Assembly: GCA_965222225.1 (NCBI GenBank)
Contig: CBDCTK010000002.1
Coordinates: 4,218,126-4,282,125, forward strand
Direction: 5' to 3'
DNA from: Candidatus Poribacteria bacterium
GTDB taxonomy: Bacteria > Poribacteria > WGA-4E > JAJDTR01
DNA: 64,000 nucleotides
Program-made: the position numbers and the translations under genes
In this document: in pieces, positions 1 through 64,000 of the stretch
Numbering within the stretch: the first letter of the stretch is position 1
Layout: each line of letters begins with the position of its first letter
The notes under the pieces: generated by a model
The model's database searches: none
Told to the model about the DNA's origin: nothing
What the model saw: the letters and a program-made list of their open reading frames with translations, nothing else

Positions 1-186
1 GCAGTAATGCGCTTGATTTTGATAAACCGATGACAATTCATCATAGAGATTCTTCCCTTGGAGGTTAGGTTTCTCATATTCGTCGTAAAAGACCCGGTAA
101 CCTCCCGATTTTAGAAGCCGAGCTAATTCTTTGGCGTGGAGGCGATCTTCTCCAGCAAAGGAAAGGGCGACATCGTACTTTTCCAT
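1..186 (-). CDS. TIR-domain protein, N-terminal part only; the gene runs off the window start.
   Basis: Reverse-complement of 1-186 translates MEKYDVALSFAGEDRLHAKELARLLKSGGYRVFYDEYEKPNLQGKNLYDELSSVYQNQAHYC. This matches the canonical bacterial TIR_2 N-terminal motif (D-V-x-LSFAGEDR ... VFxDE..L.pG). The ATG at 186 follows AAGGAG (gaaggagcacacaag ATG). It is absent from the ORF track because it is truncated by the window edge. Confidence 0.6.
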   Translation of the reverse strand, partial: MEKYDVALSFAGEDRLHAKELARLLKSGGYRVFYDEYEKPNLQGKNLYDELSSVYQNQAHYC

Positions 187-487
187 CTTGTGTGCTCCTT
201 CAACGAAACTTGAATACTGACCGCTGTAAGACTAGAGGTGAATGGTTCAATCTTACATCGCCGCTTGTTATGGTCGATTTCATTTTCGGCAACTGTTTAG
301 TCTAACGGTTTTTCGAATGATGCGAGGAATCGCTTATGATTTTAGCGCGTATTGTTAAACGTATGTCAACCTTATTTTTGCAAAGACATTCCCAGCGCTA
401 TTATCTACTTTACAAGTTATCGTAGGTATGCACATTCCGCTCCTCTGGAGCGGGAGAGACAGACACTCCTAGGCTACAGACATGGAC

Positions 488-676
488 AATCTCTATCGCA
501 CTCGTTATTCACTCGCTTGATCCCCGCTGGGGCTTTGGTGCACGGGGTTTTGGCGTTTCTATACACCTTCGGGATCTCTATCGCACTCGCTATTCGCTCC
601 CTTGATCCCACGCTGGGGCTTTTAGAGGCTGGTGCGCAGTGCGCACCCTACAAATGTACTTTTCAAACAGGTTCTT
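488..676. repeat. Copy of the dispersed modular intergenic repeat. It has two 'ctctatcgcactcg...cttgatcc...gctggggcttt' units and ends in the hairpin ggtgcgcagtgcgcacc followed by ctacaaatgtac.
   Basis: Sequence is shared with copies at 2741, 6871, 18324, 19565, 24891 (inverted), 51123, 52951 and 63341. The track ORF 352..678 runs through it and is rejected. Confidence 0.7.
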
Positions 677-713
677 AAAGTATCCTCAACCGCAAGAATC
701 ACGCTGTTCAAGC

Positions 714-1868
714 TCATGAGAGTGAACTCAGTTGATTGGGATGTTCGGGTTTGGTTCTCGAAAGCACGACTTCTGCCACCGTTAACCCTTCCTCAAGAAG
801 CGGCTTGACATCGGCAATATCGGAGGCTATCTCGACTGCCGTTCCCTCTTTTGCAGGGGTGCGCAGGAGAACTTCCCTGCCATCGATCCCTTGATCAGTC
901 AACAATGCGTCGCTATGAGTACTCACGAACACCTGTCGTCGCCGTCTTCGTTGCATCTTCGAAATCAGGGCGGCGAGTTGCGATACAATGCCGGCGTTCA
1001 AGGAAAGTTCGGGCTCCTCCAGTAGGAGGACGGACTCACTTTCAAGAAGCGTCCAAAGTAGCCCCAGAAGACGAAGTGTGCCGTCAGAAAACTGATCTTC
1101 GCGTTGCCAGCCCGCATTTGGACGCCAGTGGGAGTAAAGCGCCTGCAGGTGAGGACGGCCGGTAGATTCGTCACGGATGAATTCCAACTGCTCAAGCTGA
1201 GGCACGGCAAATTTGAGCGCTTGCTCAATAGTTTTTAAGCGTGACCGACGCGTTTTTGGCGTGATGCCCGCAACCCTCTCAAGAAATCCCTGCCCAAACG
1301 GGTCATCCTCAATGGCTCTTCCCTGAATCGAATTAGCAAACCGCAAGAGTTGAGGTACTAAATGAAGGTAAGTCACCGTTTGGAGGAAACGCGCGATTTC
1401 GCGAAAATCGGCGATGACATTGATCTGCTCAAGAAAGGTCTGCGTCAGTCGATCACGATCGGCTTCATCTTCTTCGGTTGGCCTAGCTAGGAGTTGCGCG
1501 CCGTTTTTCCACACGCACTCATGCGTGAGATAGGTGTGGCGGTGACCTCGTGGTTCTTGTCGAAATCCTAACGAGTATCGCCAAGTTGCGGAAGTGTCCG
1601 CATCGTCTGCAAGATGAATCTCAATCGTAATTTCCGGATCTCTCCGCGCCGCTAGATTTCGGATTTTGGAGAGGCCGCCCCGGTCCTTGACGGCTTTTTG
1701 AAAACCTCCGCCTTCAGACTTTACGACATCTCGGAGAAAACGGAAAATGTCAAGAAGATTCGATTTCCCGGACGCATTTGCGCCGACGATGAATTGACGT
1801 TCGCTGAGGTGAACATCAATCTCCCGAAAATTTCTCCAGTTCTTGGCGACGAGACGATTAATAATCAT
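714..1868 (-). CDS. AAA/ABC-type ATPase of the OLD/RecF-like AAA_15/AAA_21 kind, a stand-alone ATPase typical of defence islands.
   Basis: N-terminus MIINRLVAKNWRNFREIDVHLSERQFIVGANASGKSNLLDIFRFL holds a Walker A motif (GANASGKS). C-terminus has LLLEEPELSLN (Walker B / D-loop like) and VFVSTHS (H-loop). Length is 384 aa with no fused nuclease domain. Confidence 0.6.
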   Translation of the reverse strand: MIINRLVAKNWRNFREIDVHLSERQFIVGANASGKSNLLDIFRFLRDVVKSEGGGFQKAVKDRGGLSKIRNLAARRDPEITIEIHLADDADTSATWRYSLGFRQEPRGHRHTYLTHECVWKNGAQLLARPTEEDEADRDRLTQTFLEQINVIADFREIARFLQTVTYLHLVPQLLRFANSIQGRAIEDDPFGQGFLERVAGITPKTRRSRLKTIEQALKFAVPQLEQLEFIRDESTGRPHLQALYSHWRPNAGWQREDQFSDGTLRLLGLLWTLLESESVLLLEEPELSLNAGIVSQLAALISKMQRRRRRQVFVSTHSDALLTDQGIDGREVLLRTPAKEGTAVEIASDIADVKPLLEEGLTVAEVVLSRTKPEHPNQLSSLS

Positions 1869-2222
1869 GGCGTCTCCTTAAGTTTTTCTGATTGTCTTCG
1901 TGTGCTAAAATCATTTACCTCAGACGCTATATTCGTGTAGATTTCTTTGCTGCTTTGATCACTTTGATGAGGTACTCAATGTCTCCAAGAGTGACATACG
2001 GCGGTTGCTGCATTGCCTTGATAAGGCGTTGAGCACTCGCATTTTTTCGGTCGGTAGTGGCGCCGATTTATCCTCAGGTTGTTCGATTAGCATTGTGGCT
2101 TGCTGCTGCAATTCCGCTTTTCGCACGGTATCGTTCCTCCGTTTGCCAAATCCGAGGGAGAAGTGGTCTGTTTTACGATGCTAAATGCGTAATTCCCATG
2201 GTATTGGCTTTTCCCGTTCAGA

Positions 2223-2498
2223 CTAGGAGCGATAGGCTCTGCCACGCTGATAGATGGTTCTAATAATGCACTCCCGGTTCATTGTGTCTACACTGTAGAC
2301 AATCCGATAACTTCCGACGCGGTATCGGTATTGTCCACGATACTTGCCCTTCAATTTGACGATGTTTGGTCCGAACAGTGGATTCTGGGCTAACAGAGCA
2401 ATCGCCCGATTTACTCGGCGCTTCATATTGGTATCAAGCGCGTTATAGTGTTTCTCCGCCTCGGCGGTGAATAGCACATTAAATATCGCTTTCAACAT
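2223..2498 (-). CDS. Type II toxin of the RelE/ParE family.
   Basis: 91 aa, MLKAIFNVLFTAEAEKHYNALDTNMKRRVNRAIALLAQNPLFGPNIVKLKG...YRYRVGSYRIVYSVD...IIRTIYQRG. This is the ParE/RelE fold pattern. It overlaps the upstream antitoxin gene by 20 nt. Confidence 0.75.
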   Translation of the reverse strand: MLKAIFNVLFTAEAEKHYNALDTNMKRRVNRAIALLAQNPLFGPNIVKLKGKYRGQYRYRVGSYRIVYSVDTMNRECIIRTIYQRGRAYRS

Positions 2499-2736
2499 CA
2501 GCCCAACGCTTTAGCCTGCCCGCCTTGACATCCGTTTCCGCACGTTTCAGACTCTCGGCAACTTCCGGGTCACTCATTAACTCGTGAGTTGCTTCCCATG
2601 CTTCTTTATCTTGAAGATATGCCAGATAGTCATGCGCTATTTTCAGTTTGTCAGCGGAAAGTTGCTCAATTAACATTATCGCACGTTGCTTTAACTCGGT
2701 TTTGCGCATACATTTCTCCTTCCGTTTTCTGTGCAC
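2479..2736 (-). CDS. Cognate antitoxin, Phd/YefM/ParD-like.
   Basis: 85-aa acidic protein sitting directly upstream of and overlapping the ParE/RelE gene. Its C-terminus ELMSDPEVAESLKRAETDVKAGRLKRW resembles the YefM/Phd C-terminal pattern. Confidence 0.5.
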   Translation of the reverse strand: MHRKRKEKCMRKTELKQRAIMLIEQLSADKLKIAHDYLAYLQDKEAWEATHELMSDPEVAESLKRAETDVKAGRLKRWADVESDI

Positions 2737-2740
2737 TTTG

Positions 2741-2819
2741 TCTGAATCGCGGATTCAGGGATCTCTATCGCACTCGTTATCCACTCGCTTGATCGGATTA
2801 AGGGATTACGCGGATTGAG
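2741..2819. repeat. Partial copy of the dispersed modular repeat. It includes the near-palindrome tctgaatcgcggattcag, which abuts the toxin-antitoxin start codon.
   Basis: gtctgaatcgcggattcagggatctctatcgcactcgttatccactcgcttgatcggattaagggattacgcggattgag shares modules with 24891-25020 (inverted) and 3291-3352. Confidence 0.6.
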
Positions 2820-2935
2820 TTTGCCTGAAGCGCCGATACGCCTTATCAGTTCGCTTAAACTGCGAAGCAGGGCTAATTCTCCGTGTAAATTATAGCATAC
2901 CTTGCGCGGTTAAGGCGGCCGCGGGGTTGTTTGAT

Positions 2936-3118
2936 TCACGCCGCTATTTTAGCCATGCTGTCTAGCGCCTCTGCTACATCACGTACCGCAAGAAGGAACG
3001 CTTCTATGTCCTCGTCTTTCTCATAATCTTCAAGCGCAACGGAAAGGTATATCTTTGCGTCCTCCGGATCGCGTAGTTGTTCAATATGAAAGCCTTTGAA
3101 GCGTCTATAATTGCTCAT
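2936..3118 (-). CDS. HigA-like addiction-module antidote protein fragment (TIGR02684-like N-terminus). It has no partner killer gene and appears C-terminally truncated.
   Basis: MSNYRRFKGFHIEQLRDPEDAKIYLSVALEDYEKDEDIEAFLLAVRDVAEALDSMAKIAA. The DPE.AK.YL..ALED.D...FL.A.RDVA.A.G pattern is as I recall for that family. The C-terminal HTH part is not evident. No HigB-like ORF fits in the 76 nt upstream. Confidence 0.4.
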   Translation of the reverse strand: MSNYRRFKGFHIEQLRDPEDAKIYLSVALEDYEKDEDIEAFLLAVRDVAEALDSMAKIAA

Positions 3119-3197
3119 TTTCTAACTCCCTAGCAGCTCTGATCGCCCGAACCAAACTGCAACCGAAGCTCAAAACCCCGACTCGTGGGTTCGCATC

Positions 3198-3223
3198 ATC
3201 ACATATTGTCACATATTGTCACA
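3198..3223. promoter_or_regulatory. Three direct repeats of (A/T)TCACATATTG containing TGTCACA, spaced 10 bp apart. Candidate operator upstream of the HigA-like gene.
   Basis: atcacatattgtcacatattgtcaca sits 75-100 nt upstream of the start at 3118. The helical-turn spacing is typical of toxin-antitoxin autoregulation operators. Confidence 0.3.
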
Positions 3224-3290
3224 AATTTTCGGGAGAATGTCGCGATTCGGAGATCGCTCCTACAGAACTAGGGATCGGAGCGTGTTGCCT

Positions 3291-3352
3291 GCATCGCGGA
3301 ATGGCGGGGATTCCATCCTTGATTTGATTAAAGGATTACGCGGATTGAATTC
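3291..3352. repeat. Member of a second repeat module (ggcggggattccatcc...attaaaggattacgcggattgaattc).
   Basis: Related copies at 4684-4735, 6678-6762, 2790-2819 and 53161-53220. The 53161 copy contains the perfect hairpin ccatcttcga...tcgaagatgg. Confidence 0.5.
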
Positions 3353-3419
3353 GTTTGAGATGGATAGACCTAGACAGCATACCGTCATTTTTCATCTGAC
3401 TCGGTGAGATACTTCCTCT

Positions 3420-4643
3420 TTAGGTCTTATCGTTATCTTGCAACGATTTTGCGGCGAAAATGGCCAAACGTAATTCTTCTCCAAAGAGTTCATATAGAGG
3501 GGTTTTGCCGCTGAGCGCCTTGCTTTCATTGAGAATAATTCCGACCCCCTCACCCCTACGCTCCAGAAAGTGTCGCCTTGCTACATGTTTCTTCATATTA
3601 TCGTCTAGCGTAGTTTCTGACAGTAGGCGAGCGAGCAGTTCGTTACGCGTCGCTTGGTTGTAGGGCAAATCGTCCACCGTTAAGCTATTTGCCAATGCAC
3701 CCGGCGAATAGAGTTCTAGCCGGTCCGTGAACATAAACAGGCGAATTTTCGATCCGGCTTTTGAATAATCTCTATGTACAACTGCATTAACCAGTGCCTC
3801 AAAAACAGCTCTCATGCTGTATTGCGATCGTTCTATTCTGCCAATCTCCTTGCGAGCGGAGACTTGGTTATATCTTTCAACAAATTTGAATGCATCCACA
3901 ATCTGGCGATCCAGCGGTCCCCTAAAATCCTTAGCATCAATCTGGTAGTTCGCATCCTTTTCCACGCCATTGTAAAATACGGCTTGAATGAAACTGTTAT
4001 AGAGGTAATCGTCGGGGCTATCATGACACATCAACAGACCGGCTACCGAGGCGCGGTATTCATGACCATCTTTGACCAGCAATCGTCTTTTAAGTAGTAA
4101 ATCTTCTATCTTCTCACGATCAGCCGCATCCTCTGTGATAAATCGCTGATACAGCTTTTCCCTTAATGTTTCTTTGCGAGTGTTCGGGACAAACTGCTCA
4201 TCAAAAGAGATTCTATGTGCTTGTGATCGGCTTTGTAACAATCGCGCCAACTGCTCGGTGGCCATCTCTCTTTTACTGCTGCCTTGGCGGATGAAATAAC
4301 CGTTAGATGATTTATGAACAAACGGGCTCCGAGGCACTTCGATTTTTAAGAGATTTTTATTATCAACTTGCAGTTTTTCTGTAACAATGTGAACCATAGG
4401 GTCAATGTTGTCTCCGCATATTTCAACTGCTGTTTTCTCTGTCCTATCAAGATTCTGGCGGTCAATACCGACAATTTCACTATCATCGTCAACGCCGATT
4501 AGTATCACGCCACCGTTCGCGTTGGCAAACGCAGCGATTTCATCGCCGAGACTCTCTCTGTGATGCAACTCTCTTTTGAATTCAATCGTTGAGTCTTCTC
4601 CCAGATATATTTTTTCAATGAGGTCGGTCAGACTGTCGAACAT
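3420..4643 (-). CDS. AlbA_2 (divergent AAA / Schlafen-type) DNA-binding domain protein with a C-terminal HATPase_c_4-like region.
   Basis: N-terminus LIEKIYLGEDSTIEFKRELHHRESLGDEIAAFANANGGVILIGVDDDSEIVGI matches the PF04326 signature (EfK ... AfAN..GG.l.iGv.d.g.i.G). Total length is 407 aa. Confidence 0.55.
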   Translation of the reverse strand: MFDSLTDLIEKIYLGEDSTIEFKRELHHRESLGDEIAAFANANGGVILIGVDDDSEIVGIDRQNLDRTEKTAVEICGDNIDPMVHIVTEKLQVDNKNLLKIEVPRSPFVHKSSNGYFIRQGSSKREMATEQLARLLQSRSQAHRISFDEQFVPNTRKETLREKLYQRFITEDAADREKIEDLLLKRRLLVKDGHEYRASVAGLLMCHDSPDDYLYNSFIQAVFYNGVEKDANYQIDAKDFRGPLDRQIVDAFKFVERYNQVSARKEIGRIERSQYSMRAVFEALVNAVVHRDYSKAGSKIRLFMFTDRLELYSPGALANSLTVDDLPYNQATRNELLARLLSETTLDDNMKKHVARRHFLERRGEGVGIILNESKALSGKTPLYELFGEELRLAIFAAKSLQDNDKT

Positions 4644-4788
4644 CGCTCATTCTCCAGATGAATACGCTATTATCTGCATCACGGATTGGCGGGGATTCCA
4701 TCCTCGATTCGAAATCGGAATTACTGGGCGCTGCATTCTCAGAAATTGCATTGATTGGATTGGTTAGGACACTGGTGCTGCCTTCGCG

Positions 4789-5178
4789 TTACCTAGGCGC
4801 ATCAAATATGAGAAAGACAAAGACGATGAAGGCAATTTCGATTAGGTAGAAGATAACGAACGTGACAGAGAAAATTGCCGATACCCAGCTACATTTTGGT
4901 TTGTCTTTGTGTTTGAGAAGATCCATCTTAAAGTCGGTATCGGATTGGACTCTGACCTCGTCGTATACTTTTCGAAATAGCCTTTCTTGCCAAAGGAAAT
5001 ATCCGTTCAAGATCCAAAAGCCCATAACGGGGAGAATCAACGCCAAAGCAAAATAGGGATTCTCAACCTCGTGTTTAGGGATCAACACCATGGCTGCCAC
5101 AATAATTATCATGCTCCAACTTTTTACCAAGAAACTGTTTCTTCCTAATCGGTTTATGACAGAATGGGTTATTTTCAA
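4789..5178 (-). CDS. Small integral membrane protein, paralog A of the gene at 10804..11235.
   Basis: 129 aa with 3 predicted TM helices. It is about 70% identical to paralog B (shared RLGRNS..VK.WS, NPYF.LAL.LPV.GF.IL.GYFLWQERLFRKVYD, QSDTDF.MD.LKH..KPKC.W.SAIFSVT.VIFYL.EIAF). The similarity extends about 40 bp past the stop. Confidence 0.5.
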   Translation of the reverse strand: MKITHSVINRLGRNSFLVKSWSMIIIVAAMVLIPKHEVENPYFALALILPVMGFWILNGYFLWQERLFRKVYDEVRVQSDTDFKMDLLKHKDKPKCSWVSAIFSVTFVIFYLIEIAFIVFVFLIFDAPR

Positions 5179-5671
5179 ATTCTCGACTGCCTTTTCAGTG
5201 CAGTTCGTGGTTTTTTACTCCAGTATCAAGTTTAGAAGCTGGCGATATATCGGGCTAGTTCATTCTCAGTTTATTTCCTAGTGTAATCCTTGGCTCGACT
5301 TTTTTGCATTCAGCAAGTTTAACAGACCGTGTAGATCAAACCATTCAGAATAACGGGTGAGATTTTAGCAATTTGGTCTGTTTTGCCGACCATTGAGAAA
5401 GTCTACCCTGTGGACGCGAATGCCTGTTTCACCCACCGCGGTGTATCGGGAAAGGTCGCCGGTGGTTTTTCGAACAGCCTTTCACCTATCAGGACATACT
5501 ATCGCCTACGTCGTCCATTCGGTTAATTGGTCGTTTGAAGTTATTTGATTACTACCCATTTAGTCGCTTGATCGCCATTCACTCCTTTAATCTCATGCTA
5601 CAAATGTACAAAGTCGATCTTAGGATTTGCCCGACATGCTAAGTTTGGAAAAGCACCGGGCAGGGAGCGGA

Positions 5672-6289
5672 TTAGTTGTTGGACGAGGTTTCCAAGGCTT
5701 TTGTGTGCCCGTTCGTGCCCGGAATCAGCGCTGCCACTTCATCTCCGTCTTCGTTGCCAGGATGGGCAAGAGACGGGTGATTCCCACCCCCAAATTGTGC
5801 GAGGATTCCGCGGAGTTGCGTAATCGCGGTTGCAATATCGGGTGAGTCAATACGCTCGAGTGCGAACGTACTCAGTGACTGAGTCATGGTCAAGAGTTCG
5901 CGGAGGTCTTTAACGGTTGTGATTTCCACCTTCGCGTTATTTAATGCTTGCATAATGCAGTCGGTAAAACGGTCGGTCGCTTTGTCGATTTTACTATGCA
6001 AGTTCGCGAGGTATTCCTGTTTGCATTCTTGGTAGATTTCACCCCACTTGGCACGGTTGAATTTTTTGTTGTTGGGATTCATCGTGCGAATGCGTTCGCG
6101 TATTTGATCGCGGCTCAGGTGGAATTCCTTATCGGTCACGTGCTCCTGCACTTTCTCCAACAAATCTAGAACCTGGTTGGTTGTGCAGCATTCGGCAAAC
6201 CTGCGTATGATATACTCGCAGACAAATGCCTCTTTCGAAAAATCGAGCGGCTTTTGTAATTTATTCACGTTTTCCTCCTCAAAAAGCAA
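5672..6289 (-). CDS. Hypothetical protein.
   Basis: 205-aa ORF on the island strand with no motif I recognise. Confidence 0.3.
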   Translation of the reverse strand: MLFEEENVNKLQKPLDFSKEAFVCEYIIRRFAECCTTNQVLDLLEKVQEHVTDKEFHLSRDQIRERIRTMNPNNKKFNRAKWGEIYQECKQEYLANLHSKIDKATDRFTDCIMQALNNAKVEITTVKDLRELLTMTQSLSTFALERIDSPDIATAITQLRGILAQFGGGNHPSLAHPGNEDGDEVAALIPGTNGHTKALETSSNN

Positions 6290-6677
6290 TTAGTGGCGAG
6301 CCACGGGATTGGATTATGGATGATACCCCAAATTCGGCGGTTTATCCAATAAAAGCCCCTTCAACAACGCAGAAAACCGCCTTGTAATCTTGTAACACAG
6401 TTTTGCAATATTTTCCGTGCAGGCATGGTGTTGTGAGATGTTGCCATTGCGGGACGAGGAGATCCCCGTTGGGTGGAATCTGTATGTAATCTCTATGTTG
6501 TGCCCGATGAATCTTATAACTCAAAACTACGTGTGCTGCCGGGAATAAGCTGGACGAATGATACGACATGTATGTTAAGTTTGTCAGGGTAAATCTTCTG
6601 ATTAAGAAGACGGCGGCTGAATGGGGTTCAATCGGCGAGGTTCATCACCGGGCGAGATGTGGCTGCGAGTTTTGGGA

Positions 6678-6762
6678 ATTAGGGATTGGCGGGAATTCTG
6701 TCTCAAAGTCTGTATCACGGATATTCGCGGATAAAAGGATTACGCGGATAAAATTCTTCAGC
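6678..6762. repeat. Copy of the second repeat module.
   Basis: tctgtatcacggatattcgcggataaaaggattacgcggataaaattc. Confidence 0.45.
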
Positions 6763-6870
6763 GATTAGTAACCTAAGAGCTTGTTTGAATAATAGATAGT
6801 CAAGTCATGTCTGGTCATTTGAGGAAGGGCTTTTCATGTTCTTGTCGTCACACGCACACTATTCACCTGT

Positions 6871-7070
6871 CGGATCTCTATGGGAGCTCTATCGCGGTCA
6901 CTACGGGATCTTCTATCGCCTTCGTTAACCACTCTCAGTTGATCGCTCGTTATTCACTCGCTTGATCCCGCGCTGGGGCTTTTAGAGGCTGGTGGGATCT
7001 CTATCGCATTCGCTAATCGCTCATTTGATCGCAGTGCGCACCCTACAAATGTACTTTTCAAACAGGTTCT
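6871..7070. repeat. Full-length copy of the modular dispersed repeat ending in gcagtgcgcaccctacaaatgtacttttcaaacaggttct.
   Basis: Its last 60 nt are nearly identical to 617-676. It has multiple internal cgcttgatc units. Confidence 0.7.
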
Positions 7071-7248
7071 AAGGCTTTCTATCAGTGATAAATATTTTTT
7101 TCATGTACTTTTACTTCAGTGATTACGTGATGACGTGGATTAGGGTGTGCGGGGGCGGGGGCGGACTTAGGGTGAAGATTATGAACTAAAGGCGAAAGAA
7201 CGCGTTCGTAATGGTACTGGGAGAAAACCCTGATAGGCTTAGGTGGAT

Positions 7249-7731
7249 TTACTGAATATTCTCAAGCTCGGTTAAGTCTTCAACTTCTGCCATTAAAGAC
7301 AGTGCTTTTGCGTAACCACGCAGTTTTTCTTGTAATTCTTCAAGTTCACACCTGAACTGTCTCACTAGTGCCTCATCATTAAATGCATCTTCTAGTGATA
7401 GTTTGTGCCACTTCGCCGTAAATGGTCGTATGACTTGATTTAATACAGGTATGGCGATTTTTGCAAACTGAATAGATCCAGAACCCTTGTCTTTCAAAAT
7501 ATCACGTGTTATTTGAAATAAGGAATAAACGCTAGTAAGTGCTGTTTTATCATCTCCAACATCAATCGGGAGTGGTTGAGTTGTGATTCTAGTCAGTAAT
7601 TCAATGTACAATTCCCAAGCTGCTTCCTTGTCATGTTCTTTGGGCTTGAATTCAGCCTTTAACACATGAATATTAAGTTTCAATTGTGAAAGTTCTAGCC
7701 CAGAAATGGAAAGCCATTTTGAAAGTTTCAA
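7249..7731 (-). CDS. Hypothetical protein, distal gene of the TIR cluster.
   Basis: 160 aa, same strand, with no recognisable motif. Confidence 0.35.
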   Translation of the reverse strand: MKLSKWLSISGLELSQLKLNIHVLKAEFKPKEHDKEAAWELYIELLTRITTQPLPIDVGDDKTALTSVYSLFQITRDILKDKGSGSIQFAKIAIPVLNQVIRPFTAKWHKLSLEDAFNDEALVRQFRCELEELQEKLRGYAKALSLMAEVEDLTELENIQ

Positions 7732-7892
7732 ACCTACCTCCTAATGGGTGACTCCGCAATGTATACATTTTGAATTGTACTTCTTAACTTACCCCCATCC
7801 TTTAGACAGTAAATGACGAGATTTAAGTAATGAAAACCGACTAAACCTGGTCAAATTGCTGGGCGTAAGTTCAAAAGAGGGCAAGCATTCTT

Positions 7893-8111
7893 TTAGATGT
7901 TGTACCCTAGTTTTGAGAATAGAAGTTGAAGAAGATCTGTATCGTTTTCAAACAACTCGATCGCCGTTTGTGATTCTAATTCGGTAAAGTGTTTCGTTCT
8001 TGACAGATGCTCTTTTATTCGGTTGATTTCGGTCCTACGTTCATTTAGAATCATTTCGACTTCTTCTTGAGTTAGTTCGCGCCGACTTATGGCTATTTCA
8101 CGATAATTCAT
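7893..8111 (-). CDS. Small hypothetical protein.
   Basis: 72-aa ORF with an ELTQEEVEMILNERRTEINRIKEHL helical segment. Coding status is uncertain. Confidence 0.2.
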   Translation of the reverse strand: MNYREIAISRRELTQEEVEMILNERRTEINRIKEHLSRTKHFTELESQTAIELFENDTDLLQLLFSKLGYNI

Positions 8112-8607
8112 AAGTCAAACCTCCTTGAGGATATACTCTGAAGAAAACGAAGATAGAATCCATTAAAGGAATCTTGGAAGGCTTGGCAAAACGAATTCGA
8201 CAACTGACCGAAAAAGTAAAAACCAGCATTCATAACAACGTATAGTCCTGACTACTTGGGGATAGCTAGCATTTGACTTCTAGTTCCTGCAAAAGAAAAG
8301 GGAACGCCTGGTGAGAAGGCACTCCCTTAGCACCGGTGGCCGCAATTAACGTTCGCCGAAAAGCCTCGGTCTCTATACTATACTGTTACGTCATTGCAAA
8401 CGCCGGTGTCCATCCTAACTGCCTTGGAGAATTGTGTTTTCTCATTTCGCGTCTAAGATCATATTTGCATGTGCTTCGACCTTGAAACGCAGCATCAATC
8501 AGAAAGCGAAGGTTCTTCGGATTGTTTGCAATTGTTTCCCATTTAGTAACTGAGATTTTTGCCTTCGGGTTTAGTAAGTTGCCGATGATTCGTTCGGGGA
8601 CGTAAGG

Positions 8608-9039
8608 CTAACGACGCTCGTATTCTGACCGATGGTCAATGCTGTACCAACTAGGAAACTCAGGATAAAGAGCATGTTCGCCATCATGGGGAGCTGTAAC
8701 AAAATGGGAATTAGTCAATGGCAGGCTTACCACGAGAAGCCCGGATTTTTTGTTAACTTTCCCGTTAATCATACTCGAATAAATTTCCCAATCTACGTGT
8801 TTCCTTCCTTTAGTTTCTAACCCTATAAGCACAATAGTAATTGTCGAATCACGCAGGTACTTGTCACGGATTTTTTCTCTGATTACTTCGTCTTTAAGAT
8901 TCTCAGAGATGTCACCCGTGTCCACAGATTGGTCAATAAAAATTCTGTATCGTCTCCCTAGTCGAACAAGTTCTTCCTGGTAATCTTGGTCATTAGCATG
9001 ATGGTAACTGATAAAGGTCTTATGCATTGATACCTCCAA
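8608..9039 (-). CDS. TIR-like protein of the DUF1863/ThsB family.
   Basis: KTFISYHHANDQDY ... STITIVLIGLETKGRKHVDWEIYSSM. The FISYhh..D start and the TivLIG..T....WV.wEI core are the PF08937 TIR-like signature. It starts 4 nt after the upstream membrane gene stop. Confidence 0.6.
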   Translation of the reverse strand: MEVSMHKTFISYHHANDQDYQEELVRLGRRYRIFIDQSVDTGDISENLKDEVIREKIRDKYLRDSTITIVLIGLETKGRKHVDWEIYSSMINGKVNKKSGLLVVSLPLTNSHFVTAPHDGEHALYPEFPSWYSIDHRSEYERR

Positions 9040-9042
9040 GAA

Positions 9043-9423
9043 TTATGTGCGGGAAAAGTACATTACGATAAATGTCACACCTAGAAGAATCAACGTCAGA
9101 GGAACAATAAACCCAAAACTAAACCACAACCTCGACTTAGGCGGAATGTTATTGTCGCCAATCTTAGAAGCGACCTCACGAAGAACCTTGTTGTTCATAT
9201 CGACCCCGTGCTTAATCTTGAATATGGTCGCCCCAAAGATGACAAATAAAGTGCCCACTACTGCGAACACCCATTGCACTGATTCACATTCTGCTTTTAC
9301 ATAGGCTAAAGACAACGGGCCAAGTATCATGACTATCTGCAACATTTGCCAACGTAATCGGTCGAGATAGCGGAATGTTTCGTAGCGCTGTTTGTAAATT
9401 TCTAGTTCCTCGCATGTAGCCAT
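9043..9423 (-). CDS. Small 3-TM membrane protein. Candidate effector and possibly SLATT-like.
   Basis: Likely start MATCEELEIYKQRYETFRYLDRLRWQ at 9423, preceded by AAGGAG. TM segments are QMLQIVMILGPLSLAYV, VQWVFAVVGTLFVIFGATIF and FSFGFIVPLTLILLGVTFIVMYF. It has an N-terminal soluble helix. Confidence 0.5.
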   Translation of the reverse strand: MATCEELEIYKQRYETFRYLDRLRWQMLQIVMILGPLSLAYVKAECESVQWVFAVVGTLFVIFGATIFKIKHGVDMNNKVLREVASKIGDNNIPPKSRLWFSFGFIVPLTLILLGVTFIVMYFSRT

Positions 9424-9431
9424 GTTTTTAC

Positions 9432-9617
9432 TCACTCCTTGTTGATTAGTGGTTTCACTGCCAAAGGGCTTGTCCTTTTCGCAGTTTCCCAAACCGAAGC
9501 GTCAAAAAAGCCCGCATCATCTCGATCTGCTTTAGTGAGCCAATGGTTCCTGACCACGTTCGCCCTAAAGTCTATTACATTCTGATAATGAAAACTGAAG
9601 AACACTCTGCGCGCCAT
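9432..9617 (-). pseudogene. Truncated ThsB-like TIR gene. Only the N-terminal ~61 aa remain.
   Basis: MARRVFFSFHYQNVIDFRANVVRNHWLTKADRDDAGFFDASVWETAKRTSPLAVKPLINKE closely matches the ThsB/DUF1863 N-terminal half as I recall it (RVFFSFHYQ.VIDFR.NVVRNHW ... FDAS.WE.AK). The conserved TVVLIG..T...W..YEI C-terminal half is missing. The TGA stop lies inside the ribosome-binding site of the membrane gene. Confidence 0.5.
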
Positions 9618-9803
9618 GGTAATCGTCCTCTTCACGTCCTTGAAGTTTTCTGTTGGGAATTCTGAGAATCATGCGCTGGTCGGATTGCCGGAAACATGTC
9701 AAGCTAGAATGAAAACAGTATAAGAAAGGCTAACTCGGTGGTTCAGGTCAATAGGTTTTGCCAGGGGGAATCACGGAGAACCAGATTGCCCAAAAAAAAC
9801 GTA

Positions 9804-10115
9804 TCACCGGACAGATCTTCTTTTTGTGCCAGACATATTCTTAACAGTTCCACTGACTTCTTTTGTTTTCATTGCTTCAATCGCTTCGGGCATGTCCTTT
9901 TGGGGGACCTGCAATACCTTCTGCGGCTTCTTACTATCTTTCAACCTTTGAGCGGCTTTTACTAATTTCTGTTTCTCACCACTGCGTTCGATTTCCGTGG
10001 CTCTATTTTTGGTTTGGGCATCAAGCCGACGGCCACCTTTAAGAGGGGCTTCAGTCTTGCCACTTTTGCCTGCTGCCTTCGATTTTGCCCTTCTGTGGGC
10101 GTTTGATTCTGCCAT
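9804..10115 (-). CDS. Highly basic hypothetical protein.
   Basis: 103 aa rich in Lys and Arg, on the same strand as the island. Confidence 0.3.
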   Translation of the reverse strand: MAESNAHRRAKSKAAGKSGKTEAPLKGGRRLDAQTKNRATEIERSGEKQKLVKAAQRLKDSKKPQKVLQVPQKDMPEAIEAMKTKEVSGTVKNMSGTKRRSVR

Positions 10116-10514
10116 TTGATTCGCCTCCTGTTAAAAGATGTTCATCATTGCCTACAACTCACGGCTATTGTGCGATTGCCCTAACTTCTGAGATCGGAGC
10201 AGCCATACTTGCCAAACGACCGAATATTTCGGTGATTCAAAAAGTCTTGTTAATTCTTCGGTGTGGAGTCGATTTGCCGCGGGAAACGACAAGGTAAGAT
10301 CAAAGTCTTGCATCTCTTCCACTGCTTTTTAAAGTTTGTTTAAGTTACAATCGTATGTTACCCGATGTGACTTGGGAATGCAAGTCGAAATCGGAGTTCA
10401 TCGCCATAATTTGTACAAAATGTTAAAATACCCACGACATGTAGAAGATTGGATCGTTGGGGTGTAAAAACTAGACCTGAGGGGATTGCTCTTATCCGTA
10501 CCTCACGCCTGACC

Positions 10515-10570
10515 CTTCAAACACCTCGCCTTACTCAACCGCGCCTCGACAAGATTCACAACCGCCTCAT
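10515..10570. repeat. 56-bp copy (55/56 identical) of the 3' end of the methyltransferase gene, which lies at 14692-14747. Same orientation.
   Basis: cttcaaacAcctcgccttactcaaccgcgcctcgacaagattcacaaccgcctcat matches 14692-14747 (...aaacTcct...). Similarity ends abruptly on both sides. Confidence 0.7.
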
Positions 10571-10803
10571 GCATAGTGCGATAACCGAAGAAGGGAGGCA
10601 GTGGGAGGCAAACCCTTTTCCCGATAATCAGGGCGAGGGTAGATTGCTATCCACTCAGTTGATTGTTGGCTTGATCTGTCCTGCCGGCAGTTGGGTAGCG
10701 TAGGCGGTTTGCGGCACACGGGGGTTACGGCACACGGGGAGTGCCTACTACAATGATGCCACTTAGCGCCGTGTATTCATTGATAATGTGTTGACCGGAT
10801 TGG

Positions 10804-11235
10804 TTAGGGAGCTGGAAGTGTTTTCGCATCAACTATGAAGAACACAAAAACCGTGAAGGCAATTTCCAACAAATAGAAGATTACGAGCGTGACTGAAAAG
10901 ATTGCCGATAGCCAGTTACATTTCGGTTTGTTTCTGTGTTTGAGCGGATCCATCTGAAAGTCAGTGTCAGATTGGATTCTGATGTCGTCGTAGACTTTTC
11001 GAAACAGTCTTTCCTGCCAGAGGAAATATCCGTCAAGAATCCCGAAGCCTAGAACGGGAAGAACAAGCGCCAAGACAAAATACGGGTTTTGTACATCGTG
11101 CTTAGCGATGAGTGCCATCGCCGCGATAATAAGAGCTAGGCTCCAAGTTTTGACCCACAAGCTGTTGCGTCCTAGACGGTCAATCACGGCTTGGATTATT
11201 TTCAAGTGTTCTACGACTTTTTCTGTGCCATTCAT
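10804..11235 (-). CDS. Small integral membrane protein, paralog B. Candidate toxin or effector (PanT-like?).
   Basis: 143 aa with 3 predicted TM helices. It is a paralog of 4789..5178 and lies 181 nt downstream of the Panacea-domain gene. Confidence 0.5.
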   Translation of the reverse strand: MNGTEKVVEHLKIIQAVIDRLGRNSLWVKTWSLALIIAAMALIAKHDVQNPYFVLALVLPVLGFGILDGYFLWQERLFRKVYDDIRIQSDTDFQMDPLKHRNKPKCNWLSAIFSVTLVIFYLLEIAFTVFVFFIVDAKTLPAP

Positions 11236-11415
11236 GGGCTAATCCTTCAACACGAACACTTGAAATCTCGTGGCGTCTTTAGGGTTAATTCTCTTTCGAG
11301 CGTTCACTACTTCAAGAAGAATCGTGCCTAGTTAGCCACAGGCGGATACTTAACGCAAGGCAAAATACACGCCAGTCGCTGGGAATTGTTACTTCCCTTG
11401 CGGCAATGTGGATTT

Positions 11416-11970
11416 TCAAACAGATATAAGGGAAAGATCTTCAAGAAACGAACATACCTTTTCGATCTGTGAATTATTGAGATTCCATCCATACTCTTGA
11501 GCGATTTGTCGAATCTGCTCTGTTGTGGTACTTCTTTGCTGTTTGACAATGTAACAAACTTTTGCAGCGATTGAGAGCATGTTAAAATCGTGCGCCAATT
11601 TTCCCTTGTTCAGCGTGTGAAGTTCTCTCTGCCAATCCGTATATCCAGCCTCCTTTCTTATCTCCATCATTACGATGTCTCCATCAGGAGTTAAAGAATA
11701 CGTATGGCGGCGGATCTCGCCAAAGATATTCTGATCTGATTCAAAAGTCTCTTTTTCCTCGTTCAGGAAACGTGCGTTGACGAGAATATCCAAATTTTCT
11801 GCAACTAAACTGCTATAAGGCCCATAGTAGTGTGGGCGGAACCCATAGTCGACTCCCTTTAATTCCGAAAGAAAATAAAGTTTCTTTTGGAGGATAGTTC
11901 GCCCCTGAAGGCGTTTACCTTCCTCATTTCCAATGATAAGCAAAATCAAGTCTTGAATGTGCATACACAC
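11416..11970 (-). CDS. Panacea-domain (DUF4065 / SocA-like) protein. Putative antitoxin.
   Basis: ILQKKLYFLSELKGVDYGFRPHYYGPYSSLVAENLD matches the Panacea core (LQKLLYF...G...GPYS). Confidence 0.45.
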   Translation of the reverse strand: MCMHIQDLILLIIGNEEGKRLQGRTILQKKLYFLSELKGVDYGFRPHYYGPYSSLVAENLDILVNARFLNEEKETFESDQNIFGEIRRHTYSLTPDGDIVMMEIRKEAGYTDWQRELHTLNKGKLAHDFNMLSIAAKVCYIVKQQRSTTTEQIRQIAQEYGWNLNNSQIEKVCSFLEDLSLISV

Positions 11971-12009
11971 TCCTTTTTTTCAGGGACAATGTCCCTTGAC
12001 TCTCCCTTG

Positions 12010-13335
12010 TTAGAGATTAAGCAGAATATCTTGAAGCTGCAATTCATCTTGTTGTCTCTTCCAACCCTCCGGCGGGACATAAACTTGAATGGTTACCAAG
12101 TCAGTTGCATCAGAGGGCAGGCGGGCTAAAATGATCTCATAGTCACTAAGTTTTCTTAAGTCACCTTGCTTTTCATCGAAAATTATAATCGCTTCTGGAT
12201 CGAGGCTATAGCTTTGACTTCCGTAGTTGGGGTTCCGGATGTGGAGCTTGTTAACAATTACATCATCGGGGTCGATTTCAAGATCTTCTGCAATTCGTCT
12301 TTCCCATTTCCGTATTTGCTCACCATCTGCTTGGTGGAGTCGTCTGTTGTCTATCGGATTCTGTATATTGTTTAATGATAATTCACCAATCATCTTGAAC
12401 AATCTTCTTTCATAAAGTCGTTCAAATATGTTGCGGGCATTTGCTTGGGCGCACCCTTTTAGGATATCAATCAGCCGTTCGTCATGATACCTCATGTAAT
12501 TTTCTATAAATTCGGATGTTCCATCATATTTGTAAAGTCGTTCCAGTTCCGTATTCTTCTCTCTGATCGCAAGTTCGATTCCGCGCACAATCATCGCATC
12601 AGAGATTGATCTTACCCGATGGTGATATACTTGTTGTGTCATGTGGTGTTTTGCAAGTAGAAGTTGTTCAAGGGCGAGAATACCTTCATCGCTAATTGCC
12701 AAAACTGATTCATGCCCTTTGTAGTGTACCTGGAATGACTCAATGATTTTCTCCAGATCGTAAATCCCATATTTTACGCCAGCGAAATAGGAATCCCGAA
12801 GTAGATAATCCATTTTGTCTGCATCCAGATCGCTGGAGACAATGTCACGCCGAAAGTCCTTCGTTGCCTTCCCTTTAATCATGTTAACGACGAAATCGCG
12901 TTCTTCATCACTAAGGATCGCGCAAATCTCAGTGTCATTGTTAACAATGTCAATTGTAACTTTCTCGTGGATTTTTTCCCGGTCTGAACCTTCACTCGCT
13001 TCGTTTGGTGCATGCTGATCCAAGAGGTATTCGGAAACGTGGCTAAACGGTCCATGACCAATGTCGTGTAGCAGCGCTGCAAGCCGAATCTGTTCGCGCT
13101 CCTTATCGGTTATCTTGAGCCGATTGCAGATATGTCCGGCGATGTGCATTACACCGATTGAGTGTTCGAAACGGGTGTGCAAGGTTCCGGGATACACAAG
13201 AAACGCCATCGCCAATTGGCGAATCCGACGAAGCCTTTGGAAAGCTCTGGTATTGACTAAATTAACTTCCTTTTCTGAGAGTGCAATGAAACCGTGAATC
13301 GGGTCTCGAATCTTATGCGCAGGTTTTTTCATCAA
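12010..13335 (-). CDS. HD-domain phosphohydrolase, dGTPase/SAMHD1-like.
   Basis: IRDPIHGFIALSEKEV..VNTRAFQRLRRIRQL ... TRFEHSIGVMHIAGHI ... LLHDIGHGPFSH. This is the classic HD motif with a dNTP-triphosphohydrolase-type N-terminus. Confidence 0.7.
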   Translation of the reverse strand: MMKKPAHKIRDPIHGFIALSEKEVNLVNTRAFQRLRRIRQLAMAFLVYPGTLHTRFEHSIGVMHIAGHICNRLKITDKEREQIRLAALLHDIGHGPFSHVSEYLLDQHAPNEASEGSDREKIHEKVTIDIVNNDTEICAILSDEERDFVVNMIKGKATKDFRRDIVSSDLDADKMDYLLRDSYFAGVKYGIYDLEKIIESFQVHYKGHESVLAISDEGILALEQLLLAKHHMTQQVYHHRVRSISDAMIVRGIELAIREKNTELERLYKYDGTSEFIENYMRYHDERLIDILKGCAQANARNIFERLYERRLFKMIGELSLNNIQNPIDNRRLHQADGEQIRKWERRIAEDLEIDPDDVIVNKLHIRNPNYGSQSYSLDPEAIIIFDEKQGDLRKLSDYEIILARLPSDATDLVTIQVYVPPEGWKRQQDELQLQDILLNL

Positions 13336-13583
13336 AGAAGGACCAGATTAAATTATACTATACTTATGTTTAGTATTTCAAGAAAATTTTGGAATAATTT
13401 AGTAACAGTGTATCATTACTCCTCCAGAAAGATAGGGGAACGACAGAACTAAACTCGTTGGCGATTTTTTGAACCGTGGATTAAAGCATTTTACGGATAA
13501 AGTCTATACAAGAAGGCGACCTGAATGTATCCTGTATAAAGAGCGTGTTCCGATATTCAGAGAAGTATTTGGTATTCTTCCGG

Positions 13584-14438
13584 TTAGGTGGTGTCGAGGA
13601 TATCTATCACCTTAAATACAGTGAGCACGAACCTACGAAATTGGTTTAGGTAACATTCTTGTTCGTCTCTTTGCCAGTCTTGTGGCAAAGCCTTGGGGTG
13701 ACCAGCCTCATTTCGGTTGAGACGATATATCCGGGCGATTCCTTCTAGCTTATCCCTGAGTTCACTTCGAAATGTTGAATCTGTAATTGGCTTGAAAATT
13801 TGGTTGACGTTGTCCGACAAGTAGCCTGTTAGTGCTGATATGCTTTGATGTTTGCCAATAGGCTCCTGATAATGGGCATCATGCCTAATAACTGCTTCTG
13901 CCAGACAATTGATAGCTCGTTCGGACGCTCCGCCTAAACAGATCACGGAGGAGATGTAGGAACCTTCTTGACAAGTTCGCAAACTCTCCAAATAGTATTG
14001 CCCAACGACGTAGTCAAGGTTGGGTATGTTCTCTTTGAGGGACTTGACTATGTCGTGAGCATCATCAAAAAGAATAAGTATGCCATTATGATCGTCAGAT
14101 TTTTCGCCAAGGGAGGTGAAGCAACAGCAAGGGCGGTTGGAATAACTAGGATCCAAAGCATCCATCAACAATCCCCGTCGCTTAAGTTGCGCAATCGCTT
14201 CATAGAATTTCAGAAAAAAACTCGGATCCTTGGTTTCTCCTTGAACTTCATTTTCAGCACATAATTGCTTTTGGAGATGGGGTAAAGAAAAGCGAATAGG
14301 TCCTTCTAATTGATTTCCTCGATTTTCGGCTTGTTTTTTCATGTCTTGCTCTATTCCTTTCACTAGACGGAAAACAAGCCTTGCAAGTTCAGCAACGGTA
14401 ATCTGTTCTCTCTGTTCTTGATTCAAAGATGATCGCAT
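13584..14438 (-). CDS. Hypothetical protein with a C-terminal Rx4H motif, possibly HEPN-like.
   Basis: IARIYRLNRNEAGHPKALP contains R-N-E-A-G-H, which fits the HEPN Rx4-6H signature. The rest is unassigned. Confidence 0.3.
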   Translation of the reverse strand: MRSSLNQEQREQITVAELARLVFRLVKGIEQDMKKQAENRGNQLEGPIRFSLPHLQKQLCAENEVQGETKDPSFFLKFYEAIAQLKRRGLLMDALDPSYSNRPCCCFTSLGEKSDDHNGILILFDDAHDIVKSLKENIPNLDYVVGQYYLESLRTCQEGSYISSVICLGGASERAINCLAEAVIRHDAHYQEPIGKHQSISALTGYLSDNVNQIFKPITDSTFRSELRDKLEGIARIYRLNRNEAGHPKALPQDWQRDEQECYLNQFRRFVLTVFKVIDILDTT

Positions 14439-14683
14439 TATATTCTCCCATTATAGATGCAGTATTGTTTCAGATCAAGCCAATATTTTTCTAGGCGGAA
14501 TAAAGTTAACATCAATTGGCACGGGTGGTAAATCTAGTGCTCTATTATTATGATAGGGATTCGGAGAACATACAGCTATCTACATTCGGTTCCTGACCTC
14601 GGATTGAAACACTATCGTACATTGGCACAACCTTTCCATAGCACGCGGTTCTAATCCATGTAATCTGTTAAATTCGTGATTCA

Positions 14684-17600
14684 GATAGACTTCAAACTCC
14701 TCGCCTTACTCAACCGCGCCTCGACAAGATTCACAACCGCCTCATAAACCCCGTCCCGTTCCCCTTGCGTGAGGTCGAGGGCATCAAAGACGATTGCATC
14801 AAGGGCGCGGCGGTCATCAGATGGTTCCAGCATCTCCCATGAAGATGATGCGAAAATGGCTTCATCGTCAAACACGATTGTCGTTGGGTCTAGACAAAAC
14901 AATTCCGCAACTTCATAGGTCTGTATTTTCAGCAATCCTCCGCCGAAATTGGAACGGCCAGCCATATTCACCATAAGTTGAAACAAAGATGAATTCACGG
15001 AGACACACAAACGCAATGTCAAGCCTGAATCCGTGTGTACCTCTTGAAAGTTGTCGCTTGCGAAACAACTGTCCGGAGCATAAAGTGTTCTTGCTGTTGA
15101 AGAAATCAAGTAGTTGAAAGCAAGGTGTGGAATCCGCCGTTGCCCCAAATCCCACCATCGCGCCCGACCTCGGCAACTCGGCCTCTCATCAAATTCTTGC
15201 GACTCACCCCACTCAATGTATTTCAGCGCTGCCGTGCCGTCCAAGTCTTCTTTGTCTTTCCCGCAGATAAACAGCTTAAACTTCAGCCGGCTTGGGTCGA
15301 TTAGGATGCTTTTGCATTCTCGCGGGCTTTTGATGACAGGATTCAGGAACTCCTCCTCGATTTCCCATTGACGGATGGCGTCGGCATCAAGGTAAAAAAA
15401 CTCGTTTGCTCCCGTCGTAAAACCACGTCGCACCTCTGCAACATCGCCCAAACGCACCAGTTTGTCCCTTCCCTTCTTCAGAATTGTCCAGTAGATGTCG
15501 GGTGCGCGGAGGTACTTGCCGCCCCACTTGTCGCCGGTGTACTTTGCCGTGGCAGACTTATCTGTGGTTTGATTATCTCCGCCTGATTCCAGGAGCGCGC
15601 GTTGGGAGACGGGGAAAATGCGGTGTTCTTCCGTGCTCTTTCGTTCACTAGTCTCCTCAACCTCCTCGAAAATAACCGGTGACAGCACACTCTCAAAGGG
15701 GGTTTTGAACATCACAAACCGTGCGATCTCATCTAATCCCGACCAGCGTTTTTCGTCGGGTGCGGAGAAGAGGCAGATGACGGTGTTCACATCGGCGGAG
15801 GCGAAGGAGCGCCGCGACTGGTTGTCAATAATCTGCTTGATGTGGCAGTGCTTGAGGAGGAATTCCTGAAGGTCTTTTCCGTAGCCGACATCCAGCCACG
15901 AATTGGAGGTGATGAAACAGAACGAGCCTTTCGGATTGAGGAGGGAAAGTCCGTGAAAATAGAAATAGATGTAGAGGTCGCTTTTGGCGTCGAGCTTGTG
16001 GGAGACAGCAGCGGCGGGGTTGTCCGGTTTGATATCCTTCTCGCGTTTGTACCCGAAGAAACGCGGGAAGGCTTGATACACGGCGCGGGCAAGTTTTGTT
16101 TTGTAGGCTTTCTTGTTAGCGGTTGTAATGTCTTCGCGCGGGAGCTTCGGATCAGCGATGTTCTCCTGCCGTACGTACGGCGGGTTGCCGATGACAATAT
16201 CGAATCCGCGTTTATCGTCGGAAAAGATTTCGACAAAGGCGATGTCCCAGACAAATGGCGAAGTAGGTGCGTTCGCGAGAGCGCCCCGTGCCTCTACAAG
16301 ACGGTCGTAGTCTATGGTCAACACCTCAATCTGTTTGCTCCATTCTATTTCTTGGCGTTTGAGTTTCTGGCTGGTTGTCTCATCAATTGTCCCTTCAATC
16401 GTGATCTGCTGTGCTTTGAGATCATTGATAAGCTCCTTTAGGTCGTCAATTTGCTTTTTGACATCTTCGGCGTGTGTATCCACGAGATCTCGGAAAAGGT
16501 TCAACTCTTCCTGTTCTAGCGCTTGTTTAGACCTGTAGCGACAGGTTTTGTCGTTGTTGAAGAATTTGAGTTTTTCAGTTTTGAGACGGGTGGTACGTGC
16601 TTTTAATGATCTCGGTATCCCACTGAAATCGGCGCGGATTTGGACGAGGTTCATGCCGCCGATTTCTTGAAGGAGGCCATCGCCGCATCGGATGTTGAAC
16701 GAGAAGTGCGGGAGGAGAGGCTCTATTCGTAATTGGAGTTCAGCGCGGGGAATATCGGCGTCAATGATGAGTGCCAGCCAAAGTCGCAGTTCTGCCACGT
16801 GGCACGCCCACTCCATTACGTCCACGCCGTAGAGATTCTTCCCGATGATGGCTTTCTTGCGATCGAAACTCAATTGTTCATACCCAAGTACGCGATTTGC
16901 TCTATCCTGCAGATCGTCAAGGATATGCAGCATCCCGACCAGAAATGAACCGGAACCGCAGGCTGGATCGACGACGGCGAGTCCTTTAAGACGCTCATCA
17001 AGCTGATTCCAGAGGTTCTTTTCTCGGAGTTGTTGATCTGCACGTGTTCTTTCGTCGGGTTCAAAGGCGAAAACGGCTTTGTAGAGGGCAGATTTATTTT
17101 CTTCTCCCAAGTGATTTGCCAGGTTGTCCACCAGCGCGTCGGCACATCAGGTCGATTTCTGTGCGAGGGGTGTAGAAGATGCCGGCATCACCCTGTTTAT
17201 CCGTCTCCTCCGAGACGTTGACCAGGCTCTCATACACCTTTCCAATCATCTCCGGATCGACGGCGACCTCTTGATCGAGCGGGCTGTCTTCGGCGATGGT
17301 GAAGTTGTAGCTTTCAAGGAAATTGAAAATACTCTTAAAGCGAGAGTCAGAGATTTGAAAGTCGTGTTGGCTGTCGAGGTCGTTCTCGGTGAACAGCCCG
17401 CCGTTGAGGTAAGGGGCTGAGGCTAACGCCCTTCGAATCTCGTCCGGGAAATGGCGGTGTCCGCCGTGGAATCTGTTATTGAACGCCTCAAAGAACATGA
17501 CGTTGAGCCAATGTTCAACGAACGAGTCGACCGGCTGATCTGTCGTCTGATAGGACTCCCAGAACGTCCGTAGAAAGTCGGTGTTGTCACCAAGCCAACC

Positions 17601-18287
17601 TTTCCGCTGGATGAAGTAGAGAAACATACAGCGGTTGAGAAACTGCAAAGCGTAATCGTGCGCCCATTGGTTGTCATCCGTCTGATCCGCCAAATCATCC
17701 TGCAAACGCTGAAAAACGGATTTGTAGGCGTCGAAGAAGCCTTTGGTAACGGCTTCAACGTCAAAGGCTTTGTCGTGACGGCTTTGAATTTCAAGCGGCG
17801 AGTCTAAGGATTCTGCATCCAGCATCGCAATCCGCTCTGAGGCGGTACGAAGTTTTTCACGCGGGCTAATCGTAATGCGGCGGTAGAGTCGGCGTTTCTC
17901 CGGATGTTCTTCGTCGAATTTGGCATTGACGAAGTGCCAGTCGGTTTGCTCCCGGTTGCTGAACATGAAAAGGGCGTAGGGGTAGTCTTTCAGGAGACGA
18001 GAGATGATGGGTCGTTCGGCGGTCAGGGGCAGGCGGTCCGAGTCGAGACGGGTATAGATGAGGTGAAAATCGGAGTCATTTCCGCCTGTCGCAAATAGGA
18101 GCGGGTCTTCAGCCGTGCGAGAAGTGTTTGACTGGTTCCTGTCGCCAAGGGAAATCGGGGCGTTTTGGTAATCGTAGTTCAATTCCGTACAGAAGAGTTC
18201 TCTGAGGGGTTTGATTCCGCGGAAGTTTTGGAGGATGTCGTGGATTCTTTGTTCGTCGGGGAGGTCATGTGGCATAGATGTTCTCAC
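14684..18287 (-). pseudogene. Roughly 1200-aa gamma-class N6-adenine DNA methyltransferase (Type IIG/IIL or PglX-like) split by a single-base frameshift into 397-aa and 816-aa ORFs.
   Basis: The upstream ORF ends with motif X (GIFYTPRTEIDLMCRRA). The downstream ORF, in another frame, carries motif I (VVDPACGSGSFLVG) and motif IV (VIGNPPY). The frames switch within 17120-17140, where TGA in the downstream frame lies at about 17137-17139. No homopolymer sits at the site. Confidence 0.65.
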
Positions 18288-18323
18288 AATGCATTTTTTT
18301 GTAAGTTGGGAGTCGGGAATCGG

Positions 18324-18375
18324 AGGGGATCTCTATCGCACTCCTTATTCAGTCGCTTGATCCGTCCTACGGTAG
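18324..18375. repeat. Partial copy of the dispersed repeat.
   Basis: ggggatctctatcgcactccttattcagtcgcttgatccgtcc. Confidence 0.5.
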
Positions 18376-18604
18376 AAGCCCCGCTGAAAATCCCCATACT
18401 ATAATCGTACAGTTTTCGATTCAAGTCAAGCAAACAATCAAGTTTGGACTGCCTCCGACCTTGACAACGGAGACGAAATCGTGCGAGCCACCTTGGGAAG
18501 GTTTAGTATCAAACGCATTTTGTCAACGGCTGTGTCCTTTGATTCGTTAGGACTTGTATTCGGATACACAAAGAGAACGTCAAAGGTAAACTAGGAGGAA
18601 CGAA

Positions 18605-19018
18605 ATGAGAATTGTAGCAATCTTAATGTTGGTGTTATTGACAGCTTGCGCCGAGATATACGAGGAGTTTAGGGAACATGAAGAAAATGACAAACATGAA
18701 GAACACACTGAAATCTTGACCCTAGGTCCCTACACGATGCAGTGCTACGGGCCATTTGAGCAAGACTGCTTTATGGAGTACAACGAGGAAGCGGGACGCT
18801 GGCACTTTTTCTACGACGGTATTGAAGGCTTCCACTTTGAACCGGGGTACATCTATACGCTTGAGGTTAGGTTGGAGGACCGCGGCACCGAGATTCAGGA
18901 TGTGGGACGCTATTCGTATCACCTGATAAAGATAGTGGATAAGGTAAAAGCGCCAGATGACTTTGATTACGCGAAAAACGAGAAACCCCAACTTTCAGAT
19001 CTTGAATCTGGTGCATGA
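18605..19018 (+). CDS. Small secreted lipoprotein, paralog 1.
   Basis: Signal peptide with lipobox MRIVAILMLVLLTAC. The conserved core is LTLGPYTMQCYGPFEQDCFMEYNEE..RWHFFYD.I.GF.FEPGYIYTLEV.LEDRGTEIQDVGRYSYHL.KIVDKVK.PDDFDYAKNEKP. Confidence 0.5.
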   Translation: MRIVAILMLVLLTACAEIYEEFREHEENDKHEEHTEILTLGPYTMQCYGPFEQDCFMEYNEEAGRWHFFYDGIEGFHFEPGYIYTLEVRLEDRGTEIQDVGRYSYHLIKIVDKVKAPDDFDYAKNEKPQLSDLESGA

Positions 19019-19099
19019 GAATAGGTGTGATAAGACTTACACAAATGCAACCCATCCCGTGAATATGATTCGTCACAGGTAGATTTAGGAGAGGCGAAA

Positions 19100-19441
19100 A
19101 TGAGATTCGTAATATTCGTTGTATTGGCGCTATTGGTGGCTTGCGGCGAAGAGCACACCGAGGTCCTAACGCTTGGTCCCTATACCAAGCGGTGCGTTGG
19201 GGCTTTTGAGCAAGACTGTTTTATGGAATACAACGAGGAAGCGCAACGCTGGCACTTTTTCTACGATGTTATTCAAGGCTTCGACTTTGAGCCGGGGTAC
19301 ATCTATACGCTTGAGGTTGGGTTGGAGGATCGTGGCACCGAGATACAGGATGTCGGACGGTATTCGTATCACCTTACAAAGATAGTGGATAAAGTGAAAT
19401 CTCCTGATGATTTTGACTACGCAAAGAACGAGAAGCCTTAA
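19100..19441 (+). CDS. Small secreted lipoprotein, paralog 2, a tandem duplicate of the gene at 18605.
   Basis: MRFVIFVVLALLVAC lipobox. It is about 80% identical to paralog 1 over the core. Confidence 0.5.
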   Translation: MRFVIFVVLALLVACGEEHTEVLTLGPYTKRCVGAFEQDCFMEYNEEAQRWHFFYDVIQGFDFEPGYIYTLEVGLEDRGTEIQDVGRYSYHLTKIVDKVKSPDDFDYAKNEKP

Positions 19442-19564
19442 TTCTCAGGACTTGAATGTTGTGTACGCGAACAAATGTGATAGGACGTACACAATTGAGC
19501 CCTCAAATCCGTCTAACTCGGAGATTTCACCGTAGGGATAAGGAGGATTTCAATCGCGGGGGAT

Positions 19565-19695
19565 TTACTATCGCCTTAGTATCCGCACAGTTAATTCTAT
19601 CCGGTCGCTCAACATTCACTCGCCTCAGCCTGCTGTGGGGCTTTCTGCAGGAAATGGTGGGCGGTGCCCACCCTACAAATATACTACAGCTCCTA
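19565..19695. repeat. Copy of the dispersed repeat with terminal hairpin ggtgggcggtgcccacc followed by ctacaaatatac.
   Basis: Shares the ...gctgtggggcttt...ggtgggcggtgcccaccctacaaat module. Confidence 0.55.
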
Positions 19696-19730
19696 AAATG
19701 TCGCGGTTTAGAAAAAGTTTGCAAAAAGAA

Positions 19731-19759
19731 TTGACAATCCCTTGACCATAAGATATAAT
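19731..19759 (+). promoter_or_regulatory. Consensus sigma-70 promoter: TTGACA, 17-nt spacer, TATAAT.
   Basis: ttgacaATCCCTTGACCATAAGAtataat is an exact -35/-10 match with optimal spacing. No ORF of 60 aa or more lies downstream, and the transcript would run antisense into bfr. Confidence 0.4.
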
Positions 19760-20090
19760 AGCGCGCAACACGCGTGGCTGGCTTGAGACTGAGTCTCAGA
19801 GTCAATAACTAGTGGTATATAATAGCATCGGGATTTAATTTGAGAATGCATGATACTGAGTCTCAATATCATATTTTGCAGCCGCGTGACGGTCAAAACC
19901 GAATTCATCCGCAATAATATTTTTAACCTGTAGATTCTAGGCATCCAATCCTTGCACGTCACTTGATTGGTTCACTTGCGGCAAAGCGTTATATAATACG
20001 TTTTGGGTTGAAACATATCTCTAGACCTCTTCGTTAATCGCATTGCCATCTGTGTATTCGGTGCAAAGTAAATTAGGCGTTCTCTTCGTC

Positions 20091-20564
20091 TTATTCGGCG
20101 TCAATCTGTTGCGCGAGGTAGTTTTCAATGCCCATCTGGCTAATTTGGTCCAGTTGTGCCTCAATCCAGTCAACGTGTTCCTCCTCCTCTCGGAGAATTT
20201 CTTCAAACAGTTCCTCCGTGCCAAAGTCCTTCAGGGTATGCGCAAGTTGAATCAATTCGTTCAACCGTTCAATAGCTTCCTTCTCAAGGGCGCAATCGTT
20301 ATCCATCATCTCCTTAACGGTTTTGCCAATCTTGATTTCAAAGTATCGTGCCATGTTCGGCAAACCATCCAGGTAGAGAACTCGCGCTATCAATTTTTCA
20401 GCGTGCCTCATTTCTCCGATGGAATGTTCTCGAATCGCGGCGTGCAGGCGCTCATAACCCCAATTTTCGCACATTTCCGAATGAGCGAAATATTGGTTGA
20501 TTGCGGTTAGCTCAGAGGTCAGTATTTCGTTGAGTGCTTCAATGATGTCGGGATGGCCGTACAA
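20091..20564 (-). CDS. bfr: Bacterioferritin.
   Basis: MYGHPDIIEALNEILTSELTAINQYFAHSEMCENWGYERLHAAIREHSIGEMRHAEKLIARVLYLDGLPN. This is the ferritin-like di-iron fold with the heme-ligand Met region. Length 157 aa. Confidence 0.8.
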   Translation of the reverse strand: MYGHPDIIEALNEILTSELTAINQYFAHSEMCENWGYERLHAAIREHSIGEMRHAEKLIARVLYLDGLPNMARYFEIKIGKTVKEMMDNDCALEKEAIERLNELIQLAHTLKDFGTEELFEEILREEEEHVDWIEAQLDQISQMGIENYLAQQIDAE

Positions 20565-20782
20565 TTTGGTCTCCTCTTCGGTTTGGTATAAATTAGATTT
20601 AATGTAAAGCTTGTAAGACTACGAACACAGTTAAAGCATAGTTTAGAAACGTGGGCGATGTCAAGCAAAAGTGAGGGAGGTAAGAATTCTGTACACTCGA
20701 CCTAGACCGGCCAAGGGAAAGTAATTTCGGGATTTTGATTCCTCTTGTGTCCGAATCGAGTGGAATTCCCAGACATAGTTAT

Positions 20783-21223
20783 ATGCCTTTACAAATCCAA
20801 ACAGCATCGGTGAATCGAGAAGAATCTCGATTCGTAAAAGCGACAGAGACCAACAACGTGACCCCGGGAAGTAGTGTCGCCGTAAAGTTGGAAGGTAATT
20901 TCATTGGAATACACAATGTTGATGGCGAGTACTACGCTATCGATAATATCTGCCCTCACGTGGGCGGCGTTTTGCACGCGGGCAAACAGGAAGGCGGTGT
21001 TATTGTTTGTCCAATCCATGAGTGGAAATTTGATGTGAAAACAGGGAAATGCATCTGGCCCGGCGAATGTGAATTGGCTACCTATCCTTTGAAGGTAAGC
21101 GGAGGTGATATCTTGGTTGACGTGGATTCACCAAGTACCCCGCAGAAACGTAGTCGTCTTCGCGCGTGTTCAACTAATACCAATGACCAATCGAAATCAA
21201 GCGAATGGAGGATACAGAGTTGA
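20783..21223 (+). CDS. Rieske [2Fe-2S] domain protein.
   Basis: CPHVGGVLHAG...CPIHEWKF is the CxH...CxxH Rieske motif. Its stop overlaps the start of the downstream fbpA-like gene. Confidence 0.6.
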   Translation: MPLQIQTASVNREESRFVKATETNNVTPGSSVAVKLEGNFIGIHNVDGEYYAIDNICPHVGGVLHAGKQEGGVIVCPIHEWKFDVKTGKCIWPGECELATYPLKVSGGDILVDVDSPSTPQKRSRLRACSTNTNDQSKSSEWRIQS

Positions 21224-22221
21224 AATTCCTCGTGCTGGCAATCAGTATTCTAACGGTTGTGGCGACGTGCGGTGCCGTAGACGCAAAAGAACTGGTTCTC
21301 TATTCCGGTAGAAGCAAGAGTCTGGTTGAACCGATAATTAAGCAATTTGAGAATGAGACGCAAATTAAGGTGAAGGTGCGTTACGGCGGCACAGCGGAGC
21401 TTGCAGTTGCATTGTTGGAGGAGGGGGAGAATAGTCCCGCCGATCTCTTCTGGGCTCAAGATGCGGGGGCGCTCGGTGCAATCAGTAAGCGTGGTCTATT
21501 TCAACAACTGCCTGACACAATCCCTTCGAAAGTGCCTGAAAAATTCCGCGATTCGGGAGGAATGTGGGTGGCTACCAGCGGACGTGCTCGTGTCATCGCA
21601 TACTCCTCCGACCAGATTAAAGCTGAGGACGTGCCCGACAGCATCTTTGAGTTGACGGATTCAAAATGGCAGGGACGGGTTGGATGGGCACCGCAGAACG
21701 CTTCGTTCCAGGCATTTGTGACGGCGATGCGCGTTGGAATCGGGGAGGAAAAGACCGAGGAATGGCTGCGTGGAATGAAGGCGAACAAAACAAAAGGTTA
21801 TGCCAAGAATACTCCGATCATCAAAGCGCTCGCAGCGGGCGAGATCGATCTGGGTCTGCCGAATCATTACTACCTGTTGCGATTCAAGAAAACCGATTCC
21901 GAGTTCCCGGTCGAACAAGCTTTCTTTAAACCCGACGACCCGGGAAATCTCGTCAATATCTCAGGCATCGGACATCTAAAAACCAGCCAAAACTCCGAAG
22001 AAGCTCTCGCCCTGATCCAATTCTTGCTCTCTTCCCAAGCACAACAGTTTTTCGTCAGTGAAGTCTTTGAGTATCCTATAACCAATAACGCAGTTCCAAA
22101 TCCAAACCCGAAGCTAGTGCCGCTTGCAGAACTACTGGAGCGGACACCGAAAATCAATCTTGGAGACTTGGACGATCTTGACGGCACCCTCAAACTTCTA
22201 AGGAAGGTGGGAATCTTGTGA
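21205..22221 (+). CDS. Iron(III) ABC transporter periplasmic substrate-binding protein (FbpA/AfuA-like).
   Basis: N-terminal signal peptide. Solute-binding family 1 features. Operon with a two-domain permease and a PotA/FbpC-type ATPase. Confidence 0.65.
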   Translation: MEDTELKFLVLAISILTVVATCGAVDAKELVLYSGRSKSLVEPIIKQFENETQIKVKVRYGGTAELAVALLEEGENSPADLFWAQDAGALGAISKRGLFQQLPDTIPSKVPEKFRDSGGMWVATSGRARVIAYSSDQIKAEDVPDSIFELTDSKWQGRVGWAPQNASFQAFVTAMRVGIGEEKTEEWLRGMKANKTKGYAKNTPIIKALAAGEIDLGLPNHYYLLRFKKTDSEFPVEQAFFKPDDPGNLVNISGIGHLKTSQNSEEALALIQFLLSSQAQQFFVSEVFEYPITNNAVPNPNPKLVPLAELLERTPKINLGDLDDLDGTLKLLRKVGIL

Positions 22222-23801
22222 CATTTCACAAGATTGGTCGGGTTCTACAGTGGTTCTTCTTCCTCCTCCCGACGTTTATTGTTAGCTTGAGTGTGCTCGT
22301 GTCTTTAGCGTACCTTGTTTTACGGGCCGCTGAGGCAGACAGTGCGGAGTTGATCGAGGTTGTTTTTCGATCAAGAACTCTTTTCCTCTTTGGCAACACA
22401 GTGTTGCTCGTCGTCGGTGTTGTCGTCGCTGACATCGCTTTGGCATTGCCTTTCGCTTGGATCACCAGCCACACGAATGTTAAGGCTAAGCGTTTCTTTA
22501 CGCTGATGGGTGTGTTGCCGCTGGCAATTCCCAGTTACGTGATGGCATACGCTATTCTGGGTTTGGGCGGCAAAGACGGGGCATTTGCTCAACTGTTCGG
22601 TATAAGCCTCCCTCGGTTGAGTGGATATTGGGGGGCATTGACCGCACTTAGTTTTTATACATTCCCTTACTTTTTTCTAAATATACGTTCAGCATTGATC
22701 GGAGTCGATCCGGCGCTTGAGGAATCTGCCCGCAGTCTCGGCTATCGGCGGCGGGAAGTGTTGTATTACGTCCTTATCCCCCAGCTACGCCCGGCGCTCT
22801 ACGCTAGCGGACTGGTCGTCGGACTACACGTATTGGGTAATTTCGGGGTTGTCTCGCTAATGCGGTATGAAACATTTAGTTTCGCAATCTACTTGCAATT
22901 AGCCTCTTTCGATCGCATTTACGCGGCATGGCTCGCGCTGATGCTCCTCGTTTTTGCCGGATGCCTGGTCTATGTCGAAGCACGACTATTGCGAGGCAAG
23001 AGTTTTCATCGGGCGGGAATTGGTAGCATTCATCAAAGAAACCTCATCCCACTCAAAGGATGGGGACAACTCTCTTACCTCTATCTCGGCGTTTTGATAT
23101 TCAGCTGTATCGCGGTTCCAACTATTACGATAGTATTATGGATGATCAGGGGACTTGATTCGGTGTCTATGGAAAACCTCGTTAAAGCGGTGATTGGCTC
23201 CCTTGGGGCTGCTGTACCAGCCGCTTTTCTGAGTACTAGCCTTATGCTACCGCTAGTGTACTTGGGAGTTCGTCGTCCTTCCGCTTTGTCTCGACTGTTG
23301 GAGCGCCTCGCCTACATCGGCTATGCCATACCGCCGTTGGCATTCGGGCTGTCTTTGATTTTCTTCGTACAGCGGGTAATTCCCGGTCTCTATCAAACGT
23401 TATGGCTTCTAGTTTATGGTTACACGTTACATTTCATGGCTGAAGCAATCGGTCCCGCACGCAGCACCATTTATCAAGCTTCGACCAACATTGAGGAAGC
23501 GGCGCGTTCCCTCGGTTTTTCGAGGCTAAAGGCCTTTTACAAAGTGACCATTCCCATACTTATCCGAGGGCTGACCATAAGCACTGCTTTTGTATTTCTC
23601 TCCGCTATGAAAGAACTTCCAATTGCCTTCTTACTCCGCCCTATAGGATATGAGACGTTAGCGTTGAATGTCTGGAGCAACACCTCCGAAGCCTTTTTTG
23701 CCGAAGCGGCTCCATACGCTCTACTTATGATAATCTTCGCCGGGCTATTTGTTGGACTCCTGCTTGTTCGGGAAAGGAGCGTGCATGAACTGCCTGCTTA
23801 A
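22218..23801 (+). CDS. Iron(III) ABC transporter permease with duplicated transmembrane domains (FbpB-like).
   Basis: 527 aa and highly hydrophobic, with two permease repeats. Its start overlaps the upstream stop. Confidence 0.7.
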   Translation: MTFHKIGRVLQWFFFLLPTFIVSLSVLVSLAYLVLRAAEADSAELIEVVFRSRTLFLFGNTVLLVVGVVVADIALALPFAWITSHTNVKAKRFFTLMGVLPLAIPSYVMAYAILGLGGKDGAFAQLFGISLPRLSGYWGALTALSFYTFPYFFLNIRSALIGVDPALEESARSLGYRRREVLYYVLIPQLRPALYASGLVVGLHVLGNFGVVSLMRYETFSFAIYLQLASFDRIYAAWLALMLLVFAGCLVYVEARLLRGKSFHRAGIGSIHQRNLIPLKGWGQLSYLYLGVLIFSCIAVPTITIVLWMIRGLDSVSMENLVKAVIGSLGAAVPAAFLSTSLMLPLVYLGVRRPSALSRLLERLAYIGYAIPPLAFGLSLIFFVQRVIPGLYQTLWLLVYGYTLHFMAEAIGPARSTIYQASTNIEEAARSLGFSRLKAFYKVTIPILIRGLTISTAFVFLSAMKELPIAFLLRPIGYETLALNVWSNTSEAFFAEAAPYALLMIIFAGLFVGLLLVRERSVHELPA

Positions 23802-24828
23802 CCTTCACAACGTGACCAAGCATTTCTCACCACTTCCAGCGCCGGTGGTGGATGATGTTAGCTTCGAGATGAACGCCGGCGAGATTTTTGCCTTATTGGG
23901 ACCTAGTGGGTGTGGCAAAACGACGACCTTGCGCCTAATTGCGGGATTCGAGCGATCCGATTCAGGAGAAATTCACGTAGAAGACAGATGCATCGAAAGC
24001 CTGTCAATCCATGCACCACCCGAGTCGCGCGAGATCGGCTTCGTTTTTCAGGACTATGCGCTTTTTCCGCATCTAAATGTTTTGGACAATGTCGCGTTCG
24101 GTTTGAAGAAATTACCCCCGAAAGCTCGATTCGATCGGGCGTTGGAAGTGCTGGAGATGGTAGAACTTGCCGAATTCCGAGGCCGAACGCCTCACGACCT
24201 CTCCGGCGGCGAACAGCAACGCGTCGCATTGGCTCGTTCCATCGCTCCAAGCCCCAAACTCATTCTTCTGGACGAACCGTTTTCCAATCTTGACGCCGGG
24301 TTACGTCAAGCCACCCGCAAAGAGGTGCGACAACTGCTTAAAGATGCCGGGATGAGCGCCATGTTGGTCACACATGATCGGGAGGAAGCTCTCAGTTTTG
24401 CCGATCGCGTTGCTGTCATGGAAAACGGTAGAATTGAACAGACGGGGGCACCCGAAGCCATGTATAATCGACCCAAAACCCCGTTTGTGGCAGAATTCCT
24501 CGGTAAGACAAATCTCGTTTCGGGCGCCGCTCGTGGAGACTGTGCCGAAACCGATTTAGGTAAATTCAAACTTGATTGTCACGCTCAAGGTAGGGTGTTG
24601 CTCTCAATAAGACCGGAACATTTGACAATGATTCACGCTACCGCAGGCGAAAAGAATGCCAAATTGGGCAAAATCGTCGAGCGTGAATTCAAGGGGCACG
24701 ACCTCACCTATCGGGTGCAGGTCGAAGGCAGAGACTACTTCGTGCAGACCGATTACCGCTGCCCATACCAAATCGGAGATTGGGTACAACTCAAGGCAGT
24801 TGAACCTGGGGTGGTGCTCAATGAATAG
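23785..24828 (+). CDS. ABC transporter ATP-binding protein of the FbpC/PotA type.
   Basis: Walker A GPSGCGKTT, signature LSGGEQQRVALAR, Walker B LILLDEP, and a C-terminal TOBE-like domain. ATG at 23785 follows GGAAAGGAG. Confidence 0.75.
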   Translation: MNCLLNLHNVTKHFSPLPAPVVDDVSFEMNAGEIFALLGPSGCGKTTTLRLIAGFERSDSGEIHVEDRCIESLSIHAPPESREIGFVFQDYALFPHLNVLDNVAFGLKKLPPKARFDRALEVLEMVELAEFRGRTPHDLSGGEQQRVALARSIAPSPKLILLDEPFSNLDAGLRQATRKEVRQLLKDAGMSAMLVTHDREEALSFADRVAVMENGRIEQTGAPEAMYNRPKTPFVAEFLGKTNLVSGAARGDCAETDLGKFKLDCHAQGRVLLSIRPEHLTMIHATAGEKNAKLGKIVEREFKGHDLTYRVQVEGRDYFVQTDYRCPYQIGDWVQLKAVEPGVVLNE

Positions 24829-24890
24829 AGTTCAGACCTCAAGTGATTAAGCGAGCAAATGGATTGACCGAGATCGATTTAGCTGATAAT

Positions 24891-25020
24891 GAGGGATCAA
24901 CCGAACGATGAACTGAGTGGATAACGAAGTCGATAGTAAGTCCTATAGTGAGGGATCAAGGGAACGAACAGTGACCGCGATAGAGCTCCCATAGAGATCC
25001 CTTAATCCGCGATTCAGACA
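24891..25020. repeat. Inverted-orientation copy of the dispersed modular repeat.
   Basis: Its reverse complement reads tgtctgaatcgcggattaagggatctctatgggagctctatcgcggtcac...cccttgatccctc. Confidence 0.6.
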
Positions 25021-25341
25021 AGTACCAAAATACCCCTGCCTTATACATTATTCTTTTAGCGAATAAACCACTTGAATTTAGACCCTGTTTGAAGAACCAT
25101 TTTCCTCTATGAAAGCAGCATTAATTGGAGAATGAAATTGCTTTGTCTGGCAACTTTGGTTTCATACCTAAATTTCATACCAACACCCCTTTGACGTTAA
25201 TGTCGAAATTGCCCAAAAGCCGCTGATAACAAGAGTTCTCACCTTTTCTTGGACGCTATCGAAACCCTCATTTGGTATGAAAAATATGAAAAGTATGAAA
25301 GTTCTTAGCATTATCAAGCGACGTTCTTTAGGTTCAACTTA

Positions 25342-26235
25342 TTAATATATTTCGGGCACGTACGTCTGATCGGATCTGGGAGGGCGGATATAATGTTGGT
25401 CGGACTGAAGGGGTGGAAGTTCCATCGGTTGAAGCCGTAAATCCTCGTACGGAATTTGTCTTAACAGGTGGGCAATACAGTTCAAGCGTGCCCGGCGTTT
25501 ATCGTGAGATTCAACCACGAACCATGGAGCTTGTTTAATATCTGTATACTTGAACATGTCATCTTTCGCCCTTGAATAGTCAACCCACCTCTTGCGCGCC
25601 TCCAAATCCATCTTGCTAATTTTCCACCGCTTGCTCGGATTTTCAATCCGAGCCTGAAAGCGGTGCGCCTGTTCCTCGAAATCCACGGATAACCAATACT
25701 TAATCAGGACAATACCTGAACGCACCAGCATCCGTTCGAACTCCGGACACGAACGCAGGAATTCTTGATACTCTTCATCGGTACAGAAATTCATTACGCG
25801 TTCAACACCAGCTCGGTTGTACCAGCTCCGGTCGAACAGTACCATCTCTCCAGATGCTGGAAGATGGGCGACGTATCGTTGGAAGTACCACTGGTTTTTT
25901 TCGCGTTCCGTTGGTGTCCCTAACGCGACGACTCGACAGATACGGGGATTCAAAGCTTCGGTAATCCGCTTGATTGTGCCTCCCTTTCCCGCGGTGTCGC
26001 GTCCTTCAAAGATTACGACAACTTTCAACCCCTTGTGCTTGATGTGTTCCTGCAACTTAATTAACTCAAGCTGAAGCCGCGCTAACTCTTTTTCATAGAA
26101 TTTTCGCTTTAGCGCCTTTTCTTTCTGGGCGGGATTCTCTCCTACTATGTGAGTTTCCTCGTTTGCAACCTGTTGGCTATCCTTCATCTCGGAGTTCTGC
26201 TCCTTATGCGAACAGGATTTCTTCTTTTTCGCCAT
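25342..26235 (-). CDS. ppk2: Polyphosphate kinase 2 family protein.
   Basis: VVIFEGRDTAGKGGTIKRITEALNPR (Walker A) and FDRSWYNRAGVERVMNF (PPK2 lid) motifs. Confidence 0.75.
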   Translation of the reverse strand: MAKKKKSCSHKEQNSEMKDSQQVANEETHIVGENPAQKEKALKRKFYEKELARLQLELIKLQEHIKHKGLKVVVIFEGRDTAGKGGTIKRITEALNPRICRVVALGTPTEREKNQWYFQRYVAHLPASGEMVLFDRSWYNRAGVERVMNFCTDEEYQEFLRSCPEFERMLVRSGIVLIKYWLSVDFEEQAHRFQARIENPSKRWKISKMDLEARKRWVDYSRAKDDMFKYTDIKQAPWFVVESHDKRRARLNCIAHLLRQIPYEDLRLQPMELPPLQSDQHYIRPPRSDQTYVPEIY

Positions 26236-26815
26236 AATCTCCTCCTCTTTATCTTGACCCAACTCAATTAAAATGGGACGCATGCACTGAAAATTCTGGA
26301 GAACGAAAAGCTAACGTCGTAGCCGTCCAAGTAGCAATCCTTATCTCAAAGATCCCGTTTCAGCCTCTCTGTGTACTGCCATCTTGATTTTAGTCCAAGC
26401 TGAACTTGATTGGTTGAGCACGACAATTGCTTTGGCATTCTTCCGATAGTCTTGGCAGGTGTCGTATACGAGTCGCAGCATGTCCGAAGAATCGGAATCG
26501 AGATAGCAATCACCAAGTTTTTCCATAATTATTATATCGTCCTCAGAATTATCCATCAGCTCTGCCAAAGACTTTTGATCCATGCCGATTAGCTTTGATC
26601 CGAATTACGCCATGTCGTTACCGGACAAGATATCACGTTTTGATTTCATTGTACAACCTCAATTAACACATATACCAAGCATTTCGGCTTAATGGAAGCT
26701 GCCAAAAACAACTCGACGGATAAAGTCTTAGATACGCGCTCTGAAATCCCCCCACAGCGTTGACAGGAATCCCGCAGACATGTAAAATCGTGTCGATTCA
26801 ACCCAAAAGACACCT

Positions 26816-27709
26816 ATGACACTTTTAACTATCATTCTGGTTCTTTTCTCCGCCTTCATTCATGCCCTTTGGAATTACTATGCAAAATCCAGTAAATCTA
26901 CCCAGATTTTCTTCTTTTGGATTGGTATCTTCACACTCTTTTTGACACTCGCAGCGTTCGCGATTCGATCGCCTATTATCCCTTCACAAGTTTGGGTGTA
27001 TGTTATTACATCCGGTCTAGTCCACTTCGGTTACTGGTTCTCCTTGAGTCGCGCCTACATGCTGGGTGAGATCTCGTTTGTTTATCCAATCGCGCGCTCG
27101 GCGCCCGCGTTTGTTCCGCTCTTAGCGTTCCTGTTCTTGGACGAATCAATTTCCACACGGGGACTGGTGGGTATCTTCTGTGTGGTGTTGGCAATCTATC
27201 TTTTCCAGCAACGGGGAAATAAAATTATGCTCAAATCAATCCTTCAATATGCACGGAAACCAGATTCAATCTGGGCATTTTCGACACTTGGCACGGTCAT
27301 AGCATACTCCTTGATTGATAAGCAAGGAATGACGGTATTCCACGCATATTCCAATAAATCGGCTATTTGGGACGCGATGACCTATTATCTTGCCGAGGGA
27401 TGTATTGCGCTGGTGTTGTACAATACCTACATTTTTCTTCAGTTTCGATGGAGACAAATTGCTGAAATTGGACGACGAGAATGGAAGCAAGTGATTACGG
27501 CGGCTACATTGGCGATGGTCTCGTACACACTGATTCTTTACCTCCTGATGACCGAAAAGGTCAGTTACATCGTTGCGCTTCGACAATGCTCTGTAATCTT
27601 TGCGGTGCTTCTCGGCAGTTACAAGTTACACGAGTCCGGTTTAAGGCTACGGTTAGCTGGGGCAGCCCTGATAGTGTTTGGAATGTTTCTAATTTCGATG
27701 GCGGGATAG
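26816..27709 (+). CDS. EamA/DMT-superfamily transporter.
   Basis: 297 aa, about 10 TM segments, with an internal duplication pattern. Confidence 0.5.
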   Translation: MTLLTIILVLFSAFIHALWNYYAKSSKSTQIFFFWIGIFTLFLTLAAFAIRSPIIPSQVWVYVITSGLVHFGYWFSLSRAYMLGEISFVYPIARSAPAFVPLLAFLFLDESISTRGLVGIFCVVLAIYLFQQRGNKIMLKSILQYARKPDSIWAFSTLGTVIAYSLIDKQGMTVFHAYSNKSAIWDAMTYYLAEGCIALVLYNTYIFLQFRWRQIAEIGRREWKQVITAATLAMVSYTLILYLLMTEKVSYIVALRQCSVIFAVLLGSYKLHESGLRLRLAGAALIVFGMFLISMAG

Positions 27710-27775
27710 AGAAAAAGAATTTAAACAAACGAGACAACCGATTGTTGATTTACCGTGAATCTGTTCTGCCATTTT

Positions 27776-28543
27776 CTAAACAGAGTCCTCGTCCGATGTA
27801 TCGGTTGGGGTAGCCGGTTCATCACCTTCTTCATCCGTTCTGTCGGGAGTTGTGACTTGCAGAAACAAATCCTCTAAGTTCATCTCAATCTCCGCTATAC
27901 TATCGGAAAATGCCAAGCCGCCTTCCGCCAAGATTATGACGTGACTGCAAATGGGAGCAACCTCCCCAGGTCGGTTCGTGGTGGTTACAATCGTTTTTTC
28001 CATTGCGGAAAGTTCTTGTATCAGCGTACTCAGCTCGTTCCGTCCACGCACGTCCAATCCGGAAAAAGGCTCATCAAACAACCAGATTTCCGGGTCATGT
28101 AGAAATGTTTTGGCAAGGCAAAGCCGCCGTTTCTCGCCTTGAGAAAGAGATGCAATCTTCCGATGGGCTATCGCAGCAATGTCCATTAGATTCAACACGT
28201 CTTCAATTGCGGTGGCGCGTCCGCTTTTGTCCAATTTGTACGCGGCGGCAAAAAAATCAAGGTATTCAACAATCGAAAGGTGTGGATAACCATCGAATGT
28301 TTCCGGAACATAGCCTATAAGAGGCCTGACCTCGCGTAGATTCGTAAATGCATCATGTCCGGCAATATTGACCGTTCCGCTAGTCGGTTCAGTTAAGGTC
28401 GCCAAAATTCTGAGTAGTAACGATTTGCCCGATCCGTTTGCGCCGAGAAGAGCAAGACTCTCGCCCGATTCCACACGGAACGTTAGGTCGGCGAAAATTA
28501 CGTTTCCTTCTACTGATTTGGATAAATTCTGGACTTCAATCAC
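27776..28543 (-). CDS. ABC transporter ATP-binding protein with no adjacent permease.
   Basis: GANGSGKSLLL Walker A, LSQGEKRRLCLA signature, and LFDEPFSGLD Walker B. Confidence 0.65.
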   Translation of the reverse strand: MIEVQNLSKSVEGNVIFADLTFRVESGESLALLGANGSGKSLLLRILATLTEPTSGTVNIAGHDAFTNLREVRPLIGYVPETFDGYPHLSIVEYLDFFAAAYKLDKSGRATAIEDVLNLMDIAAIAHRKIASLSQGEKRRLCLAKTFLHDPEIWLFDEPFSGLDVRGRNELSTLIQELSAMEKTIVTTTNRPGEVAPICSHVIILAEGGLAFSDSIAEIEMNLEDLFLQVTTPDRTDEEGDEPATPTDTSDEDSV

Positions 28544-28833
28544 ACTGGTAGGCTCCGTGCATGTTATGTCAATTGTGACGCAATGGATGATCGTAAAGAT
28601 TTAATTGTACACGGGCATCATGGCTTACGTCATACATATAGGTGACGTGGCGCCCATCACGATACACCGTTGATATTTTAGCAAAGATGGCGGAATTTCG
28701 CAACTGCCCGCTATACATTTAATCAACCAAGAGTCGGTACTCATTAAAATCAACCGTGCCGAACTGAAGAAACGCAATGCGGAAATCCACTAAAGCTTTA
28801 TTGGTCATTGAGTTTTTTTTCGTGGTTAACCTT

Positions 28834-29385
28834 ATGATTCCTGATGATGTCTACGTTCACAAAACGGTTGAAGGTGATGGGAGTGCGTTCAACGAACTTG
28901 TGCAACGTCACTATGCCAAGATTTATGGGCTGGCTTGCCGTATGCTTGGTAATCCGGACGATGCATCCGACGCAACTCAAGAGACGTTTTTGGAAGCCTA
29001 TAAATCGCTTCAATCCTTCCAGTTTCAATCGAAGTTTTCAACGTGGTTGTATCGAGTAGCAATCAATACATGCCAACAGCACATTCGTAAGTCCGAGTCC
29101 CGGGGCCGCACGTTGATGTCTTACACGAATAGCCTGCGAGAGCAGGACCGTCAGTACATCGCAGATTTTCCGGAGCGGATGATATTGAAAACCGAGCGAG
29201 ATGGCTTAATACAAGCAGCAATCGACCAATTGCCGCCAAAGCAACGAGCCGTGGTAGTTCTGTTTTATGCTCAAAATCTGAAATATCGAGAGATTGCACT
29301 GGTTTTAGATTGTTCGGAAGGCACAGCGGCTTCACGCCTGAACGCGGCAATAAGAAACCTCAAATCAATGCTCAAGAATCTGTAG
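28834..29385 (+). CDS. ECF-type RNA polymerase sigma-70 factor.
   Basis: Region 2 (FNELVQRHYAKIYGLACRMLGNPDDASDATQETFLEAY) and region 4 HTH (LKYREIALVLDCSEGTAASRLNAA). Confidence 0.7.
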   Translation: MIPDDVYVHKTVEGDGSAFNELVQRHYAKIYGLACRMLGNPDDASDATQETFLEAYKSLQSFQFQSKFSTWLYRVAINTCQQHIRKSESRGRTLMSYTNSLREQDRQYIADFPERMILKTERDGLIQAAIDQLPPKQRAVVVLFYAQNLKYREIALVLDCSEGTAASRLNAAIRNLKSMLKNL

Positions 29386-29416
29386 AGGTGACGACGTATA
29401 GAAAGGAGGTACTATT

Positions 29417-29950
29417 TTGAATTGTGAAGATTTCATGACAACTATCAATGTGAATCGCTTAAGTTCAGAGCTCCAACTGCAAGAGAATGTTGAATTGAAA
29501 CGGCACCTTGAGACGTGCCCAAAGTGTGAGGCGGAATATGAGGAGATGCTGCATGCGGTAGCAGTTCTTGAAAGCCTGCCAGATCCCGCGCCACCTCCAG
29601 ATCTTGCCTTGCGCATTCAGAAAGAGATTGCCAAGGAACATCGTCGCAGTCGCCTCGCTTTTTTTGCAAACCCGTTTGCCCGCCTTATTCTTGCTTTGAA
29701 GATCAACCCTCACCCGGCACTCGTTAACTGTACCGCGATGATATTCTACTTAATGCTGACGGTTTTTTTGGTAAAACTCACATTCTTCAGCGAATCAAAT
29801 GATGCAAGGCACATCTCATCCCCTGCCAAAGCCGTAAAGAAGAACGCGCGTGTTGTCACAACATCATGGGCTGCGATCAGAGGAATACCAACTCTCAGAG
29901 AGGAACCTGAGCTGATGATGCCAGAGGAGGAGACTATACAAGAGCGATAA
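29417..29950 (+). CDS. Anti-sigma factor of the zf-HC2 type with one TM helix.
   Basis: CEDFMTTI...HLETCPKCEAEYEEMLH zinc-finger motif immediately downstream of the ECF sigma gene. TM helix at AMIFYLMLTVFLVKLTFF. Confidence 0.5.
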   Translation: MNCEDFMTTINVNRLSSELQLQENVELKRHLETCPKCEAEYEEMLHAVAVLESLPDPAPPPDLALRIQKEIAKEHRRSRLAFFANPFARLILALKINPHPALVNCTAMIFYLMLTVFLVKLTFFSESNDARHISSPAKAVKKNARVVTTSWAAIRGIPTLREEPELMMPEEETIQER

Positions 29951-30073
29951 TTAACGGAATTAGTAGCTTGTAGCTTTTAGACTGACGACAAACATAAAAC
30001 TTGGTACCCTGTCGTAAATCTTTTCGTCACACGTAGATGTCCATAGTGACTATTCTTCTCGTAGGAGTTTGCT

Positions 30074-30928
30074 ATGGACATTTTGAATCTTATGAAAGAG
30101 TTTCCAAATCAAGAATCTTGTCTCAGATTTATAGAGGAAAAACGTTGGAAGGACGGTGTTTGCTGTATCCACTGTGGCAGTGAAAAAGTTGGACGCAAGA
30201 ACAAAAACGACATTACTACTGGTTGGAATTGCTACGATTGTGAATCTAGCTTTTCGGCTACAGCAGGAACCATCTTCCATGGTACCAAGATACCTCTCCA
30301 GAAATGGTTTTTGGCTATCTCAATTCTTTCCAATGCCAAGAAAAGCATATCGAGTTGTCAGCTTGCTCGTGACTTGGACATGAATCAAAAGTCCGCTTGG
30401 TATATGGCAATGCGCCTCCGTGAGAAAATGAGTGATAGTGATGAATTGCTGAAAGGGATAGTTGAAGCGGACGAAACCTATGTCGGCGGCAAACCCAGAG
30501 CAAAATCTAAGAGAGGTAGAGGCACAAATAAATCTCCCGTCATCGGCGTAGTCGAGAGAGGCGGTCGGGTGGTTGCTAAATTCATGAAGGTTCTATCTGG
30601 TGAAAATATCAGAGAATTCATCCTTAGCAATGTCTCACCCGATGAGTCTATTCTTATGACTGATGAATTTCGCTCTTACAATAGTCTGGACGAAGATATC
30701 GAAAGACATGTTATCCATCACCAAGAGAGATATGTTTCTGAGGACGGCGTAACTCACACCAACACCATCGAGTCGTTTTGGGCTTGTGTCAAGAGGTCAT
30801 TCTACGGAACGCATCATCACTACAGCAAGAAGTGGCTGCCACTGTATATCATGGAGTCTTGCTGGAAATATAATCGCAGAAAAGATGATGAGATTTTCAT
30901 AAGATTTTTTGATGAATGCTTCACCTGA
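30074..30928 (+). mobile_element. IS1595-family insertion sequence transposase gene. The element ends could not be resolved.
   Basis: N-terminal zinc-ribbon CCIHCGSEKVGRKNKN...WNCYDCESSFSATAGTIFHGTKIPLQKWFLAISIL and the DDE_Tnp_IS1595 core (ETYVGGK...). Flanking DNA is AT-rich and non-coding to about 31.6 kb. Confidence 0.75.
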
Positions 30929-31616
30929 GCCACATGAATTGTTTGGCTATCGGTATATTCTGTCAACGACAACATCATGGTGTGCTGAAAATCCCATAGT
31001 GTTGGAAATTAAAATCCCGCAGATAACCCGCAATGCTCCCGCGAGCATGTACAAACGCTTGGTCAACATGATATGCCTCCATTTCTCTCTTATAGAGATG
31101 TATTTTAGTGTGAATCAAGATTCCGAACACTGTCTAAAGTTATTGTACATTAAGAAGAGAAAAGCAAGCAAATCGACCAAAAAGCAGTTAACTACTAAGT
31201 CCCATAATTAATGTTACGTGTTAACGCCTCATGACTACAAGACGTCAAGATTACAACAAGAATTGATTACCGAGGCGCATGTTTTCCCGACCTGTTCTAC
31301 ACCCCGTTATTGTACGGAACATCCCTACATTAACTAGGAATACGTCTATGCCTATTTGCTGGTTCTCATGTATCTCACTTAAATATCCCGGCACTGGCGC
31401 ATTCCCGTCCTAGAGGCATCAATTTGATTGACGCAGTAATTCCGGATATGCTATGATAACCTTTCTGCGTTACGGAAAGACATAGGACTGTATTCACCCT
31501 AATTGAGAGTGCATTTGAAAGCAGGGCGTTTACCAAAGTCCGACCGTTGCTTAATCGAATTGTCGAAACTGGCCAGAGAGAAGCAAAAATCGTAAAAATA
31601 TAAGGGAGGCAACTGA

Positions 31617-32384
31617 ATGCCGGAAATTGGAATACCTCACACGATTGGCGGGATTGCCATCATCATAGCCTTAACGACCTCATTTCGTATTCTGAAAGAA
31701 TACGAACGAGCTGTTGTTTTTCGCCTTGGGCGACTCAGTGGAACAAGAGGTCCCGGCTGGGTTTGGTTGATTCCATTCTGGGTTGAACGCATGCAGAAAA
31801 TTAGCCTTCGGGTGGTTGTGCAGGATGTCACCCCTCAAGATGCGATCACGAAGGACAACGTCTCGGTGAGTGTGAATGCGGTGCTCTCTTTTCGAGTTGT
31901 GGCGGCGGACAAAGCCGTCGTTGAAGTGGAGGACTTTGGGTTCGCCATCGCGCAGGTTGCGCAGACGACACTCCGGAGCGTACTCGGTAGGGCTGAGCTT
32001 GATGATCTTCTGTCAGAGCGGGAGAAGCTTAATCAAGACCTTCAAACAATCATTGAACAACACTGTGCACCGTGGGGTGTCAAGGTCTTTGCCATGGAGA
32101 TTAAGCATGTTGACTTGCCTGCCGAGATGCAACGAGCAATGGCAAAACAGGCGGAGGCGGAAAGAGAACGGCGTGCCAAGATCACTCACGCAGAAGGTGA
32201 ATTGGAATCTGCCCACGCATTGACAGATGCGGCGACAATCTTGAGCGCAACGCCAACCGCAATCCAATTGCGATTTCTGCAGGCAATGGTTGAGGTTTCC
32301 GCGGAGAAAAATTCAACTCTCGTGTTTCCGATTCCCATCGATCTCCTCACACCGTTCCTAAAACAGAGAGATGAAAAGAGTTAA
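31617..32384 (+). CDS. SPFH/band-7 (stomatin/HflC-like) membrane protein.
   Basis: N-terminal TM helix, then [42 protein letters not shown], and a C-terminal coiled coil. Confidence 0.7.
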
Positions 32385-32404
32385 GTGTTTCCCACAGGTC
32401 GAAT

Positions 32405-32773
32405 ATGTTGTCTGCGAGAGACAAAATCATCCTCAAAGGTATTCGATTCCATGGTTACCATGGCACCTCTGAGTCCGAGAGACAAGTGGGACAGAAATAT
32501 GAGGTTGATGTCGAATTGATATGCAGTTTGGCTACAGCCGGCGGTACGGATGACCTCGACGACACCGTTAACTATACCGATGTCGTCGACCTAATTGTCG
32601 AAATCGGGACGGAAAAATCCTTCCATTTAATCGAGGCCCTGGCAGAAAGGTCGGCGTCAGGAATTTTGAACCGTTTCCCGGTTGATGAAGTCCGAATAAC
32701 CGTTAAGAAGCTGTCTCCTCCGATTGAGCAACCTCTTCCTCATGTTGCGGTAGAAATATGTCGAAGCAAATAG
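32405..32773 (+). CDS. folB: Dihydroneopterin aldolase.
   Basis: DKIILKGIRFHGYHGTSESERQVGQKYEVDVEL matches the FolB N-terminal signature. Length 122 aa. Confidence 0.7.
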   Translation: MLSARDKIILKGIRFHGYHGTSESERQVGQKYEVDVELICSLATAGGTDDLDDTVNYTDVVDLIVEIGTEKSFHLIEALAERSASGILNRFPVDEVRITVKKLSPPIEQPLPHVAVEICRSK

Positions 32774-32872
32774 CAGCCAAGATTAATTCGCTAGCCATTA
32801 CGAATACGGTTTTCACATCTGGATTGGCAGCTTCAACGTGCCCAACTTATTGCGAAGAGGTTGAAATCCGTC

Positions 32873-34162
32873 TTACTCCAAATAGGGGCGCAGGTGAGTC
32901 AACGTCCGCTCTGCAGCCCCTAGATTCTCTTCAATAACACGCTTTCCAATCAATCCCCTTCGAACTCGTTCTTTCGGGTTATTGAACCAATGTCCGAGCA
33001 CGGAAGCCATTTCAGTCGCATTATTGACTAATTGCGCTGCCCCTTCGTCCCGGAGCATGTGCGCTTCGTGAGCGTTGTGGACGGTTGGCCCGAATAGTAT
33101 GGGTTTCGCCATTGCCGCCGGCTCCATCACGTTATGAACGCTGCCGTGAAAACTTCCTCCCACAAATACAACATCGCCCATTAAATAGAGTTTCGCGAGC
33201 AATCCAACGGTGTCGATTATAATCACATCGGTGTCTTTCAGATTAATCCCGTCCGTTAAATCGGAAAAACAGAAATATGAGAAGCCGCGTAGATTTAACA
33301 CTTCTCGAATCTGGCGGATGCGGTTCTCGGTCGGCTCGTGAGGAACAAGAATAAGGTGGGGTCGAATCCGGGATGGTTCCTGCTGCAGAAGTTTGTACGC
33401 CTCCAACAATACTCGCTCATCCTCCGAGTAGGTGCTTCCGGCAATCAGAACCTGGCGGGCTAACGTAGCCTGTCCCGGAAAGAATTCGGCGTCAGCCTCA
33501 ACGGTTAGCGCTCGTTGGTAGACCCTATCGAAACGTGTGTCGCCAGTCACCTCAATTCGGGCATCAGGCGGGCAAATCTGACGGAATCGTTCCGCGTCTG
33601 CCTCCGAGATGGCGCAATGGAGTGTGATGTGGCGGTGCACACTCCTGGAAAACGGGCGCACTAGGTATGACATCCGCTTTGACTTTGCGTGCAGTGTCCC
33701 GGCAATAAGAATGATTGGTACCTTCTGGCGGGCGGTTGACCACACGAGATTGGGCCAAGTATCAAATTTTGAAAAGACTAGAAGTGTTGGCTTGATAATC
33801 TGAAGAAGTGCGCGCGCATTGTGACGCGTGTCAAGCGGTAGGTAACCCGATGCATCGCAGTAAGAATATCGCGCGACGTTGGGGTGTACGGACGGCGAGA
33901 AGTAGGTCAGTACAATTCGAGAATCATCTTTAATCGCCTCAATTAGAGGTTTAGCTTGTTCAAATTCTCCGACCGAAGTAAAATGAAACCAAACAGTGCA
34001 GTCCGATTGCCGTGCCGAATTCAACTGGCTTTTCAGCTTTCTCAGTACATCACGCCTACCTGCGATGCCCTCCCGGACCTTATTGTCGAATTTCGCTGCG
34101 GTGTGAAAACCAACGAATAGCGCCGGAACACCTATCGCGTTATAGAGTGATTCCCAAATCAT
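32873..34162 (-). CDS. waaA: 3-deoxy-D-manno-octulosonic acid (Kdo) transferase.
   Basis: WFHFTSVGEFEQAKPLIEAIK N-terminal glycosyltransferase family 30 motif. Length 429 aa. Confidence 0.7.
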   Translation of the reverse strand: MIWESLYNAIGVPALFVGFHTAAKFDNKVREGIAGRRDVLRKLKSQLNSARQSDCTVWFHFTSVGEFEQAKPLIEAIKDDSRIVLTYFSPSVHPNVARYSYCDASGYLPLDTRHNARALLQIIKPTLLVFSKFDTWPNLVWSTARQKVPIILIAGTLHAKSKRMSYLVRPFSRSVHRHITLHCAISEADAERFRQICPPDARIEVTGDTRFDRVYQRALTVEADAEFFPGQATLARQVLIAGSTYSEDERVLLEAYKLLQQEPSRIRPHLILVPHEPTENRIRQIREVLNLRGFSYFCFSDLTDGINLKDTDVIIIDTVGLLAKLYLMGDVVFVGGSFHGSVHNVMEPAAMAKPILFGPTVHNAHEAHMLRDEGAAQLVNNATEMASVLGHWFNNPKERVRRGLIGKRVIEENLGAAERTLTHLRPYLE

Positions 34163-34242
34163 ATAGAATCTACACGTATTTCATTACAAGAGAAGCCAAA
34201 TAATTGTACCATGTCACTCCGTGCCGTGTGTCGCGACGCACT

Positions 34243-34569
34243 TTATAGTGCGCCTAGAATTTTTTGCTGCAATGCATCCTTCGGCATGACACCGACAATT
34301 TGCTCGGCAACTTCACCATCTTTGAAAACGAGCAGTGTGGGGATGCTTCGAATGCCGTATTTCATCGCTGTTTCGCGGTTGTTATCCACATCTAACTTTC
34401 CAACAGAGAATTTCCCAACATTCTCATCGGCAAGTTCTTCCAGAATTGGAGCAATCATCTTGCACGGGCCGCACCATTCCGCCCAAAAATCAACCACCGT
34501 CGGCGTATCGGAACTTACAACACTTTCTTCAAAAGTTTCATCAGTGACTTCAAAAACGTTCCCAGCCAT
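34243..34569 (-). CDS. trxA: Thioredoxin.
   Basis: [22 protein letters not shown] carries the WCGPC active site. Length 108 aa. Confidence 0.85.
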
Positions 34570-34914
34570 AATTTCCCTCCTTCTAAGTAATAATCTGTTT
34601 TCATGTTTCTCAAAACCGCGTCTCTATTGCTTATCACGAAAAACGAGCAGTGTAGAATCCGCCTACTTGAATATTGCCAAAAACTGCGCAATATGATACC
34701 CTACAAGTATACCAGAGTCAACCGTATTCCCGTCAAAAATCTGTCAACCTCTTGGCGTGGAATACTGTGCATCTGTTCCGAGTCTGACATCATAGGCATT
34801 TGGCTTCAGCCTGAGGCAGCAAAATAAATGGCACCAAGCTTACAACGGATTACTGATTTTGGTTCGGAGTTTAAGCCTATCCGATGGATCCAAAGACTTG
34901 TATCGGAAAGGGCA

Positions 34915-35523
34915 ATGTACAATTTAAGCGGAAAAATAGCCCTTGTCACAGGTGTTGGAGGAGAGTTCGGAATAGGACGCGCTATCGCCATGAGACTTGC
35001 CGAGGATGGCGCCGACTTCGCTATCAGCGACCTCGCACAGAGTCTCCGTATACCGACAGCGGATCGGACTGGGCTGTGTTGCCGCAGGTAGTCGATGAAA
35101 TCCGTGCGTTGGAATGCAGATCGATTGGAATTACGGCCGACGTTTCTAAAGCAGTTCAAGTCGAGAACATGGTCCGGAAGGTGATTGGAGAGTTCGGACG
35201 TATTGACATTCTGGTAAACAATGCCGGTGCACTCGCGGGACCGGACCGCGTTTCCGTCACTGGACTGGATGAGGCGGTCTGGGATCGAGTACAATTTGTT
35301 AATGTCAAGGGGACGTTTCTCTGTTGCAAGACAGCTGCCCGGCACTTCAACAATTACGGAAAAACGACGGCAGATAGTTGAGAAGAAAGCTTCAGATGTA
35401 CCTCTAGGTCGGATTGCTCAAGGTCTTGATGTTGATCGAACCGCGGCATACCTCGCTTCGTCCGAGTCGGGCTATCACACCGGATTGGCAATAAGTGTTA
35501 CCGGCGGGTTGGAAATGGGATGA
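34915..35523 (+). pseudogene. Decayed short-chain dehydrogenase/reductase (FabG-like). It has two frameshifts plus an internal deletion that removes the catalytic Ser-Tyr-Lys region.
   Basis: Frame 1 reads KIALVTGVGGEFGIGRAIAMRLAEDGADFAISDL. Frame 2 reads IGITADVS...IDILVNNAG...NVKGTFLCCKTAARHF. Frame 3 reads DVPLGRIAQ...AAYLASSESGYHTGLAISVTGG. Only about 60 nt separate the AARHF and PLGR segments, where about 270 nt would be expected. Confidence 0.6.
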
Positions 35524-35778
35524 AACCTTTGGCTTGTTTTCGTTCAATACCACGTCCGTTTGATACAGAATAGCCAACGGCGCTCCCGATACCCTTCAGA
35601 GGCAACCAAGCCTTACACTTTTGAGTGCAAGACTTGGGACAGGACGCAGAGCACTACAACTAACACTTCTCGACTCGTTTCAGCATCTAGGCTACCGCTA
35701 AACTTTCAATTCCAACTTCCGTCAAAAAATACGGTTAAATGGATTATGGAGCAGGTCAACATACTCAAGGAGATGCTA

Positions 35779-37110
35779 ATGATTAGACGGAGAACGTGGT
35801 TCGCGCTGGCAATCGTGCTGATGCTTTCAATCCGATTTACGGACGCAGAGGAGCCTGATGTTGGAGTCGACTTTTCCAGACCTCTCACACTTGAACAGTG
35901 CATCAAACTTGCACTGGAGAAGTCGTCCGATATGCGTAATGCACGACTAGATTTTGCCATTCAAGACCTCCGAGTCGAAAATGCGCGAGCACAATTTCTG
36001 CCCGATGTTTTGCTCGGTGGACGATATGGAATTTCCGAAAGGGCTGATTTCGGATTCAAACGCGCAAATTACGATCTTGATGTCACGGGAAGATATACAC
36101 TGTGGGATCACGGCCAGAGAACGGCAACTTACTCGCAGGCAAAGGAGACACGCAATGCGACTGAAAATCGAAACGAGCGAGTTAAGCAGGGCCTTATTTT
36201 TCAAATCACACAAGCCTATTACGATGTGCTCAAATCGCAGGAGCTTGTCAAGGTAAGTAAGGAAATTTTGGCAAGATCGCAAGAAAACACTGCGGCAACG
36301 AAGGTTCATGTTCAAGTCGGCAATCTGATTCCCGCTGATATTGCCACTTCCCAAGTACGAGAAGCGAATGACGAATTGAGTCTCTTAAGCAACGAGAACG
36401 ATCTCAAAATCGCCTTGGCGACTTTGCCACGGTTAATGGGCATGAAACCGGACACTGTAATCATCCTTGCCGAAGACGCTGATTATGTTCAATATCGCGA
36501 TCGCGGCGAAATTGAGGTCACGGAAATGGCGGTCGAAGAAGCCATCCAGTTGGCATATGAGAACCGTCCGGAGTTCAAAGAACTTAACTCCCTCCTTGCC
36601 CAGCGTGAAGCAGATATGAAACTCGCAACGTTGGGGCGATTGCCACAACTGGACGCGGACTTCAACTACTCCATAAACCTTGATGATTACCTCCACGAAC
36701 GTGAGGATTTTAATCAGTTCCGAAGTTGGGACTTTACGACACGGTTGAATTTCCCTATTTTCGATGGCGGGGTCACTAAGCGGCTTGTTCAGGAAGTTAG
36801 CATACTGCTAAGTCAAATACGCGAGGACGCTCAGGATTTGGAACGCTCTATCGCACTGGAAGCCCGGCAAGCATACCTTAACCTCAAACGTGCGGAACGG
36901 GCGCTAGATATTTCCGGTACTCAAGTCAGAAACGCTGAATCGAGTCTTGAGGTAATTCGCGGACGATTTCAACAGGAGCTAGCATTTCTGCTAGAATTAC
37001 TCGACTCGCAAACGGAGTATGCACAAGCTGTGACCAATCAGGTTCGGTCATTTTATGATTACAAGATTGCGCAAAGTGCATTGCAGCGTGCAATGGGAAC
37101 GCTAAATTGA
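35779..37110 (+). CDS. TolC-like outer-membrane efflux protein.
   Basis: Start MIRRRTWFALAIVLMLSIRFTDA (signal peptide) follows AAGGAG with 6-nt spacing. Two OEP repeat halves. Confidence 0.6.
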   Translation: MIRRRTWFALAIVLMLSIRFTDAEEPDVGVDFSRPLTLEQCIKLALEKSSDMRNARLDFAIQDLRVENARAQFLPDVLLGGRYGISERADFGFKRANYDLDVTGRYTLWDHGQRTATYSQAKETRNATENRNERVKQGLIFQITQAYYDVLKSQELVKVSKEILARSQENTAATKVHVQVGNLIPADIATSQVREANDELSLLSNENDLKIALATLPRLMGMKPDTVIILAEDADYVQYRDRGEIEVTEMAVEEAIQLAYENRPEFKELNSLLAQREADMKLATLGRLPQLDADFNYSINLDDYLHEREDFNQFRSWDFTTRLNFPIFDGGVTKRLVQEVSILLSQIREDAQDLERSIALEARQAYLNLKRAERALDISGTQVRNAESSLEVIRGRFQQELAFLLELLDSQTEYAQAVTNQVRSFYDYKIAQSALQRAMGTLN

Positions 37111-39065
37111 GATTCAACAAGAAACACAGCATTATACTCTCATTAGTCGTACTCTTGGTTGCCACGGTTGTGATTATCGTCATTAAAATTAAAGGGAAGA
37201 GTAAAGATGACGATGAAGAGAAAATGGAAGTTGTCCGGCGCGGCGAGTTTGTTGTCAAGTTGCGTGAGACAGGCAATCTTGCGGCTTTGCTTTCTGTAGA
37301 AGTGCGTTCAAACGTTGAGGGAGAAATTGAGCAGATTTTTGTGACGGCGGGAGCGCTTGTTGAAGAAGGGCACGAATTGCTCAAAATTGACGATGAGCAA
37401 ATCTCCGAGCAGCGGAACCAGGCAGAGGCATACCGCAACGCACAGAAAGCGCAGCACAAACAGGCGGAACTACGGATCGAGCTGAAAAAAAAACAGCAAG
37501 CAAGTGAAATTGCCCAAGCCGAAAATTCTGTAAAAATAAAGGAAGGGCGTCTGGAATCGCTAGAACCGACTATACGCCAACGAATCACCGAATCCGAAAC
37601 TCGTATCTCGACAACTTACAACTCTCTTGCACAAGACGACATCGCGCTGCGTCAGGCCAAGATTGCGTTAGAACAGGCACAACTTGCCCATCAACGCGCG
37701 CAAGGCGCCTCTGAAGCGGCGAAGGTTAAGCTTGAAACCGTCCAAGCGGACTACAAGCGCAACCAGGAACTTTATGAGAAAAAGTTGGTGCCGAAACGAA
37801 CGGTGGAGGAATCCGACACGCGTCATGCGAATGCCCTATTCGAATACGAAACAGCAAAGAAAGATGTTGAAACACAACTGCAATCCGTTGAATCCCGGAA
37901 ACAATATATTGAGGCGAGAGAGGAAGCAATTAAGAGCCGCAAAGCAACCCTAAAACTTCATGAACAGGGACTTATCACTATCACGGACTCGGGAGCGGCG
38001 CAAGAGAAAGAATATCTCGCTGAATTGGAAAATTCCCGTAGACGGCTTCAGAAAATACTAGAAACAACCGAGCCGGAGAAAGAACTAACGATACACTCGG
38101 AAGTGAGCGCACGAGCAACTTGGCTTGAGGCCGAAAGCGCCCTTGCCGCACAAGAAAAGCGGCTAGAATGGGCTACCGTCAAAGCGCCAATCTCTGGTAC
38201 CATCACACGTGTATTCTTTGAGGAAGGAGAAATCGTCACCTCGGGACGCTCCGCATTTTCGCGCGGTGAAGCCTTGATGACAATCGCAGATTTCTCCAAG
38301 ATGATTGTCAAGACACGAATCAACGAAGTCGAAATCTCTAAGGTAGAAGTTGGGCAAGAAGCGGAGGTTCGAGTTGAAACCTACACCGATTTAGTCTTTA
38401 AAGGGCGCGTTAGCGAAATATCGCCAGGGGCTATCGTCCCTCAACAGGGTGTGGAAAACACCGTTATTACTTTCGAAGTAGATGTCGAAATACTTGAAGC
38501 GACATCTCAACTCCTTCCTGGCATGTCGGCAGATGTAGATATCATCGTTTTCAAGGGAGAGGATGTTCTCCAACTGCCCATTGAAGCTGTTATCAATTCA
38601 GAGGTATTAACCGTAAAAGCAACAGTGACGGGGAGCGACCTTAGACGCCTTCGCCCAAATCAGGAACTCAAAATCCTAAACTTGATTGGTAAAGAATTCA
38701 CCGGCAAAGTTGGCAAGATCCGAGCAAATGCTTCACGCGGGAACGTGGAGATTCTACTTGATGGTACTCCCCGTGGACTACGAACGGGGCCAGCTGAAGT
38801 CAGCATATTAATTTCGGACACGAATCGAATCTCGCGCGTGCAAGCGGGGATTGGTAGTACCAAGCAGCATTATGTGCAACTTGATACTGAAACCAAAGAG
38901 TCTAAGCGAAAAAAGGGAAAAGACAACGAGATGAAGGGCGTAAAGACTAGAATAGAAGTCGGTCAGCGCAATGCCAGCCATTTTGAGATTCTTGCTGGCG
39001 TGGACGCGGGAGATCGAGTCTTTGTCCCTTCCATGGAGCAGCTTACACGGCAGGATGGGAAGTAG
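37107..39065 (+). CDS. HlyD-family periplasmic adaptor (membrane fusion protein) with a very long coiled coil.
   Basis: N-terminal TM anchor, about 300 aa of coiled coil, and beta-barrel/lipoyl-like C-terminal domains. It overlaps the TolC stop (ATGA). Confidence 0.6.
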
Positions 39066-39094
39066 CCTGCCACGTCAACAGGTGGGGTGTTATC

Positions 39095-39805
39095 GTGCTT
39101 ATAGATGCTCGCAATCTTACAAAAGTCTATCAAATGGGCGATGTTAAGGTGAATGCTCTCAGAGGTGTGACATTCACCGCTGAATCCGGCGAATTCATCG
39201 CGATTATGGGGCCCTCTGGCTCGGGGAAATCCACGATGATGGATATTCTCGGCTGTCTCGCACAGCCGACCGAAGGCGAATACTACCTTGAAGGAGAGGA
39301 GGTCGGGCAGTTGTCCGACAACCGGCTCGCCGAGATTCGCAATCGGAAAATTGGGTTTGTATTCCAAACCTTCAACCTACTGCCGCGCACAAGTGCCCAA
39401 CATAATGTTGAGTTACCTCTCATTTATGCCGGAATTGGGCGCAAAGAGCGCAAACGTCGCGCTTTTGAATCGCTTGAAGCGGTTGGATTGGCAGATCGTG
39501 TGCGGCACAAATCGACGGAACTATCCGGTGGGCAGATTCAACGCGTGGCAATCGCACGCGCGCTTGTAGCGGATCCGTCAATCATCTTCGCTGATGAGCC
39601 CACGGGAAATCTCGATTCCAAGTCGGGTGCCGAAATCATGGCGATTTTCCACCGACTTAATGAAAAGGGGAATACAATTATTATGGTCACGCACGAACAA
39701 GAGCTCGCCCAACACGCGAGGCGTGTGCTCCATATTCGAGATGGGCTGATTGAACGAGATGAGCGACGGAATGAGGAGTCTGAAACTCCGGAGATTGAAG
39801 AGTGA
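39095..39805 (+). CDS. ABC transporter ATP-binding protein, MacB/LolD-like ATPase domain only.
   Basis: [21 protein letters not shown]...[24 protein letters not shown] and [12 protein letters not shown]. No FtsX-type permease gene follows. Confidence 0.75.
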
Positions 39806-40240
39806 GATTACTCTACTTTTAGCACAGCAAAAATCGACGCCTCTTACCTCTGCTGAGTTTCGTTATTCCTCCCAATTCATTCGCGTGCGTTTAACCTCCC
39901 ATTGAATGAGATATTCACAATTACGTTGTGAATGCGCTCACCTCAAAAATTCCTGCACCAAGACGTCCAATTCAACTACGACCTCTGCACGAATTCGTTC
40001 AGATTCCAAGGCACTTTTGCCGAATCCTGATTTGCTAACTTGTCGGTAGATATGGCATAATAATTGCGTGTAACTTTGAGTGACCGGCCTAGCACTTCGT
40101 CTGAATCCCCAATCTTGATTTGCCTCATCAACCCAACCACCACTGAGGGAAAGACAAAAAGAGTTGCAAATAACCTTTGACCGCCATCGAAACGCTCTGT
40201 TTCGGATGGCCCAACTCAAACGTTGTAAAAGGGGGGCATC

Positions 40241-43003
40241 ATGAAGAAGATACTTGTGCTACTGACTCTTTTCGTCGCTTTTTCATGGAACACCTTCGCG
40301 CAAATTAGTTTGCCGGAGGGGGCTACTCAGCGTATCGGCAAAGGTGCAATCTGGGAGATTGCATATTCACCAGATGGTAAGTATCTCGCAGTTGCCAGTT
40401 CTATTGGGACGTGGCTGTATGATGCGCATACGGGCGCCGGACTCTCCCTACTCACCGGACATACGTACGGCGTGACTAGTGTAGCGTTCAGTCCTGACGG
40501 CCAGACGCTCGCCAGTGGCGGTGATTGGCCTGACAGGACCATCCGTTTGTGGGACGCGGCAACGGGCGCACACAAGTTGACGCTAGACGTAAGTGCATTC
40601 AGTGGCGGCAGTTTAGCGTTCAGTCCTGACGGTAAAGCGCTTGCGGGGACGACCTACGATAAGAAGGTACGTCTTTGGAATGCCGCGACAGGAGCTCCCA
40701 TCCTGACATTGGAGGGGCATACGTCCAGCATCACTAGCGTGGCGTTCAGTCCGGATGGCCGCGCACTTGCCTCAGGAAGCGGGGACGATACCGTCCGGTT
40801 GTGGGATATAGGCACGGGGCGGCAAAAATTTAAACTAACCGAAAATAAGAATTGGGTTACTAGCGTCGCGTTCAGCCCCGACGGGCGCATGCTGGCTAGC
40901 AGCAGTTATGATGGTAGAATCCGTTTGTGGGATGCGGAGACAGGCGATCTCCAGAGATCTCTTGGAGGACATACCGGAGTGATTGCCTGCGTTGCTTTCA
41001 ATCCGGATGGTCGGACGCTTGCCAGTGGAGGTGAAGACAGCACCGTCCGTCTTTGGGATGTAATGACAGGCGGCCACAAGCGAACGATTGAAGGACATTC
41101 GTCTTGGGTCAGGAACATCGCTTTCAGTCCGGACGGTCAAACACTTGCCAGTGGGAGTTGGGACTACACCGTCCGCCTGTGGAATACGGCGACGGGTGAC
41201 CACAAGCAAACGATTGAAGGGCACACGGGGATGGTCTGGAGTGTAGCCTTCAGTCCGGATGGTCAAATGCTTGCTAGCGGGAGTGGAAATCCGTTCCCTT
41301 GGATAGCGAACAACCATGTCCGCATTCTGGATCCACTAACAGGTAGTGTCCAGCAAACTCTCACTCCGCAAAGCTCTTGGGTGCAGAGCGTGGTGTTCAG
41401 TCCGGATGGGAGAACGCTCGTTAGTGGTGGAGGGCGTGACATGCATCTTTGGGATGTCGTGTCGGGAGCGCAGAAACTAACCCTAAAGGGGCATACACGT
41501 TCGGTCTATAGCGTTGTGTATGATCGGGATGGTCGAACGCTCGCCAGCGGGAGCGATGACGGGACCGTCCGTTTGTGGAATGCTGAGACCGGTGCGCATG
41601 CTCGAACACTGGAAGGACACAAGGACAGGGTAAATGGCGTAGTGTTTAGTCCAAATGGAAGTACACTTGCCAGTGGGAGTGATGATCATACTATACGATT
41701 GTGGGATACGGTCACGGGTGCACAGCTCATGACTCTTCGAGGGTACAGGGATAAGGTGCATAGCTTGGCATTCAGTCCGGACGGGCGCACGCTTGCCAGT
41801 GGGAACGGGCATAAAATCCATCTCTGGGACTCCGTAACAGGAACAATCCAGCGAACCCTTGAAGACCATAGGGGGCAGGTGAAAAGCATTGTATTTAGTC
41901 CAAATGGACGATCGCTCGCCAGTGGCAGTGGAGATGGCACAGTGCTTTTATGGAGGATTATCCCCTCTGTCAACATCAATTCTACCGCAAGAGTCTCGCC
42001 TGCTACGGTGCGGTTGCCTGCCCTCGGAGCAGAGTTCGCCATTGCACTCACCATTGCGGAAACCGAAAACGTGGCGGGCTATCAAGCAACCCTTCAATTT
42101 GACCCCACCGCGGTCCGCTTTGTCGCGAACATTAATGGCGACTACTTCCTTGGCGGTGTCTTTGCCGCGCCACCAGTCGATAAGGGAAATAGTGTTACGG
42201 TCACAGCGACATCCCTCGCCGGTGTAAATAGCGGAGAGGGAACGCTTGTTACGTTCACCTTTGAAGTTCTTGCTTTCAAAGAATCTAGTCTGACGCTATC
42301 TGAAGTAATTCTAGTGGCTCCGGACGGGGAGCGTCATTTTCCTCACATCGAAAACGGGCAAGTGTTGGTAAAATCCCCGGACGAAACAGGAATCGCAGGC
42401 GATGTCAATCGCGATGGCGTAGTAAATCTCCAGGATCTTGTACTGATAGGTTCGAACTTGGTTCAGGCGGGACAAAACGATGCCGATGTGAATGGCGATG
42501 GAATTGTTGATATTGTTGACTTGGTTAAGGCAGCCGGCGCAATAGGGAACGGCGCAGGTGCGCCTCCAGCGTCTTTTGATATGCAGCCGTCCCTTTCTGC
42601 AATTGATGTGAAACGGTGGCTTGACTTAACAAGAGGATTATCCTCTGCGGACGCATCATTGCAACAGGGAGTTCGCTTCTTAGAAAGTCTATTGGTGGCA
42701 TTGACTCCCAAAGAGACCGTATTGTTGCCAAACTACCCAAATCCGTTCAACCCGGAAACATGGATTCCGTATCATCTCGCCAACGACTCCAATGTCATGA
42801 TCGCGATTTACGACGTGAACGGCATGTTGGTGCGTCGGTTGGACTTAGGGCATCAGCAAGCGGGGTTTTACGCTGATAAAGGGCTTGCGGCGTATTGGGA
42901 TGGCAGAAACATGAGAGGTGAGCCGGTTGCGAGCGGCACGTATTTCTATCAACTCCAAACGGGTGATTTCTCAGCGATGCGGCGATTGGTAATTGTCAAG
43001 TAG
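40241..43003 (+). CDS. Secreted WD40-repeat protein (about 14 blades) with dockerin-like repeats and a T9SS C-terminal sorting domain.
   Basis: Signal peptide MKKILVLLTLFVAFSWNTFAQ. Repeated GH..SV.SVAFSPDG..LASGS.D.TVRLWD units. Dockerin-like DVNRDGVVNLQDL and DVNGDGIVDIVDL repeats. C-terminus NYPNPFNPETWIPYHL...MIAIYDVNGMLVRRL matches Por_Secre_tail. Confidence 0.7.
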   Translation: MKKILVLLTLFVAFSWNTFAQISLPEGATQRIGKGAIWEIAYSPDGKYLAVASSIGTWLYDAHTGAGLSLLTGHTYGVTSVAFSPDGQTLASGGDWPDRTIRLWDAATGAHKLTLDVSAFSGGSLAFSPDGKALAGTTYDKKVRLWNAATGAPILTLEGHTSSITSVAFSPDGRALASGSGDDTVRLWDIGTGRQKFKLTENKNWVTSVAFSPDGRMLASSSYDGRIRLWDAETGDLQRSLGGHTGVIACVAFNPDGRTLASGGEDSTVRLWDVMTGGHKRTIEGHSSWVRNIAFSPDGQTLASGSWDYTVRLWNTATGDHKQTIEGHTGMVWSVAFSPDGQMLASGSGNPFPWIANNHVRILDPLTGSVQQTLTPQSSWVQSVVFSPDGRTLVSGGGRDMHLWDVVSGAQKLTLKGHTRSVYSVVYDRDGRTLASGSDDGTVRLWNAETGAHARTLEGHKDRVNGVVFSPNGSTLASGSDDHTIRLWDTVTGAQLMTLRGYRDKVHSLAFSPDGRTLASGNGHKIHLWDSVTGTIQRTLEDHRGQVKSIVFSPNGRSLASGSGDGTVLLWRIIPSVNINSTARVSPATVRLPALGAEFAIALTIAETENVAGYQATLQFDPTAVRFVANINGDYFLGGVFAAPPVDKGNSVTVTATSLAGVNSGEGTLVTFTFEVLAFKESSLTLSEVILVAPDGERHFPHIENGQVLVKSPDETGIAGDVNRDGVVNLQDLVLIGSNLVQAGQNDADVNGDGIVDIVDLVKAAGAIGNGAGAPPASFDMQPSLSAIDVKRWLDLTRGLSSADASLQQGVRFLESLLVALTPKETVLLPNYPNPFNPETWIPYHLANDSNVMIAIYDVNGMLVRRLDLGHQQAGFYADKGLAAYWDGRNMRGEPVASGTYFYQLQTGDFSAMRRLVIVK

Positions 43004-43229
43004 CACAGTCGAGTCCGGGCTTCCGTGGAGCGCGACAAGGAAACTTCTGGACTATTTTGTAGGGCTGAGCGTTATGGTGTTGCGGTAAGTCCATGAAAGC
43101 GGTATAGTGTAAGCATTATACCCAAGTTCATCTTGCGATGCCTTTGAAGCTGCCTAAGCACGGTCAAAATCAATAGGAATCCTCGCGGTCTTATCAATCA
43201 TCTACTAGCACTAGCAATTCGGTATAACT

Positions 43230-44198
43230 ATGAGGCATGTAAAAGTAATAACCCCCGCTCGCCTCCACTTTGGGCTAATTGATCTCAACGGTGCGTTGGG
43301 CAGGATTGACGGTGGCGTTGGACTCGCGATCAACGATCCAATCTTCGAGTTAATCGCTAAACCTTCAAACCGAATTGAAATCGAGTCATGGCAATACCAG
43401 CAGCGGGCATACACCATACTTGGACGTCTTCAGGCGAAATTCGAATTTCCCGGTCTGCACGTGGAGTTTTTATCCGAGATTCCCGCGCATTCGGGTTTCG
43501 GATCGGGAACGCAACTTGCGCTGGGACTTGGTCAAGCTGTCAATACTCTTTACAACCTTAATCTCAGCATCCTGGACCTCGCCTTCGCTGCCGCTCGCGG
43601 GGGAACATCCGGAATAGGTGTTGCAGCATTTGAACATGGCGGATTCGTCCTTGATGGCGGTCATCTCTTCCCCGATCAGAAATCCTCTTTTCTCCCCTCC
43701 TCGGCTGTCGGCAATGTTCCACCGCCACCCGTTCTTCTTCGATACCCCTTCCCAAATTGGGATTTATTAATCGTTAGTCCGACCTGCAAACATATCTCGG
43801 GCAAAGCAGAGATCAATCCGTTTCAGACGTTGTGCCCTCAACCGCAATCGACAGCAGAACGGCTTTCACATATCATCCTGATGAAACTTTTGCCAGCAAT
43901 TCATGAAGAGAACCTCCACGCCTTTGGCGATGCGATTAATCGAATTCAGACCTTCGGGTGGAAAAAGGTTGAGATTGATGCTCAACGGGGCGTACTTCAA
44001 CAGACGCTTGACTTTCTCCGAGAGAGTGGCGCGATTGGCGCCGGAGTCAGCAGCTGGGGGCCCGCGATTTTCGCTGTAGGCGAGAATCTCTCTGCCTTGC
44101 ATAGGAAGACCGAAGCCTTTCTTGACTCCTTGCCAGACGGCGGTAGTTGCTTTGTCACGCAACCAAATAATGTCGGCGCCCGAGTGGAGTTGCCTTAA
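43230..44198 (+). CDS. GHMP-kinase-superfamily protein resembling beta-ribofuranosylaminobenzene 5'-phosphate synthase.
   Basis: N-terminus VKVITPARLHFGLIDLNGALGRIDGGVGLAINDP resembles the beta-RFAP synthase family start as I recall it. It has a GHMP Gly-rich loop (SGFGSGTQLAL). Confidence 0.45.
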   Translation: MRHVKVITPARLHFGLIDLNGALGRIDGGVGLAINDPIFELIAKPSNRIEIESWQYQQRAYTILGRLQAKFEFPGLHVEFLSEIPAHSGFGSGTQLALGLGQAVNTLYNLNLSILDLAFAAARGGTSGIGVAAFEHGGFVLDGGHLFPDQKSSFLPSSAVGNVPPPPVLLRYPFPNWDLLIVSPTCKHISGKAEINPFQTLCPQPQSTAERLSHIILMKLLPAIHEENLHAFGDAINRIQTFGWKKVEIDAQRGVLQQTLDFLRESGAIGAGVSSWGPAIFAVGENLSALHRKTEAFLDSLPDGGSCFVTQPNNVGARVELP

Positions 44199-44238
44199 TT
44201 TGCCGTTCAGTTCAGTTATGAGTTCTCAACTTTTGTTC

Positions 44239-45714
44239 CTAGTCTAAATACTCCGTAGCAACGTATAGCCGAATTTGAGTGCCGCTTCGGTTTCGCAAAC
44301 AGAGGATTACTTCATTCCTATCATCGTTATCCGCGTCATCAATCTTCAAGTCGACAATCTTTCCGTCAAGTAGCGGACTCTTCCAAACGATCGTATACAC
44401 CCCGTGTCTGTTTTCAAGAACCACAAATTGATCCCGCAATTCGCCGCTCGGCAGCTCCACAGGCGCGCTTAGGCTCGTAGCAATTTCAAATATTGCATCG
44501 CCATCCAAATCTCCGATCGCGATTCCCTCGCCAAACAGCGGCGGCGTTTGCCAGAGAAGTCGAGCTGTTTTGGGGTCGATATGATATGCCCGAAGGTGGC
44601 CGTCGGAATCAATCATAACAATCTCACCGCTTCGATTTGACGAGTCTGCGCTTAGTATACGAGGGGCAACAGAATGATAGTTGACGTGAAGGGCGGACGG
44701 TTGAGTGCCCCGATCGCCTTTCGCGTTTCTGACTAAGAAGACGGTCGAATTTGCTTCGTAGTTCGACGAGTCCGTTTCGGTTTTCGCGGCAAGGAAAAAA
44801 TCTGCGCCATGGGCGACCAACATCGGCGAATGTTTTGACACTAACGCTCGGTTGTCCTCTATCCACTCGACTCGCCAGGTAATATCCGGTGGAGAACTAA
44901 TATAAAGTTCGTCTCGATCGTTTTCATCCTGATCTGCCGAGAACATTGTCCGGCGCTCCCGGTCCGTGATGGGTGATTCGTCTTCTTGATACTGGATGTC
45001 CGCCAGATTAGTACGTTTGTCAAAACCAACACCGTTCCACTGTAACGTTTTTATTTGCTTAGCCTCTGCCAACATCAGTTCATTGTAGCCATCACCATCA
45101 ACATCCGCGACATCAAGGGCGAGCACTGCTAAATTTTTGTCTGGCAGCCCTTTCCATCTCAAGTGATAAAGATTGTTGATTCCTTGCGACGTGTGATTTG
45201 AGGAAGACGGCGACGGAACCGAGAGGGTTGATTCAAACTCGGCATAATGGTTGAGATATCCTGTAGCTACATCCCAAAGAAATAAAGTACCTTTCATTGG
45301 TTGATGCGGGTCGCTCTGGATTATTCGCCCCGTCAGCAACTGCTTGCACCGAAGAATCTTTCCATACTTCCATGTCTGAGGAATCGACAATAGTCCATTG
45401 TCCGTAGGGAAATCACGCCAATCAATCCCATTAATACCGATGAAGTCTTCGCCGGCATGAACAACTAGCCGTGCAGCTAGCAGACGTGTAAGGATTTCGC
45501 AAACGGGCTGAAGGTTAGCTTGGTTGGAAGTCAGTGGGATAAGTGCGATAAAGGTATCATCTTGCGGAAGTTGCGTGCTTATCTCCTCCACAGCTTGGCG
45601 AATCCCAAAGGTTGGGTTGGTTGCCTTAGCAGTGGAAGTTTTTGTCAAGAAACACGCCGTTATCACGGTAAGAAGGAGGAGGGAAAGCTGCCTCATGGAA
45701 ATTGAAGGTTGCAT
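44239..45714 (-). CDS. Secreted FG-GAP/VCBS-repeat protein.
   Basis: Signal peptide MQPSISMRQLSLLLLTVITACF. Repeated DGDG motifs (VADVDGDGYNEL, IGDLDGDAIFEI, DIADVDGDGY-like). Confidence 0.5.
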   Translation of the reverse strand: MQPSISMRQLSLLLLTVITACFLTKTSTAKATNPTFGIRQAVEEISTQLPQDDTFIALIPLTSNQANLQPVCEILTRLLAARLVVHAGEDFIGINGIDWRDFPTDNGLLSIPQTWKYGKILRCKQLLTGRIIQSDPHQPMKGTLFLWDVATGYLNHYAEFESTLSVPSPSSSNHTSQGINNLYHLRWKGLPDKNLAVLALDVADVDGDGYNELMLAEAKQIKTLQWNGVGFDKRTNLADIQYQEDESPITDRERRTMFSADQDENDRDELYISSPPDITWRVEWIEDNRALVSKHSPMLVAHGADFFLAAKTETDSSNYEANSTVFLVRNAKGDRGTQPSALHVNYHSVAPRILSADSSNRSGEIVMIDSDGHLRAYHIDPKTARLLWQTPPLFGEGIAIGDLDGDAIFEIATSLSAPVELPSGELRDQFVVLENRHGVYTIVWKSPLLDGKIVDLKIDDADNDDRNEVILCLRNRSGTQIRLYVATEYLD

Positions 45715-46025
45715 GTTGTTAACCTGTGAAGCATGCTCAATCAAAGCGAGATCTCTCAACCGTTTGATTAGAGATTCTGGCGGTTCGGAGCGCTTAGTCT
45801 TTGCAAACCGCCTTCCATAATTACAATAGATAGTCAAGTCAAACGAGACAAATCATGACAGGAATCCAAACGTTAACTCAACTGGTTGCAAGGCCAATCT
45901 TCGAGTGGCAACGAGTCGTTGGTTGACTGAATTATTCAAAAGTTTAACTTGACAAATCTTAGGCGCTATGTGAATATAAAAAACCGTTCCTTACGTGCAC
46001 AAGAAACAAACTTACTTGATGGCCC

Positions 46026-46856
46026 GTGACTCAGATGTCAACACCTGACCACTATCAGACACTAGAAGTCAATCGGCACGCAGCAGCGGGAGCGATTAAG
46101 CAGGCGTTCCGTCGGTTGGCTAAGGAATATCATCCGGACAAAAATCCGACGCGCGAGAAATTTGCCACAAAAATGTTTCGGCAGATTTCTACCGCATACG
46201 ATGTCCTCCGTGACCCGGCGGAGAGGTTCAAATACGATTTAACACTAAACGCCGCAACACGCAACGCGAGTTTTCGGAGCCCCTATCATGAAGGCTTCAC
46301 GCATCGGCATTACACCCAATACAGGTTTGGCTTGATGTTTCAGCAGTTGTTAACTCAGAACTATGAAGCTGGTATCCAGATTTACGAACAGTTGCAACGA
46401 GGAAATAAGAAGTTCCGCATGGACGACTTTTTAGATTATGAAAATAGCAGGGACTGTGAGTTCCTTATCGCTGAAGCCTATCAAACCCTTGGTGACCTGC
46501 CGAAAGCAACACGTATTTACGAATCTTTGCTTGCGTTGGAAAAACGCCGACCTGTTTTTCATCATTTTGCCGACGAGATTAGAGACCGGTTAAAACGAAT
46601 CTACTGCTATGCCTTAGCCGATCCGGTGCACATTGAATCTATTCCTAATAACCTAGAGAAGATCCGTGCGCTGAAGTTATCAAAACGTGAGACCGCCTGG
46701 GTATACAAAAAACTTGCGGAATTCTATTGCGAAATTAACTGGCTTGCCAAAGCCCAAGAAATGCTGCGGATAGCCCTTGAACTGCATCCACGTTTAGAGG
46801 GTACGAAGAAGATTTGCCAGAAATTAAGACTAGAACATCAGTTATGTCAGGATTGA
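46026..46856 (+). CDS. DnaJ (J-domain) protein with a TPR-like C-terminal region.
   Basis: HYQTLEVNRHAAAGAIKQAFRRLAKEYHPDKNP carries the HPD motif. Confidence 0.6.
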   Translation: MTQMSTPDHYQTLEVNRHAAAGAIKQAFRRLAKEYHPDKNPTREKFATKMFRQISTAYDVLRDPAERFKYDLTLNAATRNASFRSPYHEGFTHRHYTQYRFGLMFQQLLTQNYEAGIQIYEQLQRGNKKFRMDDFLDYENSRDCEFLIAEAYQTLGDLPKATRIYESLLALEKRRPVFHHFADEIRDRLKRIYCYALADPVHIESIPNNLEKIRALKLSKRETAWVYKKLAEFYCEINWLAKAQEMLRIALELHPRLEGTKKICQKLRLEHQLCQD

Positions 46857-47053
46857 AAGCCGTCTCATCAAGATTGTAACATCTCTCGAATTGACACACA
46901 AGGCAAAAGCCTAGACTGGTGTGAAGCCGTAACAACGGCATCTGTTAGCGCACGACTCTCATTCCGTACAGGCCGGTTGTCAAAATGAGACCCTAAGTAA
47001 AATCAAGGCTCTACAATAGATTCTGAGTAAAACTGACATATAGGAACTCACTT

Positions 47054-48193
47054 ATGAGTATAACAAATCAGGATGACGACGCGATAGCTGCACACGTTCG
47101 CGAAGGCGAGAGAAAGGCACGCGAACTTGACAACCGCGGTCCGATCGAATTTGGCTCAGACGGCTTACTGGATAACAGAATTCTAGATGCCTACTCGCGT
47201 TACGGCTTTTATGTGTTTGAAGATGTCGTGACAGGCGAAGAACTCAACGATTTACAGACTGAGTTAGAACGCATGCTTGAGCGCGTCCCACACACCAAAG
47301 ATGCGCTTGTTGACGCGAAAGGACGACCCGCGATTGGAGCCGAATTTTCTCATCGGGTTTTCAACTTTGCGAAGCCGTTGAGCGATCCCGTCGGCGGAAC
47401 CTCAAAAAACCAGGGGCGCCACCATGTTAAAATGGAAGAACCCGAACCACCTCCCGACGCCCCGGAATATATACTGTACACAATCACCGGTCCGCTACAG
47501 ATTATGGATTCCTGCCTCCGGCTCTACGGCCATTCACAGCTTTTATCCGTAGCAGAACAGATTAATGGGCCAGATTTTGCCCCGTTCGGCGAGGCGATGT
47601 TCATCAAGCAGCCAGGACTTGGTGCATCAGTTGCCTGGCACCAGGACGGTACGACACACTGGGACAAACCTGACCTCGACGAGGGAACACACGGTTTCAA
47701 TTTCATGTTTCAATTCTACGGAAGTTCTGGCGGCAGCGGCGTATGGGTACTCCCCGGATCGCACAAGGGAAGCAGGCACAATATCAAAGATATGATTCAG
47801 GAAAACGATGGTTCCGACCGTCTCCCAGGGGCAGTCCCGCTAGTCTGTGAGGCAGGAGATGTTGTCATGGCAAACCGTCAAACGTTGCACTGCTCTTTCG
47901 CCAATACTTCACCGGATCGACGCGTAACGTTCAACTTCGGATTTCACCGCCGCGCCTCGGTGCTCAATGTCACGACCCACTTCTTCGAAAAGCCGGTGGT
48001 CTACGACGAGGAATACATTCACGAAAGAGCACGATTGATTGCCGTGGCTATTGATGCCCGCCAGCAGCGTTTTCCCCACGAATCGCGATACGTCTACCAG
48101 CCTTTTATCGGACAGGAGGACGCCAACCGCTGGAACGAAGCCGCACGGGAAAACATCGTCAAAGACTACCATTTGAAGGATCTTCGGCTTTGA
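47054..48193 (+). CDS. Phytanoyl-CoA dioxygenase (PhyH)-family Fe(II)/2OG oxygenase.
   Basis: YGFYVFEDVVTGEELNDL N-terminal PhyH pattern. WHQDGTTHW (HxD) and a distal His (ANRQTLHCS). Confidence 0.5.
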   Translation: MSITNQDDDAIAAHVREGERKARELDNRGPIEFGSDGLLDNRILDAYSRYGFYVFEDVVTGEELNDLQTELERMLERVPHTKDALVDAKGRPAIGAEFSHRVFNFAKPLSDPVGGTSKNQGRHHVKMEEPEPPPDAPEYILYTITGPLQIMDSCLRLYGHSQLLSVAEQINGPDFAPFGEAMFIKQPGLGASVAWHQDGTTHWDKPDLDEGTHGFNFMFQFYGSSGGSGVWVLPGSHKGSRHNIKDMIQENDGSDRLPGAVPLVCEAGDVVMANRQTLHCSFANTSPDRRVTFNFGFHRRASVLNVTTHFFEKPVVYDEEYIHERARLIAVAIDARQQRFPHESRYVYQPFIGQEDANRWNEAARENIVKDYHLKDLRL

Positions 48194-48369
48194 CCCTATG
48201 CATGTTCCAATAACCTCCGAATTCTTGTGGAATTTTGACAAAATCTGGTAGGTAAGAGCGACATTGAGGGTCACCGATATTCCACGCGAAGGGTGGAACG
48301 GTATGGGTATTGGGTATAGAGTGCGCACTACCCCACTGCTGAATCGCACTGTAAAAAGGGAGCAATACG

Positions 48370-48933
48370 ATGGAAAAGGTTCTGTTGGTCATTGGCGATG
48401 CCGCCGAGGTTACTGATACGCTTTATCCCTACTACCGAATCGCTGAAGACGACTATCAGGTACGGGTTGGAGCACCCGAGAAACGAACTTATCACCTTGT
48501 GCAGCACGACGCGCATCCGGAGTGGGATATAACGGTGGAGTCGAAGGGATACGAGTTCGCCGCAGACATTGCGTTCCGGGAGGTCAATCCGGAAACTTAC
48601 TTGGGACTGGTGATTTCCGGAGGCCGCGCTCCAGAGTACCTCCGCTACGACGAGGACCTGATGGCAATCACTAGTCACTTCGGCGAAAGCGGCAAACCTA
48701 TCGCCTCCGTGTGCCACGGCATTGAGATTGTGGCTAAGGCTGGCGTCATCAGAGGCAAAACGGTAACAACCGTTGCCAAATGCCGTTTTGATGCCGAGGT
48801 TTGCGGGGCAACTTATGTGGATGCGCCGGTGGTGGTAGACGGAAATATCGTGACTGCCCGCACCTTTCACGATAATGCACACTGGATGCGGGAGTACATG
48901 AAGCTTCTGAACGCCGCGCGGGATGCCCGTTAA
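48370..48933 (+). CDS. DJ-1/PfpI-family protein.
   Basis: KPIASVCHGIEIVAKAG is the nucleophile-elbow Cys. Length 187 aa. Confidence 0.7.
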   Translation: MEKVLLVIGDAAEVTDTLYPYYRIAEDDYQVRVGAPEKRTYHLVQHDAHPEWDITVESKGYEFAADIAFREVNPETYLGLVISGGRAPEYLRYDEDLMAITSHFGESGKPIASVCHGIEIVAKAGVIRGKTVTTVAKCRFDAEVCGATYVDAPVVVDGNIVTARTFHDNAHWMREYMKLLNAARDAR

Positions 48934-49255
48934 ACCTGTAGCAGTCATCTCATAAACAGCCCCATCAGTTCCAGCTTTGTCTGACCCGTCCTTGAACCTG
49001 GGCTTCGAATTGTAGGCTAGTGGCGGAACAGTTTCTACAATCGAACCATTTTCCGCTACGGCTGGGGAAGTTACAATCGCCATACCGGCTCTATTGAACT
49101 TCAGGTTCACTATCCGGAAACCATGAAAGTAAACCACGGCTTGACCCGTGTCAGCGTTGAGCTCCTATAATCCGCCACGACCATGAACTTCCCGTCACGA
49201 AATGCCTCCTTTGATTGATTGACTGTCACAATCGCATATTACACAGTATTCATTT

Positions 49256-49981
49256 ATGAACCAACCCATTCGCGTCACAGTCTGGAACGAATACCGACAC
49301 GAGACGAGTGACGACCACATAGGCAAGATTTATCCAGGCGGAATACACAACGCCATCGGCAATTATCTGAAAAGACAACCCGGCTTTGAGGTTCGGACAG
49401 CCACGTTAGACGAACCCGAACACGGTCTGACGACGGACGTCTTGGTTGCCACTGATGTGCTCATTTGGTGGGGACACGCGGCCCACACCGAGGTCCAGGA
49501 TGATGTTGTCAACCGAATCCACGCCCGCGTGCTGGACGGAATGGGCCTCATTTGTCTCCACTCAGCCCACTATTCCAAAATCTTCATGAAGCTTATGGGC
49601 ACAACCTGTAGCCTAAAATGGCGAGAGTCGGGCGATAAGGAGCGGCTCTGGGTTGTCGCACCGGGGCACCCGATTGTTGATGGATTGGATGAATACTTCG
49701 AGATAGAACATGCCGAGATGTACGGCGAACCCTTCGATATACCCGATCCGGACACACTGGTATTCATTAGCTGGTTCTCCGGCGGGGAGGTGTTCCGAAG
49801 CGGGTGTTGCTATTATCGCGGCAGGGGGAAGGTGTTCTATTTTCGGCCGGGCCATGAGACTCACCCGATTTACTACGACGCCAACGTTTCACGTGTCATC
49901 GCTAACGCCGTGCGGTGGACCGCTCCCATAAACGGACCAAAACCTACCTTCGGAAACGTACAATCCCTGGAAGAAATCTAA
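49256..49981 (+). CDS. ThuA-like (type 1 glutamine amidotransferase-like) protein.
   Basis: [12 protein letters not shown] ... [11 protein letters not shown] ... [13 protein letters not shown] is the ThuA pattern. Confidence 0.55.
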
Positions 49982-50147
49982 CTCTTTCAGTATCACAATG
50001 TCCCCAAGCGAATCTTCGCATGTCAAACCAAGACGCATCATCCTTCATGTTATGGGCAGGCATCTGTGGGTAAAGTATTGTCTCCAGCCCGTATGAGTGA
50101 TATAATGACGCACTCAATTTCCGAAAATCACGTGTAGGGAACACACC

Positions 50148-51050
50148 ATGAAAAACGCGTTCATGCGGTGGTGGGGATGCGGCGCCTTTGATTTCATCTT
50201 GGGCGATGTCAATATTGCCTTCGATCCATACCTCTTCAACGAAAACCTGGAATCCGCCGAGCCGATCTACGATTATATTTTCATTTCGCACGAGCACTTC
50301 GATCACTGCAATCCCCCGACCCTGCTGAAACTTTGTCAAGGCGACCGATTCAAGAAACTCTTCGTTAGCCCCGGCTGCGTTTACCCTGTATTGCCAATTG
50401 ATGAAAACTATGGGGATGCTGCTTTTGAGCGCGATCTGCCAATTACCAAGTATCTGCCGGTAGAGAAAGTTCAAGTCCTTTATCCCAAATATCTCGACGA
50501 TAGCCAAGTGAACACCCGAAAGTTCCCGGGGCCATTTGAGGCAGATCTCGGGGCATTAAAGGTCGAGACAATCGAAAGCGGGGAAAATTCTGACCCGTGT
50601 ACCCCGACATGTGGATATCTCGTGTCCCACACGGAAAAAAACATCTCCGTGCTGCACACCGGGGACATGCATGTACCGTATCCAGCTTTGAAAAACATAC
50701 AGGGACGCGTCGACTTTCTTATCCACATGAAGCTGGGTTTGACGGAGTGGGAAGGTCCGAATTACACGCAAAATCTCCTGGACTGTCTCGACCTCATACA
50801 ACCTCGCTACCTCATCCCCACGCATTACAGGACAGACAGCGCCAGCGATCCAATCCCTCACGGTACCTGGCCCCCAAATGTCACCGATGTCTTGGCTTTC
50901 ATTGAGTGGATTCGCGAGACGGTAGGGGACAGAACCAAAGTGCTCCCGTTTACGGCTGGGGTTCAATACGAGGTAGAAATGCCGGCAAAGAAAATTCTCT
51001 GGAAATGGAACTGGTTCAATACATGGACAGTACCACCGTGGCGTGGTTGA
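50148..51050 (+). CDS. Metallo-beta-lactamase-fold hydrolase.
   Basis: FISHEHFDH is the HxHxDH motif, with a downstream HTGD. Confidence 0.6.
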   Translation: MKNAFMRWWGCGAFDFILGDVNIAFDPYLFNENLESAEPIYDYIFISHEHFDHCNPPTLLKLCQGDRFKKLFVSPGCVYPVLPIDENYGDAAFERDLPITKYLPVEKVQVLYPKYLDDSQVNTRKFPGPFEADLGALKVETIESGENSDPCTPTCGYLVSHTEKNISVLHTGDMHVPYPALKNIQGRVDFLIHMKLGLTEWEGPNYTQNLLDCLDLIQPRYLIPTHYRTDSASDPIPHGTWPPNVTDVLAFIEWIRETVGDRTKVLPFTAGVQYEVEMPAKKILWKWNWFNTWTVPPWRG

Positions 51051-51122
51051 CCTAGGTTACCAGTAGCAGACACACTCCAATTCCCCTTGCGTAGATTACA
51101 GCACGACGAAGGGATTTTTATC

Positions 51123-51185
51123 AGGATCTTCTATCGCCTTGGAATCACTATCGCACTCGTTATTCGCTCTCCTGTTCGTTCCTAC
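51123..51185. repeat. Partial copy of the dispersed repeat immediately upstream of the gene at 51201.
   Basis: ggatcttctatcgccttggaatcactatcgcactcgttattcgctctcc. Confidence 0.5.
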
Positions 51186-51200
51186 TACGTTTTAATAACT

Positions 51201-52790
51201 ATGGCGAAACTCAAGGACATCAATACCACCGATATTCGCGACGCAATTCGACTAGGCTGCCGCACGATGTCCAACGTGTTCAATGCGGATGACAATGATG
51301 TTCCGTTCTTCGGCGCTTACGTGCGTCCCCATCCACCGGCTCTTGTCTGGAGCGACTTGCACGAGGAGGCGCAGATTCCCGGCAGGCATCTCAACGCACT
51401 ACTGGCCGCAGAAAGCATCACCGGTGTGGAGATTGATGAGCAGGTTATTGAAAAGCACGCGCGAGCGGCATTCTTTGCCTATTCCGGTCCGATGCCATTG
51501 CCTCTGAACAGGGAAACAATGGACGGTGTGCCAATCAAGCTGTTTTCACACAACGTCCGCGAAGGCTTCCACGCGCTGCATGCCCTCGTGCGTTACCGTG
51601 ATTGCAATCGTGCTAGGGAACTTGCCGAAGGTAGCATCGCCATTATTCTGGAACGTTGGGATCCTGACGATGGCTGGGAAGGCGATTACCTTGAGGGAAA
51701 ATTCGGACTAAAGATTTGGGGAACGATTGGCTCAACCTATCGAGATGGGAACATACTTATCGGCTTAGGAAGATCTGTGGGGCCACTGGTGAAATACTAC
51801 CGCACAACAGGCTATGGTCCCTCGCTTGAGTTGGCATTGCGGCTGAAAGATAGAATGCTTCAAGATTGCTTCTGGGAAGAGGGATGCTACGATGCGGAAC
51901 GGTTCGGACACCATGCGCATTCGATTACATCGTCGATGACTTCGCTGGCGCAATTGGCAGATCTGTTGCAAGATCCGGCGCTAATGAACCGCGTGAAAAC
52001 GTTCTACGACAACGGCCTTTGGAGTTTTCGCGACCAGGTCGGCTGGGCAAGTGAGCACGCGGAAGGAGGCGATAGGCCCGACATGGGGGAGATGAACACC
52101 ACCGGCGACATCCTGGAAACCGCACTCATTCTAGGAAGCTGGGGTTTTACGCAATACTATGAAGATGCCGAGCGAATCCTTCGGTGTCATATCCTTCCAT
52201 CCCAACTCCGCGACATCTCTTTTTGTGAGGTTGGGGAAAATCCAAATAACGAAGACCGACTGCATGACGTTCCCAATCGACTATACGGCGCATTCGGCTT
52301 TCCAGCGCCATACGGCCACGCCTCACTAGGCGTCGACGGAATCTGCTTCAATCTGGACGTTGTAGGAGGCACTGTCGGATCGCTGTGCGCCGCCTATGAA
52401 TCAATCACGCGTTTTGCTGAAGCCGGACACCGGGTGAACCTGCTATTCGACCACGAAACTGATGCCATAAAGGTTGAATCTCCCTATACACACGAAGCAT
52501 TGTATGTTAGACTGAAGCGGAGTGGACCTCTATTTGTACGAATTCCGTCGTGGGTGAAAACAGGAGAGCTAGTCGTTACGGGAACAGACCAAACGCCAAT
52601 CCTCAACAATGGTTATGCTTTCTTCCCTCAACCGCCGGTGAATCGCCCTATTGGGATTCGCTTTCCGCTGTCGGAGCGTGAGATGATCCTAAAGCATACA
52701 GCCCGAGATATTCGCGTTCGACTCGGAGGAGACACGGTAGTCGCAATGGAAAATTTTGGGGCAGACCTTACGTTTTTCGATCCACTTTAA
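51201..52790 (+). CDS. Hypothetical protein, possibly an (alpha/alpha)6-type glycoside-hydrolase-like enzyme.
   Basis: Starts MAKLKDINTTD and is 529 aa, with no secure motif. Flanked on both sides by dispersed-repeat copies. Confidence 0.35.
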   Translation: MAKLKDINTTDIRDAIRLGCRTMSNVFNADDNDVPFFGAYVRPHPPALVWSDLHEEAQIPGRHLNALLAAESITGVEIDEQVIEKHARAAFFAYSGPMPLPLNRETMDGVPIKLFSHNVREGFHALHALVRYRDCNRARELAEGSIAIILERWDPDDGWEGDYLEGKFGLKIWGTIGSTYRDGNILIGLGRSVGPLVKYYRTTGYGPSLELALRLKDRMLQDCFWEEGCYDAERFGHHAHSITSSMTSLAQLADLLQDPALMNRVKTFYDNGLWSFRDQVGWASEHAEGGDRPDMGEMNTTGDILETALILGSWGFTQYYEDAERILRCHILPSQLRDISFCEVGENPNNEDRLHDVPNRLYGAFGFPAPYGHASLGVDGICFNLDVVGGTVGSLCAAYESITRFAEAGHRVNLLFDHETDAIKVESPYTHEALYVRLKRSGPLFVRIPSWVKTGELVVTGTDQTPILNNGYAFFPQPPVNRPIGIRFPLSEREMILKHTARDIRVRLGGDTVVAMENFGADLTFFDPL

Positions 52791-52950
52791 GCTCGACTTT
52801 GTACATTTGAGCGACACAACAAACGGTCTCAATCAAGCGTTGAAGAAAAGCAGGGACATTTTGATTATCTGGCCTAGATTATCTGGCCTATTTGATTGAC
52901 CATTGAAAAAGTCCGCCCCGAGCGGTTCTAATTCCTATACAATCTGTGAA

Positions 52951-53113
52951 ATCTCTATCGTCCTCGCTATTCGTTTGGTTGAACTCGCACTGGGACTTTG
53001 GTGTGGTGCGACTCGGTGTTGCTATACACCTGCCGCGCCTCCGGCGCTTTCAAAGGCTGGTGGGCAGTGCCCACCCTACAAATGTACAAAGTCGAGTTTA
53101 GAGCCTGTTTGAA
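52951..53113. repeat. Full copy of the dispersed repeat with terminal hairpin ggtgggcagtgcccacc followed by ctacaaatgtacaaagtcgag.
   Basis: Followed by a second-module copy at 53161-53220 with the perfect 10-bp stem ccatcttcga/tcgaagatgg. Confidence 0.65.
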
Positions 53114-53387
53114 TAATGGATGGCAGAATAATTCTGATTAGCTAAATAGCTGGGTTTCACTGGGAGCTCTATCGCGAGCAAAGGGGATTCCATCTTCGAA
53201 TTCATGATCGAAGATGGCTCCTACAGAAGACGCACAATAAATTGCGCTACTGCAAACCGAACTTGGTAGATCCTATCTGCATGATTCTTAGTTGCAATAA
53301 CTAAAATCCCAATTCCTTAGCGCCACCACAGCTTAACACACTCACATCGACTATCGAGACCACTAAAACAGTCACGGGGGTACACAT

Positions 53388-55895
53388 ATGAATGATTCCT
53401 CAAACATAGATGAATTAGCATCGTCAGCGACAGCCGATGAACTTGACAAAGCCCAAAAGTGGACACAGGCAAAATTTGGAGGAGTAGCAGAGACGAAACC
53501 GGATGAAGGCTACCTGACGGTGAATTTGACTGCGGGCAGGGTTCAAAGGAGCGAAGTCACTACTACCGGATACGGACTCTACGCGATTGCCAGCCGGCCG
53601 CTTCGAATCGCTGACCGTGACTATGGACGAGGTCTCCATTTTCCGTCCGAAGGGGAGGTAGTGGTTCATCTGCCTAAACCCGCAAAAACCTTTGAAGCGA
53701 CCCTGGGAGTGGACAGCAATCGGGTTACCGGTTTCTATTCCAACGCGGGTCGTGGCACTGTGATTGCCAAAGTCGATGTCAATGGAAATGAGGTTTTTCG
53801 CTCGGACGTGCTACACGAAGGAATAGAGGGGATTCCCGTTACTATCCAACTCAACGGGGCAACCGAGTTCGTTCTCGGCTTGATCGATGCTGGCAGAGGA
53901 ACAATCCAAAGAGTTAACTTCAACCAAGTGGATTGGGCGGAAGCACGAGTAAATCTGGATGACGGGGAGACCGTATGGTTGGATGATCTACCCACTGCCC
54001 CACTACGCGCATCCTATTCAACCGACGCCCCTTTTTCATTCCGCTATGCGGGTCAACCCTCCGGCGATTTTCTTGATGGTTGGAAACTTGAGCGTGACAA
54101 GAGAGCATTGGATGAAGACCGAACGGAACTTACAACCACATACACCGATCCGTCTACCGGTTTGCAGGTGCGATGCGTTGCCGAGATGTATTCGGCGTTT
54201 CCCGTCGTGGAGTGGACGCTATACTTCAAAAACACCGGCGAGCGGCCGACTCCAATTATTGAGGACATTCAAGCGATCGACACGCAATTAGAACGCGGTG
54301 GAGACGGCGAGTTTCGACTGCATCACGGCGACGGGAGTCCTCACTCCGGCTTGGCGCCGCAAACTCCCACGCAATACGCTCCGCGGGAAACCGAACTTAC
54401 TCCCAGAACAGAGAAACATCTTCTGGCAATGGAAGGATTACCGGCTGGCGGCGATCTTCCGTATTTTAATGTGGAATGTAACGGTGAGGGCGCCATAATT
54501 GCCATAGGTTGGCTTGGACAGTGGGCGGCACAATTCATCCGAGATAATGCATATGGCTTGCGAATACGTGCGGGACAGGAGTTAACCCACTTCAAATTGC
54601 TGCCCGGCGAAGAGGTGCGCACCCCTCTCATTGCGATGCTGTTTTGGGAAGGCGATTGGATTCGTTCACAGAATCTATGGCGCCGCTGGATGATTCGCCA
54701 CAACCTGCCTCGGCCGGGCGGAAAGCTGCCACCGCCGCAACTGGAAGCAAGCGGCTCAGCACAGTATATTGAAATGTCTCTGGCAACCGAAGAAAACCAA
54801 GTAGAGTTTGTTGATCGATACTTTGAAGAAAAGATTGGAATTGATTACTGGTGGATGGATGCCGGATGGCACATCTTCCGCGAATACTGGTTAAGCTTGG
54901 GAACATGGACACCGGATCCGGAGCGGTTTCCACGCGGTCTTCGTCCCGTCTCAGATCACGTTCGTTCCAAAGGCGCCAAAGTCATCCTCTGGTTCGTGCC
55001 TGAAAGAACGGACCCCGGCGAATGGCTCTACGAAAACCGTCCCGAATGGCTACTGGGAATCAACGGAGGCAGGAAACTGCTCAACTTTGGGGACCCCGAT
55101 GCTTGGGAGTGGGCGCTAAATCACTTCGACACTCTTATAGTTGAACAAGGAGTCGATCTCTTCCGAATGGATGGCGATTCCACACTCCCCTATTGGCGGG
55201 CAAACGACACGGAAGACCGCCAAGGAATCACTGAAATCCGTCATGTGGAGGGAGTTTTGGCATTTTGGGATGAATTACGGCGTCGCCACCCCGACATGCT
55301 GATGGATATCTGCGCCGGCGGCGGGGCTCGAAACGCGCTTGAAGCACTGCGCCGCGCCGTCCCGTTGTGGCGAAGCGACTATGCCTACGAAACAACAGGA
55401 ATGCAGAACCTGACTCGTGCCATGTCTCTGTGGATTCCCTTCTTCGGAACCGGGACGAATGCGTTTGAATCGTACACCTTCCGAAGCCAGATGGCGCCGG
55501 CTTTGTGCTGCATCTGGGATTTGCGCCGCAGGGATGTGGACTACACTTTCCAGCGCCGGATGGTGGCGGAATGGCGTCAAGTAGCGGGCAACTATTACGG
55601 AGACTACTATCCGCTCACTACTTACCGCACTGAGGACGATGTCTGGGCGGCTTGGCAGTTCGATCGGCCCGAATCCGGACAGGGGATGGTACAAGCATTC
55701 CGTCGTCAAGATAGCGACATCACACAGATGTGCTTCAAGTTGCGCGGGTTAGACGCCTCGGCACACTACACCGTTACGAATATGGACATTGATGGTACAA
55801 CGAAAATCTCAGGCAAGGATTTGACCGAAAACGGTCTATCAATTACAATTGAGGAACAGCCGGGCGCAGCCCTGATAGTCTACAAACGCTTATAG
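53388..55895 (+). CDS. Large glycoside hydrolase, alpha-galactosidase-like (GH36/GH27 clan), with an N-terminal carbohydrate-binding-like domain.
   Basis: IGIDYWWMDAGWH resembles the melibiase ...DDGWF block. Length 835 aa. Confidence 0.4.
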   Translation: MNDSSNIDELASSATADELDKAQKWTQAKFGGVAETKPDEGYLTVNLTAGRVQRSEVTTTGYGLYAIASRPLRIADRDYGRGLHFPSEGEVVVHLPKPAKTFEATLGVDSNRVTGFYSNAGRGTVIAKVDVNGNEVFRSDVLHEGIEGIPVTIQLNGATEFVLGLIDAGRGTIQRVNFNQVDWAEARVNLDDGETVWLDDLPTAPLRASYSTDAPFSFRYAGQPSGDFLDGWKLERDKRALDEDRTELTTTYTDPSTGLQVRCVAEMYSAFPVVEWTLYFKNTGERPTPIIEDIQAIDTQLERGGDGEFRLHHGDGSPHSGLAPQTPTQYAPRETELTPRTEKHLLAMEGLPAGGDLPYFNVECNGEGAIIAIGWLGQWAAQFIRDNAYGLRIRAGQELTHFKLLPGEEVRTPLIAMLFWEGDWIRSQNLWRRWMIRHNLPRPGGKLPPPQLEASGSAQYIEMSLATEENQVEFVDRYFEEKIGIDYWWMDAGWHIFREYWLSLGTWTPDPERFPRGLRPVSDHVRSKGAKVILWFVPERTDPGEWLYENRPEWLLGINGGRKLLNFGDPDAWEWALNHFDTLIVEQGVDLFRMDGDSTLPYWRANDTEDRQGITEIRHVEGVLAFWDELRRRHPDMLMDICAGGGARNALEALRRAVPLWRSDYAYETTGMQNLTRAMSLWIPFFGTGTNAFESYTFRSQMAPALCCIWDLRRRDVDYTFQRRMVAEWRQVAGNYYGDYYPLTTYRTEDDVWAAWQFDRPESGQGMVQAFRRQDSDITQMCFKLRGLDASAHYTVTNMDIDGTTKISGKDLTENGLSITIEEQPGAALIVYKRL

Positions 55896-56016
55896 GGAGA
55901 TTACTATTCACCACTAAAGACATATGGATGGAACGACATCCCCATCCTTCCGACCTTACATGTGACTTTAGAAGATAGGCATACCTATCGTAATTACTTC
56001 AGGAGGAGAAATAACC

Positions 56017-57243
56017 ATGCAGGTAAATCCGAAACAGTTGTGGGAGGACGGTTTCATCATTATTCCAGACTGCGTCCCCCCGAATCGCCTTGATGAGTTA
56101 CGCAACAGTTTCGAGGTTCTTGTTGAACGCCAGAAAGAGATATGGGCGCGGGAACGCAATCCCGACGACCCACCAGGCGGTCACTGGGAAACGGGTGCAC
56201 AGCCGAGGGTCAGCTTCAGTCCACTCATTGACGAGGAAACCGCCAATGCCGTTGAATTCTGTCTGCAAGAGAACACGCTAGGCGTTAGTTGTCAAGTGAT
56301 GCAAGCACCTGAAACAATCCTCAAGTACATTACAATGATGTGCAGCCCATTGCGGGATCATGGTCCTTCAGGGTGGCATCGTGATATCGAACCCTATCGC
56401 GACGGTCCGCTGAGCGGTTTACAAGCGGATATGGCGGCGAACGGTGTGGGTACTGTGCAATGGAACATTGCGCTCTACGATGACGATGTCCTTTGGATAG
56501 TCCCAGGCAGCCACCGACGCCGCAACACCGATGCCGAGAATCGTACACTGCTGGAAAGTTCGCGGGTGCCGCTCCCCAATAGCATCCCAGTGCAACTCAA
56601 GGCAGGCGAAGGTGTGGTCTATTCCAACGCGATTCTCCACTGGGGCAGCAACTACAGCACGAAATTGAGACGGACAATCCATCTCGCGTTCCGTGCGTAT
56701 GGGAGTGACCTGTTTTCATACCGGCCCTATCTCAACTGGACGATTGACTTCAGCAAACATCTGTCTCCGTGGGGACGAGGGATTGTTGAGCGGTTCGCCA
56801 GTCGTTTCACCGCTGAGTTTGACGTTATCGCGCAGACCTTCCGTGCGGTCATCGACAAAGACGAAACCGCCTTTCTCGAAGGCCTTGCAATGCTTCACCC
56901 CGGCGAAGAGCATCGGATGATCTGTGTCATGTTTCTAACTAAGCTGGCGTACAAAGTCCACTTGCTCAACCAGCCCGAGGTAGCGACGCTCCCCGATCCT
57001 GCACAGGCGGGACAGATTGGATGGCCATGGGAATGTGTCGATGTCCTTCAGAACATCGCTCGCCGCTTCACCATTGATGAAACTAATCTCCTGTGGCATC
57101 GCTTCGCCGATATGGACAATAGACTCAAGTCGGAAGAGGACCAATACGTTCCCGGCTTCCAGACCGGTCCCACGAAGTACCTGTTCTACGACATGCCTCC
57201 GAATTTTGAAGTCGAGGACTTCATCGCCACCTGGGATTCCTAG
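56017..57243 (+). CDS. PhyH-family dioxygenase.
   Basis: LWEDGFIIIPDCVPPNRLDEL N-terminus. GWHRDIEP (HxD) and LHWGSNY. Confidence 0.5.
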   Translation: MQVNPKQLWEDGFIIIPDCVPPNRLDELRNSFEVLVERQKEIWARERNPDDPPGGHWETGAQPRVSFSPLIDEETANAVEFCLQENTLGVSCQVMQAPETILKYITMMCSPLRDHGPSGWHRDIEPYRDGPLSGLQADMAANGVGTVQWNIALYDDDVLWIVPGSHRRRNTDAENRTLLESSRVPLPNSIPVQLKAGEGVVYSNAILHWGSNYSTKLRRTIHLAFRAYGSDLFSYRPYLNWTIDFSKHLSPWGRGIVERFASRFTAEFDVIAQTFRAVIDKDETAFLEGLAMLHPGEEHRMICVMFLTKLAYKVHLLNQPEVATLPDPAQAGQIGWPWECVDVLQNIARRFTIDETNLLWHRFADMDNRLKSEEDQYVPGFQTGPTKYLFYDMPPNFEVEDFIATWDS

Positions 57244-57521
57244 AAGCGTGTAGTAGGAGCGAGCTCTGCTCGCGATTATTGAGGCAAAAACGCTTCTCCT
57301 ACCGTGGCCACGACATCCTAGGGGGTCGGATGACCTTCACCCTCAAAAAAGAACAACAATGTGCCCGCGCTTACCAGCCACTGATCACTAGCCAACTAGT
57401 CACCGCTTTTCTGTTGATCAATCGTCCGATAACTGCTAGAATACTCTATACTTCGCTCCTCAAGTATCGTCGAAAGTTAACCGCGACACCGAAGCCTTAA
57501 CTTAAGGAAGGAGAGGTTAAA

Positions 57522-58499
57522 ATGGCTTTAACACAAGCGCAACTCAATAAGTTTCACGAAGATGGCTTTCTCATAGTGGAAGACGTTTTCGACAAGAAGG
57601 ATGTGGAAGCCGCTAGAATCGAAATGGAAAAGATCTTCTACGGCACGAGTTTCGAGGATTACCTTGCGAAGTTTGACTCCACCGGCGAAGCGGAATCCGC
57701 CGACCCCACCCATACGGGGGCAGTTGCCCACTACGGCGAAACAAAACACGGGCGCCCCCAATTCCCGACAGGCATTGACGCACTCGATCGCCTCATTGAG
57801 AACGATGACTATCTTGACATGTATGAGCAATGCCTCGGAACATCGGACATAAGTTACTGCAACGGCCACCTGTTTCTGCGCACAGGCCCCACCGACGAGC
57901 GACACGCCGAACACCCGTGGCAAGGATATCACATTGACCATTCAACAAACTGCTTTCTGCCGCCTAGCCAGGAGGTGGATTTATATAACTATGTTAACTC
58001 CGGCGTTTATCTCCACGATGTTGAAGACGATGGCGCCCCGATGCAAATCATCCCCGGCACCCATCGCCAGATTATTGATCTGCTGCCCCGGCTTATTGAA
58101 GAGGATAACTGGACCGGGCACGGAGGAATTAAAGATATCCGGGAAATCCCCGAATTTCCCCCACCCGTAGCCACCACTGCCAAGGCAGGCAGCGTCCGAT
58201 TCAATAGTTCCTACGGTGTTCACGCGGCGATCCCCTTCAAAAACAAGCGTAGACAGCGAGGATATTGGACACTCTCACTCTGCCGCGGAGATAGCAGCCA
58301 GTTCACGAAATTGTCGAACCTATGGAGGGAACGGGAGTTTTCCGTTCCATTCTGGCAGACAACCACATCGCGCGTGCGGTCACTTTTCGGTTGGCCCAAG
58401 CCGGGACACCCCTACTACACGCCCGAGACCGTTGAATTCCTCGCACACTGGTATCCGGAGATGGACCTAACGCCGTATAAAGAAGCAATGGAGGGGTGA
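57522..58499 (+). CDS. PhyH-family dioxygenase.
   Basis: FHEDGFLIVEDVFDKKDVEAARIEMEKIF. GYHIDHS (HxD) and YGVHAA. Confidence 0.5.
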   Translation: MALTQAQLNKFHEDGFLIVEDVFDKKDVEAARIEMEKIFYGTSFEDYLAKFDSTGEAESADPTHTGAVAHYGETKHGRPQFPTGIDALDRLIENDDYLDMYEQCLGTSDISYCNGHLFLRTGPTDERHAEHPWQGYHIDHSTNCFLPPSQEVDLYNYVNSGVYLHDVEDDGAPMQIIPGTHRQIIDLLPRLIEEDNWTGHGGIKDIREIPEFPPPVATTAKAGSVRFNSSYGVHAAIPFKNKRRQRGYWTLSLCRGDSSQFTKLSNLWREREFSVPFWQTTTSRVRSLFGWPKPGHPYYTPETVEFLAHWYPEMDLTPYKEAMEG

Positions 58500-59392
58500 T
58501 GCCCCGAATTGATGCTCATCTTCACGTTTTCACCAAGGCGTCCACAGAGTTTCCGAGGGAAACCAATGAACTCTGGCCCGCTGAGCGGGAAGAATCCGTG
58601 GAAAAATTGCTAGTTGAGATGGAAACGCATCAGATTGACCAAGCGGTGTTGGTGCAACACCCTGGCGTGCAGATTGTGCGTCACGCCTATCTTTTGCACT
58701 GCCTCAGAACCTACCCGGACCGTTTTTTGGGCATTGGACTTATATCTCCCGATCTTCCCGACGTTGAAACCCACATGGACACCTTGACAGATGGGACCGG
58801 GATTATCGGTTTTCGTCTTTCGACAATCGGCGGTCCTCGGGATCCCTTTGAAAAGATAAGTGTGAAGCAGCTCCGCGCCTATCGCATTTGGAAACACGCC
58901 GCAGAGAAAGATTATGTGCTCTGGCTGATTCTCCAAGCGCGCGATGCACATCTACTGCCTTATCTGCTTACCGAATTCCCCCAGGTCAGAATTGTCATTA
59001 ACCACCTTGGTATATGTCCAGGTAAAGGCAAGCTCTCATGGGGTACAAATTGCTGGCCGCGAATAGAAACACCGATGTACAATCCGGCGTTCCACACGAC
59101 CTGGCGTCTCGCACAATTCGAGAACGTCGCAATGTTGCTGTGTCTTCAGTACGCATTCAGCAACGAGCCGTTCCCATATCGAGATCTTACGAACTGGCAT
59201 CGCAGCCTCTTACGCATCTACGGATCCAAACGTCTCATGTGGGCGACCGATTTCCCGTGGATTCTTGAAGACCCGGGCTACGGCAAACTAACAACTATCA
59301 TCAAAGAATTAATGCCCGATTTAACAGAGGATGAATACCGCGACATCATGGGCGGAACGGCAAAACGGTTCCTGCGCTTTCCCGACCAATGA
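58496..59392 (+). CDS. Amidohydrolase-2 (TIM-barrel metal-dependent hydrolase) family protein.
   Basis: MPRIDAHLHVF N-terminal metal-ligand motif, INHLGICPG, and WATDFPW. Overlaps the upstream stop (ATGA). Confidence 0.55.
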   Translation: MMPRIDAHLHVFTKASTEFPRETNELWPAEREESVEKLLVEMETHQIDQAVLVQHPGVQIVRHAYLLHCLRTYPDRFLGIGLISPDLPDVETHMDTLTDGTGIIGFRLSTIGGPRDPFEKISVKQLRAYRIWKHAAEKDYVLWLILQARDAHLLPYLLTEFPQVRIVINHLGICPGKGKLSWGTNCWPRIETPMYNPAFHTTWRLAQFENVAMLLCLQYAFSNEPFPYRDLTNWHRSLLRIYGSKRLMWATDFPWILEDPGYGKLTTIIKELMPDLTEDEYRDIMGGTAKRFLRFPDQ

Positions 59393-59533
59393 CTCGTTTT
59401 ACACGGAGCGCACTGCCCTTTCTTCCTAACAGGTAAGATTAGGAACTTGTAGCACGGGTTTTAGAATCCACGTTTATTCGCCTCGATCTACTCCCTTTTT
59501 TGAATCGCGCATCACCTGCTAAGAGGAAAAAAG

Positions 59534-60286
59534 ATGGACATTGAAGCGTTAAAAACAGAACTGGACGAGTACGGTTTCGTAGTTCTTCCCGACCTGATTC
59601 CGGCACCGGATGCCCGACACATGGCAAAGCGGCTGATGGAAATCATGGATCAGATTCCCGATTCCCACGATTTCAGCGGCGCCAATGAAACGAGTCAACA
59701 CCTGCGGGGTGTTTTCAACTTTCTGCACCCTAGCGAGTTCGATCTTTTTGAGCAGATAGTTATAAATCCCGTTCTCCTTGAATTGGCGGACTACAAACTT
59801 GGCGATGGCTTTCAACTCAACACGGTCGCAGCACTCTGGCGCAAACCCGGTGCGACAATCGGCAAACTCCACGCCGATTTGCCGATGTTGACGAGGCGTG
59901 AGACTCCGTTCCCCACCCCCAAGGTGTGCTTTCTGCTCAACTGTCTATGGATGTTGGACGATTTCACTAAGGAAAACGGTGCCACGCGCGTGATGCCTTT
60001 CAGCCATCACGCCGGAATCGCCCCTAGAGCCGAAGTAGACTACCGGCATTTGGTGCCAATCGAAGGACGCGCCGGATCGGTTGTCGTGCTCAATGGTCCG
60101 GTTTGGCATGCCGCTTGGTCAAACACGACGAAAGATGACCAACGTATTGGCGCCCCCGTTCCCTATCATGCACGGTGGATGGATCCCACCGATCCGGCTC
60201 TGGGATGGTGCCTCCATAAACGCAGCGTCCGGGACAAATTCTCGCCCATGATGCAAGAGCTAACGCAACACGTAGAAGACGACTGA
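59534..60286 (+). CDS. PhyH-family dioxygenase.
   Basis: LDEYGFVVLPDLIPAPDARHMAKRLMEIMD, KLHADLP and VWHAAWSNT. Confidence 0.5.
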   Translation: MDIEALKTELDEYGFVVLPDLIPAPDARHMAKRLMEIMDQIPDSHDFSGANETSQHLRGVFNFLHPSEFDLFEQIVINPVLLELADYKLGDGFQLNTVAALWRKPGATIGKLHADLPMLTRRETPFPTPKVCFLLNCLWMLDDFTKENGATRVMPFSHHAGIAPRAEVDYRHLVPIEGRAGSVVVLNGPVWHAAWSNTTKDDQRIGAPVPYHARWMDPTDPALGWCLHKRSVRDKFSPMMQELTQHVEDD

Positions 60287-60531
60287 TTAGCCGTGTAGGG
60301 TGGGCACTCCGTATCAGCCTTTAACCATCCTCGGGTTTTGCACTTCGGTTTGTAGTAGCGCAATTCATTGCGCGTTTTTTGGAGAAGTTAGTTCTGTTCG
60401 CGAACCAACAACGTTACTCGCGATAGAAGGACGCGATCGGTGTCGAACTACGAAAATCCTACTGTATTTATTCGTGTTAATCGGTGCCCTTCTGACTTCT
60501 CGTTCCCCTCAACTCAAGGAGGAAACAAACA

Positions 60532-61347
60532 ATGGCACTCACACCCCAACAATGCGAATTCTTCGATTCATTCGGATATCTCGTGCTGCCCGGCTTACTG
60601 GCGGACGATGTCGATTGGATGGTTGAAGAACATCGCAAGGTTTTTGAACAGAACGGCATCGTCCATGATGGCACGAAACGCTCTTTCATCGTGCCGTTCA
60701 TAGATCAAACCGAGAAGCTATGTACCTTACTCGACCATCCCAAGGTGCTTGAGGTGCTCGGATCTCTGTTAGGCGATGATTTCAATTACGTCGGCAGCGA
60801 TGGCAGCTACTACAGTGGCAGCACAAATTGGCACGATGACGGCGGACATCGGCCCGGCGGGCTCACCTTCGCGAAATTCCATATCTATCTTGACACGCTG
60901 ACACGCGATACGGGCTGTATCCGCGTCATCCCCGGCAGTCACCTATCAGGCGGATGGAGAGACCAACTCAGGAAGAACATCTGGCTGCAACCGTTCAGCG
61001 AAACTATAGGTGTCCTGGGGAGCGATATTCCTTGTGTCGCAATTGGAAACCAGCCTGGGGACGTCGCTGTGTTAAATCACACCACCTATCACGCAACCTT
61101 CGGGGGCGGACCGGCACGTCGTCACTTTGACCTCAATCTGTCAAGTCGCGCAAAAACGGAAGAAGAACTCGCAGACCTTGAGAAGTTCATCCTACCGAAA
61201 GAACGAACAAAAGAGAAACCCAGCAAATACGCGCCGGGGGTACAAGACATTATGCTCGGCACGGCTACTCCCGAGCGCATGCGCCACCTTGAGCAAGTCA
61301 TTGAGCGCGAAAACCTCGATCGTGCGGCATGGGAAGCTACACAATAG
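60532..61347 (+). CDS. PhyH-like Fe(II)/2OG oxygenase, tandem paralog 1 of 4.
   Basis: MALTPQQCEFFDSFGYLVLPGLL...NWHDDGGH...NHTTYHATFGG. Follows AAGGAGG. Confidence 0.6.
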   Translation: MALTPQQCEFFDSFGYLVLPGLLADDVDWMVEEHRKVFEQNGIVHDGTKRSFIVPFIDQTEKLCTLLDHPKVLEVLGSLLGDDFNYVGSDGSYYSGSTNWHDDGGHRPGGLTFAKFHIYLDTLTRDTGCIRVIPGSHLSGGWRDQLRKNIWLQPFSETIGVLGSDIPCVAIGNQPGDVAVLNHTTYHATFGGGPARRHFDLNLSSRAKTEEELADLEKFILPKERTKEKPSKYAPGVQDIMLGTATPERMRHLEQVIERENLDRAAWEATQ

Positions 61348-61435
61348 TTATTGGTTTAAGGCGGAATCGGCAAGCAGCAAATCGCCGCTGGAGCGAAAGG
61401 CTGTTCAATTTTCGAAATGAGGTACATAGCCTAAA

Positions 61436-62227
61436 ATGACGCTTACCCCCCAACAATGCACTTTCTTCGAATCATTTGGCTATCTAATTCTGCCGGGTTT
61501 ATTGACGGATGACATTGATTGGATTATCCGGGAGCATCAAAAAGTCTTTGAGCAGGAGGGAGTCGTTCATGATGGCACAAAGCGCTCCTTTATTGTCCCT
61601 TTCATTGACGAAAGCAAGCATCTGTGTACTCTCCTCGATCATCCCAATGTCGTCGGGGTGCTCAGCTCGTTGTTGGGCGACTTCAACTACGTAGGGGGTG
61701 GCGGCAACTACTACAGCGGCGACACGAATTGGCACGACGACGGAGGACATCGCATCGGAGGTCTGGTTTTCGTCAAGTTTCATATATATCTCGATCCACT
61801 GACGCGCGAAACAGGTTGTATCCGAGTGATCCCAGGCAGCCATCTAGATGGCAAATGGAGGGACCAGCTACATAAAATCCGCCTTCAGGCGTTCAGCGAG
61901 GATTTGGGGATTCGAGGAGACGATGTCCCGTGTGTTACCGCTGAAACCGAACCCGGCGATGTCGTCGTCTTGAATCACACAACGTATCACGCTTCCTTCG
62001 GCGGCGGGCCGGCACGTCGTCATCTTGACCTCAACGCCTCCAGTCGAGCGAGAACCGATGCCGAGTTCAAAGATCTCGACAAATTCATCAAGATTATAGA
62101 AGGCTTCAAACGGCAAAAGGAGCCAACGGGAGCAGAAGACATGATTCTCGGGACCGCCTCTCCCGAACGAATGCGCCACCTTGAACAGGTAATAGAACGC
62201 GAAAACTATCTTCACAACGCTCCGTGA
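61436..62227 (+). CDS. PhyH-like oxygenase, tandem paralog 2.
   Basis: MTLTPQQCTFFESFGYLILPGLL...NWHDDGGH...NHTTYHASFGG. About 75-80% identical to paralog 1. Confidence 0.6.
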   Translation: MTLTPQQCTFFESFGYLILPGLLTDDIDWIIREHQKVFEQEGVVHDGTKRSFIVPFIDESKHLCTLLDHPNVVGVLSSLLGDFNYVGGGGNYYSGDTNWHDDGGHRIGGLVFVKFHIYLDPLTRETGCIRVIPGSHLDGKWRDQLHKIRLQAFSEDLGIRGDDVPCVTAETEPGDVVVLNHTTYHASFGGGPARRHLDLNASSRARTDAEFKDLDKFIKIIEGFKRQKEPTGAEDMILGTASPERMRHLEQVIERENYLHNAP

Positions 62228-62350
62228 TTGTAGGGTGGGCACTGTCCACCAGTCGTTGAACTTGCATGTGAGATGTTTTGCGCATTACGCAATGCTTCAT
62301 CGCCATTCCCGTTACGCTTTGATATTCAACACAAAGGATGCAACCCTAAA

Positions 62351-63142
62351 ATGACTCTTACTCCGCAACAATGCACCTTCTTCGAATCATTTGGCTATCT
62401 GATTCTACCGGACTTGATGACGGACGACGTCGCCTGGATAATTGAGGAGCATCGGAAGGTTTTTGAGCAGAAGGGCGTCAATCACGACGGATCAAAACGC
62501 TCTATGATCGTCCCATTCAGCGATCGGAGCGAGCGACTCTGCACGCTTTTAGACCATCCGAAGGTACTCGGTGCGCTGAAATCCCTACTCGGCGATGATT
62601 TCAACTACGTGGGTGGCGACGGGAACTACTACAGCGGCGAAACCGGATGGCACTCCGACGGTGGGCATCAAGTCGGTCTCTTCGCCAAATTTCATCTCTA
62701 TCTTGACCCGCTGGCACGGGATACAGGAAGCATTCGCGTGATTCCCGGCAGTCACCTTATCGGGCCGTGGAGAGACCACCTTCAGCGGACTCGTCAGCCA
62801 AACGAACTATTAGGAGTACCGGGACGCGATGTTCCATGCATCGCCGCTGAAACCGAACCCGGCGATGTTGTTGTGTTCAATCATAACATTTACCACGCCT
62901 CTTTCGGTGGGGGCACTGCTCGCCGCCACATGTGCCTCAACGTGACGAGCCGAGCAAGAACCGAAGCCGAAATCAACGAACTTGACAGCTACCTACGCCC
63001 GGGCGGAAGACCGAAGCATTGGCCCGGAAAATATGCGCCCGGCGCACAAGACATCATGCGCAATACGGCTTCTCCCGAGCGGTATGTCCATCTGGAACAG
63101 GTAATTCAACGCGAGCAGTACTATATAAACGCAGCGCAATAA
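62351..63142 (+). CDS. PhyH-like oxygenase, tandem paralog 3.
   Basis: MTLTPQQCTFFESFGYLILPDLM...GWHSDGGH...NHNIYHASFGG. Confidence 0.6.
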   Translation: MTLTPQQCTFFESFGYLILPDLMTDDVAWIIEEHRKVFEQKGVNHDGSKRSMIVPFSDRSERLCTLLDHPKVLGALKSLLGDDFNYVGGDGNYYSGETGWHSDGGHQVGLFAKFHLYLDPLARDTGSIRVIPGSHLIGPWRDHLQRTRQPNELLGVPGRDVPCIAAETEPGDVVVFNHNIYHASFGGGTARRHMCLNVTSRARTEAEINELDSYLRPGGRPKHWPGKYAPGAQDIMRNTASPERYVHLEQVIQREQYYINAAQ

Positions 63143-63340
63143 ATTAAGGGAGCACCACGCACCCGCCTTTGAGTTTTGTCTATCTTTGTTTATCCCTTGT
63201 CGTTTGTGCGTCTTTTACCATCTACCAATAGGACTTACGTAGCAACAGGAGGCAGCTCCGGTGGGCAGGGATTAAGCAAGCGATAGCGCGTGCGATAGAT
63301 ATGTTTTTGCCCTGCCACGCATGGGCGGTCGCGATCGGGA

Positions 63341-63470
63341 GAGGATCTCTATGGGAACCCTATCGCACTCACTACAAGATCTACTATCGCCTTCGTTATT
63401 CACTCAGTTGATCGTTCGCTTGATCGCTCCTTATCCAGTCGCTTGATCTTACAGGGATTGTGCGCAGAAA
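63341..63470. repeat. Copy of the dispersed repeat between PhyH paralogs 3 and 4.
   Basis: gaggatctctatgggaaccctatcgcactcact...cgcttgatcgctccttatccagtcgcttgatctt. Confidence 0.55.
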
Positions 63471-63585
63471 TAGGAATTAACCTACTCTGCCGCTAGCTTT
63501 TGAGTGTTCAATCGTGTAAGTCCTATACAAACCAAAGGGGATCTGTTTCTCATCGTGCGCCACAATCCAAGGACGAAACCTCAAA

Positions 63586-64000
63586 ATGTCATTGACCCCA
63601 CAACAGTGCTCGTTCTTTGAGTCGTTCGGATACATCCTTCTGCCGCGTTTGATGACCGAAGACATTCCTTGGATAATTGAGGAACACAGAAGAGTCTTTG
63701 AGAAAAAGGGAATCGTACATGACGGAAGCAGGCGTTCTCAGATTGTGCCTTTCAGCGATCAGAGCGAGCGACTCTGTACTTTACTCGACCATCCCAAAGT
63801 GCTCGGTGTACTTACGTCGCTGCTTGGAGACGACTTCAATTATATCGGCGGCGACGGCAACTTCTACAGCGGCGACACAAACTGGCATTCCGACGGCTTT
63901 CATACAGTCGGTCTTTACGCCAAGTTTCATCTTTATCTCGACCCGCTGACGCGCGACACCGGTTGTATCCGCGTGATTCCCGGCAGCCACCTAAGTGGAC
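63586..64000 (+). CDS. PhyH-like oxygenase, tandem paralog 4, partial and running off the window end.
   Basis: MSLTPQQCSFFESFGYILLPRLM...NWHSDGFH. Confidence 0.55.
   Translation, partial: MSLTPQQCSFFESFGYILLPRLMTEDIPWIIEEHRRVFEKKGIVHDGSRRSQIVPFSDQSERLCTLLDHPKVLGVLTSLLGDDFNYIGGDGNFYSGDTNWHSDGFHTVGLYAKFHLYLDPLTRDTGCIRVIPGSHLSG

Follow-up and report, generated by a model that had tools for sequence, protein, structure and literature searches.

What kind of locus fills the first 18 kb of this stretch of Candidatus Poribacteria DNA, and why should so many unrelated modules stand there in a row? The window, the whole 64,000-nucleotide stretch that was analysed, comes from the metagenome-assembled genome of a sponge symbiont. 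An earlier note on the sequence had described positions 1–18300 as an accessory island packed with defence and toxin–antitoxin modules, with every gene up to 18287 on the minus strand. That description was confirmed in part. The strand and the gene order were borne out by ORFs and homologues: all stop-to-stop ORFs in 1–18287 with family or homologue support lie on the minus strand, and ORFs on the plus strand are nested within larger genes of the opposite strand or fall on repeats. Most of the labels also held, in that profile searches supported the calls for TIR, HD, methyltransferase, ATPase, ParE and AlbA_2/Schlafen-like proteins; the Panacea label lacked such support. GC content is lower in the region, at 0.461 in 1–18300 vs 0.496 elsewhere in the window. 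GC falls to 0.435 in 4667–14690 and to 0.422 between 7.2 and 10.2 kb, where GC3 is as low as 0.29. All gene and relic coordinates given below are on the minus strand.

To ask if the content is variable, the region was compared with related loci. Three of these (L001, L002 and L003) occupy the same chromosomal site, marked by DUF4377, ferritin, Rieske and iron ABC transporter genes; their flanks are 98% (L001) or about 91% (L002 and L003) identical to that of the window. All three differ from the window in gene content between methyltransferase and TIR_2/helicase end. Because the relatives keep the site but differ in cargo, the region is a variable island, and the rapid turnover proposed for it is supported. 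Neither of the grounds on which the earlier note would have given up its reading applies as a whole, since three of its four key calls have profile support and the relatives do not share the content. About 10 kb of the window (4667–14690) stands where L002 has a single Ppl gene, and the segment from 7.2 to 10.2 kb has no homologue among 85 related loci. Even the methyltransferase is only 87% identical to that of L001, against 98% for the flank, which we take as a trace of recombination. The right edge of the island lies in the gap upstream of the methyltransferase, and synteny with the relatives is regained from 18603. Position 1, however, is not the left boundary; the island continues beyond the left end of the window.

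What had been overlooked is that the methyltransferase belongs to a pair of conserved anchors, inside which the island would lie. The methyltransferase gene (14681–18287) belongs to the Eco57I/MmeI/PglX-like N6-adenine type (Pfam Eco57I/MmeI_Mtase/N6_Mtase, and PADLOC) and would specify about 1200 aa, intact homologues being 1192–1199 aa. The frameshift described earlier was confirmed: a 2-bp deletion at about 17139–17140, where six of six relatives have two extra bases, splits it into ORFs of 816 aa (14681–17131) and 397 aa (17094–18287). The protein aligned with the PADLOC REase_MTase_IIG profiles only from about profile position 66 on, and no D...ExK motif was seen by eye in its N-terminal 150 residues. 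Upstream is a 316-bp gap with a dispersed-repeat copy (18326–18365), at a place where relatives have two or three small genes. With a frameshift in the methyltransferase and these small genes gone, the scaffold is probably dead here.

The second anchor, a PLD(HKD)-nuclease/SNF2 helicase, lies in relatives just left of the position equivalent to the window's start, and this side of the slot was observed in L002, L003, L004 and L006. The relatives' helicases are 1107–1113 aa, with PLDc_2, SNF2-rel_dom and Helicase_C domains, and match PADLOC 'HKD+Snf2' at 3.7e-79. From these relatives we infer that the helicase gene lies just beyond position 1 in the present genome. In a census of 50 related loci from eight phyla (helicase identity of 45% or more, with 3 kb or more of sequence in view upstream), the methyltransferase was upstream of the helicase on the same strand in 38 and on the opposite strand in none. 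Two further loci had it 12.5 and 15.8 kb upstream, and six had neither a methyltransferase nor recognised cargo upstream. It is this gene neighbourhood that suggests a link between the two proteins. The helicase is 60–70% identical across phyla. The gap is 5 bp in L048, the shortest case, and reaches 15.8 kb at most, and its cargo differs by lineage: PIN, Uma2, nucleotidyltransferase, OLD-type ATPase–TOPRIM and sigma-70-like proteins were found, as were Ppl in L002 and TIR, AlbA_2, HEC-01 and HD proteins in Poribacteria. Genes like those for HEC-01A and AlbA_2 also occupy the slot of L026 (Verrucomicrobiota). The window's cargo in the gap is estimated at 15.5 kb, with about 19 ORFs and relics.

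At the left end of this cargo, a TIR_2 gene that runs on leftward has its N-terminal 61 codons in 1–183 (Pfam TIR_2 4e-6, 27.7 bits vs a cut-off of 28; PADLOC PDC-S66). The fragment is 82–89% identical to the TIR_2 genes of L002 and L003; the full homologue in L002 (202 aa, 82% identical) has the TIR_2 domain, and in relatives the gene adjoins the PLD-SNF2 helicase on its upstream side. The next gene, formerly labelled an OLD/RecF-like ATPase, encodes an intact 384-aa HEC-01A-type ABC ATPase (714–1868; AAA_21/AAA_15, Pfam 7e-36; PADLOC HEC-01A 1e-153). The HEC-01 pair is incomplete, since the TOPRIM partner HEC-01B is cut to its first 14 codons (676–717). By tblastn, 13 of these 14 residues are identical to the intact HEC-01B of L005, a protein that matches PADLOC HEC-01B at 5e-57; intact genes are also found in L006, L007, L008, L015 and L064. 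The missing part is replaced by about 190 bp of repeat, common to L002, that consists of copies of a dispersed repeat of about 40 nt (GGGATCTCTATCGCACTCG...) with a palindromic tail (486–675). A ParE-family toxin follows (2223–2498; Pfam ParE_toxin 3.8e-9). The antitoxin claimed for it would be an 85-aa ORF immediately upstream (2479–2736), which overlaps it by 20 nt and matched no family in profile searches; the proteins of the pair are 96–99% identical to those of L002. The orphan HigA-like fragment (60 aa, 2936–3118) was recovered as a weak 'addiction module antidote' match (Pfam dnstrm_HI1420, 0.007, profile positions 9–50 of 90) that is also present in L002 and L009. An intact 407-aa AlbA_2/Schlafen-like protein (3420–4643; SLFN_AlbA_2 1e-25, HATPase_c_4 6e-17) is found again in 12 or more related loci.

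The two small membrane proteins that had been called paralogs are 72% identical, and both match PADLOC PDC-M50A: copy A at 4789–5178 (3e-30) and copy B, intact, at 10804–11235 (1.6e-33). Codon comparison with copy B showed that the ancestral ATG of copy A is now ACG, which leaves copy A with only a TTG start ten codons in. Plasmid homologues of copy B adjoin TIR genes, and the M50A–M50B pairing was confirmed on Vibrio and Klebsiella plasmids. Here that pair is incomplete, with two M50A copies and, 1.2 kb from copy B, an N-terminal PDC-M50B/ThsB-type TIR fragment of about 60 aa (9432–9635; PADLOC PDC-M50B 7e-21, profile positions 1–59 of 162). The 'TIR cluster' of the earlier note resolves into a single ThsB-like gene, cut short by a premature stop, and two relics. 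The ThsB-like gene (8389–9039; Pfam ThsB_TIR 9e-20) has 143 codons (8608–9039) before an in-frame TAG at 8608–8610 and 73 more after it in the same frame. The read-through product aligns at 51% over 201 aa with a 204-aa Klebsiella plasmid TIR protein, and the alignment crosses the stop. A Thoeris system was considered and rejected, given the premature stop and the lack of any ThsA-like gene in the region by profile searches. Directly upstream is a predicted 126-aa membrane protein (9043–9423) unrelated to PDC-M50A.

Smaller features are scattered between these genes. An ORF for a 205-aa protein (5672–6289) has homologues in six related loci. It is followed by a 960-bp geneless stretch containing a second dispersed-repeat cluster (6882–7078), and then by two ORFs of 160 aa and 72 aa (7249–8111), whose GC3 values, 0.29 and 0.36, are the region's lowest and which have no homologue in any related locus. 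A lysine/arginine-rich ORF of 103 aa (9804–10115) has no family match. Next to it lies a degenerate TIR_2 N-terminus (10152–10322; 38% identity over 34 aa to the start of the L002 TIR_2). Beside this relic is another, a copy of the methyltransferase gene's final 56 nt (10515–10570), 98% identical to 14690–14745 and 4.2 kb downstream of the live gene's end. Together the two relics, a further trace of recombination, mark a former methyltransferase-to-TIR_2 junction, and a methyltransferase followed directly by TIR_2 is the arrangement present in L015.

The right-end cargo includes the 184-aa protein (11416–11970) for which the Panacea label (DUF4065/PanA) had been proposed. That label was not supported: there was no Pfam match even at E≤5, and Panacea is absent from all of the 120 homologues listed. 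By fold the protein best matches the toxin-binding C-terminal domain of DarG ('YwgA' in JGI naming), and it is better described as DarG-C-terminal-domain-like. The adjacent HD protein (12010–13335; Pfam HD 2e-14, HD_assoc_2 3e-24), previously thought dGTPase-like, is of the SAMHD1/EF1143 dNTP-triphosphohydrolase type by full-length similarity to solved dNTPases (2hek 1e-48, EF1143 4e-35, SAMHD1 1e-31); its score with the NCBIfam anti-phage dGTPase model is 23 bits, far under the 400-bit cut-off. In six related loci, which come from five other genomes, the HD gene adjoins the gene for the DarG-like protein. The 284-aa protein noted for an Rx4H motif (13584–14438) is a winged-helix and HEPN protein with a conserved E...R-N-x3-H motif, of which R-N-x3-H is invariant across 38 relatives; it combines a four-helix HEPN fold with the Rx4-6H pattern. 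Promoter-like sites lie just upstream of the HD gene (13381–13352, 11/12) and the HEPN gene (14478–14450, 10/12), in a scan whose overall yield, 33 found vs 24.2 ± 5.0 expected, was not clearly above chance.

In all, roughly one third of the cargo has decayed. The truncated and frameshifted genes that had been claimed for the region are real, and comprise the split methyltransferase, the HEC-01B stub, the ThsB stop, the M50A start loss and the relics. The interspersed repeats are likewise present, at the three places given above; such repeats are found throughout the window, outside the island as well as in it.

The arrangement is of a kind already known, here in an unusually large form. In embedded defence ('guilt by embedding'; Payne et al., bioRxiv 10.1101/2024.01.29.577857), cargo lies between genes of a multi-gene methylation-based system, as is proposed here, and in the same orientation, co-orientation with the host system being the published norm at 96.7%. 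Families defined there recur here, namely HEC-01A (1e-153), PDC-M50A and a PDC-S66-like TIR. Unlike those cases, the host here is a two-gene methyltransferase and HKD-SNF2 pair, and a single gap holds the estimated 15.5 kb of ORFs and relics (12.5–15.8 kb in sister species). The region is probably a large instance of embedded defence, with a scaffold that lacks the ATPase of its named relatives. Among these relatives are the Type-2 BREX-related (BR) systems (NAR 2026, PMC12839542), which also have an N6-adenine methyltransferase and a helicase with an HKD (PLD) endonuclease N-terminal to the Swi2/Snf2 core, as seen in the helicases of our related loci. Type-2 BR systems have a predicted RM-like logic, with auxiliary nucleases, OLD-type ATPases, HEPN and Schlafen proteins inside their loci; they are defined around a DUF499 AAA+ ATPase and have a DUF3780 gene in 98% of taxa (PMC12839542). 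As to DUF499, there was no other ORF of at least 700 aa within 6–10 kb of the pair in L048, L050, L051 and L063, and by ORF size and precomputed Pfam none was called outside the cargo in L002–L005, L086 and L087. DUF3780 was not matched either, Pfam searches of small slot and upstream genes giving PIN, Uma2, nucleotidyltransferase or nothing.

Other systems are more distant. DISARM class 1 is similar in that the methyltransferase matches DrmMI (about 1e-17) and the helicase DrmD (3e-34), with an N-terminus like DrmC/PLD, but no core DrmA or DrmB (DUF1998) was present in any locus examined, and the PLD domain, rather than having a gene of its own, is part of a fusion with the SNF2 helicase. Hma (PMC8565338) also combines a helicase with a methylase, in a scaffold where embedded defence genes are frequent, and there is a secondary HmaA match (3.6e-24); the Hma methylase, however, is an m5C enzyme and Hma has its own ATPase, whereas here the methylase is of the Eco57I/MmeI N6-adenine type and the scaffold has no ATPase. 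Classical defence islands, or the 'genomic sink', as outlined by Makarova et al. (2011), share the clustering and fast turnover of defence and toxin–antitoxin genes and the frequent pseudogenes. The present region differs from the loose neighbourhood of that outline in being unidirectional and bounded by two conserved genes.

We think it probable that a two-gene RM-like defence locus encloses the region, the gap being a recombination-tolerant slot for co-oriented defence and toxin–antitoxin cassettes. The methyltransferase/specificity protein at 14681–18287 would be the first anchor and the PLD(HKD) nuclease fused to an SNF2 helicase, presumed to lie beyond position 1, the second. Between them the slot would hold HEC-01A, the ParE pair, the AlbA_2/Schlafen-like protein, two PDC-M50A copies, the ThsB-like TIR, the SAMHD1-like HD enzyme with its DarG-like partner, and the winged-helix–HEPN protein. 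Recombination may exchange cassettes, with the conserved methyltransferase and helicase genes as its anchors and the short dispersed repeats as an aid. Each intact module would most likely be a self-standing abortive-infection or growth-arrest backup with its own promoter, the proposed effects being NAD+ depletion, RNA cleavage and dNTP depletion. It is possible, though we do not favor the idea, that cargo and scaffold instead work as a coupled unit, in the manner of PrrC with EcoprrI or BrxU with BREX, so that restrained or co-regulated effectors fire once a phage disables the pair. On this view the slot would be no passive sink but a 'backup layer' favoured by selection. Such coupling is consistent with the strict co-orientation over 18 kb, with the recurrence of the same cargo families beside the scaffold in many Poribacteria and, for two of them, in L026, and with published precedents (discussed in bioRxiv 10.1101/2024.01.29.577857 and PMC12839542). 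Against it, cargo content varies even between close relatives, several modules have promoter-like sites of their own, cargo homologues stand alone on plasmids, and several cargo genes are intact while the scaffold methyltransferase is broken.

A bolder extension of the slot reading, which we regard as rather unlikely, is that the methyltransferase–gap–helicase arrangement is a dedicated, phylum-spanning platform for the capture and display of defence cassettes, integron-like but working via homologous recombination. The conserved anchors would then be homology arms for swapping whole cargo arrays between lineages, and sponge symbionts would have taken these arrays to 12–16 kb. An integrated mobile element carrying defence genes, whether prophage remnant, integrative island or transposon, is very improbable. 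The reduced GC content, lowest at 7.2–10.2 kb, and the dispersed repeats might suggest one, but the repeats span the whole window, and both ends are conserved genes at a chromosomal site conserved in several species. Further, searches of 1–18600 gave no integrase or transposase and no tRNA or att-like long repeats, and there was no Rfam family or plasmid match across the region; the sole transposase found lies outside it. We give equally little credence to the proposal that the decay reflects assembly or sequencing error and that the genes are intact in the cell. The source is a metagenome assembly, and fragmented gene calls are common in the clusters of the protein family concerned. The 2-bp deletion, however, is in non-repetitive sequence and is not a homopolymer slip, and the 816-aa ORF stands as such in the deposited 5.6-Mb record. 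Nor could base-calling error yield relics such as the 56-nt methyltransferase end, and the repeat that took the place of HEC-01B is common to L002.

Judged from relatives, the island's methyltransferase is probably one of two anchors between which the defence genes are lodged. Through an exact protein match of the flanking PPK2, a close relative (L001) was found that is 98% identical to the window over 18603-37519. A search with the repaired methyltransferase recovered the window's own 816-aa ORF along with intact homologues of 1192-1199 aa. Two further close relatives, L002 and L003, match the window to the right of the island (two DUF4377 genes, ferritin, a Rieske protein, an iron ABC transporter and PPK2), and in both the order is methyltransferase, 8.2-8.5 kb of co-oriented genes, a 202-aa TIR_2 gene, and a 1107-1109-aa PLDc_2 + SNF2 + Helicase_C protein. 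Window 1-212 aligns to this TIR_2 gene, and the window therefore starts within the last cargo gene. Assuming the L002 spacing of TIR_2 and helicase, the load in the window is estimated at ~15.5 kb. The helicase closes the co-oriented run in the related loci L004 and L005 as well. A helicase search across species-representative genomes gave 80 loci, and linkage was counted in the 50 that reached 45% identity or more and had 3 kb or more of sequence visible upstream. A methyltransferase homologue lay upstream of the helicase on the same strand in 38 of the 50, and on the opposite strand in none. The linked loci came from Poribacteria, Verrucomicrobiota, Cyanobacteria, Acidobacteriota, Chloroflexota, Armatimonadota and Planctomycetota, with weaker cases in Actinomycetota; in two of the remaining loci the methyltransferase was 12.5 and 15.8 kb upstream. 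The gap between anchors is only 5-58 bp in some Poribacteria (L048, L062, L050), and in other lineages one or two genes fill it, i.e., PIN, PIN + Uma2, a nucleotidyltransferase, an OLD-type ATPase-TOPRIM, or a sigma-70-like protein. Sister Poribacteria have cargo of 12.5-15.8 kb, so a load of such size is usual for the clade rather than peculiar to the window's genome. Cargo families of Poribacteria recur in the slot of a Verrucomicrobiota locus (L026 4819-7975), where a HEC-01A-like ATPase (49% identical) is accompanied by a HEC-01B-like gene and a stretch resembling AlbA_2. Two to three conserved small genes (~263, 172 and 142-158 aa) sit directly upstream of the methyltransferase in the close relatives (L001 18461-20288, L002 7880-9992, L003 7683-8998); they had no Pfam or PADLOC match, and could be regulators or additional scaffold components.

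Several known systems resemble the scaffold in part. An N6-methyltransferase and an HKD-Swi2/Snf2 helicase are likewise found in Type-2 BREX-related systems, whose definition centres on a DUF499 ATPase plus a DUF3780 gene (PMC12839542); neither gene was seen in the scaffold by ORF size, precomputed Pfam and a Pfam scan of small genes. DISARM class 1 has domains in common with the scaffold, which is without DrmA and DrmB. The HEC and PDC families matched here derive from the embedded-defence study (bioRxiv 10.1101/2024.01.29.577857), and the HEC-01A match raised the possibility that the scaffold was Hma. This identity was rejected because Hma has an m5C methylase and an ATPase of its own (PMC8565338). 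Given the partial likeness to Type-2 BREX-related systems and DISARM class 1, and not to Hma, we treat the methyltransferase/helicase pair as a putative variant of a known scaffold type with an unusually large embedded load. If this is true, a simple two-gene restriction-like pair would mark a spot for finding new anti-phage genes in many phyla, adding to the Hma, BREX, DISARM and Type I hosts already exploited for 'guilt by embedding'. A cyanobacterial source, suggested by the repeat-like look of the sequence, was discarded, HIP1 (GCGATCGC) occurring once vs 1.6 expected and the related genomes being Candidatus Poribacteria; megablast of 1-18400 gave zero plasmid matches, and a phage search with the unique ORF at 7249-7731 gave zero matches. 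No structured RNAs or tRNA integration sites were found.

Most of the gene labels in the earlier note were backed by Pfam and PADLOC, gene functions being assigned from families and neighbourhoods alone. On the minus strand lie the TIR_2 N-terminus (1-183), an ABC ATPase (714-1868; PADLOC HEC-01A, 1e-153), ParE (2223-2498) with an overlapping upstream 85-aa ORF, a weak HigA-like fragment (2936-3118), AlbA_2 + HATPase_c_4 (3420-4643), ThsB_TIR (8608-9039), HD + HD_assoc_2 (12010-13335) and the Eco57I/MmeI-type methyltransferase as two ORFs (14681-17131 and 17094-18287). Two small membrane proteins, 72% identical to each other, both match PDC-M50A; the 126-aa membrane protein has no detectable kinship to that family, and no plasmid homologues were found for it or for the 205-aa protein. 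The frame downstream of ParE (1962-2180, minus strand) contains 'KAELQQQATMLIEQ', which by eye resembles the 85-aa antitoxin start 'KTELKQRAIMLIEQ', and could represent what is left of another copy of the antitoxin. The ThsB-like TIR gene (8389-9039) has ~50% identical homologues on 147 plasmid records; the closest are on tiny (3.6-5 kb) Klebsiella and Raoultella plasmids, e.g., NZ_CP084814.1 1614-2228, and on these small plasmids the gene is solitary, its neighbours being an HTH gene plus a YoeB/Phd pair. The HD and HEPN genes are preceded by promoter-like sites, which are consensus matches from a scan that as a whole was not clearly above chance.

In comparison with solved structures, the sequence of the HD protein groups with Aquifex 2hek, Enterococcus EF1143 and SAMHD1, apart from the curated anti-phage dGTPase. 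The Panacea label did not hold: the protein that bore it (184 aa, 11416-11970) had zero Pfam matches even at E<=5, and any relevant Pfam domain was present in 0 of the 120 homologues listed for it; we call it DarG-CTD-like. Six related loci, belonging to five other genomes (L003/L020, L010, L013, L031, L058), have its gene after the one for HD, and in further loci it adjoins AlbA_2-type genes. Presumably ywfO (HD) and ywgA are likewise neighbours in Bacillus subtilis; a literature search on YwgA/YwfO yielded nothing usable. Some relatives encode the AlbA_2/HATPase_c_4 protein as a fusion with an N-terminal AAA_34 (~850 aa; L004 2204-4756, L086 21575-23588), and because this fusion is preceded by M50A and a DarG-CTD-like gene, there is a hint that the DarG-CTD-like protein pairs with differing effectors. 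Candidate defence genes in the window are the putative winged-helix-HEPN protein (284 aa, 13584-14438), the predicted pairs of SAMHD1-like HD enzyme with DarG-CTD-like protein and of membrane protein with ThsB-TIR, and three ORFs without relatives.

As had been claimed, every ORF within 1-18287 that is supported by family or homologue is on the minus strand. Plus-strand ORFs there are nested in larger minus-strand genes or lie on repeats. One 63-aa ORF (3216-3407, plus strand), which overlaps dispersed repeats, is the counterpart of a 73-aa opposite-strand gene called directly after AlbA_2 in L002 (17581-17802); it is probably spurious, yet is the sole plus-strand gene candidate in the island. 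Listed ORFs cover ~70% of the island, with gene-free gaps of 0.5-1 kb at 184-716, 2737-3422, 5179-5674, 6290-7251, 8112-8610 and 10116-10806. The GC check that had been suggested showed a deviation: 0.461 for 1-18300 vs 0.496 for the remaining window, falling to 0.435 in 4667-14690 and 0.422 in 7200-10200, with mean GC3 of 0.48 for island genes and 0.53 for flank genes.

The proposed decay was borne out, with frameshift, in-frame stop, lost start and truncated genes all identified. The methyltransferase lacks 2 bp at ~17139-17140 relative to six relatives, in a context that is not a homopolymer, and the small genes upstream of it in relatives are absent, a repeat copy lying inside the 316-bp gap. 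Six relatives have an intact HEC-01B, the ATPase's TOPRIM partner; here it is down to 14 codons, with repeats in its place. The ThsB-like gene is interrupted by an in-frame TAG, and across this stop its read-through product aligns with a TIR protein of 204 aa from a Klebsiella plasmid (51% over 201 aa). In M50A copy A, ACG stands at the position of copy B's ATG, and of a PDC-M50B-type TIR gene the first ~60 codons remain. The ATPase, ParE pair, AlbA_2, M50A copy B, 126-aa membrane protein, DarG-CTD-like, HD and HEPN genes appear intact. Broken genes were seen in relatives, e.g., methyltransferase as 855 + 354 aa (L041 6406-9986), helicase as 576 + 557 aa (L045 9791-13276) and frameshifted HEC-01B (L004 9335-9948), and protein clusters of both anchors hold many fragments. 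Pseudogenes seem frequent at the locus clade-wide.

Comparison with L002 and L003 agreed with the variable island that had been proposed, the cargo differing and the flank matching. Window 565-4667 is collinear with L002 at 83% identity, and 4667-14690 occupies the place of a single Ppl gene in L002 (PADLOC 4e-143). What the window has in common with L003 is confined to the HD/DarG-CTD pair, one M50A, TIR_2 and the ParE region, and 7.2-10.2 kb had no homologue among the 85 related loci compared. The methyltransferase is 87% identical to the L001 copy while the adjoining flank is 98% identical, a difference that points to replacement of the methyltransferase allele through recombination. At 10515-10570 the final 56 nt of the methyltransferase gene recur (98% identical), adjoined by a degenerate TIR_2 start at 10152-10322. 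Because these relics match the arrangement in the related locus L015, where TIR_2 immediately follows the methyltransferase, the HEPN, HD, DarG-CTD-like and M50A block (10.8-14.4 kb) is most likely a later insertion ahead of an older junction. On this reading, the relics preserve the sequence of events at the locus. Sponge symbionts, Candidatus Poribacteria among them, have long been noted as defence-rich, and the locus would give a concrete view of such symbionts gaining defence genes at a single hotspot and later losing them.

Two tandem DUF4377 lipoprotein-like paralogs (18605-19441; 300-nt repeat, 84% identical) form the island's right border. L001 has a single copy, as against two in L002, L003 and L086; even in more distant species (L086, L087) the methyltransferase is adjoined by a DUF4377 gene. 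Outside the island, a 1.25-kb insertion (29955-31203) relative to the 98%-identical L001 contains a 287-aa ORF (30065-30928) that is 37% identical to plasmid IS1595-family transposases, the sole mobile-element gene found. A dispersed repeat of ~40 nt occurs at several cargo boundaries and recurs elsewhere in the window, as well as at several related Poribacteria loci; copies in the window are at 486-675, 2758-2828, 3289-3358, 4674-4712, 6882-7078, 18326-18365, 19636-19685, 24952-24990, 51129-51177, 52950-53087 and 63268-63413. The repeat is intergenic, with the core GGGATCTCTATCGCACTCGYTATTC..CTTGATCC, often followed by the palindrome GGTGCGCAGTGCGCACC, and the family looks REP- or MITE-like.

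Follow-up and report, generated by a model that had tools for sequence, protein, structure and literature searches.

A mosaic of several small repeat families in the intergenic spacers of a Candidatus Poribacteria contig

REPINs, which are inverted dimers of REPs, are thought to be the mobile unit of such repeats. In the classic arrangement, the stop codon of a RAYT gene overlaps the GTAG of the adjoining REP, and Haemophilus REPs are listed with a GTAGGGTGGGC stem identical to the one described below (PMC2817692); the motifs DHLH / WE / YIHYNP are the signature of RAYT subclass 2.2 (PMC6006769). We analyzed the scattered intergenic repeats of a 64,000-nt stretch of DNA, here called the window, from the Poribacteria, a lineage of sponge symbionts. 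The repeats are confirmed as real and are present as an earlier note had claimed, each quoted motif string being recovered at or near its coordinates. A repeat search of the window returned module B as a 10-copy, 37-nt family, the tail of module E as 4-copy families, module C in 3 copies and an inverted cluster at 24885-25021. The repeats are a mosaic of several families, and a single family is excluded: the proposed "one modular family with interchangeable modules" resolves into distinct families, nested in or lying against one another. Modules B, E, the tail and F are found in many Poribacteria genomes and occur independently of each other, and modules A, C and D have 2-3 copies each in the window and nearly none in related genomes. 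As a whole explanation, it is likely that the ingredients are GTAG REP hairpins with their RAYT, an IS5-derived MITE and a 38-nt structured module, B. These three kinds of small non-autonomous repeat DNA would have accumulated in the spacers, nesting and abutting, with a probably mostly neutral effect on the host, in which spacers are filled and a structural rearrangement arises now and then.

Module B reads GGGATC AA GCGAGT GAATA GCGAGT GCGATAGA GATCCC on its active strand (38 nt). Searched with a covariance model of B, the window yields 11 matches at E<0.01 and 3 weaker ones, against 0 in 951 kb of unrelated metagenome DNA. The window copies are listed below with their cmsearch scores, the strand being the helix-forming one; a further copy splits a module E hairpin.

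482-528, minus strand: module B, 60.6 bits, E=2.3e-13
567-613, minus strand: module B, 61.3 bits, E=1.6e-13
2754-2800, minus strand: module B, 61.5 bits, E=1.4e-13
6901-6950, minus strand: diverged module B in a run of partial B units (6872-6968), 31.6 bits, E=7.8e-06
18322-18368, minus strand: solitary module B, 62.9 bits, E=5.9e-14
19556-19602, minus strand: weak B-like unit, 16.5 bits, E=0.064
24901-24994, plus strand: inverted cluster with inverted repeats; B at 24948-24994 (46.8 bits, E=8.8e-10) and a weak unit at 24901-24947 (17.2 bits, E=0.042)
51137-51183, minus strand: diverged module B close upstream of the gene that starts at 51201, 21.7 bits, E=0.0029
52944-52990, minus strand: diverged module B, 29.1 bits, E=3.5e-05
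63264-63309, plus strand: diverged module B in opposite orientation, 31.8 bits, E=6.7e-06
63343-63448, minus strand: full B (63372-63419; 43.5 bits, E=6.4e-09) and partial B (63422-63448; 18.8 bits, E=0.016), with 86% identity to 6872-6934 in a direct repeat search

A profile scan with nhmmer found 384 B copies in 925 kb of related genomes; the loci behind the B statistics were picked for an exact B 22-mer, so that B densities are biased upward. The borders of B are sharp, and one consensus holds across 11 genomes, with 5.24 differences per 35 nt within genomes and 5.58 between them. Most copies (348 of 384) lie outside the stop-free segments of at least 120 aa that make up 75.5% of the related sequence. 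Pairing in helix 2 amounts to 98.2%, each base pair occurs in 3-4 types, and the covariation score of 0.316 compares with 0.205 for shuffles (0 of 500 reach 0.316) and at most 0.133 for slid partners. The opposite strand is 73.7% paired, and G·T wobbles number 151 vs 4 on the two strands. The inner helix, in which the tandem G·A/A·G core is unchanged as GA/GA in 146 of 150 copies, is shown to be maintained by compensatory Watson-Crick changes. Nearest-neighbour folding is weakly better than that of shuffles for RNA (z -1.5 to -2.5) and about equal (z ~0) for DNA.

B lies preferentially just 3' of GTAG tags or in the stems and loops of REPs, on the strand of the tag, and also in arrays: GTAG stands within 14 nt on the 5' side of 110 of 264 copies, and CTAC on the 3' side of 8. 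Thirty-eight neighbouring pairs are separated by 10 nt or less, in head-to-tail arrays. Of otherwise paralogous MITE copies, some carry B at one exact point and others lack it there, giving filled and empty sites. At locus L044, some cases of B inside a hairpin could stem from deletion instead of insertion.

Module E (GGTGSGCAGTGCSCACC followed by CTAC) is a canonical GTAG-tagged REP, with an unpaired GTAG on the 5' side, a 7-bp stem, a 3-nt loop and CTAC after the hairpin. The window holds the following copies.

631-651, minus strand (GTAG strand): E hairpin GGTGCGCAGTGCGCACC+CTAC, 7-bp stem and 3-nt loop, of the kind that flanks RAYT genes
6991-7046, minus strand: E split by B, as GGTG, B (6995-7030), then CGCAGTGCGCACC CTAC, read against the uninterrupted copy 631-651; cmsearch match 6990-7036, E=1.5e-12
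19656-19676, minus strand: E hairpin GGTGGGCGGTGCCCACC+CTAC, from stem analysis
53059-53079, minus strand: E hairpin GGTGGGCAGTGCCCACC+CTAC, from stem analysis
60295-60322, plus strand: degenerate E hairpin GTAGGGTGGGCACT..., an inverted repeat directly 3' of the PhyH gene 59534-60286
62230-62250, plus strand: E hairpin GTAGGGTGGGCACTGTCCACC, from inverted repeats, 2 nt past the stop of the PhyH gene 61436-62227

Stem position 5/13 of E covaries (G-C in 42, C-G in 28 and other in 6 of 76 copies), and a third compensated variant, GGCGCGC/GCGCGCC, is present in L202. In four related genomes (L034, the single RAYT locus among the 116 B-selected loci, and L197, L201 and L202, found by protein search), inverted E hairpins lie within about 300 nt on either side of a syntenic gene whose RAYT product bears HUH and Tyr motifs, in the conserved order TPR, HD, RAYT, 166-aa gene, Methyltransf_3. 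The L034 protein matches NCBIfam REP_Tyr_transpos at E=1.8e-53 and carries DHLH / WE / YIHYNP; the stop codon of its gene and the GTAG of the REP downstream overlap, and the REPs flanking that gene carry module B. Between close strains, the indels at the RAYT locus are repeat units and copy-number changes of tandem units, with one inversion and one triplication, a pattern compatible with the earlier suggestion that the repeats may be recombination hotspots. The RAYT would bind the folded hairpin and its GTAG on single-stranded DNA, then cut and rejoin the bound DNA, copying REPs in trans. The window contains neither a RAYT gene nor an IS5 transposase gene, so trans-mobilization here is extrapolated from the relatives, and its E copies stand singly, without inverted dimers. 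B would act as an alternative REP body or loop, recognized as folded single-stranded DNA, and may have spread by the same RAYT-type chemistry, its arrays arising from replication slippage; this is the weakest step of the proposed mechanism.

The tail "ttttcaaacaggttct" that follows some copies is the terminal inverted repeat (TIR) of an IS5-family insertion sequence. Its motif acttttcaaacaggttct matches the TIR of an intact 951-bp element (L028, 4822-5772) with DUF4096 and DDE_Tnp_1 domains, an 18-bp perfect TIR, a TTA duplication and no E hairpin. The derivatives of this element are short (160-620 nt) and internally deleted, with matching TAA or TTA duplications; 22 of 29 TIR-bounded elements have matching 3-bp flanks (TAA 11, TTA 10, TAT 1). 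The DDE transposase of the full element would move these MITEs by cut-and-paste. The window carries one complete MITE, three single MITE ends and two other elements bounded by inverted repeats.

6774-7072: complete IS5-derived MITE of 293 nt (6777-7069) between TAA 6774-6776 and TAA 7070-7072, recognized by its TIR pair and the parent TIR; inside it lie B units, some partial and some complete, and one E hairpin
662-677, minus strand: solo MITE end TTCAAACAGGTTC then TTA, from a motif search, matching the TIR in L028
25078-25093, plus strand: solo MITE end, TTA + GACCCTGTTTGAA, from the sequence
53098-53113, plus strand: left end of another IS5-MITE, TTA + GAGCCTGTTTGAA, abutting the element 52785-53103
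5285-5627: degenerate element with arms AATCCTTGGCTCGACTTT / AAAGTCGATCTTAGGATT (18 nt, 83% complementary), containing a B fragment and CTACAAATGTAC
52785-53103: 319-nt element with 25-nt inverted repeats CTTTAAGCTCGACTTTGTACATTTG / CAAATGTACAAAGTCGAGTTTAGAG (92% complementary), containing B, F and E; its left arm and the stop codon of gene 51201-52790 overlap

The earlier suggestion of "MITE/REP-like" elements holds in two parts: the REP with its GTAG tag, for which relatives have a cognate RAYT, and the IS5-derived MITE, which has a target duplication of 3 bp. The target-site duplications sought in that note are present for the MITE and were not seen for B. The remaining modules and tagged hairpins are as follows.

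525-567: module F (GCTGGGGCTTTGGTGCACGGGGTTTTGGCGTTTCTATACACC), a long hairpin that resembles E and separates two B copies, with a second copy at about 52990-53030; 5-7 copies in related loci, aligned across species
2742-2758: module A, small hairpin CTGAATC-GCG-GATTCAG, with an inverted copy at 25001-25017; 2 window copies; the 925 kb of related loci contain no full copy
2800-2826: module C (AAGGGATTACGCGGATTGA), also at 3330-3352 and 6737-6762; 3 window copies and 0 exact copies in related loci
3303-3321: module D (GGCGGGGATTCCATCC...), also at 4688-4716 and at 53183-53220 (hairpin CCATCTTCGA..TCGAAGATGG, then CTCCTAC); 2-3 window copies and almost none in related loci
3249-3263, minus strand: GGAGATCGCTCCTAC, the tag with its arm in a second family of GTAG hairpins; related loci hold 45-69 copies
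53218-53261: CTCCTACAGAAGACGCACAATAAATTGCGC..., a further tagged-hairpin family, with an inverted copy at 60344-60387 (44 nt, 84%) that is also terminator-like and follows PhyH-1 (terminator scan match 60358-60373)

The GGAGATCGCTCCTAC family is common in Poribacteria. Its L197 copy is part of a 160-nt element with a TA duplication that is present in three close strains and missing from one (97% identical), where the empty site reads ...aact TA atcg...; this presence/absence shows recent mobility of such elements.

The irregular spacing and the copies in both orientations bear out the view that the repeats are not CRISPR. Their intergenic placement holds in general, with two mechanical ORFs overlapping copies: ORF 352-678, made of repeat DNA, and ORF 51087-52790, through a TTG-start extension. 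The earlier list of copies stands for its sites and is extended here by two E hairpins, each in a further PhyH spacer (60295-60322 and 62230-62250), by B 63264-63309, by the left half (from 6777) of the element ending at 7069, and by the inverted-repeat partners 52785-52809 and 5285-5302.

Chance similarity or an assembly artefact is refuted, and nothing was found in its favour: window B copies reach E-values of 6e-14, the 951-kb control is empty, and at least 11 independent assemblies, complete or closed chromosomes among them, contain the repeats, which excludes an artefact. It is rather unlikely, though the most serious of the alternatives, that B is either an element in its own right, with machinery of its own, or a host-selected protein-binding or structural DNA site, and that it favours REP hairpins and GTAG-adjacent targets, just as certain IS110/IS1111-type insertion sequences have REPs as their targets. 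B does sit in at least five unrelated tagged hairpins, in loops or arms, and at many other sites, more than half of its copies have no GTAG nearby, its consensus is identical in 11 species in which orthologous spacers are unalignable, and its most conserved bases (ATCAA, GCGATAGAGATC) are unpaired, as expected for protein contacts. However, no enzyme could be linked to B and no ORF recurs beside it in the 925 kb of related loci, it shows no terminal inverted repeat beyond the 6-bp GGGATC/GATCCC and no target duplication, and the REPs flanking the L034 RAYT carry it; the coupling of its orientation to the GTAG strand (110 vs 8) fits a shared single-strand mechanism. We regard it as very improbable that every module, even E, merely belongs to the interior of DDE-type MITEs and that E lies beside RAYT genes through coincidental insertions in a repeat-rich spacer. 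Although three of the six window E copies adjoin an IS5-type or similar inverted-repeat end, the copy immediately upstream of the L034 RAYT bears the same IS5 tail and two other tagged hairpins sit inside elements present or absent between strains, E flanks both RAYT sides in four of four genomes with genome-specific compensated stem variants, and it lacks the IS5 tail there in three of the four. The stop codon overlap in L034, the intact insertion sequence without E and the other flanks of most of the 76 E copies also speak against such an origin.

A role of B, perhaps also of E, mainly as RNA in UTRs (stabilizing, processing, terminating or binding protein), with spread as a secondary matter, seems unlikely. 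The helix of B keeps its tandem G·A motif, which is common in structured RNA, and only one of its strands accepts G·U-type wobbles; G·T is also tolerated by single-stranded DNA hairpins read by HUH enzymes. Between co-directional genes, the structured strand of B is in mild excess in sense (109 vs 81), but 43% of these cases are antisense, and the flanking ORFs are more often divergent (62) than convergent (39). Nine of the 11 confident window copies lie on one strand, although gene orientation flips between left and right, and neither B nor E has a fixed orientation relative to genes. The earlier idea that the repeats could be terminators is not supported for E or B, since their hairpins lack a T-run, a terminator scan flags neither, and terminator-like sites are not enriched over shuffles; F is the only module flagged as terminator-like. 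Evidence of this kind has led to a proposed RNA role for many GTAG REPs (PMC3733652), but Rfam gives no match to the repeats even at E<=1.

A 22-nt B pattern matches more than 116 stretches, every one in Candidatus Poribacteria MAGs, and our literature search found no paper on these repeats in Poribacteria; module B is the part not described before, and E and the tail are known element types. The GTAGGGTGGGC stem of E is also found after a cyanobacterial RAYT, and the mosaic of the window as a whole resembles the BIMEs (bacterial interspersed mosaic elements) of E. coli.

The dispersed repeats of the window are, with good confidence, nested non-autonomous elements. Repeat finding returned module B, a structured unit of 38 nt, as a 10-copy family of 37 nt (GGGATCTCTATCGCACTCGTTATYCACTCGCTTGATC), the hairpin-ending tail (module E) as 4-copy families and the minor module C as 3 copies, together with an inverted cluster at 24885-25021. 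A search of the window with R1, the covariance model of module B, gave 11 matches at E<0.01 plus three weaker matches. Of the minor modules A, C and D, the window holds two or three copies each and other species practically none. All the strings quoted in the earlier note were found at or near the positions it gave, and the sites that it listed are real, but several copies had been overlooked.

Copies added to the earlier list
60295-60322, E hairpin, imperfect
62230-62250, E hairpin, imperfect, beginning 2 nt past a stop codon
63264-63309, B copy
left half of the element ending at 7069

Composite blocks
489-675, composite B-F-B-E, where F is an E-like long hairpin
6777-7069, composite cluster, BIME-like

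The copies are intergenic, as had been claimed of all of them, with the exception of those overlapped by two mechanical ORFs: 352-678, which is repeat DNA, and 51087-52790, through its TTG extension. The starts of copies are 35 to 32815 nt apart, and this irregular spacing, the mixed orientation and the abutting of units rule out a CRISPR array, in agreement with the earlier reading. The proposal that the copies are terminators does not hold for E and B, which lack T-runs and were not flagged by a terminator scan whose terminator-like counts match those of shuffled sequences (10 vs 8.6; 12 vs 14.3). Only module F, alone among the modules, and a hairpin at 60358-60373 were flagged. The latter (GCGCAATTCATTGCGC then GTTTTTTGG, past the first PhyH gene) looks, from its sequence, like a genuine intrinsic terminator; it is a member of a further small repeat family, represented in inverted orientation at 53218-53261. 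The window carries no tRNA and no Rfam 15 match at the gathering threshold or at E<=1.

The left part of the window (714-17131) has the appearance of a defence/restriction island and contains internal duplications, 4798-5097 resembling 10825-11124 (79%) and 10515-10570 resembling 14690-14745 (98%).

Genes of the left part
714-1868, AAA_21 ATPase
3420-4643, Schlafen AlbA_2 + HATPase_c_4 protein
12010-13335, HD + HD_assoc_2 protein
14681-17131, Eco57I/MmeI-type methyltransferase

Two DUF4377 genes in tandem, 84% identical in DNA (18605-19441), have a B copy on one side (18322-18368) and an E copy on the other (19656-19676). A large WD40-repeat protein (40241-43003) is the source of the 126-nt periodic direct repeats D2-D4, which are unrelated to the dispersed repeats. 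At 59534-64000, five PhyH-family dioxygenase paralogues stand in tandem with repeats in three of the four spacers, two of these holding a single E hairpin and the third a run of B units.

A degenerate 22-nt B pattern matched more than 116 eight-kb stretches in a species-representative genome collection. These came without exception from Candidatus Poribacteria MAGs and represent 11 or more assemblies, among them five closed chromosomes; a cyanobacterial origin, which the hairpin and the WD40 genes had suggested, was thus rejected. The comparison set consists of 116 loci (925 kb) from outside the window; these were chosen for their B content, so that repeat densities in them are biased upward. 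The nhmmer scan suggested in the earlier note yielded 384 B copies in these loci. As a negative control, 951 kb of unrelated DNA, taken from metagenome relatives (<=67% identity, unrelated habitats) in a protein scan with the melibiase, gave no R1 match; close strains were not found in that one metagenome scan. The absence of R1 matches in the control and the presence of the same repeats in at least 11 assemblies exclude the assembly artefact that had been considered. The window is syntenic with CAXXCS010000005, with a DNA identity of 72-84% in genes. When orthologous spacers of the window and of the related locus L025 are compared, their repeat content is unlike, with B and E present in L025 and none in the window counterpart; the divergence of these spacers is too great for placing insertion borders. 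The B-F-B-E block at 489-675 is 95% identical to L045 2094-2279, the genes of both species being only 72-84% identical, and this conservation may reflect selection or transfer.

K-mer assembly of the comparison loci gave several distinct short hairpins, all with a CCTAC end, that is, GTAG on the other strand. In the window, module E has the form GGTGSGC-NNN-GCSCACC, with a 7-bp stem and a 3-nt loop, at 631, 19656 and 53059; all six window copies carry the unpaired GTAG tetranucleotide, and every one is extragenic. In related genomes the k-mer consensus reads GTAGGGTG(C/G)GCACTGC(G/C)CACC. The stem covaries: at position 5/13, 42 of 76 copies have G-C, 28 have C-G and 6 have neither, and a compensated variant, GGCGCGC/GCGCGCC, is found in L202. 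The 925 kb of related loci, picked for B, contain 62-76 E copies, which occur as singles or in tandem runs with diverse flanks, while the window copies are single. Inverted REP pairs at fixed short spacing (REPINs) were not seen in the window or in the related loci examined.

The evidence on the enzymes, RAYT and IS transposase alike, is drawn entirely from related species and not from the window's own genome. A motif screen of the loci revealed one ORF for a REP-associated tyrosine transposase (RAYT), in L034, which matches the NCBIfam model of that name with E=1.8e-53 and is bracketed by E hairpins. The upstream copy has CTAC toward the gene, and the TAG stop codon of the RAYT is part of the GTAG of the inverted downstream copy. 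A protein search retrieved Poribacteria-like homologues at 68-97% identity, followed by cyanobacterial RAYTs at 55-60%. The gene neighbourhood is conserved across contigs (TPR protein, HD protein, RAYT, a 166-aa gene and Methyltransf_3), and inverted E hairpins lie within ~300 nt on either side of the RAYT in all four genomes examined (L034, L197, L201 and L202), with genome-specific, compensated stems (GGTGCGC, GGTGGGC or GGCGCGC). The protein carries the motifs DHLH/WE/YIHYNP, the set of RAYT subclass 2.2 (Quentin 2018, PMC6006769), and E and RAYT together have the traits by which GTAG REPs and REPtrons are defined (PMC2817692; Di Nocera 2013, PMC3733652). Module E is a GTAG REP, associated with a RAYT in relatives of the window.

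The RAYT gene is tandemly triplicated in one Poribacteria genome (L202, 1057-3082). In L201 (2501-3076) it is inverted inside the same neighbourhood, and the inverted REPs on its two sides have probably recombined with each other. Among cyanobacterial RAYTs, the one nearest to that of Poribacteria, in Rippkaea orientalis PCC 8801 (L203 1340-1530), is followed twice by GTAGGGTGGGCAAA, 38 nt and TTTGCCCACCCTAC, an E stem whose long loop is unrelated in sequence. A distant Y1-transposase-like ORF with the motifs HLHLI and YIHNNP (L113 2760-3371) was set aside, its flanking hairpins (CTGCTGGATTGCCAAATCCAGCAG; CTGTGGATTTGTCAATCCACAG) being unrelated; ORF and hairpins may form another REP-like system.

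Four strains with an identical RAYT are 97% identical in aligned columns, and the indels between them are repeat units. A 160-nt element is present in three and the fourth has an empty site (...aact TA atcg...), while further indels are copy-number shifts of two units, one of 75 nt and one of 23 nt derived from B. These indels led to a search for inverted-repeat ends, in which the tail ttttcaaacaggttct was found paired with GAGCCTGTTTGAA at a distance of 160-620 nt in 29 cases. The target-site duplications that the earlier note had suggested looking for are seen here: the 3-bp flanks are equal on both sides in 22 of the 29 elements (TAA-TAA 11, TTA-TTA 10, TAT-TAT 1). The empty TA site concerns the different 160-nt element and not this family. 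An intact IS of 951 bp (L028 4822-5772) has ends of the same type, a perfect inverted repeat of 18 bp between duplicated TTA, and encodes a DUF4096+DDE_Tnp_1 transposase. Its terminal inverted repeat (TIR), GAGCCTGTTTGAAAAGTC, equals the MITE ends. Since the ends are those of the IS and come with a 3-bp duplication, the tail is the end of an IS5-family MITE, of which the L028 IS is the parent.

IS5-derived MITE sequences and other inverted-repeat-bounded composites in the window
6777-7069, complete MITE, TAA on either side
662, single MITE end
25081, single MITE end
53101, single MITE end
52785-53103, composite bounded by inverted repeats
5285-5627, composite bounded by inverted repeats

Two further observations in relatives may be recorded. 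A DDE_5 transposase lies between two MITE-type ends in L072 (4234-5628). In L197 (4360-4540), a strain-specific insertion of 181 nt with the ends TACCATTTC / GAAATGGTA and TA(A) flanks contains another tagged hairpin, GCGGGGCAAGATGCCCCGCCTAC, indicating that some REP-like hairpins ride within larger MITEs.

Module B has a core of 38 nt with sharp borders and varied flanks in the 384 copies of the nhmmer scan. The top three of its mutual-information pairs are nested and antiparallel, and the inner helix is paired in 98.2% in the alignment of 150 distinct copies. Its pairs are made up of GU 86/AU 50/GC 12; CG 129/UA 9/UG 6; GC 112/CG 20/AU 16; and UG 58/CG 46/UA 43, with G·A/A·G at two positions amid the covarying pairs in 146 of the 150. 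The covariation score of 0.316 compares with 0.205 in shuffles, none of 500 attaining it, and with at most 0.133 for slid partners. On the opposite strand 73.7% of cells are paired, and G·T wobbles number 151 on one strand and 4 on the other; this pairing and wobble asymmetry show that the constraint is on a single strand rather than on the duplex. The helix was not recovered by nearest-neighbour folding on its own, which gave energies only modestly better than those of shuffles.

B copies sit in particular settings, as seen in a sample of loci that is biased toward B. While long stop-free segments make up 75.5% of the DNA, 348 of the 384 copies lie outside them. At least five different tagged hairpins hold the module in their stem or loop; it also follows straight after GTAG or forms head-to-tail arrays. 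It fills one exact point of the IS5 MITE in L015, L020, L035 and L074 that is empty in L108, and it interrupts the window E hairpin at 6991-7046. In paralogues it is present or absent as a unit, and between close strains indels are likewise unit-wise. The structured strand of B is the GTAG-bearing strand: GTAG stands <=14 nt 5' of 110 of 264 copies, CTAC 3' of 8. This association with hairpins emerged only from a scoring of hairpin families and of GTAG tags; perfect-stem matching of the B flanks as simple inverted repeats gave no signal (7 vs 3.1 expected).

Neighbouring B units share their orientation in 209 pairs and are opposed in 58. The relation to genes is weak, with 109 sense and 81 antisense copies among co-directional pairs; ORFs around B are divergent in 62 cases and convergent in 39. 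On five chromosomes, B orientation followed neither chromosome position nor GC skew, and clustering of 749 ORFs revealed no recurrent gene beside B, only ordinary paralogue families. The B consensus is identical in 11 genomes and stays constant while orthologous spacers are unalignable, and diversity, in differences per 35 nt, is as high within a genome (5.24) as between genomes (5.58).

How these modules might move can be proposed with different degrees of assurance. A RAYT would copy E in trans on single-stranded DNA, and an IS5 transposase would move the MITE. B would be recognised in a folded, single-stranded form and multiplied by RAYT-type chemistry, its arrays arising by slippage; this last step is the weakest, and we advance it as somewhat less than an even chance. 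On a bolder reading, which we regard as doubtful, B would be either a new type of ultra-small (38 nt) mobile hairpin with a tandem G·A core, copied as single-stranded DNA behind GTAG by a RAYT-type HUH enzyme, or a phylum-specific selected motif. If copied behind GTAG tags, B would parasitise REPs and MITEs, which are themselves parasites; as a selected motif, it would be a functional nucleic-acid motif held in hundreds of spacers.

Other explanations were weighed against this picture of nested elements. That all modules are mere MITE interior fails, because genome-specific E variants devoid of the tail flank the RAYT in three of the four genomes examined. It is unlikely that B has independent machinery or is a host-selected binding site. 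An RNA role for B, and perhaps for E, with which the wobble and G·A pattern of B is consistent, is quite improbable, being at odds with the orientation data, the missing T-runs and the lack of Rfam similarity.

Poribacteria are uncultured sponge symbionts known from assemblies alone. Three components share their spacers, namely a REP-RAYT system, an IS5/MITE pair that looks active and one more, nested module, an inventory that aids annotation in this phylum, accounts for spurious ORFs and strain-level indels and offers markers for strain typing. To our knowledge, the multiplication of REP-like sequences is still unsettled. Module B provides hundreds of natural hairpin variants with a strand-specific covariation signature and a defined placement relative to GTAG, and hence a ready substrate set for tests of RAYT recognition. 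Should B be merely a loop variant of REPs, the finding would extend ordinary repeat biology to a new phylum and no more.

The literature searched contained no REP/RAYT system in Poribacteria, no paper linking the phylum with REPs, RAYTs, REPINs or MITEs, and no relevant paper with the repeat sequences themselves. Module E resembles known GTAG REPs and REPtrons in being a short palindrome headed by unpaired GTAG, with compensatory stems, extragenic, clustered and, in relatives, placed in inverted orientation around a low-copy RAYT. Its stem, GTAGGGTGGGC, is the same in a cyanobacterial RAYT locus and in the Haemophilus REPs, for which it has been tabulated (Nunvar 2010, PMC2817692). It differs in its host, a candidate phylum, in that the window copies are singletons instead of inverted dimers, in the foreign 38-nt module that many copies bear in or beside the stem, and in the subterminal position of some copies within a DDE-type MITE. 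The BIMEs of E. coli are mosaics of REPs and other short motifs (PMC2817692). Poribacteria spacers likewise show variable combinations of REPs and short conserved motifs, and the RAYT gene itself sits within such a cluster; however, the window clusters are without regular alternation of REP orientation, and their non-REP parts include the independently distributed B and true transposon ends.

The MITEs are IS5 derivatives of a familiar type, with a TIR identical to that of an intact IS, a length of 160-620 nt, no ORF and TAA/TTA flanks, but their interior is loaded with REP hairpins and B, beyond a simple deletion derivative. IS5-derived MITEs with a 3-bp TWA duplication resemble the Tourist/PIF-Harbinger MITEs of eukaryotes. 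BOX elements of Streptococcus pneumoniae and Correia elements of Neisseria are intergenic MITEs with TA flanks, modular and with a variable number of a ~40-nt internal unit (boxB); we know of no RAYT or REP component described for them, and their sequences and hosts are unrelated to the Poribacteria repeats. B comes closest to the long, structured loops that some REP families have and to the small dispersed repeats (SDR) of Nostoc punctiforme. The latter, as Elhai et al. reportedly described in 2008, are tens of nucleotides long, sharp-bordered and nested in hairpins and other repeats, and no encoded enzyme is known to us. By description, not by sequence, B shares with them its tiny size, dispersal, sharp borders and nesting; unlike them it is longer (38 nt), has its own covariation-supported helix and is coupled in orientation to GTAG tags. 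E with its RAYT and the IS5 MITE thus belong to known kinds of element, and B may be a new variant.

Follow-up and report, generated by a model that had tools for sequence, protein, structure and literature searches.

The question raised by this locus is why a short piece of a methylase gene occurs twice, at the two ends of a 4.1-kb interval carrying four genes. The window (the whole 64-kb stretch of DNA analysed) contains the near-identical 56-base direct repeat reported by the first-pass annotation, with 55/56 identity and the same orientation. The copy at 10515-10570 lies where it had been placed; the other lies at 14690-14745, two bases away from the 14692-14747 first given. Similarity ends sharply at both sides of the repeat when the flanks are compared, as had been noted. 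With up to three mismatches allowed, these two were the only matches in the window, so the 56-mer is not a common dispersed repeat, and none of 100 dinucleotide-preserving shuffles of the window gave any match. The copy at 14690-14745 (the resident copy) lies in the conserved C-terminal linker of the methylase, inside the 3' end of the minus-strand Eco57I/MmeI-type ORF 14681-17131. The repeat takes in 19 codons of this linker (...EAVVNLVEARLSKARSLK) but neither SI, the final two codons (6 nt), nor the stop that follows them; the earlier description of this copy as the last 17 codons plus the stop was incorrect. No function attaches to the repeat as such; its 55/56 identity would at most make RecA-dependent loss of the 4.1-kb interval possible.

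The complete methylase gene occupies 14681-18287 and, like all features described below, lies on the minus strand. It was assigned to the Type IIG restriction-methylases on the basis of Pfam matches (Eco57I at 1.5e-34, MmeI_Mtase, N6_Mtase and M_Eco57I_C), a PADLOC match to REase_MTase_IIG, and comparison with relatives. The relatives carry a single ORF of about 1200 aa, whereas in the window a 2-bp deletion, judged against the closest relative (locus L001), breaks the gene into ORFs 17094-18287 and 14681-17131. The alleles diverge at the methylase stop codon, which is the left boundary of the variable DNA. The DNA past the stop (14439-14680, the 'type a' flank) is homologous to the post-stop DNA of L001, L034 and L038 and not to that of L040, L049 and L055; as it is allele-specific, there is no conserved left end. 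A promoter-like site is present within it (14478-14450), upstream of a 284-aa ORF.

This 284-aa ORF (13584-14438) is the first of three genes of variable cargo, and has no family match in Pfam, PADLOC or NCBIfam. It is mostly deleted at the corresponding position in L001, and paralogues with 33-40% identity are present in L001 and L009. The second gene (12010-13335) encodes a dGTPase-like HD-domain protein (Pfam HD and HD_assoc_2; PADLOC dGTPase, 2.6e-12). The third (11416-11970) encodes a 184-aa protein for which a Panacea domain had been suggested; Pfam did not bear this out even at E<=5, returning nothing except DUF1002 at 0.14, and weak PADLOC/NCBIfam-type matches were to PDC-M19A and the DarG C-terminal region. 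The HD and 184-aa genes also directly follow the methylase in L001, L017, L022, L023 and L028. The fourth gene of the interval, memB (10804-11235), encodes a 143-aa membrane protein (PADLOC PDC-M50A, 1.6e-33) and belongs not to the variable cargo but to the constant right-hand block, which it opens. Homology to the window starts within 3 nt of the memB start codon in L049, L050, L053 and L057-L059, and a 143-aa ORF occupies its position in L061 and L062. No recombinase domain was found in the four genes by Pfam or PADLOC, nor by NCBIfam in the three other than the HD protein, in agreement with the original statement that the interval lacks an integrase.

The locus was compared with related contigs from sponge metagenomes, giving 62 loci (L numbers). 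Alleles in which the methylase 3' end joins the 10.5-kb flank directly, which the first-pass annotation had suggested looking for, were found in L055 and L056. In this empty allele, an intact 1202-aa methylase gene runs straight into the flank (L055 9543-10680 corresponds to window 10573-9436, 95.4% identity), and the same arrangement is present in L040, from a more distant species. A constant order of memB, truncated REP, 56-base stub and flank (the seam) was essentially identical in eight contigs (the window, L053, L054, L057, L058, L059, L061 and L062) from at least five samples, with coverage of up to 36x; for example, L053 8879-13088 matches window 11237-7030 at 99.2% identity. The seven other seam-bearing contigs have different methylase alleles and three other gene sets between the methylase stop and memB. 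The cargo is the 284-aa, HD and 184-aa genes in the window, an 878-aa SMC/AAA_21 ATPase in L053 and L054, a 788-aa ATPase in L057-L059 and L062, and GNAT, ASCH and further genes up to SLFN in L061; L049, a contig that ends just past memB, carries a 436-aa protein and a 1294-aa STAND protein. The varying unit is thus the DNA from the methylase stop to the memB start, and not the whole 4.1-kb interval. No integrase or recombinase was found in any of the four cargo versions, and no tRNA or known RNA gene was found as an integration target. In the other haplotypes, the stub and the resident 56-mer disagree at 5-8 nt; the single difference in the window reflects its upstream allele and not a recent duplication.

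The seam itself is composite. The spacer 3' of memB (10639-10803) holds a fragment (10652-10676) resembling a dispersed repeat of the window, and the sequence from 10700 down across the seam is near-identical in the eight contigs. Abutting the stub is a truncated REP/REPIN unit with its spacer (10571-10638), recognised by comparison with L052 and the sole copy of its REP family found in the window. The REP unit and stub are 90% identical to L052 3921-4041, which there follows an intact gene for a REP-associated tyrosine transposase (RAYT), and in L028 the family forms 79-bp tandem arrays adjoining RAYT genes. The orphan stub (10503-10570) comprises the 56-mer and 12 further nt encoding GQA and a stop, which are the displaced allele's own C-terminus; its frame (...KARCLKGQA*) matches the C-terminus of the intact methylase of the empty allele L055 (...RKARSLRGQ). 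The stub is identical or 1 nt different in L053, L054, L057-L059, L061 and L062. Beyond it lies the displaced allele's native downstream flank (9804-10502), consisting of the 'type b' flank (10116-10502) and p103 (9804-10115), which directly follows the intact methylase in L055 and L056 (95.4%) and in L040 (70.8%).

Because of the empty allele, the constant seam, the lack of a recombinase and the occurrence of other stubs in relatives, the orphan copy is probably what is left of a displaced methylase allele, a stub at the point where stacked defence units meet. It would thus be a recombination scar, an alternative already raised at first reading and favoured by the related contigs. The orphan 56-mer would be the last 3' remnant of a second or earlier methylase allele, which in the empty haplotypes is still intact and directly heads the p103/TIR gene block. 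In the window haplotype, a unit of methylase, 284-aa, HD, 184-aa and memB genes lies ahead of that block. The seam between the units, a truncated REP joined to position -56 in the conserved linker of the old gene, may have originated in a single illegitimate joining, possibly assisted by microhomology. This could have occurred through incoming DNA with homology on one side only, or through a deletion that began in the REP array normally found ahead of the gene and removed most of a second, tandem methylase. None of the 62 loci had two full methylase genes arranged in tandem, the expected intermediate of the deletion route.

The cargo would later have turned over by ordinary homologous recombination between flanks formed by memB and the conserved methylase regions, including the 3' linker of roughly 125 nt. 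The DNA of this linker is conserved even between alleles with dissimilar target-recognition regions: it is 81-92% identical where that neighbouring region cannot be aligned. Haplotypes share 95-100% identity over the middle of the gene, and types only 50-70% over the target-recognition region. Target-recognition regions are swapped between strains; the window and L049 have one in common but not the cargo, and the same is true of L057 and L050. A comparable unit of evolution, '3' half of an ORF plus downstream DNA', was described in the lpl cluster of S. aureus (PMC2568036), where likewise a conserved segment within a gene is the crossover point and the 3' part and downstream DNA move together; however, that cluster consists of tandem paralogues of one family, and here the 3' linker of one gene is combined with unrelated defence cargo. 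Homology-facilitated illegitimate recombination, in which homology is long at one of the joints and short or absent at the other, is outlined in passages of PMC2568036 that refer to de Vries & Wackernagel 2002, Prudhomme 2002 and Kusano 1997. Such an event would add foreign cargo beside a homologous anchor, as here, and would leave a truncated recipient gene at the junction with microhomology only. Its role at this locus is hypothetical, and alone it leaves the confinement of stubs to the last ~70 codons unexplained.

Ten other loci also carry 3' stubs of the methylase, which differ in length (about 25 to 68 codons) and in their junctions, and one contig has two in series. A cupin gene adjoins a stub of about 75-93 nt in L016, L018 and L060, and an ASCH gene one of about 105-125 nt in L007, L012, L016 and L025. 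L061 contains an internal 68-aa stub, and isolated fragments of 100-220 aa are present in L044-L048. No 5' methylase stubs were found among the loci compared. The restriction of all stubs near a resident gene to the last ~70 of 1200 codons is not explained by a simple illegitimate join and speaks against a displaced-allele origin; we can only offer progressive decay as the reason.

The variable stub lengths (56, about 75-93, about 105-125 and about 200 nt) also raise an unlikely alternative, in which a circle carrying a linker piece and cargo integrated by a single RecA crossover of the Campbell type, duplicating the linker piece. The stubs are always same-orientation direct repeats of the conserved linker, an empty allele exists, a recombinase is absent, and the linker is alignable between alleles where the adjacent target-recognition region is not, all as such a crossover would have it. 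If this were correct, the direct repeats would permit the reverse pop-out, and the cargo would be reversibly mobile without a dedicated enzyme. However, no circular form was seen, nor any second site of insertion. A single event is enough to account for the right junction, which does not vary among the eight seam-bearing contigs. The 56-mer of the empty allele differs from the stub at nine scattered positions, and from the resident copy at eight, and is therefore not a recent pop-out product. A circle closed at the REP/-56 position would furthermore need an illegitimate join of its own.

A rather less probable origin is that the RAYT, a Y1 HUH enzyme, cut both the REP boundary and a REP-head-like site in the linker and joined the two. 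The unit would then be IS200/IS605-like, with position -56 of the methylase as its left end and the REP as its right end; the autonomous form would be represented by L052, and the window would be a derivative that carries cargo. In L052, the resident 3' end is accompanied by REPs, an intact gene for the RAYT (NF047646, 145 bits; cutoff 80), and a REPIN and spacer fused to the stub, with the same junction as in the window. That junction sits exactly at the start of the next REP unit in arrays, and there is a weak resemblance, with GAGGC in common, between the methylase site TGTATGAGGCGG and the REP head TGTGGGAGAGGC. RAYT genes and REP arrays directly adjoin the methylase gene in L018, L025, L028, L040 and L060, but this could merely be an ancestral gene order of RAYT, REP array and methylase. 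The outer flanks of the L052 stub differ, as an independent insertion would give; L052 is, however, a long-read contig of 2x coverage. For a displaced-allele origin, the L052 arrangement, a REP/stub junction like that of the window with different DNA on both outer sides, is also difficult and needs recombination inside the 53-nt stub or a second, site-specific event. No RAYT gene is present within the 64-kb window, other stub families have no REP at the junction, and RAYTs are viewed as domesticated genes, present in single copy, which mobilise REPINs and not themselves (PMC5581495). The palindromic repeat with a GTAG/GTGG head, and its arrays beside a single RAYT gene passing the NCBIfam equivalog cutoff, resemble known REP/REPIN-RAYT systems (PMC5581495, PMC3733652). 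In those, REPs are known as intergenic, whereas here a truncated unit forms the seam, fused to an internal coding site and flanking a gene-end duplication; this fusion is not a described RAYT product, and a causal role of the RAYT is putative.

Very improbable is the site-specific integration first proposed, in which a helper-dependent or decayed integrative element of four genes entered the methylase 3' end and left the 56-mers as attL/attR. The direct repeats around extra genes, one at a gene 3' end, the empty site in relatives and the GC content of the repeat-bounded interval (43%, compared with 51.5% for the methylase) do resemble such an insertion. However, the GC content is low throughout the island, to either side of the stub, neither the variants nor their surroundings contain an integrase, a conserved left end is lacking, and the variable unit stops at the memB start and not at the repeat. 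The 5-8 nt differences between resident copy and stub in other haplotypes, the other stub lengths and junctions, hence no fixed core, and the absence of the pattern from viral contigs also argue against it. A silent cassette for C-terminal domain shuffling, or an assembly error, can be practically dismissed: target-recognition regions are indeed swapped between strains, but the stub consists of only 19 conserved-linker codons (18 matching the resident copy) without a recognition domain, there is no inverted repeat or recombinase, and the seam recurs in eight independent contigs from several samples at the coverage given above.

The locus resembles the core defence hotspots without mobile-element genes described in P. 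aeruginosa (cDHS1/2; PMC10250203) and E. coli (for example #37; PMC10121019), and the hotspots of horizontal gene transfer (PMC5635113). In both cases conserved genes flank highly variable anti-phage cargo, with many alleles per species and no identifiable mobility genes, and homologous recombination through the flanks has been proposed for the exchange (PMC10250203, PMC10121019, PMC5635113), which would leave no mobile-element-derived scars (PMC10250203). Unlike those hotspots, one flank here is itself a defence gene, a Type IIG restriction-modification gene whose specificity domain is also swapped, and the island retains scars, the 3' stubs of former copies of the flank gene, which mark its seams. 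Overall, this region of a sponge-symbiont genome (Candidatus Poribacteria) forms a variable island of anti-phage genes, framed by the Type IIG methylase gene and, beyond the variable cargo, by the small membrane-protein gene.

A sequence from the 3' end of the large methylase gene occurs twice in the 64-kb window, as 56-nt copies at 10515-10570 and 14690-14745 in the same orientation, and the two are identical at 55 of 56 positions. The 4.1-kb interval is thus bracketed by direct repeats, as it would be by attL and attR. When up to three mismatches were allowed, no third match to the 56-mer was found in the 64 kb, and 100 shuffled sequences contained no match at all. The pair reported by the first-pass annotation was therefore confirmed, with its second interval corrected by 2 nt. 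The resident copy (14690-14745) comprises 19 codons (EAVVNLVEARLSKARSLK...) and ends 6 nt short of the methylase stop codon. The reading frame of the orphan copy (10515-10570), referred to here as the stub, runs on as ...CLKGQA and then stops. This corresponds to the C-terminus of an intact enzyme in the related contig L055 (...SLRGQ). On the stop-codon side, the repeat therefore ends just where the alleles diverge, at their last codons. Only the boundary at 10570/10571 is a novel joint.

Close relatives of the locus were obtained by protein searches of ENA long-read sponge metagenomes, from which the contigs were then fetched. An empty-site allele had been predicted from the window sequence and was found in L055 (a 3.2-Mb contig) and in L056, where an intact methylase of 1202 aa is joined directly to the flank of the orphan copy and to p103, the gene of a 103-aa protein (9804-10115). 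The corresponding segment, L055 9543-10680, matches window 10573-9436 at 95.4% identity, and the empty site is also present in the related locus L040. The right-hand block of the window, which runs from memB (the gene of a 143-aa membrane protein, 10804-11235) through a 163 nt spacer, a truncated REP (the palindromic repeat of REP-associated tyrosine transposases, RAYT), the stub and the flank to p103, was found in the contigs L053, L054, L057-L059, L062 and L061. L053 8879-13088 is 99.2% identical to window 11237-7030. Across the eight contigs with this seam, the window included, the junction sequence is practically the same, and an assembly chimera was rejected on this ground. In L049, L050, L053 and L057-L059, the cargo boundary is sharp: similarity to the window sets in no more than 3 nt from the start codon of memB. 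To the left of memB, the cargo is an 878-aa SMC/AAA_21 ATPase in L053 and L054, a 788-aa ATPase in L057-L059 and L062, and a long GNAT...SLFN set in L061. No recombinase was present in this cargo. As memB belongs to the constant block, the four-gene interval was rejected as one mobile unit. A recent duplication was likewise rejected as the source of the near-identity, since the stub is unchanged in the other seam contigs, whose resident 56-mer differs from it by 5-8 nt. The haplotypes co-occur: L049 and L056 both come from sample ERZ25074053, and L050, L057 and L062 all come from sample ERZ25071132. Together, the haplotypes show a turnover of the cargo and of the methylase allele to the left of a constant right block.

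A scan for the methylase protein, using one genome per species, gave 48 loci, mostly from Candidatus Poribacteria. The upstream side of the window (ABC transporter, Rieske and DUF4377 genes) is syntenic with L001, L002, L005 and L040. The genes downstream of the methylase vary strongly among the loci, and a homologue of the small membrane gene then follows in many of them. The HD and 184-aa genes stand right after the methylase in L001, L017, L022, L023 and L028, and elsewhere in L016. With the downstream genes so varied and this placement so scattered, the four genes of the window are one of many cargo sets in a methylase-cargo-membrane gene frame, and no fixed unit. In the manner of a defence-island hotspot, this frame holds at least 10 cargo sets across the loci. 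The two ends of the interval are not both conserved, as the right end is constant and the sequence past the resident stop codon varies with the allele. In the window, this post-stop sequence is similar to that of L001, L034 and L038, and the orphan copy is followed by DNA similar to that behind the intact L040 methylase; L049 and L005 have post-stop DNA of a third type.

The methylase gene of the window (14681-18287, minus strand) is read as two open reading frames. The 3' ORF (14681-17131, minus strand) has Eco57I, MmeI_Mtase, N6_Mtase and M_Eco57I_C domains and PADLOC Type IIG matches, and the N-terminal ORF (17094-18287, minus strand) is the front part of the same gene. A Type IIG enzyme was taken to be one polypeptide with an N-terminal nuclease region, a gamma-class N6-adenine methylase domain and a C-terminal recognition domain; the Pfam and PADLOC matches give this layout (Eco57I/MmeI type) for an enzyme that is known here from sequence. 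In the relatives, a single ORF of ~1200 aa encodes the methylase. Compared with L001, the window gene lacks 2 bp and is thereby split; either the gene is truly inactivated or the assembly is in error here. The split falls at 17094-17131, and the 816-aa downstream ORF retains the methylase and recognition domains without the N-terminal nuclease part. Several relatives in low-coverage long-read contigs are likewise split, at other places. When the alleles are aligned, the central part of the gene is 95-100% identical, the target-recognition region is 50-70% identical between types, and the last ~110 columns are 81-92% identical. The window and L049 have the recognition region in common and differ in cargo, as do L057 and L050; from these pairings, crossovers in the conserved 3' linker would uncouple specificity from cargo.

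The interval encodes a 284-aa ORF, an HD/HD_assoc_2 protein, a 184-aa ORF (11416-11970) and the 143-aa membrane protein (PDC-M50A-like, 1.6e-33), with no recombinase domain in any of the four genes. The name 'Panacea', given to the 184-aa ORF from the sequence, has no Pfam support: at E ≤ 5, the search gave DUF1002 at 0.14 and nothing else. Outside Pfam, the ORF weakly resembles the DarG C-terminal half and PDC-M19A, and nothing else. The anti-phage role of the cargo is putative and comes from family-level matches, which leave the 284-aa and 184-aa ORFs unassigned; among the cargo and island genes, these matches are to a dGTPase-like HD protein, PDC-M50A, ThsB TIR, SLFN/HATPase, AAA_21, STAND and GNAT+ASCH. 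PDC-M50A-like membrane genes are present at 10804-11235 and 4789-5178, and in L049, L057 and L061. The small membrane gene lies directly 3' of genes for a STAND NTPase, the 788-aa ATPase, a SLFN/HATPase protein, a TIR protein or the 184-aa ORF, at times with a gap of just 3-25 nt from the preceding cargo gene, and its product may be a shared effector partner, beyond being a flank. The TIR gene at 8608-9039 matches PDC-M50B/ThsB. The lysine-rich p103 protein has no Pfam or NCBIfam family and has 677 homologues at E ≤ 1e-5, many of which belong to other phyla (by record name, Gamma- and Deltaproteobacteria) and are ~70% identical. A 407-aa Schlafen AlbA_2 and HATPase_c_4 protein (3420-4643) is kept at the distal island end in many loci and has a PADLOC match to the N-terminal part of a pAgo model (4.4e-24). 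Farther along, the window contains a 920-aa ORF with at least 12 WD40-like repeats of 126 nt (42 aa; 40241-43003) and, at its right end (59534-64000), at least four tandem paralogous genes ~900 nt apart.

The 68 nt beside the stub (10571-10638) and the stub itself are 90% identical to 3921-4041 of the related contig L052. Within this segment, window 10571-10629 is 91.5% identical to a REPIN and spacer of L052, and is truncated on the left. In L052, the REPIN and spacer follow an intact 157-aa gene, whose product reaches 145 bits with the NCBIfam equivalog NF047646 (REP-associated tyrosine transposase; cutoff 80) and 43 bits on the IS200 model, under that model's cutoff of 55. No RAYT or Y1 gene was found in the 64-kb window. 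An IS200/IS605 element, which would be multicopy, inserted beside a short target and equipped with a Y1 transposase flanked by subterminal hairpins, does not fit the locus, given the lack of a Y1 gene in the window, the L052 score under the IS200 cutoff and an interval that is single-copy in the window. The features of a REP-RAYT system are found, namely a RAYT above the curated cutoff (L052), multicopy palindromes beside RAYT genes and a REP unit in the window seam.

In L028, directly ahead of the methylase, the palindromic repeat (CTGTGGGAGAGGCA...TCCCTCCCACAG) is arrayed in 79-bp units next to RAYT genes, with more than 10 such units in tandem between the RAYT stop and the methylase start. 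Palindromic REP copies were found in L006, L012, L016, L018, L025, L040, L052 and L060; they lie beside RAYT genes in L018, L025, L040 and L060, and in L016, L028 and L060 REP directly follows the stop codon of the methylase. In several Poribacteria species, RAYT genes and REP arrays immediately adjoin the Type IIG gene, upstream in L018, L025, L028, L040 and L060 and downstream in L052. The seam unit is the sole copy of this REP family in the window, and the joint coincides with the expected start of the next REP unit. GAGGC is common to the methylase site and the REP head; the resemblance is weak, and the apparent microhomology at the seam is only suggestive. L052, a 2x-coverage contig, has the same joint with different DNA on both outer sides, and the flank downstream of its stub has no counterpart in the other loci, so that no second empty site was found. 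The ATG formed at the REP-stub joint, also present in L052, opens a predicted 23-codon ORF (MHEAVVNLVEARLSKARCLKGQA; 10503-10574, minus strand). A second dispersed intergenic repeat family (GGGATCTCTATCGCACTCGTTATTCACTCGCTTGATC), distinct from the RAYT-associated REP and with palindromic neighbours such as CTGAATCGCGGATTCAG, has 45-nt units at 486, 571, 2758, 6994, 18326, 51141, 52948, 63377 and 63412, and further regions at 2738-2828, 6872-7054 and 24906-25021. One copy immediately precedes the methylase start, and the spacer after memB holds a fragment of the repeat.

A census of stubs, using C-terminal and full-length methylase queries over the loci, found that all orphan 3' fragments share the orientation of the resident gene. 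In L016, L018 and L060, a cupin-like gene is followed by a stub of ~75-93 nt; behind this stub, L018 and L060 have a RAYT, with REP copies on both sides in L018. A degenerate stub of ~105-125 nt follows a GNAT and ASCH cargo in L007, L012, L016 and L025, and a 68-aa stub within the L061 cargo gives this contig two stubs in series. Isolated methylase fragments of 100-220 aa occur in L044-L048. No 5' stubs near a resident gene were found in the census. Because the junction positions differ, the stubs have no fixed core.

The orphan 56-mer is what remains of a displaced methylase allele, its 3' stub, and lies at the seam where two stacked defence-island units meet. The repeat itself is passive, a functionless scar of a known kind. 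From a single seam lineage, the empty allele, the turnover of cargo and allele on the left side and the lack of a dedicated recombinase, we infer that a single illegitimate join at the REP made the seam. The join could have occurred during the one-sided homologous acquisition of a new methylase and cargo unit, and one-sided homology events are documented (references in PMC2568036). Alternatively, a second methylase in tandem could have been largely deleted, from the REP array ahead of the gene onwards. Ordinary homologous exchange, with the methylase and memB as flanks, would have followed; for hotspots that lack mobile-element genes, exchange via homologous flanks has been put forward before (PMC10250203, PMC5635113). 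A homology-driven cassette of the Campbell type is a possible alternative. A joint made by a RAYT is also possible, the only grounds for cleavage and joining by this transposase being its adjacency and the weak REP-head resemblance. Of the readings in the first-pass annotation, the recombination scar thus stands, and the att-like element and the silent cassette do not. Integrase-driven att integration has no support, given the allele-specific left end and the lack of a recombinase: no recombinase domain was detected in the tested window ORFs (714-24828) or in the cargo of the other alleles. No tRNA, tmRNA or Rfam family was found as an att target, a codon-degenerate 56-mer pattern had no match in viral contigs or JGI metagenome contigs, and no contig was on record for proteins identical to the 284-aa ORF or to P0001 (the representative of the 100%-identical methylase cluster). 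A silent specificity cassette or shufflon, which would have a silent copy with an alternative recognition domain and either inverted repeats or a recombinase, was rejected, as the stub holds 19 linker codons only, in direct orientation. The low GC of the interval does not mark a foreign insert, since the island beyond the stub has the same GC, and an assembly artefact has no support.

How defence hotspots without mobile-element genes are assembled has been stated as an open question (PMC10250203, PMC10121019). We regard it as unlikely that the defence islands of these symbionts grow by polar stacking, with each Type IIG allele and its cargo placed ahead of the previous one and the old 3' linker left as a stub; if true, the series of stubs (up to two per contig, in L061) would be a readable record of the order of acquisition. 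Such stacking could be non-random, through crossovers in the conserved linker or through the REP-associated transposase that lies beside the gene and at one seam. The locus offers a natural population for studying hotspot assembly, as empty, single-unit and stacked haplotypes are found together in the same sponge metagenomes, one seam occurs with four cargo sets and several methylase specificities, and the joins are marked by gene-end stubs. Long reads could thereby test in what order and by what mechanism the islands grew, and the haplotype population around the repeat is useful as a natural system for studying island assembly.
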